From Mytilus californianus (Eukaryota): DNA of 64,000 bases. Position numbers and translations under genes: made by a program. This document shows positions 1-64,000 of the stretch, piece after piece; position 1 is the first letter of the stretch, and every line of letters starts with the position of its first letter. The notes beneath the pieces are model-generated. The model was given only the letters and a program-made list of their open reading frames with translations, was not told the DNA's origin and made no database searches. Where the stretch lies: contig NW_026262712.1 of the NCBI RefSeq assembly GCF_021869535.1, positions 115,568,001-115,632,000 on the forward strand, given 5' to 3'.

Positions 1-1046
1 GACTGACACCAAACACCAATCATTCCGGAATGATTGATATTGAATACATATATATATTTTCAATTATCATCAATTAAATTGAATTTTCATTTCGATCGAT
101 TATAAATGTAGTAATGAATAAGCTACTGTCACAGTACTGAATATAAAAAATAAGTTACTGTACAAATATATGTATAAAATTCAGCAGTACCGAATTTATC
201 AAAAGTACAACATTACAATTTTATCATGTAGCCGTTCAATACTGATTTACAAGAGGGTAGAAAAGTAAAAAGAGTGAGTAAATTCTTGGTAGTTTACACT
301 CAGAAAAATAACACAAGTTATTTACAACGCAGTCATGACGTTGCCCTTTACTCTGTATAGTCATTATATCTAAAAGGAAACACAACAGGACATGACATAA
401 AATATAATAGGTGTATTTCTAGAAGATGACGTGGTAATATAATTTGAAAAACCCATTCAAGACAAAACCACTAATTGTATTTTCTAGAAATTTCTATATC
501 TATAAATGCTGTTGTAAAATGACTACTCCCTTATATGCAGTGATTATGTTTTTCTTCAATATTATACTTGTTAAAAGTGCAATCACGTATTGGAAAACAA
601 GACTTCAAAAGAAAAACATTATCACTTATATAATTAATAAATTTGTTGGTAACAGCATAGATAGGATAAAACGCACTTATTTTGTTTACCAAATTTCTTG
701 AACTTTCTTTTATCTACACTCTTATGCTAGAAACGCTTCGTGCTGATGAAACCCTCAGTGAATGGTTCCATATTCATAGGGAGACACATTTTAACGGATG
801 ATCTAGTATTGGTAACAGGCCTAGGATAGACATGCATTTTATGTACACCGATTGTATATAGTCTGTAGAAAAAAATATTGAATAGAATAATAAAGAAACT
901 GTGTTTTTCGTTAGAGTTATCAAAAACATTCTAAAATAGTTTATTTTGCCGATCTTAAGACAATCAGAAAACAGAAAAAACATCATTTGAAATGTACAAC
1001 TCCGACGTTGTACGCACATAATTTTCGCAAAAATCTGAACTATATA

Positions 1047-1926
1047 TATAGATTCTACTACCGCATCGAGTGTGATACGATATTTATCCACTCGAGACAG
1101 TTAAATTTTCAGATTTAAAACGCGAGGCTCGCCGAGCGTTTTAAATATTTAAAATTTAACTGTCGAGAGTGGATAAATATTGTATCACACGAGATTTGGT
1201 GGTAGAATCTGTTTCTCTAATGATTTTCAAACAATAAGTAGGCAAACTTATTCCTTCCTTTCGAATGATCTACAAAAAGATGTGTTATTTCTATGTGACG
1301 TCATCAGGTATGGTCGCCTTTTTTCATGCCGTCACAATAGAAAATTTAGAGGAAAGCAAGAAAAATCGACGTCATAATCGGATTTAAACCAATGAAGAAC
1401 CGAGATCAAACGAACCACACGTTGATTAATTTTTTTTTTATACAATGGGTGCAGAAAGGGATAAATTGACAAAGAATTAGAGAAATATAGATTCTACCAC
1501 TGCATCGAGTGTGATACGATATTTATCCACTCGAGACAGTTAAATTTTCAAATTTAAAACGCGAGGCTCGCCGAGCGTTTTAAATATTTAAAATTTAACT
1601 GTCGAGAGTGGATAAATATCGTATTACACGAGATCTGGTGGTGGAATCTGTTTCTCTAATGATTTTCAAACAATACGCAGGCAAATTTATTCCTTCTTTT
1701 CGAATGATCTTCAAGAAGATGTGTTCTTTCTATGTGACGTCATCAGGCATGGTCGCCTTTTTTCATGCCGTCACAATAGGAAATTCAGAGGAAAGCAAGA
1801 AAATTCGACGTCATAATCGGATTTTAACCAATGAAGAACTGAGATCAAACGAACCACACGTTGATTAAATTTTTTTTATACAATGGGTGCAGAAAGGGAT
1901 AAATTGACGAAGAATTAGAGAAATAT
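1047..1926. repeat. Tandem dimer of a 439-bp element, each unit starting with a ~160-bp imperfect palindrome (foldback/MITE-like)
   Basis: GATTCTAC at 1051 and 1490; near-identical units. AGATTCTACTACC (1050-1062) pairs with GGTGGTAGAATCT (1198-1210) around the centre AAAACGCGAGGCTCGCCGAGCGTTTT. Confidence 0.9.
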
Positions 1927-2119
1927 TTTTATCTAATCAAAATAGATCTAAATCGTTTTTATTATTGATGTTAATAAAATCATACATTCTACATACTTTC
2001 ATTTAAAAACTTACACCTGCATTTTCCACCTAAAGTAAAAATGTTAGCAAAGGTGTACAGAAAATTGAACATTTTTGAAAATGACCATATCTCCACTACA
2101 ATGAGCACAACACATACAA

Positions 2120-2632
2120 CATAGTCAGCTATAAAAGGCCTCGGAATAACAAATGTAAATCAATTTAAACGAGAAAACTAATGGCCTGATTTATGTACAA
2201 AACAATCAACGAAAAACAAATATGATATACAGTAACATACGACAACCGCTGAATTACAGACTCCTGACTTGGGACAGGCACATACAGAATGTGGCGGGAT
2301 TAAACATGTGTGCGGGCATTCAACCCTCCCCTAACCTAGGACAGTGGTGTAACAGCACAACATATGAACAAACTATAGAAATCAATTGAAAAGAGCTTAG
2401 CTCATCAGATCGATACAAAGCAGAAACACAAGTAACAAAAAACACAAACAGGACGTGAAGTGGTATTTATACATCCCCACAACAAAAAAGACACTCAGTA
2501 CAGATATGAGAGTACTCGCAGTTACTGACAGCTGGTTCAAAGCCAATAACAACTAACAAACAAATCATGTATCTAAGACTCAAATATCAATCAGTACACA
2601 TCCAACATCCAATGTATTTAGTGTAAAGACAT
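2120..2632 (+). repeat. High-copy interspersed repeat (CAGCTATAAAAGGCC...GACAACC(A/G)CTGAATTACAG...CCTGACTTGGGACAGGC family)
   Basis: The same sequence recurs at ~18100-18490, 20930-21650, 22170-22340 (+) and 23270-23520, 46500-46650, 48600-49000, 53080-53250 (-). Short heads (AAGAAGATGTGGTATGA..GCCAATGAGACAACTCTCC) occur at ~15615, 39010 and 59740. Confidence 0.85.
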
Positions 2633-3059
2633 CATTAAGGGCATACGATACAGCTTTGATCCCACGGTGAATTTTTGGCGAAAGTTTGCATACAAACTAT
2701 TTTTTACTTAGTCAATTCAAATATGTAATAAAAATTTACCTTCATGAGCTACTTTTAGAGATAAATGGGGTCGAAGTATTAGCCATTTACTGGACATTTC
2801 GGTTTCTTGTACATTTCTATTCAATGGAAAGACACACTTAACTTTTTTGTTTCAAAAGATAAACGCAAGCGGAGTTTTTTTTAAAAACATCTGAAATATC
2901 TTCGCTACATAAGTGTTTTGAGTTTGTGTAACAATTTATGGAAATAATTCATTTTTATCATATGTTCATGATTTTAGTCAAAAAACGTCATTTTTGGCTG
3001 TACATTTATCTAATTGAAATGGTATCAGGTATCGGCAGATTGTAGAACAGTGAATGGGC

Positions 3060-3545
3060 ATATGTATATAATAATAATGTTTAGTTTGGTTTTTATTTGC
3101 TGATAACAAAATCAATATTTATATTAGTAAAACAATATTCAAAGATCTAATTACAGTGTTGAATTGGTAACACAATTGGGGCACAATTGGTTCCCATAGG
3201 AATACATACAACCTGTCAATAACTTCATTGCCGAAATTTATTTACCTTTTTTTAATTACAGAAGAAGGTTTTAATTTAGTTGTAGCAAATAAATGTTAAA
3301 TCTGATTTTTCAAACGACCATGTTATTGAATAGGAAAATATTTGTTTAATTAGATTGTGTGGAAGTGTAGTGTAAAGAGTCGGAAGTCAAAACTGCATGT
3401 CAACCGAATTAAAAGGACCATCAAAAGCACGTAATTAATCTAAAACATCCAAACTATTTTTTACACTCCATATTTAATTATATTTTTGAAAAAGCAAAGT
3501 GAAATCTACATTTTGGCAAAGTATAAGAAAAGTCTATCAGAGGAA
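3060..3545 (-). mobile_element. Degraded Penelope-like retroelement RT fragment
   Basis: The reverse strand of ~3181-3202 encodes GIPMGTN(C). ~3352-3392 gives a decayed FDFSTLYTTLPHNL-like motif. A similar relic lies at 41850-42240. Confidence 0.7.
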
Positions 3546-3714
3546 ATATATAGTGATGATCCACCTTAAGAATATCTGTACCACCACTATATTGTTGACT
3601 GCTTTGCTGGCTTGTACATAAACTAACTGCTTTACGATTACTTGAAGTTTGTTTCTTCGTCCGGAAATGGGCGCATTATGTGCCTTTTTAATAATTTCTG
3701 AACGTTTTTTCATT

Positions 3715-4110
3715 ATATAGGATACATGTATGACCTTTGCCTAACCAATAAATGATTTAATTCTCGTTATATATGATAAATGTATGACCTTTGCCTAACC
3801 AAGGACTCATTGTATATGATGAATGTATGACCATTGCCTACAATGAAATTTTGTTTTCATTATATATGATAAATGTATGACTTTTGTCTAACCAAGGAAC
3901 GATTTCTCACTACATATGATACATGTATGACCGTGGCATAACTCATTATATATGATACATATATGATCATAGCCTAATCAAACAATGATTTCTCATTAAA
4001 TATGATACATGTATGATCGTAGCCTAACTAAGCAATCAATGATTTCTAATTATATATATGATACATGTATGATCATAGCCTAACCAAGCAATGATTTCTC
4101 ATTATATATG
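3715..4110. repeat. Minisatellite, ~50-bp unit x ~8
   Basis: ATGATACATGTATGACC..GCCTAACCAAG..ATGATTTCTCATTATAT repeated with periods of 35-56 nt. Confidence 0.9.
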
Positions 4111-4450
4111 ACAGTCAGAAATTCTGTGGCAAAACAACTATCTTTTAAGCAGTGTGGTTACGGCGTATTAATGTTTTCGACATTTTTTTTTATGAGAGTC
4201 ACTTTTCTATTGCTCTCGTGTCATCGGTTTTCCCATTAGTATGATCAAAATATAGACATTGAATGTGGGAAGGAAGTTCTATCACGCGTATATAATATAC
4301 AAATATTACATGCGATTTTTCTACTTTTAGATACTAACTTAGAATAGACCCGAGAAAGTGTTTTCTTCCGGCCAGTTGATACTTATTTAATAACCTGAAC
4401 ACAATGCATGATCAATATTTTTTGTCAGTTTGCTAGCGGAGTCTACAGAT

Positions 4451-5275
4451 ATGAGTTCTAGTCATCATTCGGATAAGTGTAAAGGAATTACTCTGCTAAA
4501 TCGGAACGTCCATTCTGATAAAGAAAACGATGATTATGACGTCATATATCATGAAGCATCTGATGCTAATATGAATATCAGTGACGACAGATATGATGGA
4601 CACTACCAAGGCCTGGAGAAAAACAGAGGAGAGATGAACTATGACACCCTACAAACGTTAGACAAGAAAACAAAGGATAGAAGACTGTTCAGATGGAAAG
4701 TGTTGTCGGCCTCCCTCTTATAACTGTCATTAACACTAATTGGATGGACTCTTTATCTGTATTATGGATACTTTCCGAAAGATTATCATAAGAAGGGTTT
4801 TCCTTACGAAAATTGTACAATGAATGATTATTCTACCAATTCAGAAGCTTCACCGAATTATACCTGGTACAGAGCTGGATATAAACCGTGTCGTGAAGGC
4901 TGGAATTTTAATGATAAGTCTTGTGGATGTTATTTTATAAGTAATATATCATTGACATGGACCGACGCAAACGAATTCTGCAGACAAATGTCTTCTTGTC
5001 TGACTAACATTTTGTCTCGTGAAGATATGAACTGGATAGTAAATATTGCAAATGACTCTGCGTGGCTCGGTGGCAGTCAAAATGGCCAAGTGTATCAGTG
5101 GGAGTGTCAACAATACAACTATCATAAACAAATTAGTTCAAACTCACCACTTTGGGCCAATGGAGAGCCCAAACCAGGAAATACAACACAATGTGTTCAG
5201 ATTTGGAAGCTTCAGACAGGGTTCGGGTTAGACGACAACGACTGTAACTTATCAAAACGATTTGTTTGCAAATGA
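4451..5275 (+). pseudogene. Type II ITAM-bearing C-type lectin paralog with an in-frame nonsense codon (probable pseudogene)
   Basis: Colinear with 9120-9980. TAA at 4721-4723 replaces TTA (Leu) at the start of the TM helix; the frame stays open through the TM and a complete CTLD to TGA 5273-5275. The ITAM YQGL-x8-YDTL is retained at 4604-4651. Confidence 0.85.
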
Positions 5276-5689
5276 CTGGTGCCTTTAATCAAGTAAAGAA
5301 AGCGGGATATATTTGTCATATATATTAAGATATAAACAAGACTTTTGCAATTGTATACAGTTTTTTGTTTTGTTGTTGTCTAATTTTAAAATGAAAATTT
5401 AGAAAATTTTGGTTGTACTTAGATGAAAAAATGTGTACCCAGTGTACAATATTTGTTTTTTATTTTTGTAAAAGTACACTTAAGTATGAACTAATAAAAT
5501 TCTTAAATCCCAAAAGACGAGTTTCACAGTATATCTGGTAGCGGTCTAGTGGAATAGCAAGTAGCATTAATATAACATTATCATGAATGTACAGTTTTGT
5601 TACTGGCCGTTAAGCATCTATCAATCAATTAATCGATCAAATTCTAGGCCTAGGACTTTTGTCGATAAAATATTCATGAAGTTTGTATT

Positions 5690-7375
5690 CGAATGTGAAC
5701 TAAATTGTGCTTCTGTAAGATAAATTGATTCACAATGTGAAATTCTGATCGGGTGATGTTGGAACTTGAATTCGAAATGACATATGTAATGGATTTGATG
5801 TAACAATTGCATGTAATGACCCTAAGGGGGTTTTATGGATTAAACTGGAAAATAAAACCTGTGTACATAACGTTCTTAATGTCTGTGTTGTTTATCTGCC
5901 TCCCGAAAATTTCAAACGTGCAGTTAACGTCCATAAGAATACAAAAAAAAAATGACCATAGCACAATAACAAAGGAGGGATGTATAAATACCGAGCCACG
6001 CCAAAAGGATATTACCAAAAATGGACTAAACAGTAAAGGTTAGTAATTTACAAAGACAAATAAAAGAACAATATAACACGTAATGAAGTGATAAAAAACG
6101 TCAGTACCTATAATCCATACTTCAAGACCATCATGTATTATTTATGGAGTTGAAACGGAATATTTATCAACAAGGTCTTGGTATCTTCAAATGGACTTTT
6201 TTTAGAAAAAGGACGAGACGTTCTTTGACATAATCCGACTTCATCAACCTTCTGCCCAGACACTGGTGACGTTTTATAAAGAGTAGCAGCTGCAAGCTCT
6301 TGAATGAGTTGGGAAATGTATATCCAATAAGCAGGTGAAATTGGTATATTGCTGCTAAGGTGAGAAAAATTTATAATTTCAAATTTGAAATCGTCTCGTT
6401 TGTCATAGATTCTGGTACTGAGATGACCGCTTATGTCAAATTTGAGGTATAAGTCTAAAAAATTAGGCAGAGGAATTTGTTTCTGTTGTTTCTGGAGGAT
6501 ATATTAATGGAACCCAATCAGAAAAAGTTTGGATTGTTAATGGAAACAACATCATCAATATATCTGAATGTGAAATTAAATGATCTGGCTTCTTTGATCT
6601 TCTTGTTTTTGACAAGTGTCTGAAGGTACTCCGACTCATATGAAAATAAGAAGAGGTCGGCAAGGAGAGGCACACAGTTCGTTCCCATAGGAATACCGAT
6701 AATTTGTTGAAAAGTCTACCTCCAAATTCAACAAATATGTTGTCAATAAGAAACTCCAGCATACTGATCACTTGTTCATCTGTGTAGCATGATTTACCTT
6801 TTTGTTCACTAAACACAAAATATGCCGTATGGTATCCTAAATTAATAAATTTATAGCGTATGCTACCATTTTTATATTGAATGCATTTTGGATTATTTCT
6901 TGTAGACGATTTTTTAATTTCAAATGGGGAATAGTGGTATACATTGTTGAAAAATTAAAAGTTTTGATAAGATTAATTTCAGAGAAAGATCGAGATTTAA
7001 AATTATCCAGATATTCTTTAGCGTTTTTTAGAGTCCACATATGGTTAATACCACTACGCGAGTAAAGAGTTTCACAGTATTCTTCTATATTTTTGGCGAC
7101 TGGAATAGCAGATGTTAAGACTTTGCAGATTCAATCACTGGTATTGATAATCTTCCAGACAGACATTGTAGACTTTCAATATAACATTTATGAAAATTAT
7201 TTTGTGAATTTCTTACCTATGTGAGCTGTTGTATTTTAAATGGTAGAAACACACTATTTATGTATCAACTCGCGATTTAAGTGTCGTTGATTACTACGTA
7301 GTACCATAAGAAATGCTGGATATGTTCAAGCAATTTAAAGTCACAGGAACTAGTTTAATTATAGAGAAAATATTG
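5690..7375 (+). mobile_element. LINE endonuclease-region relic (5690-5943 and ~7080-7375), split by a Penelope-like insertion
   Basis: Both pieces align with the uninterrupted LINE relic at ~10330-10980 (e.g. GGCGACTGGAATAGC.GATGTT.AGACTTTGC.GATTCAATCACTGGTATTGATAATCTTCCAGACAGA at ~7096 and ~10666). Confidence 0.75.
5944..7075 (-). mobile_element. 5'-truncated, frameshifted Penelope-like retroelement (RT)
   Basis: The minus strand encodes TFNFSTMYTTIPHLKLKNRL and MLEFLIDNIFVEFGG, plus frameshifted IPMGTNCASLLADLFL/RYIDDVVS motifs. Its 3' part (6080-6310) is the reverse complement of 45380-45610. Confidence 0.85.
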
Positions 7376-7789
7376 CAGTACAACATCACACGAGGGTCTT
7401 AATGAGGGTCCTTCAATTTTCTCTATTCCTTATAAATTTTGCCTATTATTCTCATTTTTTTTATATTTAAGTGTCCCATTATTCTCTATTCTTTACTTTT
7501 TGGCCCATGTTTCTGTAGCATCCGCCCATTATTCTCTATTCAATAAACCCCATCCAGACCTTCTCACATCTAACATTTCTCTGAATCATTTCCTTATTGA
7601 CATTGTTTATCAATTTCCCTGTAGACATAGTTTACGTTGTGCTTTAAAAATTACTTACGAGGTCCTTCCTTTTAATTGCTCCTATCAATACTAATAAAAA
7701 GAGATGTGGAACATAAATCAACGATACAGATATAAATAAGCAAAAGACAGCTACAGGGTATCATAAAGGCTTCAATAATATACAATTTG

Positions 7790-8315
7790 TCTAGAAGATC
7801 TGTACATTATATCGACTGCGCTAGACTTAGCATCAACAGCGCTAGAATTTTAATAAATCTACAGCGCTAGACTTTACTTCACCAGCGCTTGACGTTTGAT
7901 CTACAGCGCTGGACTTTAGATCTTCAGCGATTGACTTTAAATCTTCAGCGCTGGATTTAAATCTTCAGGACAGGAATTTACATCACCAGCACTAGACGTT
8001 TGATCTACAGCACTGGCATTTACATCTCCAGCGATTGACTTAAAATCTCCAGCGCTGGACTTTACATCTACAGCGCTGATCTCTACAACAACATAGCTGA
8101 ACTTGTGATCTACAGCGCTGGAATTCACATCTGAAGCGATTGACTTAAAGTCTACAGCGCTAGACTTTAGATCTTGAACGCTGGTATTTATACCTACAAT
8201 GGACTTTACATCTTTCGCACTCGACTTGAGATCTACAGCGCTAGAATTAAGATATTCAGCGTTGGATTTTATAAAACAAAAATCTTTATTTGTTTGACAT
8301 CAACAAGGCTCCGTA
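7790..8315 (+). repeat. 21-bp minisatellite array (TCTACAGCGCTGGACTTTACA) ending in a conserved ...ATCAACAAGGCTCCGTAG terminus
   Basis: Clear 21-nt periodicity; the same terminus follows each of the three arrays in this window. Confidence 0.9.
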
Positions 8316-8414
8316 GATCAGTAATTTTAAAATTAACATAATTTAATGGGAAGTCAGTTATTTATTTATAGAAAAAGATATTTTGACCATTCTGTTTGCG
8401 AATTGACTTAAAAT

Positions 8415-8727
8415 ATTACATGTACTTTGACTTTAAATCTTCAGCGCTTGACTTTACATCTACAGCACCGGAATTCACATTTGCAGCACTGGAGTTTACA
8501 TCTTCAGCACTGGACTTTATATCTACAATGTACTTTACATCTCCAGCGCTCAACTTGGGATCTACAGCGCTAGAATTAGGATTTTCAGCGCTTGACTTTA
8601 GAACTGCTGCTCTGGATTTAAATCTTCAGCGCTGGACCTGGATCTTCAGTGCTTATTTTTAATCTACATCGCTTGACTTTATAAAACACAACTCCTTATC
8701 TGTTTGAGATCAATAGGGCTCCGTAGA
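8415..8727 (+). repeat. Second copy of the 21-bp array with the same terminus
   Basis: TCT(A/T)CAGCGCT(G/T)GACTTTA units followed by GAGATCAATAGGGCTCCGTAG. Confidence 0.85.
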
Positions 8728-9119
8728 AGAGCAATTTTAGCATAAACATAGAAATGGGTGACTGGCAAAATCTATAAATGTATTATGAATTTTCCGTTTT
8801 TGTATCTGTATGCAGTAATCTAAAGATTAACATGTAGAAATTTCTGTGTAACAAGTTTCTAAAACATTTATCTCGATGAATAATGAAAATGAGACTATCA
8901 TTTATCTGTATGAATATTTCAAAAAAACGAAAAAGAAGAAGAAGAAAATTCTATAACGCCTATGTAATGTACAAATATTGCATCGGATATTTCTACTTTA
9001 AAATATTTATTTAGAATAGTCCGAAGGAAGTGTTTTCTTCCTGTCAGTTGATTATACTTATTTAATAACATAATGCACAATTTATATATTTTGTCTGTTT
9101 GGTAGCGGAGTCAACAGAT

Positions 9120-9980
9120 ATGAGTTCTGCTTGTCACTCAGATAAGTGTAAAGGAATTACTCTACTAAATTTAAACGTCCATTCTGATGGAGAAAACGAT
9201 GATTATGACGTCATATATCCAGATGGGTCTGACGCTAATAGGGAGAAAGAGGAGAAAGCAAATAGCAGTGAAGACAGATATGATGGACACTACCAAGGCC
9301 TAGTGAAAAACAGAGAAGAGATGAACTATGCCACCCTACAAACGTTAGATAAGAAAACAACGGATCGAAGACTGTTCAGATGGAAAGTGTTGTCGGCCTC
9401 CCTCTTATTACTGTTATTAACACTAATTGTATGGACTCTATATCTGTATTTTGGATACTTTCCGACAAATTATAATAAGAAGGGTTTTCCTTACAACAAT
9501 TGTACAATGCATGTGAATTCTATTAATTTAGAAGCTTTATCCAAATATACCTGGTACAGAGCTGGATTTAAACCGTGTCGTGAAGGCTGGGTTTTTAAAG
9601 ATAAGTCTTTTGGATGTTATTATATTAGTAATACAACATTGGCATGGACCGACGCAAACAAATTCTGCAGAAACATGTCTTCTTGCCTGACTAACATTTT
9701 GTCTCTTGAAGATATAAACTGGATAGGACACCTCACAAATAACCACACGTGGGTCGGTGGTAATCAAAATGGCTACGTGTATCAATGGGAGTGTCAACAA
9801 TACAACTATCAAATGCAAATTAGTCCATATTCAGCACTTTGGGCCAGTGGAGAGCCCAGACCGGGTAATAAAGCACAATGTGTTCAGATTTGGAAGCTTG
9901 AGACAGGGTTCGGGTTAGATGACCATGACTGTAACCTACCAAAGCGATTTGTTTGCAAAGCAGTACCTTTATTCAAATAA
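9120..9980 (+). CDS. Intronless type II transmembrane C-type lectin receptor with a cytoplasmic ITAM (286 aa from ATG 9120)
   Basis: Single ORF: acidic cytoplasmic tail with YDVI and D-G-H-YQGL-x8-YATL (9291-9338), basic stretch RRLFRWK, TM VLSASLLLLLLTLIVWTLYLYFGYF, neck, and a long-form CTLD (PCREGW...GCY...AWTDANKFC...WVGG...LWASGEPRPGNKAQCVQ...LDDHDC...RFVCK). AATAAA at 10064-10069. Confidence 0.92.
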   Translation: MSSACHSDKCKGITLLNLNVHSDGENDDYDVIYPDGSDANREKEEKANSSEDRYDGHYQGLVKNREEMNYATLQTLDKKTTDRRLFRWKVLSASLLLLLLTLIVWTLYLYFGYFPTNYNKKGFPYNNCTMHVNSINLEALSKYTWYRAGFKPCREGWVFKDKSFGCYYISNTTLAWTDANKFCRNMSSCLTNILSLEDINWIGHLTNNHTWVGGNQNGYVYQWECQQYNYQMQISPYSALWASGEPRPGNKAQCVQIWKLETGFGLDDHDCNLPKRFVCKAVPLFK

Positions 9981-10329
9981 AGAAGGCGGAATATAATTGT
10001 CATATATATTAAGGTCCTTTACAACTGTATGTAGTTTTCAGGTTTGTTTTTGTAGAATTTTAAAATAAAAATGTAGAAAATTTGGTTTCTACTTAGATGA
10101 CAAATGTGTACCCCGTGTACAATATTTGTTTATGTTTGTAAAAGTACATTTAAGTATGAACTAATATCATTCTTTAATCCAAACAGACGAGTTTCACTGT
10201 ATAATTGGCTTAGCAGTCTAGTGCAATAGCAAGTTACATTAATATAACATTATCCTGAATGTACAGTTTTGTTACTGGCTGTTAAGGATATATCAATTAA
10301 TCGATGAAATTTCAGGCCTATGACTTTTG

Positions 10330-12455
10330 GTCGAGAAAATATTCATAGAGTTTGTATTCGAATGTGAACTAAATTGTGCTCCTGTAAGAAAAATTGATTC
10401 ACAATGTGAAATATCGATCGGATGGTGTTGGAATTTTAATCCGAAAGGACATATGTAATGAATTTGATGTAACAATTGCAGATAATGACACTGAGGGGAT
10501 TTTTTGGATTAAACTGGATAATAAACCTGCGCAAATAACTTTCTTTATATGTGTGTTTATCTTCCTCCCTAAAATTCCAAACGTGCAGTTAACGTCCATA
10601 AGGTCTTTGACAATTAATGACTTAAGTGTACACTGTACCTATATGAAACGCCTTCTATATGTGTGGCGACTGGAATAGCCGATGTTCAGACTTTGCGGAT
10701 TCAATCACTGGTATTGATAATCTTCCAGACAGAGATGGTGTAGACTTTCAATGTAACAGTTATGGAAAGTTTTTTTTGTGAATTCCCAGTTACCGATGTG
10801 AGCTGTTATATTTTAAATGGTAGAACACGCTATTGAATAACTACACTTATGTCATGTTTGTCCTGTTTGTGTCAACTAGCGGTTTAATTGTCGTTGACTA
10901 CTGCATGGTACCGTACGAAATCCTTGATATTTTTGATCGATTTAAAGTTACAAGAAATAGTTTAATTATAGAGCAAATATGTGCTAATTGTAAATTTGAC
11001 CTTCAAAAGATCATCCAAAATCACTCTTTACTTACTTGGGAAATAATGTTGAATTTTAGCGAAAGTAATAAAAGGTTGCGCCATTCAAAAATAATCGTTA
11101 AACCGAAAGCAAGTATGATATATGGAATTTATCGAAAGACTAGCTCAGTTTGGAACCGACTTTAAATGAAAATGATAGTAAATTTGGAAATTTTAAGTGT
11201 AACGCAAAACAATATAAACAACATTGCGATAAAGATGGAGTCTTAAATAAAAGGGAGTGTGATTTCTCAAATATGTTTAATAAAACTCATGATAGTGTCG
11301 TAAATATCTGTGAAAATAATGCAGATGTTTAATATGATGATATGTGAGATTGTGAAATATCTCTTGAAGAAGTATTTAATGTTTTAAAATGTTCAACAAA
11401 CGGTTAATCACTTCGATATGACAAAATACCAGTTGATTTGTACAAGAACCAAACTATGTTAAAGGCCATAACTCGAGTGTTCAACGTTTGTTTTAACTCT
11501 GGTAAAGTTCCAGTTATGTGGTCAAACGGGATTATAACGCCTATTCCAAAAAGCTCAACATCAGATCCGAGTGATCCTTTATCGTACTGTGGTATTACTT
11601 TAGCATCGGTGTCCTACAAACTGTATTGTGGAGTATTGAACTCACATCTAACGTACAAGCTTGATGAAATTGACTTTCTATGTGACGAACAAAACAGTTT
11701 TCGAAAAGGGCATAGTACTGTCAGCCATTAAAGTACACAGTCTACCATTATAGAAACTGGAAAACTTCGTAACTAGAGCCTCTATTATTTAATATCTATA
11801 TTAACGATCTTGTTTTTGAGGTTAAGAAATTAGACATAGGTATAGACATTACAAACCATAAAGTGTGGTTATATGCAGATGATATTGTATTTATTACTGA
11901 AAATGAGAGTGATTTACAAAAAATGTTAGATGTTTTGAATATATGGTGTTGTTCTAATGACCTTACTGCTAATTTAAAAAAAAATCTATAATAGTACATT
12001 TTAGAACACAGTCTGTATCTAGATCGAATTTTCCATTTGTGTTTAATGGTAACAATATTGATATTCTTTCCCAATATACATATTGAGGTGTATTTTTTAC
12101 TGAGCTTTTAAGTTATGATAATATGGCTAAAGCAGTTGCTAAAGCCCCTAGTAGACCGTTGGGTTTGTTGATATCTAAATGTAAAGCTAACGGTGGTTTT
12201 CAATATTGTACATTTACAAAATTGTTTGATATACGTGTATGGTTTTTTATAAACTATGGTGCCTCTATATGGGGAACACGTGATGTTTTTACGTATAAAA
12301 GTGTACAAAATAAAGCCATGCGCTTTGTCATGGGTGTAGGGAAATACTCACCTAATATGTCTTTGTATGGTGAAATTGGCTGGATGCCATGCAAAATCAA
12401 ACAGTGGACTAGTGCTTTAAAAAATTGGACAAGATTAGATAAAATGAATGATGTT
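10330..12455 (+). mobile_element. Degraded non-LTR retrotransposon (LINE, CR1/L2-like group): APE endonuclease and RT relics
   Basis: Endonuclease-like SDGVGILIRKD...EGIFWIKL; RT-like WSNGIITPIPKS..DP.DP..YCGITL, DEQNSFRKGHST, LFNIYINDL and YADD (11872-11883); downstream YGASIWG...VQNKAMRF.MGVGKY..N..LYGEIGW. Many stops and frameshifts. Confidence 0.88.
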
Positions 12456-13139
12456 AGAGTCCGTTTGTCCGTTCGACCTTCCACCCGTTTTTTTGTTCTT
12501 CCAATAAATATTTTCGTCACACTCTTCTCGAATACTATTAAACAAAATGGATTTTTATTTGGTCAGCAGATTGACAATGAAGAGTTGTAACGTGTGAGCA
12601 CTTGTCGGATATCTCAGAAACCTAGTTCCTGGATTTCCTTTCCATAAATTTGAAATATGTAGGAGCAGGAACTGTTTACCCTTCCATTCTCTCGGTTTTT
12701 ATTGAGGTTCCTGTTGCTAATCATTTAGTTTTCTGTGTAGTGGTTTGTGAACGTTTGGCTGTGTCTATGTCGATTTTTCTTTACTACCATGATCTTGTCT
12801 GTTTGTATTGGACTTGTGGTTTTTGTTTGCTTAATCTCTCTCTTTTTACCCGTATCGCATCGTAATTTACGAGGTCTATAAACAATGTCACCTTAAGCAT
12901 AGTCATGTGTGATATCCTGGTTGAAATAAAATTTATACCTGGTCATTGACCCATTATTTTAAAAGATTATACTTTTTTGAAAGTTTTCACTCCTTTATGC
13001 TTCTTCTTTTCTCAAGCGATATTTGTTATATGGGTCTTAATTGACCCACTTTCCTCAAATGGACAAGCCAAGACATCTTTTCTCACGAGTATACATCTAG
13101 TATGTTTTTTAATTTTAGTTCATTTATATGTTTTGGAGT

Positions 13140-13325
13140 TTAGTGTGACGTCCATTTTCCCTGAACTAGCACACAATTTTATTTAGGGGCCAGCTGAGGA
13201 CCACCTCCGGGTGCGGGATTTTCTCGCTGCATTGAAGACCCATTGGTGGCCTTCGGCTCTTTCTGCTCTTTGGTCGGATTGTTGTCTCTTTGACATATTT
13301 CCCATTTCCATTTTCAATTTTATTA
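13140..13325 (+). repeat. SINE-like interspersed repeat fragment
   Basis: GGGGCCAGCTGAGGACCACCTCCGGGTGCGGGA...CCCATTTCCATTTTCAATTTTA; its tail recurs at ~35905-35930. Confidence 0.55.
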
Positions 13326-13734
13326 AAATCAATCAATATATACTATTATGGTTTTGACACAAACTAAGGGAAATCGATACAGTAATACATTTATTTTTAC
13401 ATTATTGTTAAATGAATAATATATTTTATGCTATTGAGTTGAGTGCGACATCACACGAGGGTCTTGACGATCGGTCCTTCAATTCTGTATCCTTTTTAAT
13501 ATTTTAAACCATTTTGTTTATTTTCAGTTTTGCCTATTATTCTCCATTCTTTATATTTTAGCATCCCATTATTCTCTCTTCTTTATTTTTTTGTCCATTT
13601 TTCCGTAGTATTGACCTATTATTCTCTATTCTGTAAACCTCGTACAGACCCTCTCACATCTAAATTTTCACTGAATCATTTCCTTATTGACATTGTTAAT
13701 TAACTTCCTGTAGACACAATATGTCTATACGATC

Positions 13735-14350
13735 TGATTTTGTTTATATCTATAGCGCTGGACTTTACATCAACAGTGCTAGACTTAAGATCTACAGAGT
13801 TTGACTTTACATCTTCAGCATTGGACTTTAAATCTACAGCGCTGGACTTAAGATTTGCAACACTGGACATAACATTTTCAGCACTGGACTTAAATCTACA
13901 GCACTTGAATTTACATCGCCAGCGCTGGATGTTTAATCTACAGTGCTGGACTTTACATCTCCAGCGATTGAATTAAAATCTTCAACGCTGGACTAAACAT
14001 CTACAGCGACGAACTTTACACAACACTGTCTGACTTTGCATCTCTAGCGGTGTACTTTATATCACCAGCGCTTGACTTTACGTCTCCAGCGCATGACTTT
14101 AAAAACCGAGTATCCCGATCCGAAATCCGCGGAAGGATTGTTACGGTGGTTAGGTCAAATCTGGAGCCGATTCCCACGGAGCGTAATTCCTCCGTGGGAA
14201 TCTGATCCAGATTTTACTTACCAACCGTTTTAAACTTTACATTAATTGCTCCTCGATATTCACATTCCTTTCCAGTTTCGGATCGGGATACCCGATGTAC
14301 TTTATTAAACACAACTCTATATATCTGTATGAGATCAACAATGCTCCGTA
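13735..14350 (+). repeat. Third 21-bp array with the conserved terminus, interrupted by a MITE
   Basis: Array at 13735-14100, then the terminus GAGATCAACAATGCTCCGTAG at ~14331-14351. Confidence 0.85.
14107..14294. mobile_element. ~190-bp MITE with 19-bp terminal inverted repeats and an internal hairpin
   Basis: CGAGTATCCCGATCCGAAA pairs with TTTCGGATCGGGATACCCG; internal GATTCCCACGGAG / CTCCGTGGGAATC and AAATCTGGA / TCCAGATTT. Confidence 0.85.
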
Positions 14351-14583
14351 GAACATTAATTATAACATAAACATAGTTATATCGGAAGTCAGTTATTATA
14401 GATCATTGATAGAAAAAAATATTCGACCATTCTGTTTCCTCGTCCTTTGGAAATTTATATATATATATATATAGATCATACAAAATGTATATCCCCGTTG
14501 ATAAATTTAATATTTGGAAAGTTTCAGCTCAATGCGAGAATAAAATATAAACGATAATATGCTATTTAATTTTATTATAATTG

Positions 14584-14638
14584 ATGATGAATTATCATTA
14601 TATAACAATGGCGATATGTTTTTTATTCGAAGTTCAAG
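14584..14638 (+). CDS. Exon 1 (signal peptide) of galaxin-like dicysteine-repeat protein
   Basis: MMNYHYITMAICFLFEVQ(G) followed by a strong donor CAAG|GTAAGA at 14639; phase 1 matches the acceptor at 17793; V-x-G signal peptidase site. Confidence 0.7.
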
Positions 14639-14889
14639 GTAAGATATACTGTATACTGTTTTCACATTTTATACGTTTTTTTTTTAATTGCATGGCAGTG
14701 AAAGGAACGTTAAAGATGTTTAACAATTTCTTGATGAACCAAATTATTCTTTATGAAATCGACATGAGGTCAGTTATTAGAAATAAACTATAAGAATACG
14801 GCCACCTTTAGTCAAAGTATTTTGGAAATGCTTAATAGAAGCAAATGTAATTAACTAGAAAATGACACCGTTTTTCATATAACGGTTCA

Positions 14890-15290
14890 AACATTTATCG
14901 CACCCCTGGAAAATTAGTGATGTTATGATTGGTTTAACGCCGTCATGTGGTGACCCGCTATGGATCCTTATCGTACCCCGTATAAATTAGTGACGTTATG
15001 TTTGGTTGAACATGGTGACCCCTATGGATCCGTATGGGGTCAGTAGATTTCATATGGGGTTCATGACGTCATTTCTACTATTAATGGTGACGTCATCTAT
15101 TAATGTTATTGCATTTAATAGTTTATTTTTATGTGAAATTTAGCATGAAAGTGCTATGTGCAATAAATACGTTAGACAGTTCACTAGTGACCCTCTAAAG
15201 AACCATAGAGGGTACGTAAAATCATTAGAGGGTGAGGCCGAATTACCAACCCTCCATGGATCCGTACGGGTTCATTAGCAAACCATGTAA
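14890..15290. repeat. Internally repetitive/palindromic interspersed element, related to 35450-35575
   Basis: Repeated TGGTGACCC..TATGGATCC motifs; GGGGTCAGTAGATTTCATATG shared with the 35450 hairpin. Confidence 0.55.
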
Positions 15291-15317
15291 CTTATAAAAG
15301 ATATACAAGTTTACGTT

Positions 15318-15601
15318 TTCAAGGGGGGGGGGGGGGGGGGGGGGGTTTGGGGGTTATGGTTTTTGTCTGCCAAAAGCGCGAACATTTTTAAAAAATTTCG
15401 ACGCTATCAATCAAATTATTTTTTTTCAAAATTTAACACTATAAGGTATGGGGAAAATCTGGATACTGAATATATTTTTTTGTCATCTGCTTGACCACAA
15501 TATTTTTTCATCAAATTGGGGATCAGAATATTTTTTTAGGAAAAAACCATAACCCCCCCCCCCCCCCCCCCCCCCTTTGAAGTTAGATGGTCGTTCCCTT
15601 A
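15318..15601. mobile_element. MITE-like element bounded by G23 and C23 tracts
   Basis: G23 at 15323-15345 and C23 at 15553-15575; inner GGTTATGGTTTTTT pairs with AAAAAACCATAACC. Confidence 0.75.
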
Positions 15602-17054
15602 GTGCTATAAAAAAAAGAAGATGTGGTACAATTGCCAATGAGACAACTCTCCACAAGAAACTATGTAGACAGCTCTCTCACAGGCAAAATACCTTACTAT
15701 AAAATATAATTGCATACACTACAGACACGGTGACACGTCTTCTGTATCCACACAGCACGAGTAACAAACACTGCAGTAAATATAAAAATAAGAAGATGTG
15801 GTATTTTACAATCAGTAACGTTTATATAACGGTCCTTGAGAACATATAGAGTTAATTTTTTGTGCTAGTTTACAATCAGTAACATTCATATAACGGTCCG
15901 TCAAGAACATATAGAGTTTAAACTTTGTGCTAGTTTACAATCAGTAACTTTCATATAATGGTCCGTCGTGACCATTGCTACTATTTACTATTAAATTCAC
16001 ATTTAACATTTCGTTACTAAGGAGTTAGCCTCCATATTGACTTTCTGAAATCCATTTATGTTCAATTTATGCTATGGAATCTAAAATGAAATATCACCTA
16101 CCTCAAAAACTTCATTTTAATGAGATTTTAACCAAATTTGAAACGGAATAATCTTCATATTGGGAGTTTTCATTCGTATGACGTCAATTTTCCGATGAAG
16201 TTAATGCGCCAAGCTAATTCATGAAATTTCGCGGAATTTTCTTTTATAGTAAATTTATACATTTTCCATGCTTTAATGCATTATCTCTTTTTGTTATTCA
16301 TTAGGATGGAAATAACAGTTAGGTATTTGTTTTTCAATCTCAATGTGATTGTACCCCATACATCTGTATCGCGCATGCATTGATCACAATGATGGTTACG
16401 AAAATTGTTTCGGCAACATGTTCTATCGAAGTTTAAACCAAGGGAAAAATGCTAACGGACCATTCCAATTCAAGTATTTGTAGATATACAAATCATATAA
16501 GAATTATAAGAAAATGTTTTGCATATAACTTTCCGTTGTGAACACACAGAGTTAAAATCTTTGTGCTAGTTTACAATGAATAATCTCCTTATAGAATAGT
16601 CAACTTTCGAGTTCGTTGCATTTCCGTCAAAAATATAGTTTTAGTGAACATCATTCGTGCGTTTAGGGGAATCGTCACTTCCTCCCCATGTTGAGCGAGC
16701 GGTTGAAAAAAAATATGATGTTATATTGCACGAATTATTAGGAAAATTAAATTCTTATAATTGATAATCAGCACTGCTGTCATTATGTAATTGTGATTAA
16801 GTACCCACGGAGCAGTCATTATTTCTAGTTTATCTTGCATAATGACGATCACGAAGACGCTTGATGAACTTGAATAGTGCAGGGATACAAGCAATCCCAT
16901 CTTTCTGGTAAATGCCATCATAAAACGCGCATAATTGTCGAACTTTTCCTGTGAAGGACATCACTCGAAAGTGGTCTATGACATAGTAAATGTAGTTATG
17001 AATAATGTCGTTATCTATATCGAAATATCTATAAATGATTCAAAAATAATAGTG

Positions 17055-17690
17055 CCGTATTTTCTTTGGTTCAGGTATATTTTGAAGGTCTTTGAATGGA
17101 ACACATAATCCTTTGTATAATACCGTTTTTTCTTTGGTTCAGGTATATTTTGAAGTCTTTGAATGGAACACATAATCCTTTGTATGGAACACATAATCCT
17201 TTGTATGATACCGGTTTTTCTTTGGTTCAGATATATTTTGAAGGTCTTTGAATGGAACACATAATCCTTTGTATTATACCGTTTTTTCTTTGATTCAGAT
17301 ATATTTTGAAGATTTTTGAATGAAACACATAATCCTTTGTATAATACCGTTTTTTCTTTGGTTCAGGTATATTTTGAAGTCTTTGAATGGAACACATAAT
17401 CCTTTGTATGATACCGTTTGTTCTTTGGTTCAGGTATATTTTGAAGGTCTTTGAATGGAACACATAATCCTTTGTATGATATCATTTTTCTTTGGTTCAG
17501 GTATATTTTGAAGGTCTTTGAATGGAACAAATAATCCCTTGTATGATACATACCGTTTTTTCTTTGGTTCAGGTAAATTTTGAAGGTCTTTGAATGCATA
17601 TGGAACAATAAACCTTTGTATGATACCGCTTTTTCTTTGGTTCAGGTATATTTTGAAGTTCTTTGAACGAAACAAATAATCCTTTGTAAC
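17055..17690. repeat. 68-bp minisatellite x ~9 in intron 1 of the galaxin-like gene
   Basis: TCAG(G/A)TA(T/A)ATTTTGAAG at 17071, 17139, 17227, 17295, 17363, 17430, 17497, 17568, 17642. Confidence 0.95.
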
Positions 17691-17793
17691 ACATCACCTT
17701 TTCGAATTGTCATTTCAGTAAACCTTTTTTTTTTATTCAATGAAGCATGTGCCATACGAAAGCATAAGGCCTTCTTTGCTTTTTCTATTCTAG

Positions 17794-18024
17794 GAGCTAA
17801 AATGCGATGTTTGATGGAAAGTTATGACAGAAATATACAGGGATGTTGTCACGGAAACGTATACAACAGATCAGTTAACGGTTGCTGTAATAACGAGTTG
17901 TATAATATATCACACGAAGGCTGCTGCCATGATATCAACATCTATAAGATACCATTCCAAGGATGTTGTGGGGATATGATATATAACAAACATCAGGATG
18001 CCATACAATATGAATGTTGTAATG
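17794..18024 (+). CDS. Exon 2 of galaxin-like protein (five Y-x5-8-CC repeats)
   Basis: Polypyrimidine acceptor TTTTCTATTCTAG (AG 17792-17793) and donor AATG|GTGAGG (18025); symmetric phase 1-1 exon of 231 nt encoding ...YDRNIQGCCHGNVYNRSVNGCCNNELYNISHEGCCHDINIYKIPFQGCCGDMIYNKHQDAIQYECCN. Confidence 0.88.
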
Positions 18025-18991
18025 GTGAGGCTTTATGTACAAACATTACTCATAATTTACACACATGTAACAAAAGAGCAAACCCATACCGTATTGTAAG
18101 CTATAAAAGGCCCTTGCATGGAGAATTATGGAACATTTCGCATGAAAAACCTAACGGACTCTTCTAATATACACTATACTATATTAAAACAATAAACGAA
18201 AACAACATAGCAGACAGCAAACATCGACAACCACTAAATTACAGGCTCTTGGCTTGAGACAGACACATACATAATGTGGTGGTGTTAAGCATGCTGGTTA
18301 GCGTTCACGCTCGTCTAACACGAGACAATGATGTACAAATGTAACTACACAAACTATAAAAAAACAAACTTTAAAGAGCAGCTGGAAAAGGGATCAACTC
18401 ATCAGATCGACACAGTACATAATACATATCACAAAAATAGAAACAAAAGACATCACAGATCAAAGTTAATTTGCAGTTACTGAAAACTAGTTCTAAGTTA
18501 CGCTATTTTATTAATGAACATAGTTGCCCTTTCATATCCCTTTTGAAGAAGGGAATTGGTTGATGCACCTTTCATATTTATAAATACTGTCCTTCCTTTC
18601 ATGGTCTATCACTGTTATCTCGCATGCTGCATGCAGTAGCGCTATAGAAAATTCAAATGATACTAGTTTCAATAAGACAGTTAATGTATTTTGCTTGTTT
18701 ATTTGGTTGAATTGTTAAGGTTATTAAGATTTTTCGTTATTTATGTGTATAGTTGGTGTTACATGTTAACACATTAGACGTGAATCGAATGAACGACACT
18801 ATGTAATTCGACAAACAAATACAATATTTGAGTAGATGTATTCAATGTCCAACTGTTTATGTATCAAACACAAAACGCAATCAACATATAGGTTTTTCAA
18901 TTCATGTGAAATCTTTTTCTTTTGACACAAATGAAAACTCATTGTGCATCCACTTGAGAAGTAACTGATTGATTTTTGTTTCTTTTTTCAG

Positions 18992-19179
18992 GTCAAATAT
19001 TCAATACTGCTTTGGAAAAATGTTTTGAAAATACCGTCAGGAACAAAACCACTGCTATACCAGAAAGGAAACCAAACAACAGTGCAGCCATTGTCAGGGA
19101 GAATGTTTCACAAAAAATGTTGATATGCTTCTTAGTTTTGACATGTTTGACAATCAACTGCACCCCGACCCTTTCTTGA
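18992..19179 (+). CDS. Exon 3 (last) of galaxin-like protein; GPI-signal-like C-terminus
   Basis: Acceptor TTTGTTTCTTTTTTCAG (AG 18990-18991), phase 1; continues the repeat register (CCN-G-QIFNTALEKC) and ends NNSAAIV...MLICFLVLTCLTINCTPTLS*. AATAAA at 19215-19220. Confidence 0.85.
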
Positions 19180-19329
19180 CTGGGTTTCAAGAATAATTTA
19201 TCTGGCTCAGATATAATAAACGAGACAAGAATGATTGGTACGCGGTAATTTGGATGGAATGTTAGGAGCAAACAAAACAAACCAAACAGAGGGGAGAAAA
19301 AAGCTTTAAATATATACTTGTACTTTATA

Positions 19330-19625
19330 TGTATATAAAAGGGTCGCTACTTACAAGTAAACTGTTGAACCAAAGATTCTTTATGGTTAAGTTGAAGTCA
19401 TCTCTGTACCAATTTAACGAACACCGTGATGGTTTGGTCCTGACATTTTTGTGTCGCACATTATTTTCTTCTCCTTTCCTTCGTATCAACGCATGCGAAT
19501 GTTTATCAAAGTTTTACTTGTCGTGAGGAAAAAGGGGATGCCCCTGGTGGATCAAGAACTTAACCCTTACCAGAGTTTATGGGTTCATTCCCTTTCTTTT
19601 TATATCTTGCGTTGATCAGTGTCTT
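19330..19625 (+). mobile_element. 3' end relic of a Penelope-like element
   Basis: GSLLTSKLLNQRFFMVKLKSSL resembles the PLE RT thumb seen at ~47590-47690; followed by a decayed version of the 3' segment also present at 27240-27660. Confidence 0.6.
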
Positions 19626-19659
19626 GTTTTTCGCATTGTGTTTTGCAATCTATGATTTT

Positions 19660-20780
19660 TTGCGGAATGTATTGTGTAAGGTTTCTGTTCAATCTTTAAT
19701 ATTTTTGCGGAATGTATTGTAGAATGTTTTTTTGTCCAGCCTTAAGGTCTTCTAGGTTTCTAGAAATGTTTTGTGTAATGATTTCTGTTCAGTTTTTTAG
19801 GTGTCAGTGATATGTGTTGTTGGAAGTTTTCTGTCCAGCCATTAGATTTCTTGAAATGTTTCGTGTATTGTTTCTATGTCAGTCTTTAAGTTTTCGTGAA
19901 ATGATTTGTAGACTGTTTTCTGTCCAGTCTTTAGTTTTTGGTGAAATGTTTTGTAGAAAGTTTTCTTCCCAGTCTTTATATTTCAATGAAATGTGTCGTG
20001 GACTGTTTTCTGTCCAGTCTTTAGGTTTTCTTGGAACGTTTTGTGGACTATTCTCTGTCCAGTATTTAGGTTTCAGTGAAATGTTTTGTGGAATGTTTTC
20101 TGTCCAGTCTATAGGTTTCCTTAAGTGTTTTGTGGAATGTTTTCTGTTCAGTCCTTAGTTTTCAGTGAAATGTGTTGTAGACTGTTTTCTGTCCAGTCTT
20201 CAGATTATAGTTAAATGTTTTGTGGAATGTTTTCTGTCCAATCTTTAGATTTCAGTGAAATATTTTGTAAATTATTTTCTGTCTAGTCATTAGGATTCTT
20301 GAAGTGCTTTGTGTATATTCTCTGTCTAGTTTTAAGGTTTCCTGAAGTATTTTATGTATTTTGTCCGTTCAGTCTTTGGGTTAACTGAGGTTTTTTGTTG
20401 GATGTTTTCCGTCCTATCTTTAGATTTCAGTGAAATGAATTGTAGACTGTTTTCTGGCCAGTCCTTAGGTTTCCTGAAGTGCTTTTGTATTTTTTTGTGT
20501 CCAGCCTTCAGATTTGCTGAAGTGTTTAGTGTATTGTTTTTACTCCAGTCTTAAGATTTCAGTGAAATATTTGTGGTATGTGGAACCAGCATTTCAGTTT
20601 CTTTCTGTTTAATGCTTTATTGCCTATTTTTCGTGCACTCTCTATGTTTCGATGAAAAGGTTTGTTGTCTGTTACTGTCCAGTCTTTAAATTTTCACGAA
20701 ATATTTTATGGACTGTTTTAAGGCTTTCGTGAAATGATTTGTAGACTGTCAAGTCTTTAGGTTTGTGGAAGGTTTTCGGT
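19660..20780 (+). repeat. ~45-bp minisatellite (TGTCCAGTCTTTAGGTTT...TTTTGTGGAATGTTTTC)
   Basis: Period 45 (e.g. 20011, 20056, 20101); the reverse-complement array is at 54300-55060. Confidence 0.9.
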
Positions 20781-23700
20781 TCAGTTTTTAATTTTTCAGC
20801 GTATTCTTAAGTAATAGGATAACTATATACATTGTTAACGTTGTACATGTCTGCCTGGTAGTGTTCATCTGACATTGACCGCATTTGAATGGTTCACTGG
20901 TAAATGTAACTTTTGATGGTTAATATAAAAAAGAAGATGTGGTATGATTGCCAATGAGACAACTCTCCACAAGAGACCAAATGACACAGAAATTAACAAC
21001 TATAGGTCACCGTACGGCCTTCAACAGTGCGCAAAGCCCATATCGCACAGTCAGCTATAAAAGGCCCCGAAATGACAATGTAAATTAAGTCTGTTTCTCA
21101 GGCATTGTAAACAAAAAGTCAACTTTATTTGGTGTATGGAATGATTGTTTTGTATACATATATAAATATGAGGAGATGATGTATGATTGCCAATGAGACA
21201 ACTATCCACCAAAGTTCAAATAAAGTGGATGTAAGCAATTATAGGCAACCCTACGGCCTTCAACAATGAGAAAAACCCATACCGTATAGTCAGCTATAAA
21301 AGGCCCCGACATGAAAAATATGAAACAATGCAATTGAGAAAAATAACGGCCTAATTTATAACAAAACAATTAACGAAAAACAAATATGACAAACATGAAA
21401 CAACGACAACCACTGAACTACAGGCTCCTGACTTGGGACAGGCACACAAAGAATGTGGCGGGGTTAAACATGTTTGTGAGCGCTCAACTCTCACCCTAAC
21501 CTGGGACAGTTGTGTAGCAGCATAACATAAGAACAAACTATAATAATCAGTTGAAAAAGGCTTAACTCATCAGATCGATACAAAGAAGAAAAACATCAAA
21601 CATAATCAAAGACCGGACGTGGAAGGGTATTTATCCATCCCTTATCCCTTACAACAAAAACTTTGATCTGAACTTTACCTCATTTCCATGGTTAAAATGC
21701 AAGCGTTACGTTTTCTTGAGTATGTTCGTTTTGTCAGATACTATAAGTAATATGTTAACTATATTTGGTTAAAGGATTGATTGTAAGGCGTATACGTCCG
21801 TATAGGGGGCATCTGACTTTGACTTCATTTATATTGATTATTGATAATGTTATTGTTATGTAACGCTTGTAGTATAACCTTTTGTTTAAGACTGAGAACA
21901 TAAATTCAATCGTCCTCAATTAAGCGGGCGATACATATCGACGTGTGCACACTTGATATGTGAAAGCTTGACAATCGGTTAAACTGGGTAGGACAAGGGT
22001 TAATACGTGAAGGTGTTACACTCTCTTTCTTTTGGGTGTAACTCTGGATATGGGTTTGATTTCGAAGGCTTCACAATCTGTTTAATTTGGCTGTTTAGTA
22101 GGGTCAAGGGTTTGTCAGAAAGTTGATGAACCAGGGTTATGTCAAAGAACGTATCGTTCTTTTTCTAAAAACAATAAACGGAAAACAAATATAACAAACA
22201 GCAACCAACGACAACCACTGAATTACAGGTTCCTGACTTGAGACAGACACATTTAGCTTATGATAGGTTTTAACATGTTTGTTAATGTTCAACCCCCTAT
22301 AAAAATAAGGAAATTTAGTATGTTTGCCAATGAGACAACGATCTAAGCCGTTTAGTTTGGAAAAAGGTTTGAAATAGACTCATCTTAGATACAAAGATTG
22401 AAGTGAAGGCTATACAATCTGTTTATTCCCCATATGATTTTGTAAACGAAGGTTTGATAGTCAGTAGGCGCTACAGTAGTCATCATATAAATGATATGTA
22501 TATAGATATCAGACGAAAAAGTACTAAACTGAGGGAATGTGATTATATGTATATAAATGATAAAGTATGTATCGAAGAGTTGTGACATATATACATATAT
22601 ATATGTCTTTTAATGTCACTTATTAAATGGCAAAATTAAAAGCTCAAACACATCAAACGGTTGAAACAACTTACACATTCCTGACTTGCTAGAGGCATTT
22701 CCTTATGTAGAAAATGTTGGATTAAACATAGTTTTATAGCTAGCTAAGCCTCTCATTAGTATGACAGTCGCATAAATTTCCATTATATTGACAACAATCG
22801 GTGAACAAAACAAACAGACATTATTTTTACTATTTATTATTTCCCGTTTGAATGGTTTTACACTAGTAATTTTTTGGGCCCTTTATAGCTTACTGTTCGG
22901 TGTGAGCCAAGGCTCCGTGTTGAAGACCGTACTTTGACCTATAATGGTTTACTTTTTTAAATTTTGACTTGGATGGAGAGTTGTCTCATTGGCACTCATA
23001 CCACATCTTCTTATATCTATTATAGGTATAAATGTCAAAAATTGGGGTACAGCAGTCAACATTGTGTTATAATCTTAATCACTATAACTTGAAACAAACA
23101 ACTATGTCAACAAAGAAAAACAAAATGACATATAAAACTCTATAGACAAGGAAAATGATTAAGAATTTATCGAAGAGTTTATATCTTTATACATATCTAT
23201 ATGTCGTTCAATATCACTATGTAAGTATGTGTGTGTATTCTTGGAAGTGAGACAGAAATGTAAGCATATGTTCAGTGGTTGTCGTTGATTCATGTCTGTC
23301 ATATTTGTTTTTTCGTAAACTGTTTTCTTATAATTTAGGCTGTTAGTTTTCTCCAATGAATTTTTCATATTTGTCATGTCGGGGTCTTTTATAGCCGACT
23401 ATACGGTATGGGGTTTTCTGATTGTTGAAGGCCGTACAGTTGCCTATATTTGCTTTCATCCACTTCATTTGAACTTTGGTGAATAATTGTCTCATTGGCA
23501 ATCATACGACATCTCCTTAACTTTATATACATGTTACAAACATTTATACAACTGACAACACATGAATATAACCATGACATTTCCTTTGTCATCTGAAAAT
23601 ATATTCAAACCTATAGAGCGATTTCTTGTTCCATTACAACTATTTACAGATTGAAAAAGGTATTTTATAGTACATCTTAAGATATAATTTGTTGTTAAAT

Positions 23701-23802
23701 TCTACATAAAATATGTTTTTTCAAAATATATCGGTTCTTTGAAACAATTACCTAATGATAATGCAAGAGTAAGATATTCTTAAAACATGTGTTTATCCAG
23801 AA

Positions 23803-24909
23803 TTAGGTAAATTTTAAATAGTCTTGTAATGTTGTTGGTAAGGGCAAGTCTACTATACTAGATGGAGAGCAAGTCCTCAGAATCGCTGCTCGACATATTA
23901 CCATCAAGTTTAGGCGAGGAACTTGAAAGGAAGCATATTTTGTTGAAAAATTCGGATTCCAGATTTGTAATTCTGAATCGCACAGAGAGAAAATAGGCAC
24001 AATAGTTTCTACGTTTTGATTGAAACACTTTTCATCCTTGAGTAAAGGCGACATGTCCTTACAGGAACATATTATTAAATTCACAATACTATTGGTGTTT
24101 TTGTCTCCAGTAATGAAGCAATATGCTAATACATCTTTACTACGACTTGCAATTAGTTTGCAACTGTTGTTTCCGTTATAAGATTTGCATTGTATATCTG
24201 GAAATTTTATATCGGATTGTTTATACCACTTTACTTTGTTATTTGTCACATTATAACCCCTTTTCATGTTTTTGAAATACAAATGTTTTAAGCATACAAC
24301 TGAACGATTCGAATTTCCATGTATTAGTGCAATAACTGAGCAAGGATAACTTGGATGAAAAACAAGATTTACCCCATCTCTGTCTGGGATCATCGAATCA
24401 TATGTTCTCTCTTCAGTCATCGACTGTTCTGATATTGAATACCAAACATAACAATATCTAGGCGATGCTTCCATAGGACATCTGAATAGAAACATGTCTA
24501 AATCTGGAGATATCAAGCATTTTAATGGTTCTTTTAAAGGGTTAATATGTCTCCACCAATCAAATGTACATACATGACAATCAACAAAATGAAATGTTTC
24601 ATTTGCTGAGTTGAAAATCATTAACATGACATCAGTACTAGTCCATTCAACTTCCAACCGATACTGAAATACATATACTGGAAAACTATATCCAATGCAT
24701 AACGGTTTTTCAAAAAATATCTGACCTCTTAACCTTACAGGAAGTTTGTATTTCTTAACGATTGTTTGTTCGTGTTCCAAAGATACAGTGGCGCGTACTG
24801 GTCCATTGAAGTGAATAGTACGAAAGTAGTGGTCATCAAACTCACTTCTGATCAACTCATTCCCAGTACACATCAAAAGTGTTGTGTCAACTATCTTTGT
24901 TGTATCCAT
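23803..24909 (-). CDS. Intronless SOCS-box protein (368 aa) with an uncharacterised N-terminal domain; putative Elongin BC-Cullin5 substrate receptor
   Basis: Longest ORF in the window; C-terminal NLMVICRAAILRTCSPSSIVDLPLPTTLQDYLKFT matches the BC box (xLxxxCxxxI) and Cul5 box (LPxP). The inverted paralog is conserved codon-for-codon. Confidence 0.88.
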   Translation of the reverse strand: MDTTKIVDTTLLMCTGNELIRSEFDDHYFRTIHFNGPVRATVSLEHEQTIVKKYKLPVRLRGQIFFEKPLCIGYSFPVYVFQYRLEVEWTSTDVMLMIFNSANETFHFVDCHVCTFDWWRHINPLKEPLKCLISPDLDMFLFRCPMEASPRYCYVWYSISEQSMTEERTYDSMIPDRDGVNLVFHPSYPCSVIALIHGNSNRSVVCLKHLYFKNMKRGYNVTNNKVKWYKQSDIKFPDIQCKSYNGNNSCKLIASRSKDVLAYCFITGDKNTNSIVNLIICSCKDMSPLLKDEKCFNQNVETIVPIFSLCDSELQIWNPNFSTKYASFQVPRLNLMVICRAAILRTCSPSSIVDLPLPTTLQDYLKFT

Positions 24910-27239
24910 ATTGTATCCACCATATAGGTTATATCAATTATCTCTACTTTATTATTTTTACTCTGAAACAATAGAGTTTTAAAAGATTTATGCGTGTCAT
25001 TTAATCATAGATGACCAGTATTTTGTAAAGTTCAATTCGCGTTCAGTATACATTCGGGACATATTTTACTGAGACTGAGTTTGAAAAGCGGCTGATAAAT
25101 ACATTATCAGGAGACGCGTACTTTGCCGAAGCATCTGGTCTTGTTTTTGAAACAAATAAAAGGAAAGTACGAAAGTATGAATCAAAGTATTATAACAACA
25201 TAAAAAATAATCTCTAGGGTGTTATAAAGAAATGCCTGTACCAAGTCAGGAATATGACAGTTGATCCATTCGTTTGATGAGTTTGAGCTTTTGATTTTGC
25301 AATTTGATAAGGACTTTCCGTTTTGAAGTTTTCTTTGAGTTCGGTATTTTTGTTATTTTCCACATTTTAATTTTCTTTCTTTTGTCTGGTCCATAATTAT
25401 AACTACGGAAGCCGTACATAATTACCACATGATTTTTTCCAATATGGCCCTATCCAGATTTCGTACATAACATTTAATGTAAAGAATATATTGGACACAC
25501 TGATATTATATCGCACATTTAAAGGTTATATTGATAAATTATAAAATATAACGACGTAAATGTAACACTCTGGAAACTCAACGGACTTTTGTACGTACTT
25601 TAAGACTTCATATAATTATAATTAATGTAATTATCAAATCTTGAGCTGAAACTTGTTGTGGTGTATATAAACAAAAAGTTTTTTTTATGTATTAAGTGAA
25701 AACCCTGGTTGGAATCACTAACAAAAATTGCTTATAAATAACTAAAAATGTATTTGGAGCGTAAGGAGAATATCTAAAAGTGCTATCTATGTGTAATCAG
25801 AATTAATTTTAAAAGGCAAAATCGTTTTGTTTGTAATGGTTAATGCTCTTCAACTTCGTACTGTTTTTGGCCTTTTTATCGTTTTTGAGTCGAGCGTCAC
25901 TGATGTGTCATTTGAAGACAAAACTCGCGTCTGGCGTATAAATATTTAATGCTGGTATCTATGACGAATTATTTCATATACATGCATCATATTGTTTATG
26001 AAAAAGATTCCTTTGAAACATTTTCATTTTTTAAGTGTAATCTAATATCCTTATTTGGAATTTGAATCCAACATTGGGTTTGAAACTTCTTTTCGGATTT
26101 TGATTCAAAAACAGGTTTTTAATCTAATGGATTGATTGTTTGTTGTTGCTTAATATCCAGTGGGAAGTACTTTTATATATTCGAGACGAGAACATATAAA
26201 CAATTAATGGTCCGTGACACAGTTATCGTTTTTTGATTTTCGTTGTCTACAAATATAGTCCCTACTGTGAACAGTGTATTAGTTTCAATTTTTTTCATAC
26301 CCCTTCCAAATTTATTTCTTCATGTGTTATGCCTCAAAAAGTAAGTAGGGGGATGAAATTACACTGTACAAAAATTTTGGTCCTGAATTTTAAAGTAAAG
26401 TAAATAGTGATTTGGTCCAGGTGAAAAAAGGTTAACAATTAATATGTCTGAAGTTTCAAAAGAATTCAAGACCTCCTTAACATAAAATTGTCCATATTTT
26501 GAGTTAGAGCTGATGAAGTTTTCTATAATTTTGATATAATTTGTCCTAAACGTAGTACACCACACTGTAAAAATATTATTGAGAAAGCGCAGGTGGGATT
26601 TTTTTTTAATTTTCATTTATTGTCTAAAAGAAATGCACTACGAAATAACTGCGTTATCGGGCCTAATACAAGAGATAGGTTCTGCAAAGTAGATCGACCG
26701 GGATGAAAGGCAAATATTTGGACTGCCACTGGGAAATGAGGGTATGTCCCTCCAACAGACCCCCCCCCCTAGAATTGTTGCAAGGCCTAGGGTTTTTAGT
26801 GTGTAGAAAGCGCGGGACTCTTTTCACTAGGCATCGGAATAAGTTTCCCTATCCAACCAAATGTGGCTTTGTATTTATACATCCCGCTAAACCGACGCCT
26901 CACTTTAAAACGGTTCTTACAGCAAGACTTGATAAATCTAGGGATGACTGTATCGCTAAACCCTATATAGATAAAGAGACGTTGTATGATTGTCAATAAA
27001 AGAAATCTCTCCACCAGAGACCAAATGACTGATATTAGCAACTATAGGTCACCGTACAGCCTTCTACAAACTAAAACCGATATCGAAAGGCCCCGACATG
27101 TACCTACGGGTTCTAAAATCAACATAACTGAAAAAATTTGGATATGATATTCCATAAATAATTAGTTTAGGTAAGTCAAACTACCAAAACAAATTTTTGT
27201 AACACAAAATAAAGTAAAGGGATTAATTAAATTATGGTT

Positions 27240-27930
27240 ATTATATCCCTGTAATACATATATAACGTTCGTTGAAATCTATAACAAACCACAAACATGG
27301 GCATAGCAAACGAGTTCTGTAAGATGAGGTCAAAGGAACATCACAGTAAAAAAAAGGAAAAGAAAAAATTCCTGATGACGTAAATTTTGGCATTTGTTTC
27401 CTGTTTGAAAGAGAGGCGAAAGCTATCAAATGGACAGGCAAACTCATATGATGAAAACAAATTAACAACGCCATGGCTAAAAAAGAAAACGACCAAAAGA
27501 CAACCAACAGTATACAAAACACAACATAGAAAACTAAAGACTGAGCAACACGATCACCACCAAAAATCCGGGTTGATCTCAGGTGCCCCGGAAAGGTACG
27601 CAGATCCTGCTCCACATATGGCACCCGTTCTTTCGCTCATGTAAGTACAAACCCGGTGATATATCTAAATCTATGACAGGTCGTTTATTGCTCTGTACAT
27701 TAGATTGATTTATAATAAGTTCATCATGGTAAATACCAGCAGTGAATTTAGAGAATACTTTATTATTTAACGAAAAAATATCTGCAAGGTCACGGAAGGT
27801 GATGAATTGATCAATTAAAAGATCAATTAAATGAAATTTATTAGCATTTTTACTAGGTTTAGCCATAATATGTGATTCAAAACGATACACGAACAAGTCT
27901 GCTATTAAAGGGCATTATCGGTCGGCATTC
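27240..27930 (-). mobile_element. Penelope-like RT relic plus its 3' terminal segment
   Basis: The minus strand gives (P)LIADLFVYRFESHIMAKPSK...FRDLADIFSLNN...IY..EL; followed by the repeat that translates spuriously as MPYVEQDL..., fragments of which also lie at 12655-12860, 31320-31420 and 40790-40900. Confidence 0.7.
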
Positions 27931-30900
27931 TTCGGAGGTCTTCTCTATGGTTAATTAGATGGCATCTAGTCTAAAATGCACACACAGTGCTGATCCATTA
28001 AATATAACGAGTCTATGCATTGTAAATTGTTTCTTTTGGAGTTTTTGCAATTTGGATCTACGTTTTAGTATGTTATAAAACATTGCATATGAGAATTGAG
28101 TCAAATCGGGGAACATTAAATATAATGCCCCTTTAATTATCTCATTACACTTCAATAAAAATGAAAGATTGCTCCATTACTAAATCAAAAAATAATGTAT
28201 CTAAACTAGTCTTTACCGATACGAAAGCAACGTTGATTCTAGTTATTACCTTCGAAACAATATCATATTTTATTCAGGTGGAATTATTTTGATTCTAGAT
28301 TATAAAACAAAACAAAAGCTATAAGAATAGTACAAAGATTCATAAGATGTTATCCTGGTTTGTAAACGTTAAATTAGAGATACTTAGAACATACTCGCGC
28401 ACCTGCTCCTTCAATGGAAATTCAGTATTTTCCTCCTATTTTTCATATCGTTTTCATTTCATTTTCGCCAAAAAAATAAATCGTTGTTTTGCTTCAGTTT
28501 ATAGGTCTAATACGAGGGTCGTATTAGAATTTATTTAACTGAGCATTTAAGTGAGAATATACTTATTTCTCATACATTACTGTGAGTCCTACGTATAGCA
28601 TTGTAAGTGTTGCTTTATTTGAGGTGGCAAGATGAACATGATTAAACCAGAGACAAACAGAGGAACTTAATCCGTATGTGTTGACAACATGTACAGATTA
28701 TCCGATGTATTGAAGAATAGAGACGTGTCTTGTACTTAGACCAGGCCATTGGTTTTTCGTTTGAATTATTTAAAATTTTTACATATTGGGGTGTTTAATA
28801 GCTTATTATTTTATTTTTATAATGTTTTATATTGATTTGTTTTAGTCATTTTGAAGTTAGCAGAGTCTTGACGTTAATAATATTCAACTTCAAAATTCAA
28901 CGTTTAATTAATTTCATTCACAAATCCTGATTAATGTGCTTCGGGCATTCAGTCGTGACTCATTTTAGAAATTCTTGTTTTGGACTGCTAGTTTAAAACA
29001 TGATGATTATCACTTACTAAGCACATGTTTTACATACATTTTTCACAATTTAGAAACATCAAATCCAGCAATTTCATTGTAAAACACCTCTTTAATACCA
29101 TAATTATCATTTCTACTTTTTATAACAATTGGCAATACACTATGATCAATTTTATACAACACTGTGAAAAGGTATTTAAGAAATTGATTATAAATAACAG
29201 GAAATATAGGGGAAACCTGATCAAGGTTTCAATGACCCCCCCAAAAAATAATAAATAAATATATACAAACAAGAAAGAGCAATTAAAAAACGAAAAAAAA
29301 AAACAACAATATAACGAAACAAAAACAAACACAAATTACAATCAATCAATGATAAATCCCCCGAAACATAATAAAGGAGCATTTAAAGTTCAGCATACGG
29401 TCCTCAAAACAAGAATGATATATGTACAATATGTTAAGGTCACACTAATCGCACTGAATCCAGACAAATAGCAAATTGATAAAGACTACCACAGAGCTGT
29501 CCAATAAACACTTAAATGAACCACAATGAGAAAACACATACATTTATATCATCAGTCAACATTAACGAGGTTCCTCATTTAAAAGAGGCACATGTACATG
29601 AACATGTGGTAGGGTGAACCTACTTGTTTTAAACACTCCATTTTACGCCTCTTAAATTTCTTAACAGATGTCCTGTATGAATTGATGATTCTTTGTCCAA
29701 ACGGTTCTATCGCAACATTTATGATTTGAAAACCGAGTATAAATGTCTGTAACATGAAATTAACTTTTTATTAAATGGATCGGAGTTGTTTTGTCTAAAG
29801 AGTATAACGTCAAACGGTATTACTTTTCAACAAATACGTCTACCGCTATATGATGAAACCCACAGTCATGTATTTTTAAATGTTTCACCAATTTGTCTTG
29901 TTTTAGAGACTTAAGTTTAAGCGGCAGTTAGATTTTTTTTACATTTGAAAACAGTATGTTAAACTAACTGGGTTAGGCCAGTAAAACGTAACTGGTAAAT
30001 TCAATACAATGTATATTAATCTTTGATAAATAATAATTTAACAAGTCAATTATCAGTACGCTATTTTTAATATGAATAGACGCGTTTTTGTTATTTGATG
30101 CTTATGAAAATATGATACTGGACGTTAGGCAAATATAATCAATATATAAATAAATCAATAATCTTGGAAACTTCAAATTTACACTTTTATTTGTGTGGAA
30201 AATCATTTATATCTTAAAATGACCGACAGAAAAAAACAAACAATCGATTGTTCTTATCCGTCATCAAGTGTTTAGTGGAAATACAAATTCTCCAAACATT
30301 GACGTTTTGAAATGTGAGACACGTATGGAAAGAATTGTTGGTTTTCCCCACATGCGGATTTAGTTGGGGTATATTAATCTACATATATAGATAATGTATC
30401 TATACATGCTCTACTCCTAATGTTTTTAATTAGGGCCCTTCTTTTTAAAATCCTGGATCCGCATCTGTTCTCCGACTTATCAAAGGACATTTTGGCAAAC
30501 GTCCGGGGATCTCTGTTCATATTGTAGCTTTTTGGTACAAAATTCTGGATGACTGGCTCATGTCTTGGTTTCTTGGCTTAATAGTCGGGTCTCTTATATA
30601 ACCATTCATAAGAACTGATGCGACCTTAATAAATTTGCTATAAATAGACGTTTTTGGCTAAATTTTTGTCGATCATTCACATTTTCCGGGTCGAGCTCCC
30701 ATTTCTTAAAACAATCATTATGAGTTGTTATAACGTCAGATTATCCTCCTACCTCATCCTCAATGAAATATCAAATGGTTGTCCAAAAAATTATCAGGTT
30801 TGTTTTATATGAAGGAATATGGCTTTTTATTCAGTCATCTTCCAGATAATACCACATCAATATTTTGGTAACTACTCGATTTTAGTTATGTATCTATCAA

Positions 30901-33037
30901 AAAGCTAGTAACTTTTGTTAATCCATCTACAGACAGGTTTTTTTCAAACAGTCAGGTGCTTTTATCGATTGAATTTAAGTCCTCGGCAAATTTGCGTCAA
31001 TATTTAGGGATTACCGTTGTAATAAATGTATCAACCGGGTTGTTTTCGAATGTCAGATTTATCTCCAATTTCGTCTTGGTTATTGATAAACAACACTTCT
31101 GCCAGTCACGTTGCTTTAGCTGTTTGATTTTTTCAACTGAATGAAATGGTAGCTAAATAAAGGTGTCGTTGACTGGAAAACCCATGTATGCTTCCAATAG
31201 AAGAATCATTTAGGAAGTAAGTGCATTGTAAGGTTTATAATCACATAATATTGTATTTGAAGAAGGATAGGAGATTTAAAATGTCGACTTAAATTAATCT
31301 AATATAATCCTATTTTGTGTTTTGTGTAATGTTGTTTGTCTTTTTCTTTTTAGCCATGGCGTTGTCAATTTATTTTCGACTTATGAGTTTGAATGTCATT
31401 TGGTATCTTTCTCCTCATTTTTAGATCCCTGCAGGTCTTTTCTGTATAAGCACATGAGTAGTAAACTGTACATTGCTAGTAAACATACAAATGTTAGTGA
31501 ACACTGTGAATAATTTAATGGAAATAGACAGGAGATTAAAGAAAAAAATGAATAAAAATTACAATAATATCCAAAAAGTATATTTCCGCTTACCGAGTCT
31601 CTGTAAATTAATTATGTTTGAAGTTTTGATAACATAACAATTCTCCAAATATATATATATCAGGAAAATTCAACGTGATTTTGAAATCTTATATAGATGG
31701 AAAGTTTGAAGGATCATTCATACCACACAATAACTTGAATGAAAAAAAATACAATCTCAGAAAAGACTGTATGAACCAAAATAACGATAAAATAAAATTT
31801 TTTTTCGGTCTTGAACTATTATGCAACTTTTGTGTATTTGTCTTAGATTATAATATATGGTATCACAGATTTAATAGGGGAGGTGGTTGAATTCCGAATA
31901 TTATGTTCCTCCTAATGGTATTACAAAAAAATCTTTTTTTTATAAAAATGAAAAAAATCGTGTCTTGAAAAAAAAAAACCCATGGTCAAACACTCAAAAG
32001 GTTAATGTCTGTACTTTACAAATAATATTGCACTTACAGTAAACAATCTAATATAATTTCATTTTAAACTATTATTTTGAAAAAAAACTTTTAATTTCAA
32101 AATTATTGGTATTTATTTTTCATGGTATAACATGTCCTATACTTTTAATATTAAGTATTTAATTAAAATGTTCTTGAAATGTAGCACTTACAGTAAATCA
32201 ATCTAAAATGATATTGATTTAAATTATTCAGTTTGAAAATTAATATAGCTTTTAATTTCAAAATTATTGTATTTATTTTGCTATGCTATAAGTTGTCCTA
32301 TACTTTTACTTTTTAATATTTCAGGACGAATATTGCCTTATGTATACAAATATAAGGATACTTCAAAATCTTTTGTATTTATTTTTCAATTCTATACTTT
32401 TTCCTATAATTTTACTTTTTAGTATAACAAGTCGAAAGTTACCTAACTTTTTGAGTAAACAAGTAGGGCGATAATTCTGAACCTTGCGGATCCTCGTGAT
32501 AAAAGACGTATTGTGATTTAGTGATTTTGACATAATAATTCAAGTATACATACATGTATTCATGAATTTGAATAATCTAGTCAAAATATATTTTACAAGG
32601 ACTTTTATAAGAACATGTTTCGCCGTTTATTCCTTTTTTCAGATGAACATTAACATGATCAACAGATATGAGACAATAACATTTCATTTATTAGCGCAAA
32701 AGAATGAAAATAAAAATTGAATATATTTATACTTTTAAAATACAAAAATCAATCAATCAATCAATAAATACATAAATAAAAAAAACATCATGCAAACAAA
32801 ACAATCAATATACTAATCAATCAATTTTCTAACCAATCAATCAATTAATCAACCAAGCATTAGTCAATCAATCTATCTGCAAAAATGAAATAATCGAGGA
32901 CTTAAGGCGTTTAAAGAATACATGTATATAAATTCGCGCGATCGTGATCAGTATACTTCTTGAAGGAATTTAAGTGTGACGTGTAAAGCTGGTTTAAAAT
33001 CTCAGTAATAACTTTCATAAGATCAAAGAATGTATAA

Positions 33038-33125
33038 ATAGTAAATGTTTACAATTTCAAACGTGCAAGGTCTTAAAGTCTCGACTTTAAGACCTTGCAC
33101 GTTTAAAATTGTAAACATTTACTAT
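33038..33125. repeat. Near-perfect 88-bp palindrome (43-bp arms, 2-nt loop, one mismatch)
   Basis: ATAGTAAATGTTTACAATTTCAAACGTGCAAGGTCTTAAAGTC-TC-GACTTTAAGACCTTGCACGTTTAAAATTGTAAACATTTACTAT. Confidence 0.97.
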
Positions 33126-33919
33126 ACAATATAAGAATACTTCAAAATAATACATAGCGGCCCTAAAATTTTTTTTAAAAAACTTGTCCGTGTAACAGTA
33201 AATAACGATAAATGTATATAAACATAAGGTGCATACCTATTGTATCAAATATCAGAGTACCAACCTTTTATTAACTACATGTTCGTTACAATTCCCAGGT
33301 GAAAAAAAAACAAACAAAATGACATCTCCAAGTAGAATAACTAAACAGGATGCTATGTTGTAAGTCATCGAGTACAAGGTAAGAGATAAATATACTAGCC
33401 ATAATTATAAACACAACACTTTTACGTCATTATCCCTTATTATATCTTATATTTTATATAGATTTTAAATGTCTAATGAGAAAGTTGGACATTTCATTCG
33501 CCTGTATGCATTGACGTTAGTTTTCTAAATCTGATGACATTAAAGAAAAAGTATTTGATGTTCAAAATTGTTGTTTTAGAAAACGGAAAGATTTATTTGT
33601 TTGTTGACTTATTCAAAAGAAATGAACATTTAAAATTGGTTTAGTATGTACACTCTCGGAGTAGAAAAACTACATTTAAAATTACATACATTAGGGAATC
33701 ATTCTATCAAAACCACTAAACCACGAGTCTTTTATAACTAGGGCCATCAAGGGTCATCAAGGTCCAGAAAAGTCGCCCTACTTGTTTAATCAAAATGTAA
33801 GGCAGCTTTCGGCTTTTAATACTGAAAAATAAAAGTGAAGAACAAATTATAGCACTGAAAAATAAAGACAACAATATTTTGAAATAAAAACCTTTTTTTT
33901 TTAAAGAATAATTTAAGAT

Positions 33920-34290
33920 GATATATAACCCGAATAATTCAGTCGCTTTTATTACACTGCTGGTGGAGTTTTTATTCCCAGAGGGTATCATCAGCCCAGC
34001 AGTCAGCACTTCTGTGTTTGACATGAATTATCATTGATATGGTCATCATTATAAATTAACTGTTTTACCGAACTGTGAATTTTTGAAATTCTAAGGCTTT
34101 TTTTACCTCAGGAATAGATTACCTTAGTAGTTGTATTTGGCAAAACTTATGGGAATTTTTGCTCCTCAATTCTCTTCATCTTCGTATTTCATTTGGCCTT
34201 TTGAATTTGTTTTTTAGATTTGAACTCACTGATAAGTTTTCTGTTGACGAAACGCGCGTTTGGCGCTAAATACTTAATTTCAATCCTGGT
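33920..34290 (+). repeat. Interspersed repeat with a degenerate hammerhead-ribozyme-like core
   Basis: CTGATAAG...GACGAAACGCGCGTTTGGCG at 34229-34266; related copies at ~25840-25975 (+) and ~40170-40280 (-). Confidence 0.6.
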
Positions 34291-34468
34291 ATCTATGATG
34301 AGTTTTTTTATAACACAAGATAACATGTTTTTATTCTAATTAAAGGGTCATGAAGAGCAAAGTAATTTATTAAAATGATTTTGTTATAATTGACGCAATT
34401 AATTTTGACAATCATATGTAACTATGATTTAATCAAGTAAATTTTAAGATCTTAAGCCACAGACAGAC

Positions 34469-34581
34469 CTGCGACTCTTTTCACAAAATATCTTACGATT
34501 AGAATTGATCGTAAGTTATACTGAAATGTGTATGACTTACGATTATTTTACTCTTAAGATTTTTTGTGAAAAGAGTCGCAG
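34469..34581. mobile_element. Small MITE with perfect 20-bp TIRs
   Basis: CTGCGACTCTTTTCACAAAA / TTTTGTGAAAAGAGTCGCAG; internal CTTACGAT/ATCGTAAG hairpin. Confidence 0.85.
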
Positions 34582-35449
34582 AGCCGTAACCATACATGTG
34601 TATGTGTAAACAGGCAGTATCAAAACAGATTATATATAATTTTAACAGGCAAATATTCTTAATGGGTTACATATAAACATACATGTATTTGTACTATACT
34701 GATAGTTTCAGAGTTCAAAACATTTATCAATATAAATTCCAATAATTTTCAATACCTCTAGGTTTTCTTGAATAAAAAGCCAATTGAACTTTATCGTAAT
34801 TGATCTCTCCTACTCACAAGGGCCTGAAGTCCTAACACATTAAAAACTCTTCACGGTCATGGATATTGATTGGTGCCCTGTGGAAGAGGTGACCAATCAG
34901 TAGTCAGATCCATGCTATCGAGATGGGTAAATTTCGAGCTAGTTCCGAGTGCTTGATTAACGATTTTTTTTATTGTCTATTAATTCAGGCATTGATGTAG
35001 CCATCGTAGAGCAGCGGAATTTAATGACTGAATTATTCGGGTTAGATGATATTATATTTTATCTTACCTCCTATAGATTTATGGGGATATAATTGGTTAA
35101 AGGACTACACGTGTTGACTACAGATATTTGATATAGGGTGACCTAAAAATATAGGGTTAGTTACCATATAGGGTTAGTTATCAAATGGGGTTAGTAAGGA
35201 GTTACTTCCCTTTCAAAACAAAAAAGAAATCTGAAAGGTTTCAACTGACGAAGAAATTGATAATGAACGATTGAAATAATTTCATAAATCAAATTTAAAG
35301 CTTACAAATTGTTATTGTTGGCATTTGTTTTTTTAAAAGACAAATGGAAGTAGGTTCTTAATACTAAGTATTGAAGACTTAATCACTTTGATAGGCCGCT
35401 AGTCTAAATACCACATGTGAAGATAGTCGGTAAGATAAATTCGTTACAA

Positions 35450-35575
35450 GGTGTGCTAGTGACCTAATACGATATCAATGGGGTCAGTAAATTCCATATG
35501 AGGATTCGAGCTTCAATCTCGCCCCATATGGAATTTATTGACCCCATATATATCGTATTAGGTCACTTACACACC
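35450..35575. mobile_element. Hairpin MITE (~50-bp imperfect arms)
   Basis: GTGACCTAATACGATAT..ATGGGGTCAGTAAATTCCATATG pairs with CATATGGAATTTATTGACCCCAT..ATATCGTATTAGGTCAC. Confidence 0.85.
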
Positions 35576-38500
35576 ATGTAACTAATAATATAAGATTGAT
35601 TTATCGTCAGTGATACATAGTAAAGTACCGCCCTTTTAATCTTTTAAGTGTTTTGGCATGGGGTTTCTAAAGACAAAACATTTTTCAAGTTTATAAAAAA
35701 ACAAACATTGTTTTGTGAATAGCATATCAAAGAACATAATATTAGGCACAGTGTCGAACACTAACGTCATGGAATACATGATAACGAAATATCCAAGTTC
35801 CTTATAGATATCTAAAATCTACATAAAATAAATTAAGGAAAAGTAAGGTATTGTATTTATAAATATGGCTAGTATATTTATCTCTTATCCTGAACGCTGT
35901 GACTCATTCCCCATTTCCATTCTCAATTTTATGTATTGAATGAAAGGTTGGTACTCTTATATTTGATTCAATAAGTATGGTATTTTATACCATTAGACAT
36001 ATATCGTTATTTACTGTCATACAGACAAGTTGTGGACAAGCTCAGGGCCGCTCTGTATAATTTTGAACTATCCTTATATTTGTATAGGGCCTCGACTTTA
36101 ATACCTTATACTTTAAAATCTTTAAAATGTACCATCTATTTTGGCTTTGATCTTATGGAAGTCAATACTGAGATTGTAAACCAGCATCACACGTCATACT
36201 CTCATTCCTGCAAGAGGTACTGCGCTCGAGTTAATATACTCTTCAAAAGCATAAAGTCCATGATTACTTTTTTCTGTAGATAGTTTGATTGACTTATTAT
36301 TTGATTGATCATTTGATTGATTGAATAGTATATTGATTGCTTTAATTGATTGATTTGTTTTATTGTTTTATTTATTGATTGATGTGTTTATTGATTGCTT
36401 GATTGTTTGGTGTGTTTATTTGAAAGTATAGTCAATTATATAGATATGCAATGTTGATTTTAAACCTTCCCGTTATAAAATGAAATGCCATTTGTTGTCC
36501 TTTATGTTGATCATGTTATTGTTCAGCAGAAAAATGAAAACGGCGATATATGTTCTTACAAATATTTTTGTAAACTATATTTTGACTAAATAAAGCATAC
36601 ACATGAATATGTATACGGGAATAATACTGTCAAAACCACTCAAATGCGCTGTCTTTTATCACGAGAATCCGCAAGGTCCAGAATTGTCGTCCTACTTGTT
36701 TACTTAAAAAGTGAGGCAGTGTTCAGCTTTAAATACTGAATAGTAAAAGTATAGGACAAAATAAAAAGCTATTGGTTTTTTTTAAACAGAATAATTAAAT
36801 ACGAAATTAAATAAGATCAATATCTACTGTAAGTGCATTATTATTTGTGAGGTACTTTTGAGTGTTTAGGGATGTTTTTTTAATACCATTGCTAGGAACA
36901 AAATATTCGGCATTCAAGCCCCCTCCCCTAATTAAATCTGTGATAATCTTGCTTCCTTTAAATTTCCTATTTATATTTTTGTTATCTTGTACTTTTGATA
37001 TATTTTTTCGTATATTTCCTTTTGGACAAACAAACCAGTTAAAAGTCTTGGTATTCATTTTTAATTATGATTATAAATAATGCCAAATCTCAAATATGGG
37101 AGAGTTTTAGATAAAATAGCAAAGCTCCTTGACAGATGATGAAAAAGAAACTTTACACTGGTTGAAAAAAAAATACTGCTACCAAATATAACCTATGTGG
37201 CTTCTTACAGTATTATTATTATACAGTATTGTTACCAGCGAATTATTCTATATAAAATTACCCTAAGCGCTTTACAACAAAATATCAATTCACATATACA
37301 ATTATTTACAATACAATATGAAAGCCCGTGGTACAAATTTAGCATATGACAAATGATTACTAATAACTTGTAAAAAGATGACAAAAATCGGATTTTTAAT
37401 ATCTTGCATATAACATGTATAAACTGATAAACAACAAACTTATCTGTATTATAAATAGAGACAAGTTACAAATTATAACCAATATGATATATAGATTCAT
37501 TTGGAATGGAAAAAAGATAGGATAAGGAAGTCAACAGTAACTAAAGATTTATAAGTTTGGCAAACATATGCTTATCTTTAATTGATAAAATCATGGCTAA
37601 TAGTAAATAATTCTAAAACTAATAGCATATGTAACTTTTTAAATATCAGAAAACAAAAGATCTGTGGCAATATATTTAGACAATTTAAAGGATAAATGGA
37701 TTGAAAGTTTTTGTTTGTTTGCAGAAAAACGACATAATTGACAACATAGGACATATATTAAAAGAAATTAAAGTAACCGGATAGCTGAATTCTGTATACT
37801 TTAACAGTGCGTAACCAAAACACTGGACTGAGAAGCTTAAACATGAGAAATCATTCAAAACTAATATTAAAGTCATAGGAAACGAGATTCTTTTAATTTT
37901 AATGTTAGGGAAAATATTTAACCGATGCATGCATATATACTAAAGTAAGTCCTCTATGCACTTACACTTTTACATTTTTTACGAATCTATTACGTATTAT
38001 CGACAAATAACATTTCATCAAGTGATTGTTGATCGCAAGCTTATTAATTTTCGATTTTGTTGTTGAAGTTTACCGGATCATGACATAAATATACAATCAA
38101 CACAGAATCATGGAGCACGTGAAGCATAAGTGAATTGATAGAGTGATATTAACATTTTTTAAAATAATTTTCATGCGTTCCCATTTGTTAATTAAACTTT
38201 TCATAACAGTTAATAATTGATTAATTTGGTCTTTCAGAATCAATTATTACTTTTTAACTTCCATTGCACGTTTGTTTACATTCTTTAATTACGGGTTTTC
38301 CATAGCAATTGTGCGGTGCGGTGGCCGAAGTTCAAACAGAGGTCACTGCATACGGAAAAAATATCGGTGTATTAAAATAAGGGGATACAATAATTCAATA
38401 GAAGTACATTTAAGACGATTTTGATAAGATAAAGGATTTTCTTTTACAAGAAAGTCCACGTTTCATGGTATTATTTAGACAATCAGGTATATAAAACATA

Positions 38501-41500
38501 TTCAACCTTTTTAAAAATTTGAATTATCATATGACTTTAATATCAACCAAACAAAAATTAAACTTGGAGTTACTGATGCTTTACTTTCCATTGATAATAA
38601 AGACGTTTAAGAAATTATCTTACCTCCTATATATTTCTAGGAATATCATTGGTTAAAAGCGAACACCCGGAGACCGTGTATATTTAATATTGGGGTTAGT
38701 AGCATCGCTCTCTCCCCATATGACATTTACTGACTTGGAATATATCGAATTAGGTAACTACCACACTGTGTAACTAATATTTTATGTTTGAAAAAAAAAA
38801 CCGAAACACCTATTTGATTTTTGAAATGGGAAAAGGTGCTAAATACAGATAGTTCAAATTGTAAATTTAAAAACTCTTTAAAATTTACTTTCGATTATTT
38901 AAAAGATAATAAAATTAAAATGTTCAGATGGAAATTAATGCTTTTTTTTTTGCCAAATAATGAGTTATCATTCCAATGGATAACAATTCAGAAAACATCC
39001 TTTATAGATATAAGAAGATGTGGTATGAGTGCCAATGAGACAACTCTCCATCCAAGTCACAATTTATAAAAGTAAACCATTATAGGTCAAAGTACGGTCT
39101 TCAACATTTGTACACTTTGTAATGAACTAGATAATTATTTTTTCATCACTTGTTCATATAATAAGACATTTTGGAAATCAATGAAATTTGTTTTAGAAAA
39201 ACTTGATATTGATGAACATGTTATAAGCTTTCGTTCTCTAGTAATAGGATATATCATCTCTGATGATGCATATTTTGCACTTAATCACTTACTGGGCTAC
39301 ATTTTCTTTTCAGTTTATTATACACAATATATATCAAATAGCAAGGGCAAGCAATTAGATACAGTAAACCTATTTAGAAATGGACTTAAAATATAGTAGA
39401 ATCATATAAAAGACAAATATAAAGATAAGCAGTATATAAGCAAAGGTGCTTGCTATTTTGAACAAAAACTAATATTCTTTTGTTCAATCGATAGGCTATA
39501 AAGTCGAAGAATTTAGTTATCTAATTTTGTTATCATATTATATACATTGTTGTTAATGTGTAAGTGTATATGTATGTATATATGTGTGCCTATATGAATT
39601 ATTAACTCGGACAACTAGTCCCTAAACTAAATATTTTTGTCAAGAAAAAAAAAGGTGATAGAGTTCAAGTTGCAACAAAACACACCACCTTATCACAAAT
39701 ACATTCTATATTCATAACAAACACACAACTAATATTGTATATGTACATGAATGTGTGCGTAGTGTCAATTATTTGTTGTAAATACGATAGGGGTACGTCA
39801 AAATTTTAAATAAACATAATTGCCGATTGAAATTTGTTTGTTCACAAACATAAACAAGTGGAGGTCATGGGTCATTTATTTTTGGGTCAAATTTGCAAAT
39901 AAAAAGATAGGCTTAAATGTTAAAGGAAAACAACATTTCATAGTACAGTAACTTACCGTTTTTAACAGTATTCAAATTTCCAAAAGCTTGTTTAATAATA
40001 AATCAAAATATATAGCAAAAGTATATATTTAATACGCAGTCATCTCATTCGATTACATTAGTGCAAGTTGTATAAGGAAAAGAACCGATAACGGATGTAT
40101 AAAAATAATGTCCGTATACATATACATAGTTTAAGAATAACTGTTACATAATATTAATAGATACTCTATAAACTCATCATAGATACCAGGAGTGTACGCT
40201 ACACGCGTGCTTCGTCTACAAATTACTCATCAGTGACGCTCGAATAAAAAAGTTAAAAAGGCCAAATAAAGAACAAAGTTATTATAATGAAATTAAATAT
40301 AAGAACTATTTTAATATTAAGTAAAGTGAACTAAATATTCACCCCTGGATATTACGTAATCAATGTGACAGGGATACTTGATGCAGTGCAGAACATCAAA
40401 TATTTTGTTAAGCAGCGAGGTGTGCAATACAGGAATTTTATGAGGGTCAAAGAATCGCCAGTTTAAATTTCATATTCTTCTTTAAATACATAACTATTAA
40501 AATATTTTTGTATGTCACTATAAACCTTACAATAGCGCTCATTTCCATCCTAAATGATTTTTCGATCAGAAGCATGCAAGGGTTTTCCATCAACGACACC
40601 CTTACTCAGCTACAAATTTAATCAAATTAAGGTAAAATAAAATAAAATTTCCCGAAAGCAAGCAACGGGACTGGCAAATGTTTCGTTTTTCACTAACACC
40701 ATAAATGAAATTGGAAATAAATCTGACATTCGGAAACTTCCCGAATGATACTTTTATTGCAACGGTAATTTTTCTGCCGGTCATGCGTTTTGTGTACTAT
40801 AATTTGTCTGTTGGTTTTTTTCTTTTTTAGCCATGGCGTTGTCAGTTTGTTTTCGACTTATGAGTTTGAATGTCCCTCTGGTATCTTTCGCCTCTCTCTT
40901 AAAGTTTAAATGTTCTTCCACACATGTGAAATAAAAGCGTACATTTTGATTTTTCAAGATATTTGATTTATTTGTATATTGATATCTAATTAATTGATTG
41001 CAGTGTTTGCTTTGTGTCCAGTCGCCTGTTTTCATCAACGTCAAATAACAAATACGTGTCTATTTATATTTAACACAACGTAATGATAAGTGTCTTGCAA
41101 AACTATTATTAAAACCAATTCATAAAAATCGTCTTGAATATACATGTTACTTTAAATGGCCTAACCCTGTTAGTTGAACAGACAATTGTTCACAAGCATA
41201 AAAAGACTATCAGGTGCTGAAACTGTAGTCTCTGAACCAATCCAACAAATGGTGAAAATTTTAAAGATACAAAGTAAATTACAATGTTCAATGCGTTGAA
41301 TAAATGTTACTATGTGTGAAATGTCTAATATAAAATGCTTAAACAGTCCGACGAATGTGAGATAAAGTTGTACTAGTAAAACAATTGAATTTCTATGTGA
41401 ATGTTATCAAACAAGCAATTTATATTGATGGACGTGTTCCAACATATACTATTGGGGTTTTATCATTTTGTGGTAGACGAATCTAAAAAAATATATAATA

Positions 41501-41849
41501 AGTAATACCGTCTAGCGTTACACCCTTTAGGCAAGACAACTCCGATCAATTCAAGAACAGAGAACATAAAAAGTGCCTTTCCTGTCATAGACATATGTGC
41601 ATAATTCTGTCTTATTTGCCATGTATCTTTTCTTGCGCATGTATGTTGCCATTTTATTTCAATGCCACAATTTTAATTACTGGGTATTTCTAGATAAGGA
41701 AATGCATGAGAAATGACAGTTGTTTTGATATTTTTCTACATGCTAATAAGACAGTAACCTCTGTCTAAGTATTAAATCGTTTGGACGAAGAGTCATCAGT
41801 TCATACAGGGTACCTATAAAAAGTATAAAAAGCCATAAACTGTGATTCA

Positions 41850-42240
41850 TAACAGTATAGGAACAAGTCTGCTATTAAAGGGGCACAATTAGTGCCCAGA
41901 GGAATACCTACAACCTGTCGATAAACTTTATTGCCGAAAAGTACATAAACATCCACTTTATTTGAACTTTGGTGGACAGTTGTCTCATTGGCAATAATCT
42001 CATCTCCTTATTTTTATATAAATGTTCTCAATGAGAAAATTTAGGGCTTTAATCATCTCATTACACCTCCAGTAAGTATATCTAGCATATTTACCTTTCT
42101 AATTTGAAAAAAGGCTTTATATGAGTTGCAGCAAATAAAGATTGTGTGGAAGTGTAGTATAAAGAGTGGAAAAGTCAAAACTGTCAACCGAATCTTAAGG
42201 TCCATCAAAGGCATGCAATTTATCTAAAACATTGTTTCTT
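41850..42240 (-). mobile_element. Degraded Penelope-like RT fragment
   Basis: The minus strand gives GTNCAPLIADLF (~41865-41900) and FDFSTLYTTLPHNL (~42140-42182). Confidence 0.75.
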
Positions 42241-43141
42241 ATTTGTTTTTTTTGTTTGCTTTTCCCGTTTTTTTATTTTTTTTCTGTCTTTTTTGTTTCT
42301 ATATATTTTGGAGGGTCATTGAATTCTTGTTCAGGTTATCCCCCATATCTCTTGTAATTTTATTTATACTCTGTAATAATCAAATTCCTAAACATTTAAT
42401 CAAGGTTTTGATTTTGACCCTATTTTGAATAATATATAGACGTATTTGCCATTTGACGTTGATCTGAGTTTTGAGAAGTTTGAAAGGCGTAAAATGGAGT
42501 GTTTCACTTTACCACATGTTCATGTACATGTGCCTGTCTTAAGTGAGGAACCCCTTTAATGTTGACTTTTGACACATATTTAATATGTGTTTTCTCATTT
42601 TGGTCCATTTTAGTGTTAATTGGACAAATATGTGTTTTATTCATTTCTGGATTTGGGTCGATTCATGTGATCTAAGGATATTGTAAACATACCATACTTA
42701 ATTTGAAGACTGTATGCTAACCTTCAAATGCTTTACTTTAGTTTCTTATGGATTTTTTATTGATTGCTTTTAATTTGTTTTATTTTTTTATTTTTCCCGT
42801 TTTATTAGTTTCTCTTTTGTTCTATCTTTTGTGTTTGTATATATTTTGGAGGGCCATTGCAACCTCGTTCAGGTTCTCCCCCATATCTTTTATTATTTAT
42901 ATTTACAATCTGTAATAATGAAATTCCTAAACATTTCATCAAGGTTCTGATTTTGACCCTAAGATAAATACCTTTTAGCAGAGCTGTATAACATTCAGGT
43001 ATTGAAGAAGTGCTTTTAACCAATGAAATTTTAGGATTTGATGTTTCTTATTTGTTCAGAATGTATGTAAAACATGTTATTATTAAGTGATTACCATAAT
43101 GTTTTTAAACTTACAGTTCAAAACAATAATTTATAAAAAAA

Positions 43142-43442
43142 TAAGAATGTGTCCATAGTACACGGATGCCCCACTCGCACTATCATTTTCTATGTTCAGT
43201 GGACCGTGAAATTGGGGTCCAAATTCTAATTTGGCATTAAAATTAGAAAGATCATATTATAGGGACATGTGTACTAAGTTTCAAGTTGATTGGACTTCAA
43301 CCTAAAACTACCTTGACCAAAAACTTTAACCTGAAGCGGGACAGACGGACAGACGGACGGACGGACGGACGGACGGACGAACGAACTGACGTACAGACTA
43401 GAAAACATAATGCCCCTACTACTATCGTAAGTTGGGCATAAA
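43142..43442 (+). mobile_element. Non-autonomous Helentron-like (HINE/pearl-type) element
   Basis: (GGAC/GGAA)n microsatellite at ~43337-43400 followed by a 3' hairpin ATGCCC...TTGGGCAT, the layout typical of bivalve HINEs. Confidence 0.65.
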
Positions 43443-44954
43443 AAATGTTTCACAACTGCATTTCCGAAGCACATTTATCAGTTTGTCAAGATTTGTCTGT
43501 GAAACCAATTTAACGTAGAATTTTGAAACAAACATTTTTTTTTGTATTGATAACTTCAAGACTCTGCTTTCCTTGATCAAAATGACTCAAGCAAATCAAT
43601 AGAATAGCATTATAAAATAATAAGCTATAAAAAAAGGGAAAATAACAAAAATACCGAACTGCATGGAAAATTCAAAACGGAAAGTCCTTTATCAAATGGC
43701 AAAATCAAAAGCTCAAACACATCAAACGAATGGAAAACAACTGTCATAATATTTCTGACTTGGTACAGGCATTACCTTATGTAGAAAATGGTGGATAAAA
43801 ACACTTCAACATTCCAATATTTAAAATAGTTCAAACGAAAAACCAACGATTTGGTTTATATACAAGACTTGTCTCATTTCTTCAATACACTGGATAATCT
43901 GTACGTGTTGTCATAGAATACCGAATTAATTCCTGTGTTGGTCTCAGATAGAGATATGTTTATCTTGTCTCCTCAAATAAGTCAACACTAACAATGACAT
44001 ACGTAGGTGACTCTCAGTAATGTATGAACAATGAGTATGAAATCACTTTAAATTCTCAGCTACAAAAGTTCTTACGCAAGCCTCGTTTTATGGATATAAC
44101 TGACATTAAAAATTTAATCTTCATTTTAAAAAATGCCGCAAAATAAGTATTTATTTCTTGGCACAAATAAAAAGTAAAATAACACAAATACCGAACTCCA
44201 CGGGAAATTCAAACCGGAAAGCCCCTATTCAAATTGCAAAATCAAAAGCTCAAACACATTAAAGGAATGGAAAACAACTGTCATATTCCTGACTTGGTAC
44301 AGGCATTTTCTTATGTAGAAAATGGTGGATTAAACCTGGTTTTATATCTAGCTAAACCTCTCACTTGTATGACAGTCGCATAAAATTTGAAAAAAATGTG
44401 AAAAATTGAAGGAAATTACAGATTTTTCATTGAAGGAGAGTGCGTGCGAATATGTTCTAAATATCTGTAATTTATAGTGGGCAAACCAGAGTCATAACTT
44501 ATGAAGCTTTGGATATTCAAATAAACGTTGTTTTGTTTCATAATCTGGAATCAAAATAATTTCATGATATGAACAAAAAGAGTCTTGTCCCAAATGAAAA
44601 ACTAAAATCAACGTTGTTTCGTATCGGTGAAGACAAGATACGACGCAATATTTTTTTAACTCCTTAAGGGATCAATCTTTTGATTTTTGTATTAAAAATA
44701 AACTCATCCGAGCTCACCCATGCGCGTTAATGTTAGGATCGGTTTTCTGTCGTGTTTGGGGAAAATCCCTGAGTCCTGCTCATCAGTATATCAATATATA
44801 TATATAAGTTGTATACTGGCGTGTTTCTTTTCTATTTTGTTTTATTTTGTATGTAATATTGGACCATACACCGGTCGTCTTTGGATCAATTCGTAATTCG
44901 TCGATTTTATAAGAGCTCGGTATCATATGTTGTGCTGTGAAAAGTCAAAAGGGA

Positions 44955-46440
44955 TGTTTTTACTGATGCTTTGATAATAATTCTTGTAAGTTTTTATATC
45001 TATTATAAGCTATAATGGGTTTATGATTAAACATGTTCACACATTTAGGGTTTTGTGAAATAAGTTTCGAGTGTTTCATTACTATATTGTTTATTTTCTG
45101 TATAGGCGGGTTGAATTTTGTTTAACATTACTAGTGGTTGCTCTCGTTTCGCTGGGCGTTGCATAAGTAAATTTTCCTTTTTTGTATTTTGTGTTTGATA
45201 AAAAACATTTCATTGACCTCGGATATTTTATGCTCTCGTATGAGAAGATGTATTTTAAAAGCTTCGAGCTGTTTTTTAGGTTCAGTTCTGCTGAAAGGTT
45301 TCAGTTGGTTTGATATGCGTTTCAATGTCTTATATACCTTCGTTTAAGAATCTTTCTCCTTCCAACTCATTCGGTATTCAAGAGCTTGCAGCTGCTACTC
45401 AGACTTTATAAAACGTCGCCAGTGTCTGAGCAGATAGTTGATGAACCAGGTAATGTCAAAGAACGTCTCGTCCTTTTTCAAAAAAAGTTCATCGGAAGAT
45501 ACCAAGACCTTGTTGATAAATATTCCGTATCAACTTCACAAATAATACACGATAGTCTTGAAGTATAGATTCTAGGTACTGACGTTGTTTATCATCTTAA
45601 TTACGTGTTATAGTGTTTTTTATTTGTCTTTGTAAATTATTTACTTTACTGTTTAGTTCATTTTTGGTAATATCCACTTGGCGTGGCTCGGTACGTATAC
45701 ATCCCGCCATTGTGTTATTGTGCTGTCGTCTTTTTTTGTATTTTTTTACTTCCATTTTTGATTATGTGCTATGTCTATATGCCATTTTGTTTTTCTTTGT
45801 TGGTATATTTGTTTGTTGTTATAGTGATTACAAAATGTTGACTGATGTACCCCTATTTTTGACATTTTTACCTATTATGTCTGTTTGTTTTGTTCACACA
45901 TTGTTGTCAATATAATGGAATTTTATACGACTGTTATACAAGTGAGAGGTTTAGCTAGCTATAAAACAAGGTTTTATCCACCATTTTCTACATAAGGAAA
46001 TGCCTGTACTAAGTCAGGAATATGACAATTGTTTTTTATTCGTTTGATGTGACTGAGCTTTTAATTTTGCCATTTGATAAGGGACTTTCCATTTTGAATT
46101 TTCCTTGGAGTTCGGTGTTTTTGTTATTTTACTTTTTGTCAATGTTATTAAATGACAATATCAAGGAATATTGTTTCATTGCGTGAACATTCGTAGGTGA
46201 ACTTCCACGAGCGGCTACACAGTGTTAGCTATTGTAAAAAGCTCGTGGATTCCTTCTACAGGCCCGGGGTATATAATCCAGCTATCATTCCTAAAACTGG
46301 AAGTCATTATCATTTTGTTTCTATGTTGAAAGCGTTGTAAAATGTTCTCGAGAATAACGTACAGTGTGAGGTCTGCTAACTCTGCGGAACCTGATCCTCC
46401 CATAGGTACGCTCAAGTTTTCACGGTTTTGGTAAAAGTGG
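44955..46440 (-). mobile_element. Second Penelope-like family (Penelope/Poseidon-like RT), split by a nested insertion
   Basis: PMGGSGSAELADL...FRNDSWIIYPG (46215-46415), thumb-like KRISNQ...FKIHLLIRE (45131-45325) and linker TKFNPPIQKINNIVMKHSKLISQNP...KPIIAYNRYKNLQELL (~44960-45120). Confidence 0.7.
45335..46140 (+). mobile_element. Nested 3' end of a Penelope-like element (same family as 5944-7075)
   Basis: Encodes KERL.LF.KKFIGRYQDLVDKYSVSTSQII; its 3' tail (CCTGTAC.AAGTCAGGAATATGACA...GAGTTCGGT) recurs as dispersed copies at ~22625-23130, 25230-25370, 43640-43800 and 44170-44390. Confidence 0.75.
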
Positions 46441-46649
46441 ACTGATTGTTCTTTAGAATAAGCCTTAATTTAGTCTTAGATACATGATTGTTTTATTAGT
46501 TTTTATTGGCTTTGATCTGTCAGTAACTGCGAGTACTCTCAGATCTCTACTTATTGTCTTTTTTGTTGTACAAGTAGGGATGTATATATACCCTGCCACG
46601 TCCGGTCTATGTTTTTATTACTTGTTTTTCGGCTTTGAATCAATCTGAT

Positions 46650-48600
46650 GAGTTAAATAAAGGTATCAGTAGTATACCGCTGTTCAAAAGTCATAAATCG
46701 ATTGAGAAAACAAATCAACTATAAGAGGAAAACAACAGAACAACAGAAACACTGAAGTGCAAAAAAAAAAAAAAAAACGCCAATGCAACATACATAGAAA
46801 CGAACTATTTGATAATAACTGCCATATTCCTGACTTGGTACAGGACATTTTAAGAAAAAATGGTGGGTTGAACCTGGTTTTATGGCTAGCCAAACCTCAC
46901 GCTTATATGGCAATGTTAAAAATACCGTTAAAATGACAACATTACGTGACAGGAATACAGTACAAATAAATGCAAGAACACTCAGGACAGAGAAATACAT
47001 AAATAAATAATATAATAGTACCTTTCGACATGTAAACCACAGCATAACAACGAACACCTTAAATTAATTTACGACAGTACACAAATACAGCATAACACGA
47101 ATGTATCAACGCCACAAAGAGTGACGTCACAGGTAAATTTCTAAAAATTGAATATAAAATCGGGATTAAGTTTGTAATGGTGTTATTTGATGTATTTTCT
47201 AACAGTTTACAAGAATATTAATATAGAATTGTGTTAGTAATGGTGTAACTAATTGTATTTTCTAACCAAGTCGGTTTTTCTTCTAAATCAAACCCTGTAA
47301 AAACAAATAAATCCTGTGCATATAGTTGCTTTAAACCAAAGATCATACAAATGAACTAGGTGATTAATTATCTTTACTTTTACATACATATAGAAAATAA
47401 AAATATAATTAAAACCACAAACGATAAGACATAAAACAATATCGAATCAGAATTACAAATAAAACATCAGTACTAACTATATGAATACTTAAAAGTCCAA
47501 ATGACGTATATGGTAAACCACAATATAAGACGTGGTAAAATGTAGTTAGTTAGTTTAGACACAGAGACATCGTATAGATCAACCAATTCGTGATGGTGTC
47601 CATAAAATTTACGGAGTGTCATTTTTAATCTTTCCTCCTCATAACTTTGTTGGAGCAGTTTCTGCTTAAGGAGCACACTCCTGTATATGAAGTCTGTATA
47701 GTTTGAACATGCACGAGCATAACGTATCAATTGAGATATGTAAACACCATACGATGGGGCAGAGGGTATGTTACTGCTGAGAAATGGGAAATTGATAATT
47801 GGGAAGTTGAAATCGTCCCGTTTGTCATAGATTTTAGTGTGAAGTCGTCCATCTGTGTCAATATTGAGGAAAAGATCAAGGTATGAAGCAGTCCTTCTAG
47901 TATCAGTAGTATCCTTAATTTCAAGTTCACTGGGATATATGAGATGTAAGTACTGACTGAAATATGGGTTATTCAGTGATAGGACATCATCAATATATCT
48001 GAAAGTAAAATTAAAGAATTTCGCAAGGTGCTTTTTCTTTTTGTCTTTTAGAAGGTTCTGAATGAATTCTCCTTCATACAATTACAAAATACAAATCGGT
48101 CAGTAGAGGTGCACAATTAGTACCCATCGGAATACCGACTGTCTGTTGAAATATCTATCCTCCAAACTCAACAAATATATGGTCGATAAAAAAGTCCAGC
48201 ATTTTGATAATATCATCTTCAGTATATTTTCTGGTAGAATCAGTGTGGTTCTTCACAAAATAAGAATTATTATAACCCAAAACAAGAAATTTATATCTAC
48301 GATTCCCATTTTTATAGAAAAAGCTCTGTTTAATGAGATGGTGAAGTCGATCTTTCAATTGAGCATGGGGAATAGTAGTGTAAAGAGTAGAAAAATTAAA
48401 GGTCTTAATGTTGCTTCAAATGTAGAGATTGTGATCTAAGATTTAGCAGTAGATCTTTAGAATTTTTGAGAATCCACATCTGATTAACACCACTGGTTGA
48501 ATGTATCTGATCACAATATGTTTAAAGGCCATCTTTTACTGAATAGTAGTCAGCACTTTAGAAATATGTTTAGTCGAACACCTTGATGATCCAGCTTTGT
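46650..48600 (-). mobile_element. Best-preserved Penelope-like retroelement (RT, 5'-truncated)
   Basis: FDFSTLYTTIPH, IKMLDFFIDHIFVEFGG, GIPMGTNCAPLL, FTFRYIDDVLSLNN, YLDLFL, LHTKIYDKRDDFNF, YGVYISQLIRYARACS (ORFs 47473-48081 and 48155-48358). Confidence 0.92.
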
Positions 48601-51290
48601 ATCGTTAAGCCCTTTTCAACTGATTTTTATAGTCTGTTTATATGTTGTACTGTTACATCAATGTCCCAGGATAAAGGGAGGGTTCGGCGCCCGCTAACAT
48701 GCTAAACCCCGCGTTCTGTGTGTGCCTGTCCCAAGTCGACAGCCTGTGATTCAGTGGTTGCTGTTTGTTGCTGTGTGTCGTATTTGTTTTTCGTTCATTG
48801 TATTTTTACATAAATCAGTTCGGTTTTTTTCGTATGAATTGTTTTAAATTTGTCATTTCGGGGCCTTTTATAGCTGACTTTGCGGTATGGGTTTTGCTCA
48901 TTGTTGAAGACATTACGGTGACCTATAGTGGTTAACTTCTATGTCATTTGGTGGCTGGTGGAGAGTTGTCTCATTGGCAATTATACCACATCTTCTTATT
49001 TTTATACTTAATAGGCGTTTTATACTGTGCTTGGGTGGAACTTGGATTTTATAATCGCTTGGATCAATACTGTCCAGTGCCCCATTTGTGGCTTCTAGTA
49101 TTTCATCAAATGTAAAGCAAGTGTACATATTTTTTGCTTCAAATGTAAATAGGGAGCAGTCTCGTGGGGTTTTATATTTTTATTCGAATTAATAAAACTT
49201 GACGTATCTTTTATATATGTATTTTAACAAGTGGAACAATAAAATAATCTATATAGTGTCCATTGTTGTGAAGAGGCGTTCTGCAAAGTAATAAAATTAG
49301 TCTGTCCTGAATTAAATTTTCTAGTCTAGTAACTTCGTTTTTTTCAGGTATTTTATGTATTTTAGGCAAAATATAGAACTTTCCAACTTAAATTTTAATT
49401 CTTTATTGATGTTTTCTTTCAAATATGAAATATCAAAATATTCTGTCAATATGATTGTCAACAATTTTTTTTATAATGTATATTATGTAATTATCTTTAC
49501 TCTGCACGTAAATAGTTGTCTTTGTTTTGCGGCTATGTTGATTTAAGAACCCGTACATTAAGATACGATCTATGTAAGCTTATTATTATGTCTTGTCGGG
49601 GACTTTCGGTATCGGTTTTGCTCATTGTTGAAGGCTGCACGGTGACCAATAGTTGGTAGCATCTATGATTGGTCTCTGTTTGAGAGTTGTCTTATTGGTA
49701 ATCATACCTTATCTCCGTATTTTATATAAGGTGAAGACATATAGTCATCCCTGGAATTATCCAGTTGGGCAGTAAGAATCGTTGTTAAAGTAAGGCGTCA
49801 GCTCGGTTTTGCGGGATATATAAATACATAGACACAACTGGTTGGAAAGGGAAACTTAAATCCGATGTCTGGTGAAGAGAGTGTACATGCACGTTCAAGA
49901 ACTCATGCAACACGAGGGGTTTGTTGGTAGGATAAATTGTCTGTTCTATCCATCATAATCTCATTTCCCAGTGGCAGTCCAAATTATTGCCCTTCGTCTC
50001 GGTCGATCTACCTGGCAGAACCTACCTGCCGTATATATTGTTTATATGTTCTCGTCTTTGTTATACATTTGAATGAAGTACTTCCAACTGGATGTTAAGC
50101 ATCAACAATCAATCAATCCATCAGATTATAAAAAAAACTATTTTGGATTCAGATTAAAAAATAAGTTTACATTTAAAAAACTAAATATTTCAAAGGAATG
50201 TCTACATAAACAATAAAATACATGTATATGAAAAGTTGCAAATCAAACTTTCTTTCTTTTTATCTAATTTAACATATAGAGCGCTTTCAAATATTCTCTT
50301 CATCATCTGAATATTTTTTCAGTTACTTATAACCAATTTTCCAACCAGGTTTTATAACTTAATTCATAAGAAACTTTTGTGTTTATATACATGAATACAA
50401 GTTCAGATCAAGACATTGTTAATTGAATAAACTGTATTTTTATTAAGTATTACAGTACGTTTCAAAGTCCGTTGTGTTTCCAAATTTTTTTCGCTACATT
50501 TACGCTATTACATTATATATTTTTTTCAATATGACCTTTAATAGTGTTATATTTTTTTACACCCCAAAAAATTGTTTGTCCAATATATGTTTTACTTGAA
50601 GTATTATGCACAATGTTCTGAATCAGGTTAGGGCCACATTGAAAAAGAAATGTCGTAATACCGACATCCTATGTTCTGCTTCCGTAGTTATGCATTTTGA
50701 CCAGACAAAGGAAATAAAATTAACAAAGCAGGATAAAATACAAAAATTAACAAAGCAGGATAAAATACAAAAATTAACGTCGGCCCGCCTTATTTCCAAT
50801 GCCAAGATGGTATGCCATGATGGTTTTAAACGGAAATCTGACAGTATTTATTTGTTTTGGTCTATATCATCATTGTAGAAACAAAACTTTAAATTTTCAC
50901 CCTTCCTTAAATATACATTTGACTTCAGTATATGTTTTTGTGTTTCCGTTTCTTACACGAAATGGTTTCTAATTCGGTCAAGAAATATTAAACAAAAACA
51001 GCAAGAAATACCCAATAGATTATGTGTTTTATTGTTATAATACTTTCGTTTTTTCTTACGTTTCCTTTATTTGTTTTAAAACAAGACCGGATGCTTCGAC
51101 AATGTAAGAATTTCCTGATTATGCACCTATCATCCGCTTTTTAAACTCAGTTTCAGTCAAATATGTCCCGAATGTAAATTGAACACGAACTGAACTTTAC
51201 AAATATGAGTAACCTTTCAAAACTATATTGTTTTAGGGTGAAAATTGATAAAGTAGAGATAACTGATACATCATATATGGTGGATACAAT

Positions 51291-52401
51291 ATGAATACAA
51301 CAAAACTTGTTGACACAACGCTTTTGATGTGCACTGGGAATGAGCTGATCAGAAGTGAGTTTGATGACCACTACTTTCGTATTATTCACTTAAAGGGGCC
51401 GGTATGTGCCACTGTTAATTTATCTGCGGAACACGAACAAACAATCGTTAAGGAATACAAACTTCCTGACAGGTTAAGAGGTCAGATATTTTTTGGGAAA
51501 ACATTATGCATTGGGTATAGTTTTCCAGTATATGTATTTCAGTATCGATTGGAAGACGAATGGGTTGATGTCATGTTGATGATTTTAAATTCAGAAAATG
51601 AAATATTTCATTTTGTTGATCACCATGCGATGATACATGAATGGTGGAGAGAAACTAATCCTTTAAAAGAACCATTAGAATGTTTGATATCTCCAGATTT
51701 AGACATGTTTCTATTCAGATGTCCTATGGAAGCATCGGCTAGCCTCGGTTTGGATTGGTTTTCAATATCTGAAAAGTCTATGTCGACGACTGGAGAAAGA
51801 ACAAAAATTTCAAATCTTAAGGCTAAAGATGAAATAAGTTATATCTTTCATCCAAGTCATCCTTGTTCAGTCATTTCAGTGTTACATGTTAACTCTGGCC
51901 ATTTACGTATAGGCTTAAGACATTAAAATTCTAAAAACATGGATGTGGTTTATAGGATTTCAGGTGGGTGGTTGTGTAGACAATATGGACAACCTGATAT
52001 AAAATTTCCAGATATACATAGCAAATGTAACATTGTCAAAAACAGTTGCAAACTAATTGCAAGTCGTAGTAAAGATGTATTAGCACAGTGCTTCATTACT
52101 CAAGATAAACACACCAATGGTATTGTGCATATAATCATATATTTCTCTAATGACATGTCGTCATTACTGAATGAGGAAAAGTGTTTAAGTCAAAGCGTTG
52201 AAACTATTGTGCCTTAATTCTCACTGTGCGATTCAGAATTACAAATCTGGAATCCGAATTTTTCAACAAAATATGCTTCCTTTCAAGTTCATCGTCTAAA
52301 TGGTTATGTGTCGAGCAGCGATTCTGAGGACTTGCTCTCCGTCTAGTATAGAAGACCTGCCCTTACCAACGTCATTAAAAGAATATTTAAAATTTATCTA
52401 A
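51291..52401 (+). pseudogene. Pseudogenised paralog of the SOCS-box gene
   Basis: Colinear with 23803-24909; in-frame TAA at 51924-51926 and 52215-52217, and a 5-nt deletion at ~52300 that frameshifts the BC box. Confidence 0.92.
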
Positions 52402-53209
52402 TTCTGAATGATCACTTTTTTAAGAATATGTTACTCTTGCATTGTCATTAAATAACTTTTTTTCAAATGAAAAAAATATGTTTTAAAACTATCTATTTGG
52501 TGTAAAACGTAACAAAAATTGATATCTTAAGATGTAATAAAGAATGTCTTTTTCAATCTGTATTTAGTTTCAATGGAACATAACATCTCCCTTTAAGTTC
52601 GAATTAAATTTGCAAATAAAAAAATGAGAAAGAAAATTTTATTGCTACATATCAAGTTGATATTCTGGTGTCATTTATTCACATTTTGTCAATTGTATAC
52701 GTGTTTTTAACATATATGCTTACGTTTCTTTATACCTTTAAGAATACACACACATACTTACTAACATAGTCACATTAAAGGCATATAGATATGCGTATAT
52801 GTATAAACTCTTCGATGCATACGTAATCATTCATATACTTATAATCGTATTCCAGCAGTTCCATCTTTTTCCACTAATATCAATATATATATCCTGTATA
52901 AAAAAAGTAGAACAAAAATACCATACTACACGGAAAATTCAAAACGAAAAGACAAAACCATGTGGGGAATAAACAGATTGCCATGCCTCACATTCATACC
53001 TTCGTCCAAACTGAACGTTCTGGGAGTTGAACATTGACAAACATGCTACAGCCTGGCAAATGTTAAATATGCCTGTCCCAAGTCAGGTTGTTGTTGGTAG
53101 ATGTTTGTCATATAAGTCTTTTGTTTATTCTTTAGCAGAACACAGGCCGATGGTATTCTCATAAGATTTTGTTTCGTTTCACATTTTATTCATGTCGGGT
53201 CTCTTATAA

Positions 53210-53515
53210 ATTACGATACGGAATGTTTTGCTCATTGTTAAAGGTCGTATATCCATGTTTCGCGGTCTTTATGACTTATGAAATATATTGCTTATTGTTT
53301 AAGGTCGTATATCCATGCTTCGAAGCCATCATAACTTATGATACGGAATGTTTTGCTCATTGTTGAATATCGTATATCCATGTTTCTTGGCCTTTCTGAC
53401 TTAAGATACGGAATGTTTGGCCCATTGTTACAGGTCGTATATCCGTATTTTTTAGCCTTTATAACTTAAGATACAGAATTTCTTGCACATTGTTGAAGGT
53501 CGTATATCCATGTTT
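53210..53515. repeat. ~64-bp tandem array x ~4.7, derived from an internal piece of the common interspersed repeat
   Basis: GATAC(G/A)GAAT at 53215, 53340, 53405, 53470; the unit contains GCTCATTGTTGAAGGTCGTA. Confidence 0.85.
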
Positions 53516-54299
53516 TTGATTTCTGGTATATAGAAGTCTCACTTCATTCCATATCTCCTGTACATTTTTATGTACTAGTATACAAACACTCAAATAGAGC
53601 AGATTGCAAAGCTTTTATTAACAAACATATGACCGTAATGAATAGCTCAATTAAACACTTAATGAAGCCTTTGCAATCAAAACTATATCCAAATTTCACA
53701 CCCCAATAACGGGAATTGTCAAGCCTTCACAAATTAACCCTTATCCAGCCCAATCAAATAGATAGTCAAGCTTTCATATAACAAAAGTGATTACGCCGAA
53801 AAGTCTCGCCTGCTTTAATGAGCACGATTGATGGTATGTTGAAAGTGTTAAAAAAAGGTTGTACCACAAGCATTACATGAAACTAACATTTTCAATAATC
53901 CATGTAAGTGGAGTTAATGTCAGATCGTCCTGCCAGACGGACATGAACGTCTTACAATAATTCCATACACAAAATAAAGTTAACATATTACTTATAGTAT
54001 CTGACTAAACGGACATAACAAAGAAAACGAAACGCTGACCTTTCAACCATGGAAATGAGGTAAAGGTCAGATGAAACCCATCAGACAGACATGTACAACA
54101 ATGTATATAGTTGTCCTATTACTAAAGGATTTCTTGGAAACTTAATGACTGGACAGAAAACAGTACATAAAGGATTGCGCGGAAACCTAAAGATTCGACA
54201 GCAACCGAACACAGACCTTTTCATCGAACCATAAAGACCCATAATAGTAAAAAAGCATTAAATAGAAACTCAAAGACTAAACAGAAAACATTTCACATC

Positions 54300-55060
54300 A
54301 AATGACTGGACGGAACACAATACACAAAATACCATAGGTAACATAAAGACTGGACAGAAAACAGTCCACCAACCTTTTCACGAAAAATCTCAAGGCTGGA
54401 CAGAAAACATTCCACAAAACATATCACGAAAATCTAAAGGCTGGACAGAAAACATTTCACAAAACATTTCGCGAAAACCTACAGGCTGGACAGAAAACAG
54501 TTCACAAATCATTTCACGAAAACCTAAAGGCTGGACAGAAAACAGTCCTAAAACATTTTACTGAAATCTAAAGGCTGGATAGAAAACAGTTCACAATACA
54601 TATCACGAAAACCTAAAGGCTGGACATAAAAACACACCTAAAACATTTCAGGAAAACCTAAAGGCTGAACAGAAAACAGTTCACAAAACATGTATATCAC
54701 GAAAACATAAAGGCTTGACCGAAAACAGTCCACAAAACATATCACTAAAACCTAAAGGCTGGACAGAAAACAGTTAACAAAACATTTCTGGAAAACCTAA
54801 ATGCTGGACAGAAAACAGTCCACAAAACATTTCAGGAAAACCTAAAGGCTGGACAGAAAATCAGTCCACAAATCATTTCACGAAAATATAAAGGCTGGAC
54901 AGAAAACATTCCACAAAACATATCACGAAACCTAAAGGCTGGACAGAAAACATTCCACAAAACATATCACAAAAACCTAAAGGCTGCACAGAAAACAGTC
55001 CACAAACCATTGCAGAAAACATTCCACAATACAATTATGGATTGGACAGAAAACATTATG
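54300..55060 (-). repeat. ~45-bp minisatellite, inverted counterpart of 19660-20780
   Basis: A(A/C)GGCTGGACAGAAAACA at 45-nt spacing (~54391, 54436, 54481, 54526). Confidence 0.9.
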
Positions 55061-56631
55061 CAAAACACTATGCGGTACAACTCTACACTGAGCAACGCAA
55101 GATCAACAGAAAAGGGAGTGAACTCATATACTCTGGAAGGTTCCCAATTTCTGATTTACTAGTGGCACTCATCGTATTATTCACGACACAGTCGCATTCT
55201 TTGATACGATATATAAATTACACTCATGCGATATATAAAATTATATATATTACGCTCATTAGATATAAATATACTTCACTCAATAGATACATAAATTACA
55301 CTCATTAGATACATAAACTACACTCATTAGATACATAAACTACACTCATTAGATACATAAATTACACTCATTAGATACATAAACTACGCTCATTAGATAT
55401 AAATATACTTCACTCAATAGATACATAAATTACACTCATTAGATACATGAACTACACTCATAAGATACATAAATTACACTCATTAGATACATAAACTACA
55501 CTCATTAGATACATAAATTACACTCATTAGATACATAAATTACACTCATTAGATATATAAAATCTGGTTGTATCAATATTTCAAGGGTTTGTCTTTCATA
55601 CTTAAACTTTGTTTGCGGGGTAAGGATAAAGCAAACAAAAGGAATATGATTATAAATAAAATGTTATCAAATAATATACAACCTGATTATAAACTCAACG
55701 ATAAGTTTTTAGCATGAGATTTGACCTTAGTAGGATTTGGCTATTAGTTTAGGTCCCTTTTGGTCAGACAGCTGTTAGCGTCTAAAGGCTGGACAGAAAA
55801 CATTCCACAAAACATATCACAAAAACCTAAAGGCTGCACAGAAAACAGTCCACAAACCATTGCAGAAAACATTCCACAATACAATTATGGATTGGACAGA
55901 AAACATTATGCAAAACACTATGCGGTACAACTCTACACTGAGCAACGCAAGATCAACAGAAAAGGGAGTGAACTCATATACTCTGGAAGGTTCCCAATTT
56001 CTGATTTACTAGTGGCACTCATCGTATTATTCACGACACAGTCGCATTCTTTGATACGATATATAAATTACACTCATGCGATATATAAAATTATATATAT
56101 TACGCTCATTAGATAAAAATATACTTCACTCAATAGATACATAAATTACACTCATTAGATACATAAACTACACTCATTAGATACATAAACTACACTCATT
56201 AGATACATAAATTACACTCATTAGATACATAAACTACGCTCATTAGATATAAATATACTTCACTCAATAGATACATAAATTACACTCATTAGATACATGA
56301 ACTACACTCATAAGATACATAAATTACACTCATTAGATACATAAACTACACTCATTAGATACAAAAATTACACTCATTAGATACATAAATTACACTCATT
56401 AGATATATAAAATCTGGTTGTATCAATATTTCAAGGGTTTGTCTTTCATACTTAAACTTTGTTTGCGGGGTAAGGATAAAGCAAACAAAAGGAATATGAT
56501 TATAAATAAAATGTTATCAAATAATATACAACCTGATTATAAACTCAACGATAAGTTTTAAGCATGAGATTTGACCTTAGTAGGATTTGGCTATTATTTT
56601 AGGTCCCATATGGCCAGACAGCTGTTAGCGT
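54932..56631. repeat. Near-identical 850-bp tandem duplication (54932-55781 / 55782-56631), each copy containing a 22-bp minisatellite
   Basis: Same sequence at offset 850 with only a handful of substitutions; ATAAA(T/C)TACACTCATTAGATAC arrays at ~55210-55560 and ~56060-56410. Confidence 0.93.
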
Positions 56632-59133
56632 GTTTTGGTAATTATACACCCTTCGCTTTCAAATTTCTGGCTTTGAGATTTCCTGATGACGATAAATCTA
56701 GAAAAGCGCTTTGGACGCATACATTTGTAAAGTATAATCTAAATTTCTTAAGTCAAGTAAGTTTCATTCATTTATTTCACCATGTGCATCAGCTGTGAAA
56801 TATGCACATTGTTTTCTAAAACAGTCTACTTGTTATAGATGCATAATCAAGTAACTAATAAATAGACATTAAATATCATCCTGAAAAAAAAACGAGAGAA
56901 ATATTTTATGCATGTTTGTTTTACTGTAGTTGAAACCAGAACGATGGTTAAACATGAGAGTAAAACATAGATGTAGCATATTTCAATGAAGAGCAGTTTG
57001 GTCTAGATATACGTCTCAACTGAGAAACCTTGGAACTCATTTCAAAATCTAAATTAAAGATTTTTTTCGAGATATGTCTTAACTGAGATACCTTGAAACT
57101 CTTTATATAATCTGAATCAAAAGTTTTGTCTAGATATAAGTCTCAGCTGAGCAACCATTAAACTCGGTATCAAACTCTGAATCAAAGGTTTTGTCTAGAT
57201 ATACGCTTTAATTGCAAAAACTTGAAATTCCTTATGGAGTAGGAATCGCAGATTCATAAAACCTGGTAACACAACTGGCGATAGTGTTTTTATGTCAGGA
57301 TACTAAACTTTTCGCTAACACTTTAATTTCAATCGCGTTTTTAAAAACAATTTCTTCAAAATTTGATTGCTTATATATGTCAACAACTATGTCATAATAT
57401 GGAAATTTGATGCGAACGTTTGATTTCTTAATTTATATAAGTGTCAATATATAAAATCTGATTTGTATTGTTGCGTCATGCATTGTGTTTAAGAATTTGT
57501 TTAATGTAGGAAGACACCTGTTGGCCAAATAAAATAAGTCCAAAATGTTCAGACACCTTGGCAACTAACATAAATAATACAAAGAAATACAAAGAACATC
57601 CAAACAACACACACAATTTAATGAAATTATGTCTTTTGGTTTAAATATGGCATTAATTTCCCAAATAGATAAAAGTATTATCCGGAAGTCGAAGGGGTTT
57701 TAGGGTATTCCTCTTTATATCACCTAATCATTGAGAACGTTCTTGAGACAAGTTGATGCCTAGTCATGTTGGCGTCTATAGAATTTATCATCGACCAATT
57801 GACAACCAACAATTGCCTTGTCATACTGATGCCCATAGTATTATTCATTGTTCATTAATGTCATTATCGACAAGTTCTTGGACCGAAAGATAGAAAATTA
57901 ATCATATATAATAGTTTAATATAACTTTACAGATAGTTATATATCGTATACATGCAACTTTACTTGTTGAATGGAATGTAATACACAATTTAACTTTTCG
58001 TTTTTTTGTCACAATTATTGACCATCAGATATACTAAAAAAATCCTCCTTTTCCTTAAATAAATAACTGAAGTTAACAGACAAATGTGATTATTGCATCA
58101 GGCCATTAAGTAACGTATTGCAGAATTTTAAATAGATGTAAGGTCTTGTTGATACATATCATCATATGTCAACAAAAGTCAGTTATGAAAATATTTCAAT
58201 CTATAAAAAACCCTATGGATTGTCATTTGTGGTTTTAGCAGCTTTTGAACGTTTGTATTAGGTTTTGGATTTGTAAATATTTTGGCCACAGGCACCACTT
58301 AAATGAATTAATTGTCAAAATGCGCATCTAGTGAAGCAAAATTGGTACCGTTAATGTTATAAGACATGCCAGGAAACACATTACAAACGAATCTGATACT
58401 ATGAAACCTACATAATTGTGAAAACACACCAAATTTACAAAGCGATGAAACAATCGTATAAGTAAGTCAGCAAATTACAATTGCTACTTGATTTAGGGAT
58501 AAATAAATATATGCACACATCTAAATACATTTACTCTTTTCATACTTTGCACGGATATGACATAACATAGCCAATTGAGTGATGTCATAGTCCAGTTTTA
58601 CAATAATAATTCTTTGTTTTCAATCATTTATTTTACAAAGTAGAACATTTTAGTGATTCAAAACTAAATTAAAAATGGTATGAAAATGTCACTAAATGAA
58701 TTGTCGAAGATAATATATTGCTTCAACTCTTGACCAGGAATCATATACATACTTTCCACTGTCAGGCTGTATTCCTATACATACTTTGTATCTATGTAAT
58801 CTATAAAAAAAAATGAAAGCTCATCACAAAAAAGACCTTTAGAAGTAAAAATACATCGTAAACTATAGGTACATGTCAATACAATATATCAAGCTCTCAA
58901 TGTTCCGAGTCTTAAATATTTGTGGAAAATGTGACGGAAAAGTTCAAAGATTATAATCAATTAAAAAAACACACTTTAGTTTGCGCTAGTCATTGAACAA
59001 CATAGTTTCATCCTGAATTGATTATGACGCCACTTAGCTTTATTGAATGTCATCGCTTATTTTTTTTTCAAATTTGCATTTTTAGCTTCAGATGCAAATT
59101 TGTTATTTTGTCGTGTGATCTCTGTAACGACTT

Positions 59134-59190
59134 TTAAATGGCCGACATAAAACTTTTCATTTGCATTCGCTGCATTTCTTTTTTCAAAGA
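59134..59190 (-). CDS. Probable last coding exon of the iGluR-like gene (SLKKEMQRMQMKSFMSAI*)
   Basis: Acceptor GTCAG at 59191, phase 0 after the donor at 59258; ends in S-A-I (class I PDZ-ligand pattern); AATAAA at 59044-59039. Confidence 0.55.
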   Translation of the reverse strand, partial: SLKKEMQRMQMKSFMSAI

Positions 59191-59258
59191 CTGACATTGA
59201 CACCAATGTACTTTAATTTATTCTTATTAAACAAAATTGTAACAAATTCATCACCTAC

Positions 59259-59457
59259 CTCTTTGTTAACTTTGTGTTTATAATATCGTTTTTCTATTTC
59301 AAGTCTCACTCGCTTTGAAACCTCCACAATGATTGCTAAAACAATACTGCCAAGTAGAATCAGAAAAACACCAAACATGTTTTCTATTTCTAATTCAGAA
59401 CTTGACTTTATCTGACTCTTTTCTACTTCCGCTTGTGTACAGTTTGAACGCCACCAT
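59259..59457 (-). CDS. iGluR-like exon: end of S2, M4 helix and start of C-tail
   Basis: Acceptor TTCCTTCTTTCAG|, phase 2 completing K-WW; WWRSNC...ELEIENMFGVFLILLGSIVLAIIVE; donor GAG|GTAGGT. Confidence 0.9.
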
Positions 59458-60039
59458 CTGAAAGAAGGAAATTGAGTTAACCAATACACACTCTCAGATC
59501 CAAATTAATAAATTTGTATTTTCATTTTCAAGCGCTTCGTTGATACTTCTGCTGGTTGAATGATAGTCCCCGAGAGTATCGAGTATCATCAGCTCAGTTG
59601 TTAGTGTTGCAGTACTAACATGGTTTAGAGCAAACATTTCTTAGATTCTTCGCTGCAAAATGTAGAAATTAGGACGAAACTAAGGTTTTTACTCCCTCAG
59701 AAAAAGTTTTATGGATTTGGCTTCTCTTTTTATAGATATAAGAGGATGTGGTATGAGTGCCAATGAGACAACTCTCCATCCAAGTCACAATTTGTGTCCA
59801 CTTCATTCATATAACTTCTCCCATATTTTATACATCTTTCGCTTTCAAAGTTTTGAGCTTGAGCGTTCTTGGTGAAGGTAATCTATATGTGTATTTTCAT
59901 TATCATATTGCATACAATTTGTTTAAATTTAAGAATATATACAAATGACCATTAAATCCATTTAACTAAGAAGCCTAGATCATAAGTATGTACATTTCTA
60001 AAATCAAACGGACCAGTGATTATTTCTATGTAAACTTAC

Positions 60040-60574
60040 TTTGCCTTTAAAATATCTAAATGACCATTCTCCTGTAGCATCAACAATGCACGATTGATAT
60101 CATCTCTATAAGGAGCACCACGTGGGAAACCAAAACTATACTGTTTATCACCAAATCCTTGATGTATCGATTCCAACGTAGTGCAGTGCTCCATGGCATA
60201 GTGATCGTTCATTACACTGTCGTCCAAAAACACATATTTGTCGTTTTCCCCTTGAACCATTTTCCGTGCATCCTCTCTCTTATCCGGCATGATATCGACT
60301 TCATTTAACTTCATGTGAATCCACATTCTTTTATAAAGGTCATTATCAGACTTTGCAAAGAATTTTTCCAAATCGCTTCCTTTTAGAACACCGTAACTGA
60401 TCTTCTTTTGAGTGACTAAGGCATCCACAGTCTTGACTCTGTTGTCAATATTTTTTAGCGTGAGGAAAGCAGCAAGGTTTGCCGTGTAAGCAGTAGTTAT
60501 GATAAGAGTACAGAACCAATAAATAGCAACAATTGTTCTCATGGAAGTTGTTTGAGGTGCGTATTCAGTTCCAC
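60040..60574 (-). CDS. iGluR-like exon: pore loop end, M3 and S2
   Basis: Acceptor TGTTACAG|, phase 1; YWFCTLIITTAYTANLAAFLT, ISYGVLKGS, YVFLDDSVMN, KQYSFGFPRGAPYRDDINRALLMLQENGHLDILK; donor AA|GTAAGT. Confidence 0.95.
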
Positions 60575-61334
60575 CTGTAACAGAAAACGAGAATTTATTT
60601 AGGTGGAACTATTTAAAATATGAGAATAAATATGAATCGTATAACCATAACCGTCAATGAGCTAATAAGACCTAAACAAATTAACAGACAAAATCTTCGT
60701 CCCTAATAAAAAACCTTATATTGATATGAATATATTACGACCAAGTATAAGGAACTTGTTTTACTATTCTGTAAGAATGATCTTTGATAATTAAAACTCA
60801 ATATTTTGACCTATCGATCTATTGTCTAATGGTCAGCACAACTGTTGTTAATAGCCATTAGTATGTTGGCGTGAGGAGACGGAGCTAAGTGCAATAATCA
60901 GTACAGCTGTTGTTAATAGTCTATAGCATATCAACGTGAGTAGATGGAGCTTCCCGCAAGTGTTGCCTACAATCGCAAAGGGCTTTATAGAAGTGTAATT
61001 CTACTATAATCCCAAGTCAAATGTAACCATTGCAGTCTGCCTGATATAATATACCTTATCAAGCCTCACAAGAGTTATTGCTTTTTCCGATTTTTGGTAT
61101 AGTTCCCATTGTGTTTTTTAAATTTTATATTTCCAGCAATTTCATTATTATCATTTTACGAAGTAATTTGAAATTCAATTATGTTTCAAATAAATTTTCC
61201 TGCTACAAATTGATATTTCCCCATGATATCCCAAAATGATAGAGTAATTAAAAACTCTGGGTTATCTTATAATTACACATAGCAAAACACAATAATTGAA
61301 CAATAATCAGGAGAAAAAACACAGGATCCTTGAC

Positions 61335-62010
61335 CCTATTATAATTACCCTGTAAAATACATGATCCATGATAAGGCCCTATTATCATTACTGTGTAAAA
61401 ACACATGATCCACGAGTAGGATCTATCATTATTACCTTGTTAAAGCACATTATCCATGATAAGGCCTTATAATCATTACCTTGTAAAAACGCATGATTTG
61501 GCCGTATTATCATTACCTTGTGACAATACAAGATCCATTATTCGACCTTATTATCATTACCTTGTTACAACACATAATCCATGATAAGACCCTATTATCA
61601 TGTAATTATCATTACTTTGTAAAAAAACGAGATTTATTATAAGGCCCTATTATCATTACCTTGTAAAAACATATGATACATTGTTAGGTCCAATTATATT
61701 ACCTTGTTACAACATATGATCCATGATAAGGCTCTATTAGCATTACCTTGTAAAACACATGATCCATGATAAGTCCTAATATCATCACCTTGTAAAAAAG
61801 GATCCATGGCTAGGCCCTATTACAATCACCTTGTAAAACACATGATCCATGATTAGGACCTATCATTTTTACCTTGTAAAAGAACAGGATCCATGATAAG
61901 TCCTAATATCATTATCTTATAAAAAAAGGATCCATGATAAGTGATCATATCATTACCTTGTAAAAAAAAAGGGTCCATGGCTATGCCCTTTTATCATTAC
62001 CTTGTAAAAG
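61335..62010 (-). repeat. ~43-bp minisatellite whose unit is the exon-intron junction of the iGluR exon
   Basis: About 15 intronic units of TTTTACAAG/GTAATGATAATAGGGCCTTATCATGGATCATGTG, in register with the true donor at 62000. Confidence 0.92.
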
Positions 62011-62304
62011 AACGTTTAGAGAGTACCATAAGCTTTCTTTCAGATCAAATTGTTGGTCCGACTCTCGTTGTGTTGTATCATATCGTCCCATCAGATAGAG
62101 TGCACCTCCAACAACAAAGAAAACACCAAGGATTGTAAACCATAAATGTGATGTGAATGGCCCGAGGAACTGGAAGAAAGTGGGCGTAGCTGGTGGTTTC
62201 TGTAATAGTATACTAACAGTAGAGTCCATTATTGTAGTTGAAAAAGAGATTTGCTCTTCACGTGAAGATTTAACGTCTAAAGATCCGATGATGATATCTC
62301 CATC
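62001..62304 (-). CDS. iGluR-like exon: end of S1, M1 and M2; upstream exons lie beyond the window
   Basis: Acceptor TTTTCTTTTTAG|; DGDIIIGSLDVKSSREEQISFSTTIMDSTVSILLQKP...FFQFLGPFTSHLWFTILGVFFVVG...FDLKESLWYSLNVLLQG; donor CAAG|GTAATG; phases match the next exon. Confidence 0.95.
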
Positions 62305-62702
62305 CTAAAAAGAAAATAATTGGCATCATTTTAATTACAAATGTCACCTGTCTATTAAAGGTAACTATATAGTAAATCTACTTTTTTATATATAAGATAT
62401 GAATTTTTCTATTGAATAAATGTTGTGTCATGCGCTTCATGATTGTGACTTCGGCAACTCGAACACATCCATGTTCATCTATGAGACAGATATTCCAGAA
62501 AGGTCAGAATGGAGTTCATAAAACTTCAAAAAATATTACTTTTCCTTTACCAATAAGAACACTAGTTAAAACAGTATAATTCCAAAAAGCATACCTCTAT
62601 ATTAAGAACACTTTTTATTATGATTGTCACCCTCTTGATAACCAATTAATTAACTCAATTGATAGATTTTCTCTGATTTTTCAGCACATACATGGGGTAA
62701 AA

Positions 62703-64000
62703 TAAACTAGAGGCTCTAAAGAGCCTGTATCGTTGACCTGCATCTTCAACTATGTCCACTATTTGGTACAAATCGGTATGAAAGGCAACCACTTTTTAAA
62801 GAGTTGAATGACCCTTTTAGTCATGTTGACATATTTGTAGATCTTGTCCTGCTTTTTATAATTTCTATATACAATTGTATATATATTCTACTTTTTATGA
62901 TGATAGGCAAAAACTAAACAATCATCTTTAAACGGCAATAACTTCATTAACGAGTCGATTTAAGATTTCGGTTATGATAGCTTTTTGTAGATCTTGTCTT
63001 TCTGATAATTTTCGCTATTTTAAGTTTCTATATAATATATCTATTATAATTTTCAAGATAGTAGGCAAAAATGCAGAAAATGGTGAAAGTGGTCATTAAA
63101 TTACAATAATGTGTCCTCAAACAATTTCAGCAATTTGACCTATTTGTAGATTTTGTCTTGCTTTTCATTTTTCCTGAATAAAGTTTCTCTTTATCTATTA
63201 TAGTTTTCAAAATAATAGGCAAAAATGAATCAAGTTTGTTTGGTTAAATTTGGACCAGTTGTTTTAGTGTAGAAGATTTTTGTAAGATATTAGGCAAAGC
63301 GCAAAAAAATTGGTAAAAATCGTCATTAAAGGGCAATGACTCTAATTAAGAGTCATTTGACTATTTCGGCCATGTTGACTTATATGTAGATCTTTTCTTG
63401 CTGACAATTTTCGTTATTTAATGAGTCTCTCTATCTTTTATAGATTTCAAGATAATATGCAAACATGAAACAAATGGTAAAAGTTATCATTTAAGGGCAA
63501 AAACTAATATAAGAAAACATCTGACAGTTTTGACTTAAAGGATAGAAGGTAGATCTCAGCATTCTGACATTTCTGCCCCTGTCAGATTTTCTCTATTCAT
63601 AGAAGTTTTAGACATAAAAGACAAAACTTGCATTTTATCCCTATGATCTATTTTTAGCCAAGTCGGCCATGTTGGTTTGCAAGCAAAGTCAACGGACACA
63701 TTTTATAAAACTAGATACCCAAATAATGGTTGTGGCCAAGTTTGATTGAATTTAGTCCAGCAGTTTTAGTGTAGAAGATTTTTGTAAGATATTAGGCAAA
63801 ACGGCAAAAAATTGGTGAAAATTGTCATTAAAGGGCAATAACTCTAATAAAGAGGCATTTGACTATTTCGGCCATTTGACTTATTTGTAGATCTAGTCTT
63901 GAAGACCATTTTCGCTATTTAACGTTTCTCTCTTTCTTGTATAGATTTCAAGATAATAGACAAAAATTAAGTAAACATGGTAAAATTTATCATTTAAGGT
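62703..64000 (+). mobile_element. Helentron-like non-autonomous element with degenerate internal tandem repeats (intronic)
   Basis: Starts AACTAGAGGCTCTAAAGAGCCTG; repeated TTTGTAGATCTTGTCTT...CATTAAAGGGCAATAACT blocks; 63225-63460 is duplicated at ~63745-63960. Confidence 0.6.

Follow-up and report, generated by a model that had tools for sequence, protein, structure and literature searches.

Kinases of the Syk family, with tandem SH2 domains that bind ITAMs, are older than adaptive immunity. To our knowledge, few invertebrate receptors feeding these kinases are known, the known examples being Draper in flies, the hemITAM lectins of oysters and the Alr proteins of Hydractinia. Among mammalian C-type lectins, Dectin-1 (CLEC7A), CLEC-2 and DNGR-1 (CLEC9A) are type II proteins with a single C-type lectin-like domain (CTLD) of group V and a tyrosine motif in their own N-terminal tail, where an acidic stretch precedes YxxL/I; they have one functional tyrosine and engage Syk as dimers. 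Dectin-1 also demonstrates that a two-tyrosine ITAM-like tail can work through one tyrosine only. The group II lectins, such as DC-SIGN (CD209), Mincle, Dectin-2, DCIR and ASGPR, are type II as well; Mincle and Dectin-2 depend on a borrowed ITAM, that of FcRgamma, and DCIR carries an ITIM. In the oyster Crassostrea (Magallana) gigas, CgCLec-HTM and CgCLec-TM1 are described as hemITAM receptors and reported to signal through Syk-ERK-Rel/GSK3beta to IL-17 and TNF (PMC13027682, PMC12842671), in agreement with the description of CgCLec-HTM as hemITAM-type in an earlier reading of the present locus made from the sequence alone (the sequence-only reading). The transmembrane (TM) domain of CgCLec-HTM is C-terminal (PMC12842671), and those of CgCLEC-TM2 and CfLec-2 are N-terminal (PMC13027682, PMC12842671). 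In Drosophila, Draper has an ITAM in its own tail that is read by the tandem-SH2 kinase Shark (PMC6219719, PMC5138034). Invertebrate lineages having CARD-CC/Bcl10 are reported to possess Syk/ZAP-70 homologs whose SH2 domains bind ITAMs (PMC5978004), and the abstract of the related preprint 10.1101/046789 names mollusks as one of the Bcl10 lineages.

The window analysed here is a stretch of 64,000 nt from Mytilus californianus (NCBI RefSeq assembly GCF_021869535.1, contig NW_026262712.1, positions 115,568,001 to 115,632,000 of the forward strand). Its translation gives an intact ORF of 286 aa plus stop at 9120-9980 on the + strand, as the sequence-only reading had accurately described. As modelled, the product is a single-pass type II receptor with a disordered acidic tail, a signal anchor, a short stalk and a C-terminal CTLD. 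Like CgCLec-HTM and CgCLec-TM1, it is a membrane receptor of a bivalve, its single CTLD combined with a tail that bears a tyrosine-based activation motif; these two are described as having a single-tyrosine hemITAM, whereas the mussel protein is type II and has two canonically spaced YxxL. Neither word nor profile searches show a close sequence kinship between them, and a literature search, with most subscription journals outside its scope, turned up hemITAM reports and general reviews but no mollusc C-type lectin receptor described with a full ITAM of two tyrosines. With Dectin-1, CLEC-2 and DNGR-1 the mussel protein shares the type II orientation, the single CTLD, a tail motif of its own and the acidic stretch before YxxL/I, its DDYDVI resembling the DEDGYxxL of the mammalian hemITAM receptors. 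Its CTLD, however, is nearest group II, and the relation to the mammalian hemITAM lectins is one of analogy, with no orthology. The "Dectin-like" topology of the sequence-only reading is therefore right as to architecture but not as to kinship, in sequence or in fold. The group II proteins give the best CTLD matches in both sequence and structure, but the canonical EPN/E/WND calcium-sugar site is replaced by EPR/A/LDD in the mussel protein. Draper is a type I receptor with EGF repeats; it lacks a CTLD, and the spacer of its ITAM is longer. Closer at hand, the M. coruscus protein CAC5388395.1 (P0011) is like the window protein in being type II, in having a related CTLD (LLDD motif) and in sharing YDVIHHE in the tail, but it has 473 aa, its TM helix and CTLD are separated by EGF-like repeats, and the spacer of its YQSL-x12-YDVI is beyond the canonical range.

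The same self-contained architecture of a type II CTLD protein with an ITAM was also met in vertebrates. Motifs were looked for in the 23 non-family matches whose first TM helix is preceded by 24 or more N-terminal residues, and two canonical ITAM patterns were found, both in predicted and, as far as we could see, uncharacterised proteins: E-S-P-YQEL-x7-YSVL in the tail of the axolotl CD209 antigen-like protein C (XP_069489907.1) and YIGL-x7-YSNI in that of a pipefish protein (XP_057691271.1). Their tails are unrelated in sequence to the mussel tail and they keep canonical QPD/EPN-WND-type sites, and the architecture probably arose independently in these animals and in the mussel. These two tails show that the type II lectin-ITAM architecture is not unique to the mussel lineage, so the contrast with vertebrates drawn earlier is true of the mammalian receptors that have been studied well, but cannot be extended to all vertebrates.

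Topology, fold and ligand site

The cytoplasmic tail (9120-9386, residues 1-89) is acidic and predicted to be disordered, on the basis of its composition and of an AlphaFold2 model built from a 67-sequence alignment, where residues 1-69 have pLDDT below 55. The sole hydrophobic segment of the protein comprises residues 90-114 (9387-9461), with a Kyte-Doolittle value of 2.3 over 19 residues; it is preceded by the basic flank KKTTDRRLFRWK, overlaps a confident helix of the model (residues 70-112, pLDDT 86-97) and is the predicted signal anchor. No N-terminal hydrophobic segment or signal peptide was found, the peak 9-residue hydropathy within the first 40 residues being 1.3. The TM helix is flanked by charges of +6/-2 N-terminally and +2/0 C-terminally, and of the five N-glycosylation sequons four are found beyond the helix on its C-terminal side, as are all nine remaining cysteines. 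On these features the type II topology proposed earlier stands as a prediction. The extracellular stalk (9462-9569, residues 115-150) is disordered in the model, with low pLDDT, and contains an NCT sequon and the odd Cys128. The ectodomain has an odd number of cysteines, and the unpaired Cys128 may form an interchain disulfide and so a dimer.

The CTLD is located at 9570-9962 (residues 151-281). Pfam Lectin_C (PF00059) matches residues 173-280 with 38.3 bits against a cut-off of 22.6, a sequence search of the PDB returns 64 CTLD chains at E<=0.01 with the DC-SIGN CRD as the best (E 5.6e-8), and the model has pLDDT >90 over residues 151-286. In Foldseek the neighbours of the domain are DC-SIGN, DC-SIGNR, SIGN-R1, Mincle, DCIR, MGL and ASGPR, with a TM-score by target of about 0.8 (0.8-0.85 to DC-SIGN, SIGN-R1 and Mincle). 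In addition, C183, C254, C271 and C279 are invariant or nearly so in alignment A4, giving the conserved cysteine framework of a CTLD. The three kinds of search thus agree with the earlier assignment of a CTLD, and by its model the domain is group II-like, of the DC-SIGN/Mincle structural type.

The ligand site is degenerate. Aligned with DC-SIGN, EPN becomes EPR (245-247), Glu354 becomes Ala252 and WND becomes LDD (266-268; N365 is replaced by D267 while D366 is kept), so that three of the five canonical ligands of Ca2+ site 2 are replaced and the EPN/QPD-Glu-WND pattern is lost. The relatives have EPK, and K or T, at the positions of this site. The degenerate site suggests that the ligand is probably bound otherwise than through the classical Ca2+-coordinated sugar site, and the label of a pattern-recognition receptor, given to the protein by the sequence-only reading, is unsupported in view of these replacements.

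Tyrosine motifs of the tail and their conservation

The ITAM block of the tail, D55-G-H-Y58QGL-VKNREEMN-Y70ATL73, is located at 9282-9338 and fits the strict consensus (D/E)xxYxx(L/I)-x6-8-Yxx(L/I), with an acidic residue at -3 of both Y58 and Y70. The textbook ITAM read earlier as D-x-x-YQGL-x8-YATL is therefore confirmed, within a segment predicted to be cytoplasmic. When the 89-aa tail is shuffled, the loose ITAM pattern appears in 0.55% of cases and the strict form with the acidic -3 residue in 0.12%; in a genome with hundreds of lectin genes, these rates make a lone occurrence unlikely yet possible. Upstream in the tail, the acidic YxxI motif DDYDVI (9198-9215, residues 27-32) lies in E25-N-D-D-Y29DVI, which resembles the tri-acidic hemITAM DED(G)-YxxL, and the motif also fits YxxPhi. 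It is present as first described and invariant in the six Mytilus-family tails, but its position is not kept in the distant clade described below, where the aligned residues are GDAI and an ENEYCSI stands nine residues upstream. An ITIM or ITSM reading of the tail was also considered and rejected, the -2 residues of Y29, Y58 and Y70 (D, G and M) being a misfit to (I/V/L/S)xYxx(L/V/I).

Within the genus, the word-index search returned only Mytilus proteins, namely P0002 and P0003 of M. edulis, the fragments P0004, P0006 and P0007 of M. coruscus, and P0001 from Logan run SRR13891810. Among them P0002 has 286 aa and is 81% identical to the window protein. A word search with the tail only (residues 1-125) gave the same four Mytilus proteins and nothing further, and residues 1-120 had no usable match in a language-model atlas. 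All Mytilus relatives carry DDYDVI and YQGL-x8-Y(D/A)(T/A)L in their tails, the spacer being always x8, and Y58, L61, Y70 and L73 are invariant across the six Mytilus-family tails. This conservation by itself says little, because the Mytilus tails are about 80% identical overall and the Nei-Gojobori dN/dS is 0.3-0.7 in the tail, the TM segment plus stalk and the CTLD alike.

More can be learned from a deeply diverged clade. An exhaustive profile search gave only 319 matches at E<=0.001, including a second clade that is represented by P0008, a cluster of 25 members with 290 aa from ENA and JGI metagenome assemblies and from Logan (sample accessions ERZ21930238, ERZ27290497/9 and JGI 3300042738). 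These distant homologs are contiguous 873-nt ORFs on metagenome contigs, with prokaryote-style gene calls. The clade is widened by P0170, which is 83% identical to P0156, and a word search with P0156 found one further Logan protein only. Compared with the window protein, dS is saturated, and the identity is 34% in the tail (25/73), 20% in the TM segment plus stalk and 54% in the CTLD. The distant motif reads D-x-T-YRGL-SCKNVEENN-Y(D/E)TL and retains both tyrosines, both leucines and the acidic -3 residues; YRGL-x9-Y(D/E)TL is present in 9 of the 11 full-length members of the clade, P0170 included. Its spacer of x9, against x8 in Mytilus, is just outside the strict range of x6-8, and in P0008 and P0165 a His replaces the first ITAM tyrosine. 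The tyrosines are thus conserved in the relatives, a point on which the sequence-only reading could have failed, with the x9 spacing in the distant clade and with the exception of these two Y>H proteins. As for the distribution of identity, 11 of the 25 identical tail residues fall in the 19-residue block D55-L73. This concentration is the strongest argument for a constraint on the motif, although the figure is somewhat circular, since an aligner favours tyrosine matches. On the evidence of these alignments, the best we have, the ITAM block appears to be conserved under constraint between Mytilus and the distant clade.

Activating or sorting receptor

We give an even chance to the reading that the protein is an activating receptor, whose own ITAM would be phosphorylated on clustering and would recruit a molluscan Syk-type kinase. 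In such a receptor, clustering driven by the ligand would lead a Src-family kinase to phosphorylate Y58 and Y70, the doubly phosphorylated ITAM would recruit the tandem SH2 domains of a molluscan Syk/ZAP-70-type kinase, and the downstream responses may be of the ERK/Rel type, by analogy with those described for the hemITAM lectins of oysters. What our data show is the domain architecture, the transcription, the one-exon gene structure and the conserved motif, while the phosphorylation, the Syk binding, the cell type and the ligand are inferred. What argues for an activating receptor is that the ITAM is rare in shuffled tails and is kept both in Mytilus and in the distant clade, together with the precedent of the lectin-Syk pathway in oysters. 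Against it are to be set the x8 versus x9 spacing, the Y>H members, the frequent lesions and low read numbers reported below, the fit of the motifs to YxxPhi and the precedent of Dectin-1, where one tyrosine does the work.

This fit to YxxPhi leads to another explanation, that the tyrosine motifs are sorting signals of an endocytic or recycling lectin-type receptor working via AP-2, like ASGPR or DC-SIGN, which we consider unlikely. YDVI, YQGL and YATL all match the endocytic/sorting pattern Yxx[LIVMF], and the nearest solved domains include those of the endocytic group II receptors DC-SIGN(R), MGL and ASGPR. The tail of ASGPR H1 uses a YQDL-type sorting signal, which we also count for sorting. 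Moreover, the distant clade has four YxxPhi motifs, some of them at non-homologous positions, as expected if any YxxPhi suffices. However, for a sorting signal a single tyrosine is enough, and it requires no partner at a fixed distance, whereas here two YxxL stand 8-9 residues apart, the acidic -3 residue is kept at each YxxL across clades whose tails are otherwise 34% identical, and the block between the tyrosines (KN..EE.N) is likewise conserved. Sorting and kinase-coupled signalling are in any case compatible roles, and the receptor might do both.

Tandem copy and loss-of-function lesions

The locus lies in a tandem segmental duplication of about 4.67 kb on the + strand, the first copy of which is at 4269-5856 and the second at 8941-10525 and beyond. 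The two are recognized from the direct-repeat families D3, D5, D6, D8, D9 and D11, which are 81-90% identical and spaced by 4669-4687. The first copy contains a paralog of the receptor gene at 4451-5275 on the + strand, the tail of which retains DDYDVI and YQGL-x8-YDTL. This copy keeps the same frame throughout, but TTA is changed to TAA at 4721-4723, inside the TM segment. The motif conservation in the paralog noted earlier is thus present, though in a copy with an in-frame stop, which by its sequence is a pseudogene or a null allele. The nearest intact relative of this copy is P0001 (Logan contig L001), with which it has a 6-aa tail deletion in common.

Lesions are also found elsewhere in the family. 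Over 992 nt the X1 contig shows not a single mismatch to the intact gene, yet 4 nt are missing at 9143; this deletion ends translation after about 16 codons and so represents a null allele expressed in another individual. The 230-aa P0003 of M. edulis might be taken for an isoform without a TM helix, a reading we reject, because the stalk of this second M. edulis copy contains a +1 frameshift and the frame is regained in the gene model by leaving out the TM region. In M. coruscus, the model P0004 terminates in the frame-shifted KISLLDVII. The frameshifts of M. edulis and M. coruscus come from long-read assemblies and may be assembly errors, while the TAA substitution at 4721-4723 and the 4-nt deletion at 9143, which is derived from Illumina data, are probably real. 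Judged from these copies, the receptors form a small mytilid family that duplicates in tandem, loses copies quickly and is dispensable.

This turnover bears on a further explanation, that the motif is a lineage-specific accident without signalling role in a dispensable, drifting lectin-like family that is nearing pseudogenisation. It would account for the dN/dS of 0.3-0.7 in all regions, for the at least four independent lesions in copies or alleles, for the Y>H variant at the first ITAM tyrosine and for the low read depth, and about one such motif is expected by chance per few hundred tails. On the other side, no part of the tail is better conserved than the motif block between the two clades, for which dS is saturated, intact copies are present in at least three sequence sources, the gene is transcribed, and the long-read frameshifts of M. 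edulis and M. coruscus may not be lesions at all. We therefore hold an accident to be improbable.

Turning back to the activating receptor, we propose, as a tentative and possibly mistaken view, that a lophotrochozoan lineage has built, independently of vertebrates, a self-contained activating immunoreceptor, in which a type II lectin-fold ectodomain is joined to its own two-tyrosine ITAM and would be read by the ancestral Syk without an adaptor. Mytilid clades that diverged long ago would have kept the motif, with fast turnover of ectodomain and copy number as in NK-receptor families. If this is true, the mussel ITAM lectin-fold receptor would offer a simple entry point to the wiring of the Syk pathway in lophotrochozoans, and the family might also be counted among the variable and dispensable immune genes of mussels. 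The impact is limited, since bivalve lectins with tyrosine motifs that signal via Syk have already been described and the same architecture is present in predicted fish and amphibian proteins. What appears to be new here, as far as the sequences tell, is a bivalve tyrosine-motif lectin receptor that is type II and has a full ITAM, the coupling of which to Syk we infer.

Gene structure and transcription

The coding sequence (9120-9980, + strand, 286 aa plus stop) is a single exon. This one-exon coding, as proposed by the sequence-only reading, is borne out by RNA reads and contigs collinear with the genome, by the M. edulis homolog P0002, which is annotated as one 861-nt exon, and by the contiguous 873-nt ORFs of the distant clade. 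The transcript extends approximately over 9089-10101 on the + strand, as judged from the start of the X2 contig (9089) and the extent of the X1 contig (9106-10101), which gives a 5' UTR of about 31 nt; the X1 contig ends 32 nt past an AATAAA at 10064-10069. About 23-30 nt 5' of the most 5' contig start lies TATTTAAT (9059-9066, + strand), a candidate TATA box that is kept in both copies of the window and in the M. edulis locus (alignment A1) and may serve as a promoter element.

Four sequencing runs were mapped to 8690-10400 (1711 nt). From about 6% of the stranded RNA-seq run X21, the only run confirmed as RNA, came 15 reads covering 9154-9965, with the first mate always on the minus strand, as expected for RNA of the + strand; expression in this run is low. 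The other three, Logan assemblies from a separate study, look like transcriptomes in their behaviour. Depth over 8690-9037 is zero in all runs, and the mapping over 8690-10400 shows no joints and no recurrent loose ends. The gene is transcribed on the + strand, and its transcript of about 1 kb consists of one exon.

An upstream exon changing the topology, which the sequence-only reading had named as a way for it to be wrong, was looked for in the mapped reads and contigs, and none was seen. We find it highly improbable that a hidden coding exon further upstream contributes a signal peptide or other domains and alters the topology or the reading of the tail, since, although 9090-9105, just 5' of the X1 contig start at 9106, is a pyrimidine-rich tract ending in AG, and 7 of the 15 X21 reads extend only partly onto the mapped stretch, the X2 contig and the Logan contig L001 are collinear across the AG, joints and recurrent loose ends are lacking in the mapping, the frame upstream of 9120 closes at the TAA of 9066-9068, and the M. 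edulis annotation and the metagenome gene calls give the same single ORF. A splice acceptor at 9104-9105, with a downstream exon starting there, was rejected on the same collinearity.

Apart from the genes themselves, degenerate 21-nt tandem arrays are located between the two gene copies, at 7811-8173 and 8427-8681.

Disrupted reading frames in the receptor copies

A single change from TTA to TAA, giving a stop at 4721-4723 within the transmembrane (TM) segment, disables the receptor gene's tandem duplicate (window 4451-5275, plus strand). The frame is otherwise open as far as the normal end, RFVCK*, and what is left of the copy is a 90-aa cytosolic ORF with the ITAM. The intact receptor gene (9120-9980, plus strand) is also met in a frameshifted form. 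The only contig from X1, a transcriptome-like Logan assembly, with a depth of 8.5, lacks four nucleotides at 9143-9146 and apart from this deletion has no mismatch over 992 nt. The deletion shifts the frame after codon 8, and the contig therefore appears to represent an expressed null allele from another individual. The stranded RNA-seq run X21 gave 15 RNA reads on window 8690-10400, of which 7 match it over only part of their length, and 27% continue into at least 20 letters that differ from it. No loose end was reported to recur, and the pattern may reflect alleles, paralogs or chimeric reads.

In M. edulis, the homolog P0003 (230 aa) seemingly has no TM helix. Its source locus (L007:3001-3862, CAJPWZ010000846.1) carries a +1 frameshift in the stalk, and the annotated model leaves out the TM segment together with the stalk, thereby regaining the frame.

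Surroundings of the receptor copies

A 21-nt unit makes up two degenerate arrays (7811-8173 and 8427-8681; about 67% matches, 12-17 copies) in the spacer that separates the receptor copies, and these arrays produce long spurious ORFs on both strands. Another tandem array, made of AT-rich units of 50-93 nt, lies directly upstream of the pseudogene copy, at 3710-4111. Directly downstream of the receptor gene are retrotransposon-like ORF fragments (10394-12590, plus strand). The ORF at 11438-11731 is almost identical to the C-terminal part of P0007, a fused M. coruscus homolog model, and therefore the same insertion adjoins the M. coruscus copy, which suggests a close relationship between M. coruscus and the species of the window. 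Farther along, the galaxin-like gene at 14584-19179 corresponds to a Galaxin_repeat gene of M. edulis (L002:1-1008), located about 9 kb from the homolog P0002, which is consistent with conserved synteny.

Among other ORFs in the window, those at 23803-24909 (minus strand, 368 aa) and 51291-51926 (plus strand, 211 aa) are paralogous and have about their first 200 residues in common, the second of the two looking truncated. The 168-aa ORF at 60036-60542 (minus strand), judged by eye, looks like a candidate part of the ligand-binding/channel region of an ionotropic glutamate receptor.

What the first reader, a model, noticed from the sequence alone, without database searches (positions are those of the whole stretch)
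19480..55210. A ~35-kb ancient inverted duplication (decayed giant palindrome) organises over half of the window
Reverse-complement blocks occur in strictly nested order: 19480-19620/55060-55210; 45-bp arrays 19660-20780/54300-55060; 21950-22100/53640-53790; SOCS gene 23803-24909/51291-52401; 26090-26200/50035-50150; 26670-26960/49740-50020; 28200-28450/44400-44640; 28560-28740/43860-44040; 29020-29640/42480-43085; 29770-30200/40920-41560; 30990-31240/40510-40770; 31870-33170/36045-36935; 33190-33520/35755-36025. The unpaired centre is only ~2 kb. Similarity looks roughly 70-80% by eye, so it is old and not an assembly artefact. The geometry fits a fold-back or breakage-fusion-type origin (inference). 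It offers an internal control for dating TE insertions, neutral decay and arm-to-arm gene conversion.
Basis: seen in the sequence. Interest (0 to 1): 0.7.

Follow-up and report, generated by a model that had tools for sequence, protein, structure and literature searches.

The report
Decayed 36-kb palindrome in a mussel
A 36-kb stretch of a mussel chromosome is a real, very old mirror-image duplication that copied one SOCS-box gene; it is unusually easy to read, but it is a known and fairly ordinary kind of rearrangement.

Summary
Window 19480-55208 holds a colinear antiparallel chain of about 20 blocks: about 9 kb aligned, 72-75% identity, non-coding K2P 0.30. The chain scores 5014-5056, against 446 for the best direct chain and 85-849 for controls. 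The paired blocks are mostly unique in the 1.65-Gb genome, which is Mytilus, probably M. californianus. The SOCS-box gene occurs only twice in that genome, once per arm.

Arm A's gene is intact. Arm B's copy has two stops and a 5-bp deletion, but it stayed under purifying selection until recently.

M. coruscus shares arm B and its outer junction. M. edulis and M. trossulus have one gene copy between the same neighbours, a galaxin-like gene and an iGluR gene. The duplication is therefore 3-5 times older than the californianus/coruscus split and about as old as the split from the M. edulis complex.

Both flanks are kept, so the origin was interstitial (fold-back or template switching), not breakage-fusion-bridge.

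The 1.9-kb centre is 1.64 kb of later TE insertions plus 267 bp of other sequence.

One 3.5-kb block found only in arm B may predate the duplication. If so, the origin had two steps or several template switches.

This is a new member of a known kind, of modest interest. The scan also noted a smaller inverted duplication elsewhere in this genome.

The parts
19480..33687 (+). Arm A (14.2 kb), the copy at the ancestral position next to the galaxin-like gene. About 63% of it aligns to arm B.
   Evidence: Chain of blocks. The outer end of homology was read directly. The left flank 19346-19464 and the galaxin gene are colinear with M. edulis and M. trossulus.
35593..55208 (-). Arm B (19.6 kb), the inverted copy. 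About 45% of it aligns. It is longer because of arm-specific insertions.
   Evidence: It is colinear at 94-95% identity with M. coruscus locus L006 from 39250 outward and across the outer junction.
33688..33954 (.). The only part of the centre that is not TE-derived (267 bp). It includes 33694-33903, a third local copy of arm segment q (arm A 32345-32541, arm B 36617-36763).
   Evidence: 74-75% identity to both arm copies. (among the scored candidates, the overlapping arm segment matched nothing outside this locus).
33955..35592 (.). Four dispersed repeats that abut one another and fill the centre: a 360-bp satellite-like unit (33955-34314); TE1 (34317-34791, with a nested 113-bp hairpin at 34469-34581); TE2 (34795-about 35050); TE3 (35049-35592).
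   Evidence: Each has many copies elsewhere at 80-93% identity.
23803..24909 (-). SOCS-box gene copy A: intact, 368 aa, no introns, transcribed away from the centre.
   Evidence: ORF. Pfam SOCS_box E=4e-6, above the curated cut-off. Homologues of 72-74% protein identity in M. trossulus and M. edulis.
51291..52401 (+). SOCS-box gene copy B: disabled in this assembly by two in-frame stops and a 5-bp deletion in the SOCS box. The translation shows a third stop; it is out of frame, downstream of that deletion. Transcribed away from the centre.
   Evidence: dN/dS against the M. coruscus copy is 0.32, P=1.7e-4 against neutrality.
19660..20780 (.). The 45-bp minisatellite of arm A. Its partner in arm B is at 54300-55060.
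   Evidence: The same array lies downstream of the gene in M. edulis (L005 11506-12257) and M. coruscus.
31861..33687 (+). Inner arm pair, A side. Its partner is 35593-36945. K2P 0.19-0.34, similar to the outer arms.
   Evidence: Unique in the genome apart from a piece of about 130 bp.
36946..40460 (+). Block I, present only in arm B. It is a copy of a low-copy dispersed repeat of about 3 kb and carries a nested 680-bp TE (37859-38542). It is colinear, in arm-A orientation, with the DNA just upstream of the single SOCS gene in the M. edulis complex.
   Evidence: paralogues L013-L017. (loci L004, L005, L012). Gap table.
44689..49593 (.). A 4.9-kb TE-rich stretch present only in arm B (arm A has 1.06 kb at the matching place). 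It contains an RT-like ORF at 47473-48081.
   Evidence: Most of it is shared with M. coruscus, so these insertions predate that split.
26205..26665 (.). A MITE inserted in arm A only, with TAAT on both sides. The empty site in arm B is at 50034-50037.
   Evidence: about 90% identity to many copies. (junctions read directly).
54932..56631 (+). A recent 850-bp tandem duplication (99.2% identity) that straddles the outer boundary of arm B and includes a locus-specific 22-bp array.
   Evidence: M. coruscus has one copy.

Best explanation
This is an old, in-place inverted segmental duplication.

Before the event, the chromosome carried galaxin-like gene - 45-bp array - SOCS-box gene - upstream DNA - iGluR gene. 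A segment of about 12-14 kb holding the array, the gene, its promoter and the upstream DNA was then copied in reverse orientation. The copy was laid down between the original and the iGluR gene. The result is two arms with the two genes pointing outward.

The most likely mechanism is a replication or repair error that switches strands (fold-back priming or template switching) and then returns to the original template. That would explain why both flanks survive.

The event happened in the common ancestor of the window species and M. coruscus, probably shortly after that lineage split from the M. edulis complex. Since then the arms have diverged freely, to non-coding K2P 0.30. They have gained different TEs, and the centre has been filled by four TE insertions. 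Both gene copies stayed under selection for most of that time. Copy B was disabled only recently in this haplotype.

Shown: the inverted colinear homology, the uniqueness of the blocks, the shared arm B in M. coruscus, the single copy within 21-kb loci in M. edulis and M. trossulus, and the preserved flanks. Inferred: the molecular mechanism, the exact timing and the number of steps.
For: - Antiparallel chain scores 5014-5056, against 446 for the direct chain and 85-849 for controls.
- The paired blocks are unique to the two arms.
- Non-coding K2P is 0.30 between the arms and 0.057 between the window and M. coruscus.
- L006 (M. coruscus) is colinear with window 39250-64000 and crosses the junction between arm B and the flank.
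- L004 and L005 (M. trossulus, M. edulis) show iGluR - 4.4-5.4 kb - one SOCS gene - array - galaxin, in the same order and orientation as arm A with the window's flanks. L012, a second M. edulis assembly, agrees.
- Each of M. trossulus and M. edulis has only one annotated homologue.
- Synonymous divergence is A-B 0.31±0.05, A-edulis/trossulus 0.40-0.41, B-edulis/trossulus 0.41-0.43, and B(window)-B(coruscus) 0.11.
- The disabling lesions of copy B are not shared between the two species, and dN/dS between the two B copies is 0.32, P=1.7e-4.
- The centre is TE-derived except for 267 bp.
Against: - The timing relative to the M. edulis complex is not settled. The A/B/E gene tree is a three-pronged star that cannot be rooted.
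- The dS difference between A-B and A-E is only about 1.5 standard errors.
- The central third of the coding sequence shows A closer to M. edulis and M. trossulus than to B.
- Only ±10 kb around the gene could be seen in M. edulis and M. trossulus. Only arm B could be seen in M. coruscus.
- Block I (36946-40460) interrupts arm B and may predate the event, which a single simple fold-back does not explain.
- Junction microhomologies cannot be recovered at this divergence.
Confidence: 0.78

Rival explanations
1. The palindrome is older than the split from the M. edulis complex. M. edulis and M. trossulus lost arm B and the inner parts by deletion, and the low A-B distance at the gene ends comes from later arm-to-arm gene conversion.
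For: - Non-coding A-B K2P (0.30) is as large as the window-M. edulis/trossulus K2P in non-exonic flanks (0.24-0.36).
- In the central coding part, A is closer to M. edulis and M. trossulus than to B.
- Block I would then simply be a TE that entered arm B before the split.
Against: - Whole-gene dS is lower for A-B (0.31) than for A-E or B-E (0.40-0.43).
- Two separate deletions flanking block I are needed in the M. edulis lineage.
- The I-family element and its nested TE would both have had to insert in the short interval between the duplication and the split.
Confidence: 0.2
2. One clean fold-back gave a nearly spacer-less palindrome with arms 19480-33687 and 35593-55208. Every interruption, including the 3.5-kb block I, is a later TE insertion. 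The same repeat family next to the gene in the M. edulis complex is an independent insertion or a local hop.
For: - Block I is a copy of a dispersed repeat family with a defined right end at 40454-40466.
- The inner and outer arm pairs have the same divergence.
- With block I removed, the inverted copy is continuous in arm B.
- The non-TE spacer is only 267 bp.
Against: - The family is low-copy (77 first-look candidates).
- In M. edulis it sits in the same intergenic interval, in the same orientation, with a piece of the same nested 680-bp TE in colinear order. This is improbable by chance.
- The arm A gap 31424-31860 has no counterpart beside block I, so there is no clean empty site.
Confidence: 0.3
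3. A breakage-fusion-bridge or terminal fold-back origin: a broken chromosome end folded back, formed a dicentric and was healed.
For: Inverted arms with a short single-copy spacer are the signature of fold-back inverted duplications (PMC3907307).
Against: The iGluR gene distal to arm B and the galaxin gene proximal to arm A keep the order and orientation they have in M. edulis, M. trossulus and M. coruscus. There is therefore no terminal deletion, translocation or ring. The arms are 14-20 kb, not megabases.
Confidence: 0.04
4. Not a duplication of host DNA: either a large mobile element with long inverted ends, chance pairing of dispersed repeats, or an assembly fold-back artefact.
For: The region is rich in TEs, and several non-colinear inverted matches are TE copies.
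Against: - The unique blocks and the gene occur only in these two arms.
- Arm A lies at the ancestral gene position.
- 25-28% arm divergence, and presence of arm B in a second species' assembly, exclude an artefact.
- Chain scores exceed the controls more than 6-fold.
Confidence: 0.02

Closest known systems
Fold-back inverted duplications with a single-copy ('disomic') spacer (human constitutional cases, PMC3907307; yeast DSB-induced foldback inversions, PMC10622511)
   Same: Two inverted copies of adjacent host DNA separated by a short single-copy spacer. Here that is 267 bp of non-TE sequence, or a few kb if block I counts as spacer. Extra templated pieces occur near the junction: a third copy of segment q lies at the centre.
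   Different: The known cases are megabase-scale and lie next to terminal deletions, translocations or rings after a dicentric stage. This one is interstitial, has 14-20 kb arms with both flanks intact, is fixed or ancient in a lineage, and is 25-28% diverged.
Palindromic segmental duplications and ampliconic palindromes (human X/Y palindromes, from my own knowledge; mouse chr12 SD12A1, PMC13688818, seen in the search only)
   Same: Gene-bearing inverted arms around a short spacer. One gene copy per arm.
   Different: Sex-chromosome palindromes keep more than 99% arm identity through gene conversion. Here the arms have decayed at roughly the neutral rate, with no clear conversion tracts.
Replication template-switch rearrangements (FoSTeS/MMBIR, DUP-TRP/INV-DUP; from my own knowledge, not tested)
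   Same: An interstitial inverted copy is inserted without loss of the flanks. There may be several switches: the inner copy, then block I, then the outer copy.
   Different: There is no triplicated segment. Junction microhomology cannot be read at this age.
Foldback or long-TIR transposons
   Same: Long inverted arms and a short centre.
   Different: The arms are single-locus host DNA that includes a host gene. There are no other copies in the genome, no target-site duplication was seen at the ends, and arm A lies at the ancestral position.

Membership tests
Inverted (palindromic) segmental duplication | Two copies in reverse-complement orientation that are colinear over many blocks | tested here: met
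   19-20 nested blocks, about 9 kb aligned; score 5014-5056 against 446 for the direct chain.
Inverted (palindromic) segmental duplication | The copies are host sequence specific to this locus, not dispersed repeats | tested here: met
   The protein matches only the two arms. For the unique blocks the best non-self hit is the other arm.
Inverted (palindromic) segmental duplication | A single-copy state exists in relatives | tested here: met
   M. trossulus L004 and M. edulis L005 and L012 have one gene between the same neighbours. Only 21-24 kb was visible per locus.
Conversion-maintained ampliconic palindrome (X/Y type) | Arm-to-arm identity above 99% | tested here: not met
   72-75% identity, K2P 0.30.
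Breakage-fusion-bridge or terminal fold-back inverted duplication | Adjacent terminal deletion, translocation or ring, meaning the distal flank is lost | tested here: not met
   The iGluR and galaxin flanks are kept in ancestral order and orientation.
Breakage-fusion-bridge or terminal fold-back inverted duplication | A short single-copy spacer between the arms | tested here: met
   The centre is 33688-35592, of which only 267 bp is not a later TE.
Breakage-fusion-bridge or terminal fold-back inverted duplication | Inverted microhomology at the junction between spacer and duplication | not testable with these tools
   About 25% divergence and TE insertions have erased bp-level junctions.
Foldback or long-TIR transposon | Multiple genomic copies with the same ends, and a target-site duplication | tested here: not met
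   There are no other copies of the arm blocks. The sequences outside the two ends are unrelated.
Assembly artefact (fold-back chimera or haplotig) | Near-identical arms that are absent from independent assemblies | tested here: not met
   The arms are 25-28% diverged. Arm B and its junction are present in the M. coruscus assembly. A read-level test was not possible.

The most novel reading that the evidence does not exclude
The locus may record one multi-switch replication accident (MMBIR-like). The polymerase would have copied the inner segment backwards, returned to copy an older single-copy block (I), then resumed the backward copy of the outer 12 kb almost exactly where it had left off. 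That would make it a naturally fixed, datable example in a mollusc. The near spacer-less centre may then have been stabilised by four TE insertions while both gene copies were kept by selection for most of the time since.
Probability: 0.3. Interest if true: 0.45.

Novelty: new member of a known kind. Interest (0 to 1): 0.3.

Why it matters
The locus gives a clean, dated natural experiment in a mussel genome. Two copies of the same 12-14 kb have evolved side by side for 3-5 times the M. californianus/M. coruscus divergence. TE insertions can therefore be ordered as before or after the duplication, and neutral decay and indel turnover can be measured. The fate of a lineage-restricted SOCS-box gene pair can also be followed: long retention under selection, fast change in the central domain of one copy, then recent loss. 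It also shows that an interstitial palindrome can persist for a long time once its centre is interrupted. None of this opens a new class of biology.

Tried and rejected
I did not try another route.

2. Reaching the arm A side in M. coruscus through the galaxin-like neighbour. The protein search returned only an M. edulis protein. L006 stops at window-equivalent 39250, so the presence of arm A and the centre in M. coruscus is untested.

3. A 59-bp pairing at 33904-33961 / 35065-35010 looked at first like arm homology reaching the very centre. Other copies of TE2 carry the same inverted end, so I rejected it.

4. The 113-bp self-hairpin at 34469-34581 looked like a possible fold-back seed. It lies inside a dispersed repeat (TE1), and at least one other copy carries it, so I rejected it.

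5. I first took the match of M. edulis and M. trossulus upstream DNA to 39497-40210 as orthology. I then doubted it because the segment is a dispersed repeat. I then found colinear extension to 37298, including a nested-TE piece, in L012, and paralogues showing that the block is one repeat unit. It is left open.

6. Rooting the A/B/edulis-complex tree. No outgroup homologue exists among the five proteins found, and the unrooted tree is a star.

7. Homology between the arm A gap 31424-31860 and arm B or block I. None was found.

8. Whole-arm copy-number scans are dominated by high-copy TEs, because only 40 candidates are scored. I replaced them with block-wise queries.
Full report
**Is it there?**

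Yes. The window has no N and is 32% G+C. A self versus reverse-complement BLAST lists a series of inverted matches whose left coordinates rise while their right coordinates fall. Chaining them gives 19-20 strictly nested blocks.
- They run from 19504/55188 at the outside (19504 also pairs with 56056, in a recent tandem copy) to 33687/35576 at the inside.
- They cover 8.9-9.1 kb of aligned columns at 72% identity, with a chain score of 5014-5056.
- Controls with the same method score far lower. The same arms in direct orientation score 446. Either arm against 1-19000 scores 236-849. Arm A against 56500-64000 scores 85. The two outer flanks against each other score 0.
- Re-aligned block by block with MAFFT, identity is 69-84%. 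Pooled non-coding identity is 75.2% and K2P is 0.30 over 6.06 kb. The coding block has K2P 0.20 and the 314 bp upstream of the start codon 0.185.

**Is it unique sequence or repeats?**

The genome is G000, 1.65 Gb in 175 contigs, and the window is C132:115568001-115632000. This fits the published M. californianus reference of 1.65 Gb in 176 scaffolds (PMC9710001). The species assignment is an inference.
- The 368-aa protein of arm A matches only two places in the genome, one per arm.
- Block-wise DNA searches show that 28100-29700 and 32395-33690 have the other arm as their best non-self match. Only short sub-pieces (28889-29079, 32747-32877) are old dispersed repeats.
- The non-colinear matches between the arms are copies of TE families.

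**Anatomy**

Arm A is 19480-33687 (14.2 kb). Arm B is 35593-55208 (19.6 kb).

Outer boundaries. Homology stops sharply at about 19480 and 55208. Outside arm A lies DNA orthologous to the M. edulis and M. trossulus flank, followed by the galaxin-like gene. Outside arm B lies a locus-specific 22-bp array. That array, together with the end of arm B, was recently duplicated in tandem (54932-55781 / 55782-56631, 99.2% identity).

Length difference. It comes from arm-specific stretches (gap table).
- In arm A: 20709-21661, 22621-23525, 26205-26665, 27099-28156, 30218-31009 and 31318-31860.
- In arm B: 36946-40424 (3.5 kb), 44689-49593 (4.9 kb, with an RT-like ORF) and several stretches of 0.2-0.7 kb.
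- Several are demonstrable TEs. The element at 21160-21660 is 91-93% identical to its best-scoring copies, out of about 39,600 first-look candidates for the whole 7.8-kb query.
- The MITE at 26205-26665 is about 90% identical to many copies, has TAAT on both sides, and faces a clean empty site in arm B at 50034-50037.

Centre. The unpaired centre is 33688-35592.
- Of this, 33955-35592 consists of four different dispersed repeats that abut one another.
- Only 267 bp (33688-33954) is not TE. About 200 bp of that is a third, diverged local copy of an arm segment.
- At birth the spacer was therefore at most a few hundred bp, unless block I (discussed further on) counts as spacer.

**Genes**

Arm A carries an intact, intronless 368-aa ORF (23803-24909, minus strand) with a C-terminal SOCS box (Pfam E=4e-6, above the curated cut-off). 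Arm B carries its copy (51291-52401, plus strand) with two in-frame stops and a 5-bp deletion in the SOCS box. The translation shows a third stop, which is out of frame, downstream of that deletion. The promoters face the centre, so the genes are transcribed outward.

**Other species**

The protein has only four other homologues in the large protein set, all from Mytilus.
- M. trossulus (L004) and M. edulis (L005) show iGluR gene - 4.4-5.4 kb - one SOCS gene - 45-bp array - galaxin-like gene. This is the order and orientation of arm A with the window's two flanks, but without arm B.
- A second M. edulis assembly (L012) agrees. Its gene copy is decayed.
- M. coruscus (L006) is colinear with window 39250-64000 at 94-95% identity. 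That covers most of arm B, its gene copy, the junction with the 22-bp array and the iGluR gene.
- Arm B in its inverted orientation therefore predates the split of the window species from M. coruscus. That, together with the 25-28% arm divergence, rules out an assembly artefact.
- Whether M. coruscus also has arm A could not be seen.

**Dating (relative only)**

| Comparison | Non-coding K2P | Synonymous dS |
|---|---|---|
| Arm A vs arm B | 0.30 | 0.31±0.05 |
| Window vs M. coruscus (arm B copies for dS) | 0.057 | 0.11 |
| Window vs M. edulis flanks | 0.21 pooled; 0.24-0.33 in non-exonic pieces | - |
| Window vs M. trossulus flanks | 0.32 | - |
| Copy A vs M. edulis/trossulus | - | 0.40-0.41 |
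| Copy B vs M. edulis/trossulus | - | 0.41-0.43 |

- The duplication is 3-5 times older than the californianus/coruscus split. It is about 75-100% as old as the split from the M. edulis complex.
- The synonymous pattern favours a duplication after that split, but only by about 1.5 standard errors.
- The gene tree is an unrootable three-pronged star.
- The signal is mosaic. In the N- and C-terminal thirds A and B are closest. In the central third (aa 151-262) copy B is far more diverged (dN 0.35, dS 0.54) than A is from M. edulis and M. trossulus. This fits fast evolution of a putative substrate-binding region in copy B. It also fits an older origin with conversion at the gene ends. I could not decide between the two.

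**Fate of copy B**

The lesions in the window (two stops, a 5-bp deletion) and in M. coruscus (two 1-bp deletions, a 55-bp insertion) are not shared. Between the two B copies dN/dS is 0.32 (Sd 22, Nd 29). This differs from neutrality at P=1.7e-4. Copy B was therefore functional for most of its history and was disabled recently. The M. coruscus assembly is ONT-based (PMC9710001), so its 1-bp indels may be assembly errors.

**A complication: block I**

The largest arm-B-only stretch, 36946-40460, lies exactly between the inner arm pair (31861-33687 / 35593-36945) and the outer arm pair (19480-31317 / 40461-55208).
- It is a copy of a low-copy dispersed repeat of about 3 kb. Paralogues L016 and L017 are colinear over 37022-40466, and four paralogues share a common right end at 40454-40466.
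- It contains a nested old 680-bp high-copy TE (37859-38542) that paralogue L016 lacks.
- In all three M. edulis-complex loci the same family lies about 0.3 kb upstream of the single SOCS gene, in the orientation of arm A.
- In L012 it also carries a piece of the nested TE, in colinear order.
- If these copies are orthologous, which I think more likely than not, block I predates the duplication. The structure is then T-U-P1-centre-P1'-I-U'-T'. That means either two nested inverted duplications of similar age, or one event with several template switches.
- If the M. edulis copy is an independent insertion or a local hop, the simple picture holds: one fold-back plus later TE insertions.
- The arm A gap at the matching place (31424-31860) has no counterpart in arm B or in block I. 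My last own-genome search could not resolve whether it is TE-derived.

**Mechanism**

What is shown is an interstitial inverted copy with both flanks intact. That excludes a breakage-fusion-bridge history with terminal loss. In the human fold-back cases such loss accompanies inverted duplications with single-copy spacers (PMC3907307).

What is inferred is the mechanism itself. A stalled fork or a resected break primed synthesis on the complementary strand, copied the upstream DNA, the gene and the array backwards, and then returned to the original template before the iGluR gene. The third copy of segment q at the centre, and possibly block I, would be extra template switches. Junction microhomology cannot be read at this divergence. 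There is no sign of conversion-driven homogenisation as in sex-chromosome palindromes.

**Verdict**

'Ancient inverted duplication' is right, 'BFB-type' is not, and 'one palindrome' may be an oversimplification. It is a new example of a known kind of rearrangement. It is useful as a dated internal control for TE insertion and neutral decay, and as a gene-duplicate case study, but it is not surprising to a specialist. I did not test it.

**Limits**

Own-genome DNA searches score only 40 candidates, so copy numbers are lower bounds. Divergences come from BLAST-selected, MAFFT-aligned blocks and are therefore somewhat underestimated.

Noticed in passing
window 54932-56631: An 850-bp tandem duplication at 99.2% identity straddles the outer end of arm B and carries a 22-bp array that is almost unique in the genome. 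M. coruscus has one copy. M. edulis L005 has a similar array (13911-14124) on the galaxin side, which hints that the original duplicated unit reached slightly further out.
   Followed up: partly
window 19660-20780 and 54300-55060; L005 11506-12257; L006 about 12860-14100: A 45-bp minisatellite has kept its place downstream of the SOCS-box gene in both arms and in M. edulis and M. coruscus, despite about 30% divergence of the surrounding DNA.
   Followed up: no
L005 10015-11125, L012 17892-19141, L004 10001-11122, L007: The single SOCS-box gene is very diverged within the M. edulis complex. L005 and L012 are 84% identical at DNA level, dS between M. edulis and M. trossulus is 0.29, and the L012 copy is full of stops. 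This suggests old alleles or presence/absence-type variation at this locus.
   Followed up: partly
window 33955-35592: Four different dispersed repeats lie end to end, within 2-4 bp of one another, exactly at the centre of symmetry. This may be a TE landing spot, or it may reflect survival of palindromes whose centre was interrupted.
   Followed up: partly
window 33955-34314; G000 C87:9455851-9457661; L005 2619-3841: A unit of about 365 bp occurs as a single copy here and as tandem arrays elsewhere in the genome and in the M. edulis locus. It is a satellite/TE hybrid family; the 7.8-kb query that included it drew about 19,000 first-look candidates.
   Followed up: no
window 4269-5937 and 8941-10602: A direct 1.7-kb duplication at 84% identity lies left of the palindrome, in the region of the C-type lectin receptor genes noted by another finding.
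   Followed up: no
window 33038-33125 and 35374-35652: Two short self-complementary elements: an 88-bp hairpin at 95% identity inside arm A, and a 279-bp one mostly inside TE3.
   Followed up: no
window 51291-52401 vs L006 9537-11675: Copy B shows dN/dS 0.32 between the window species and M. coruscus, although both assemblies carry disabling lesions, and the lesions differ. This means recent independent loss, or errors in the ONT-based M. coruscus assembly.
   Followed up: partly
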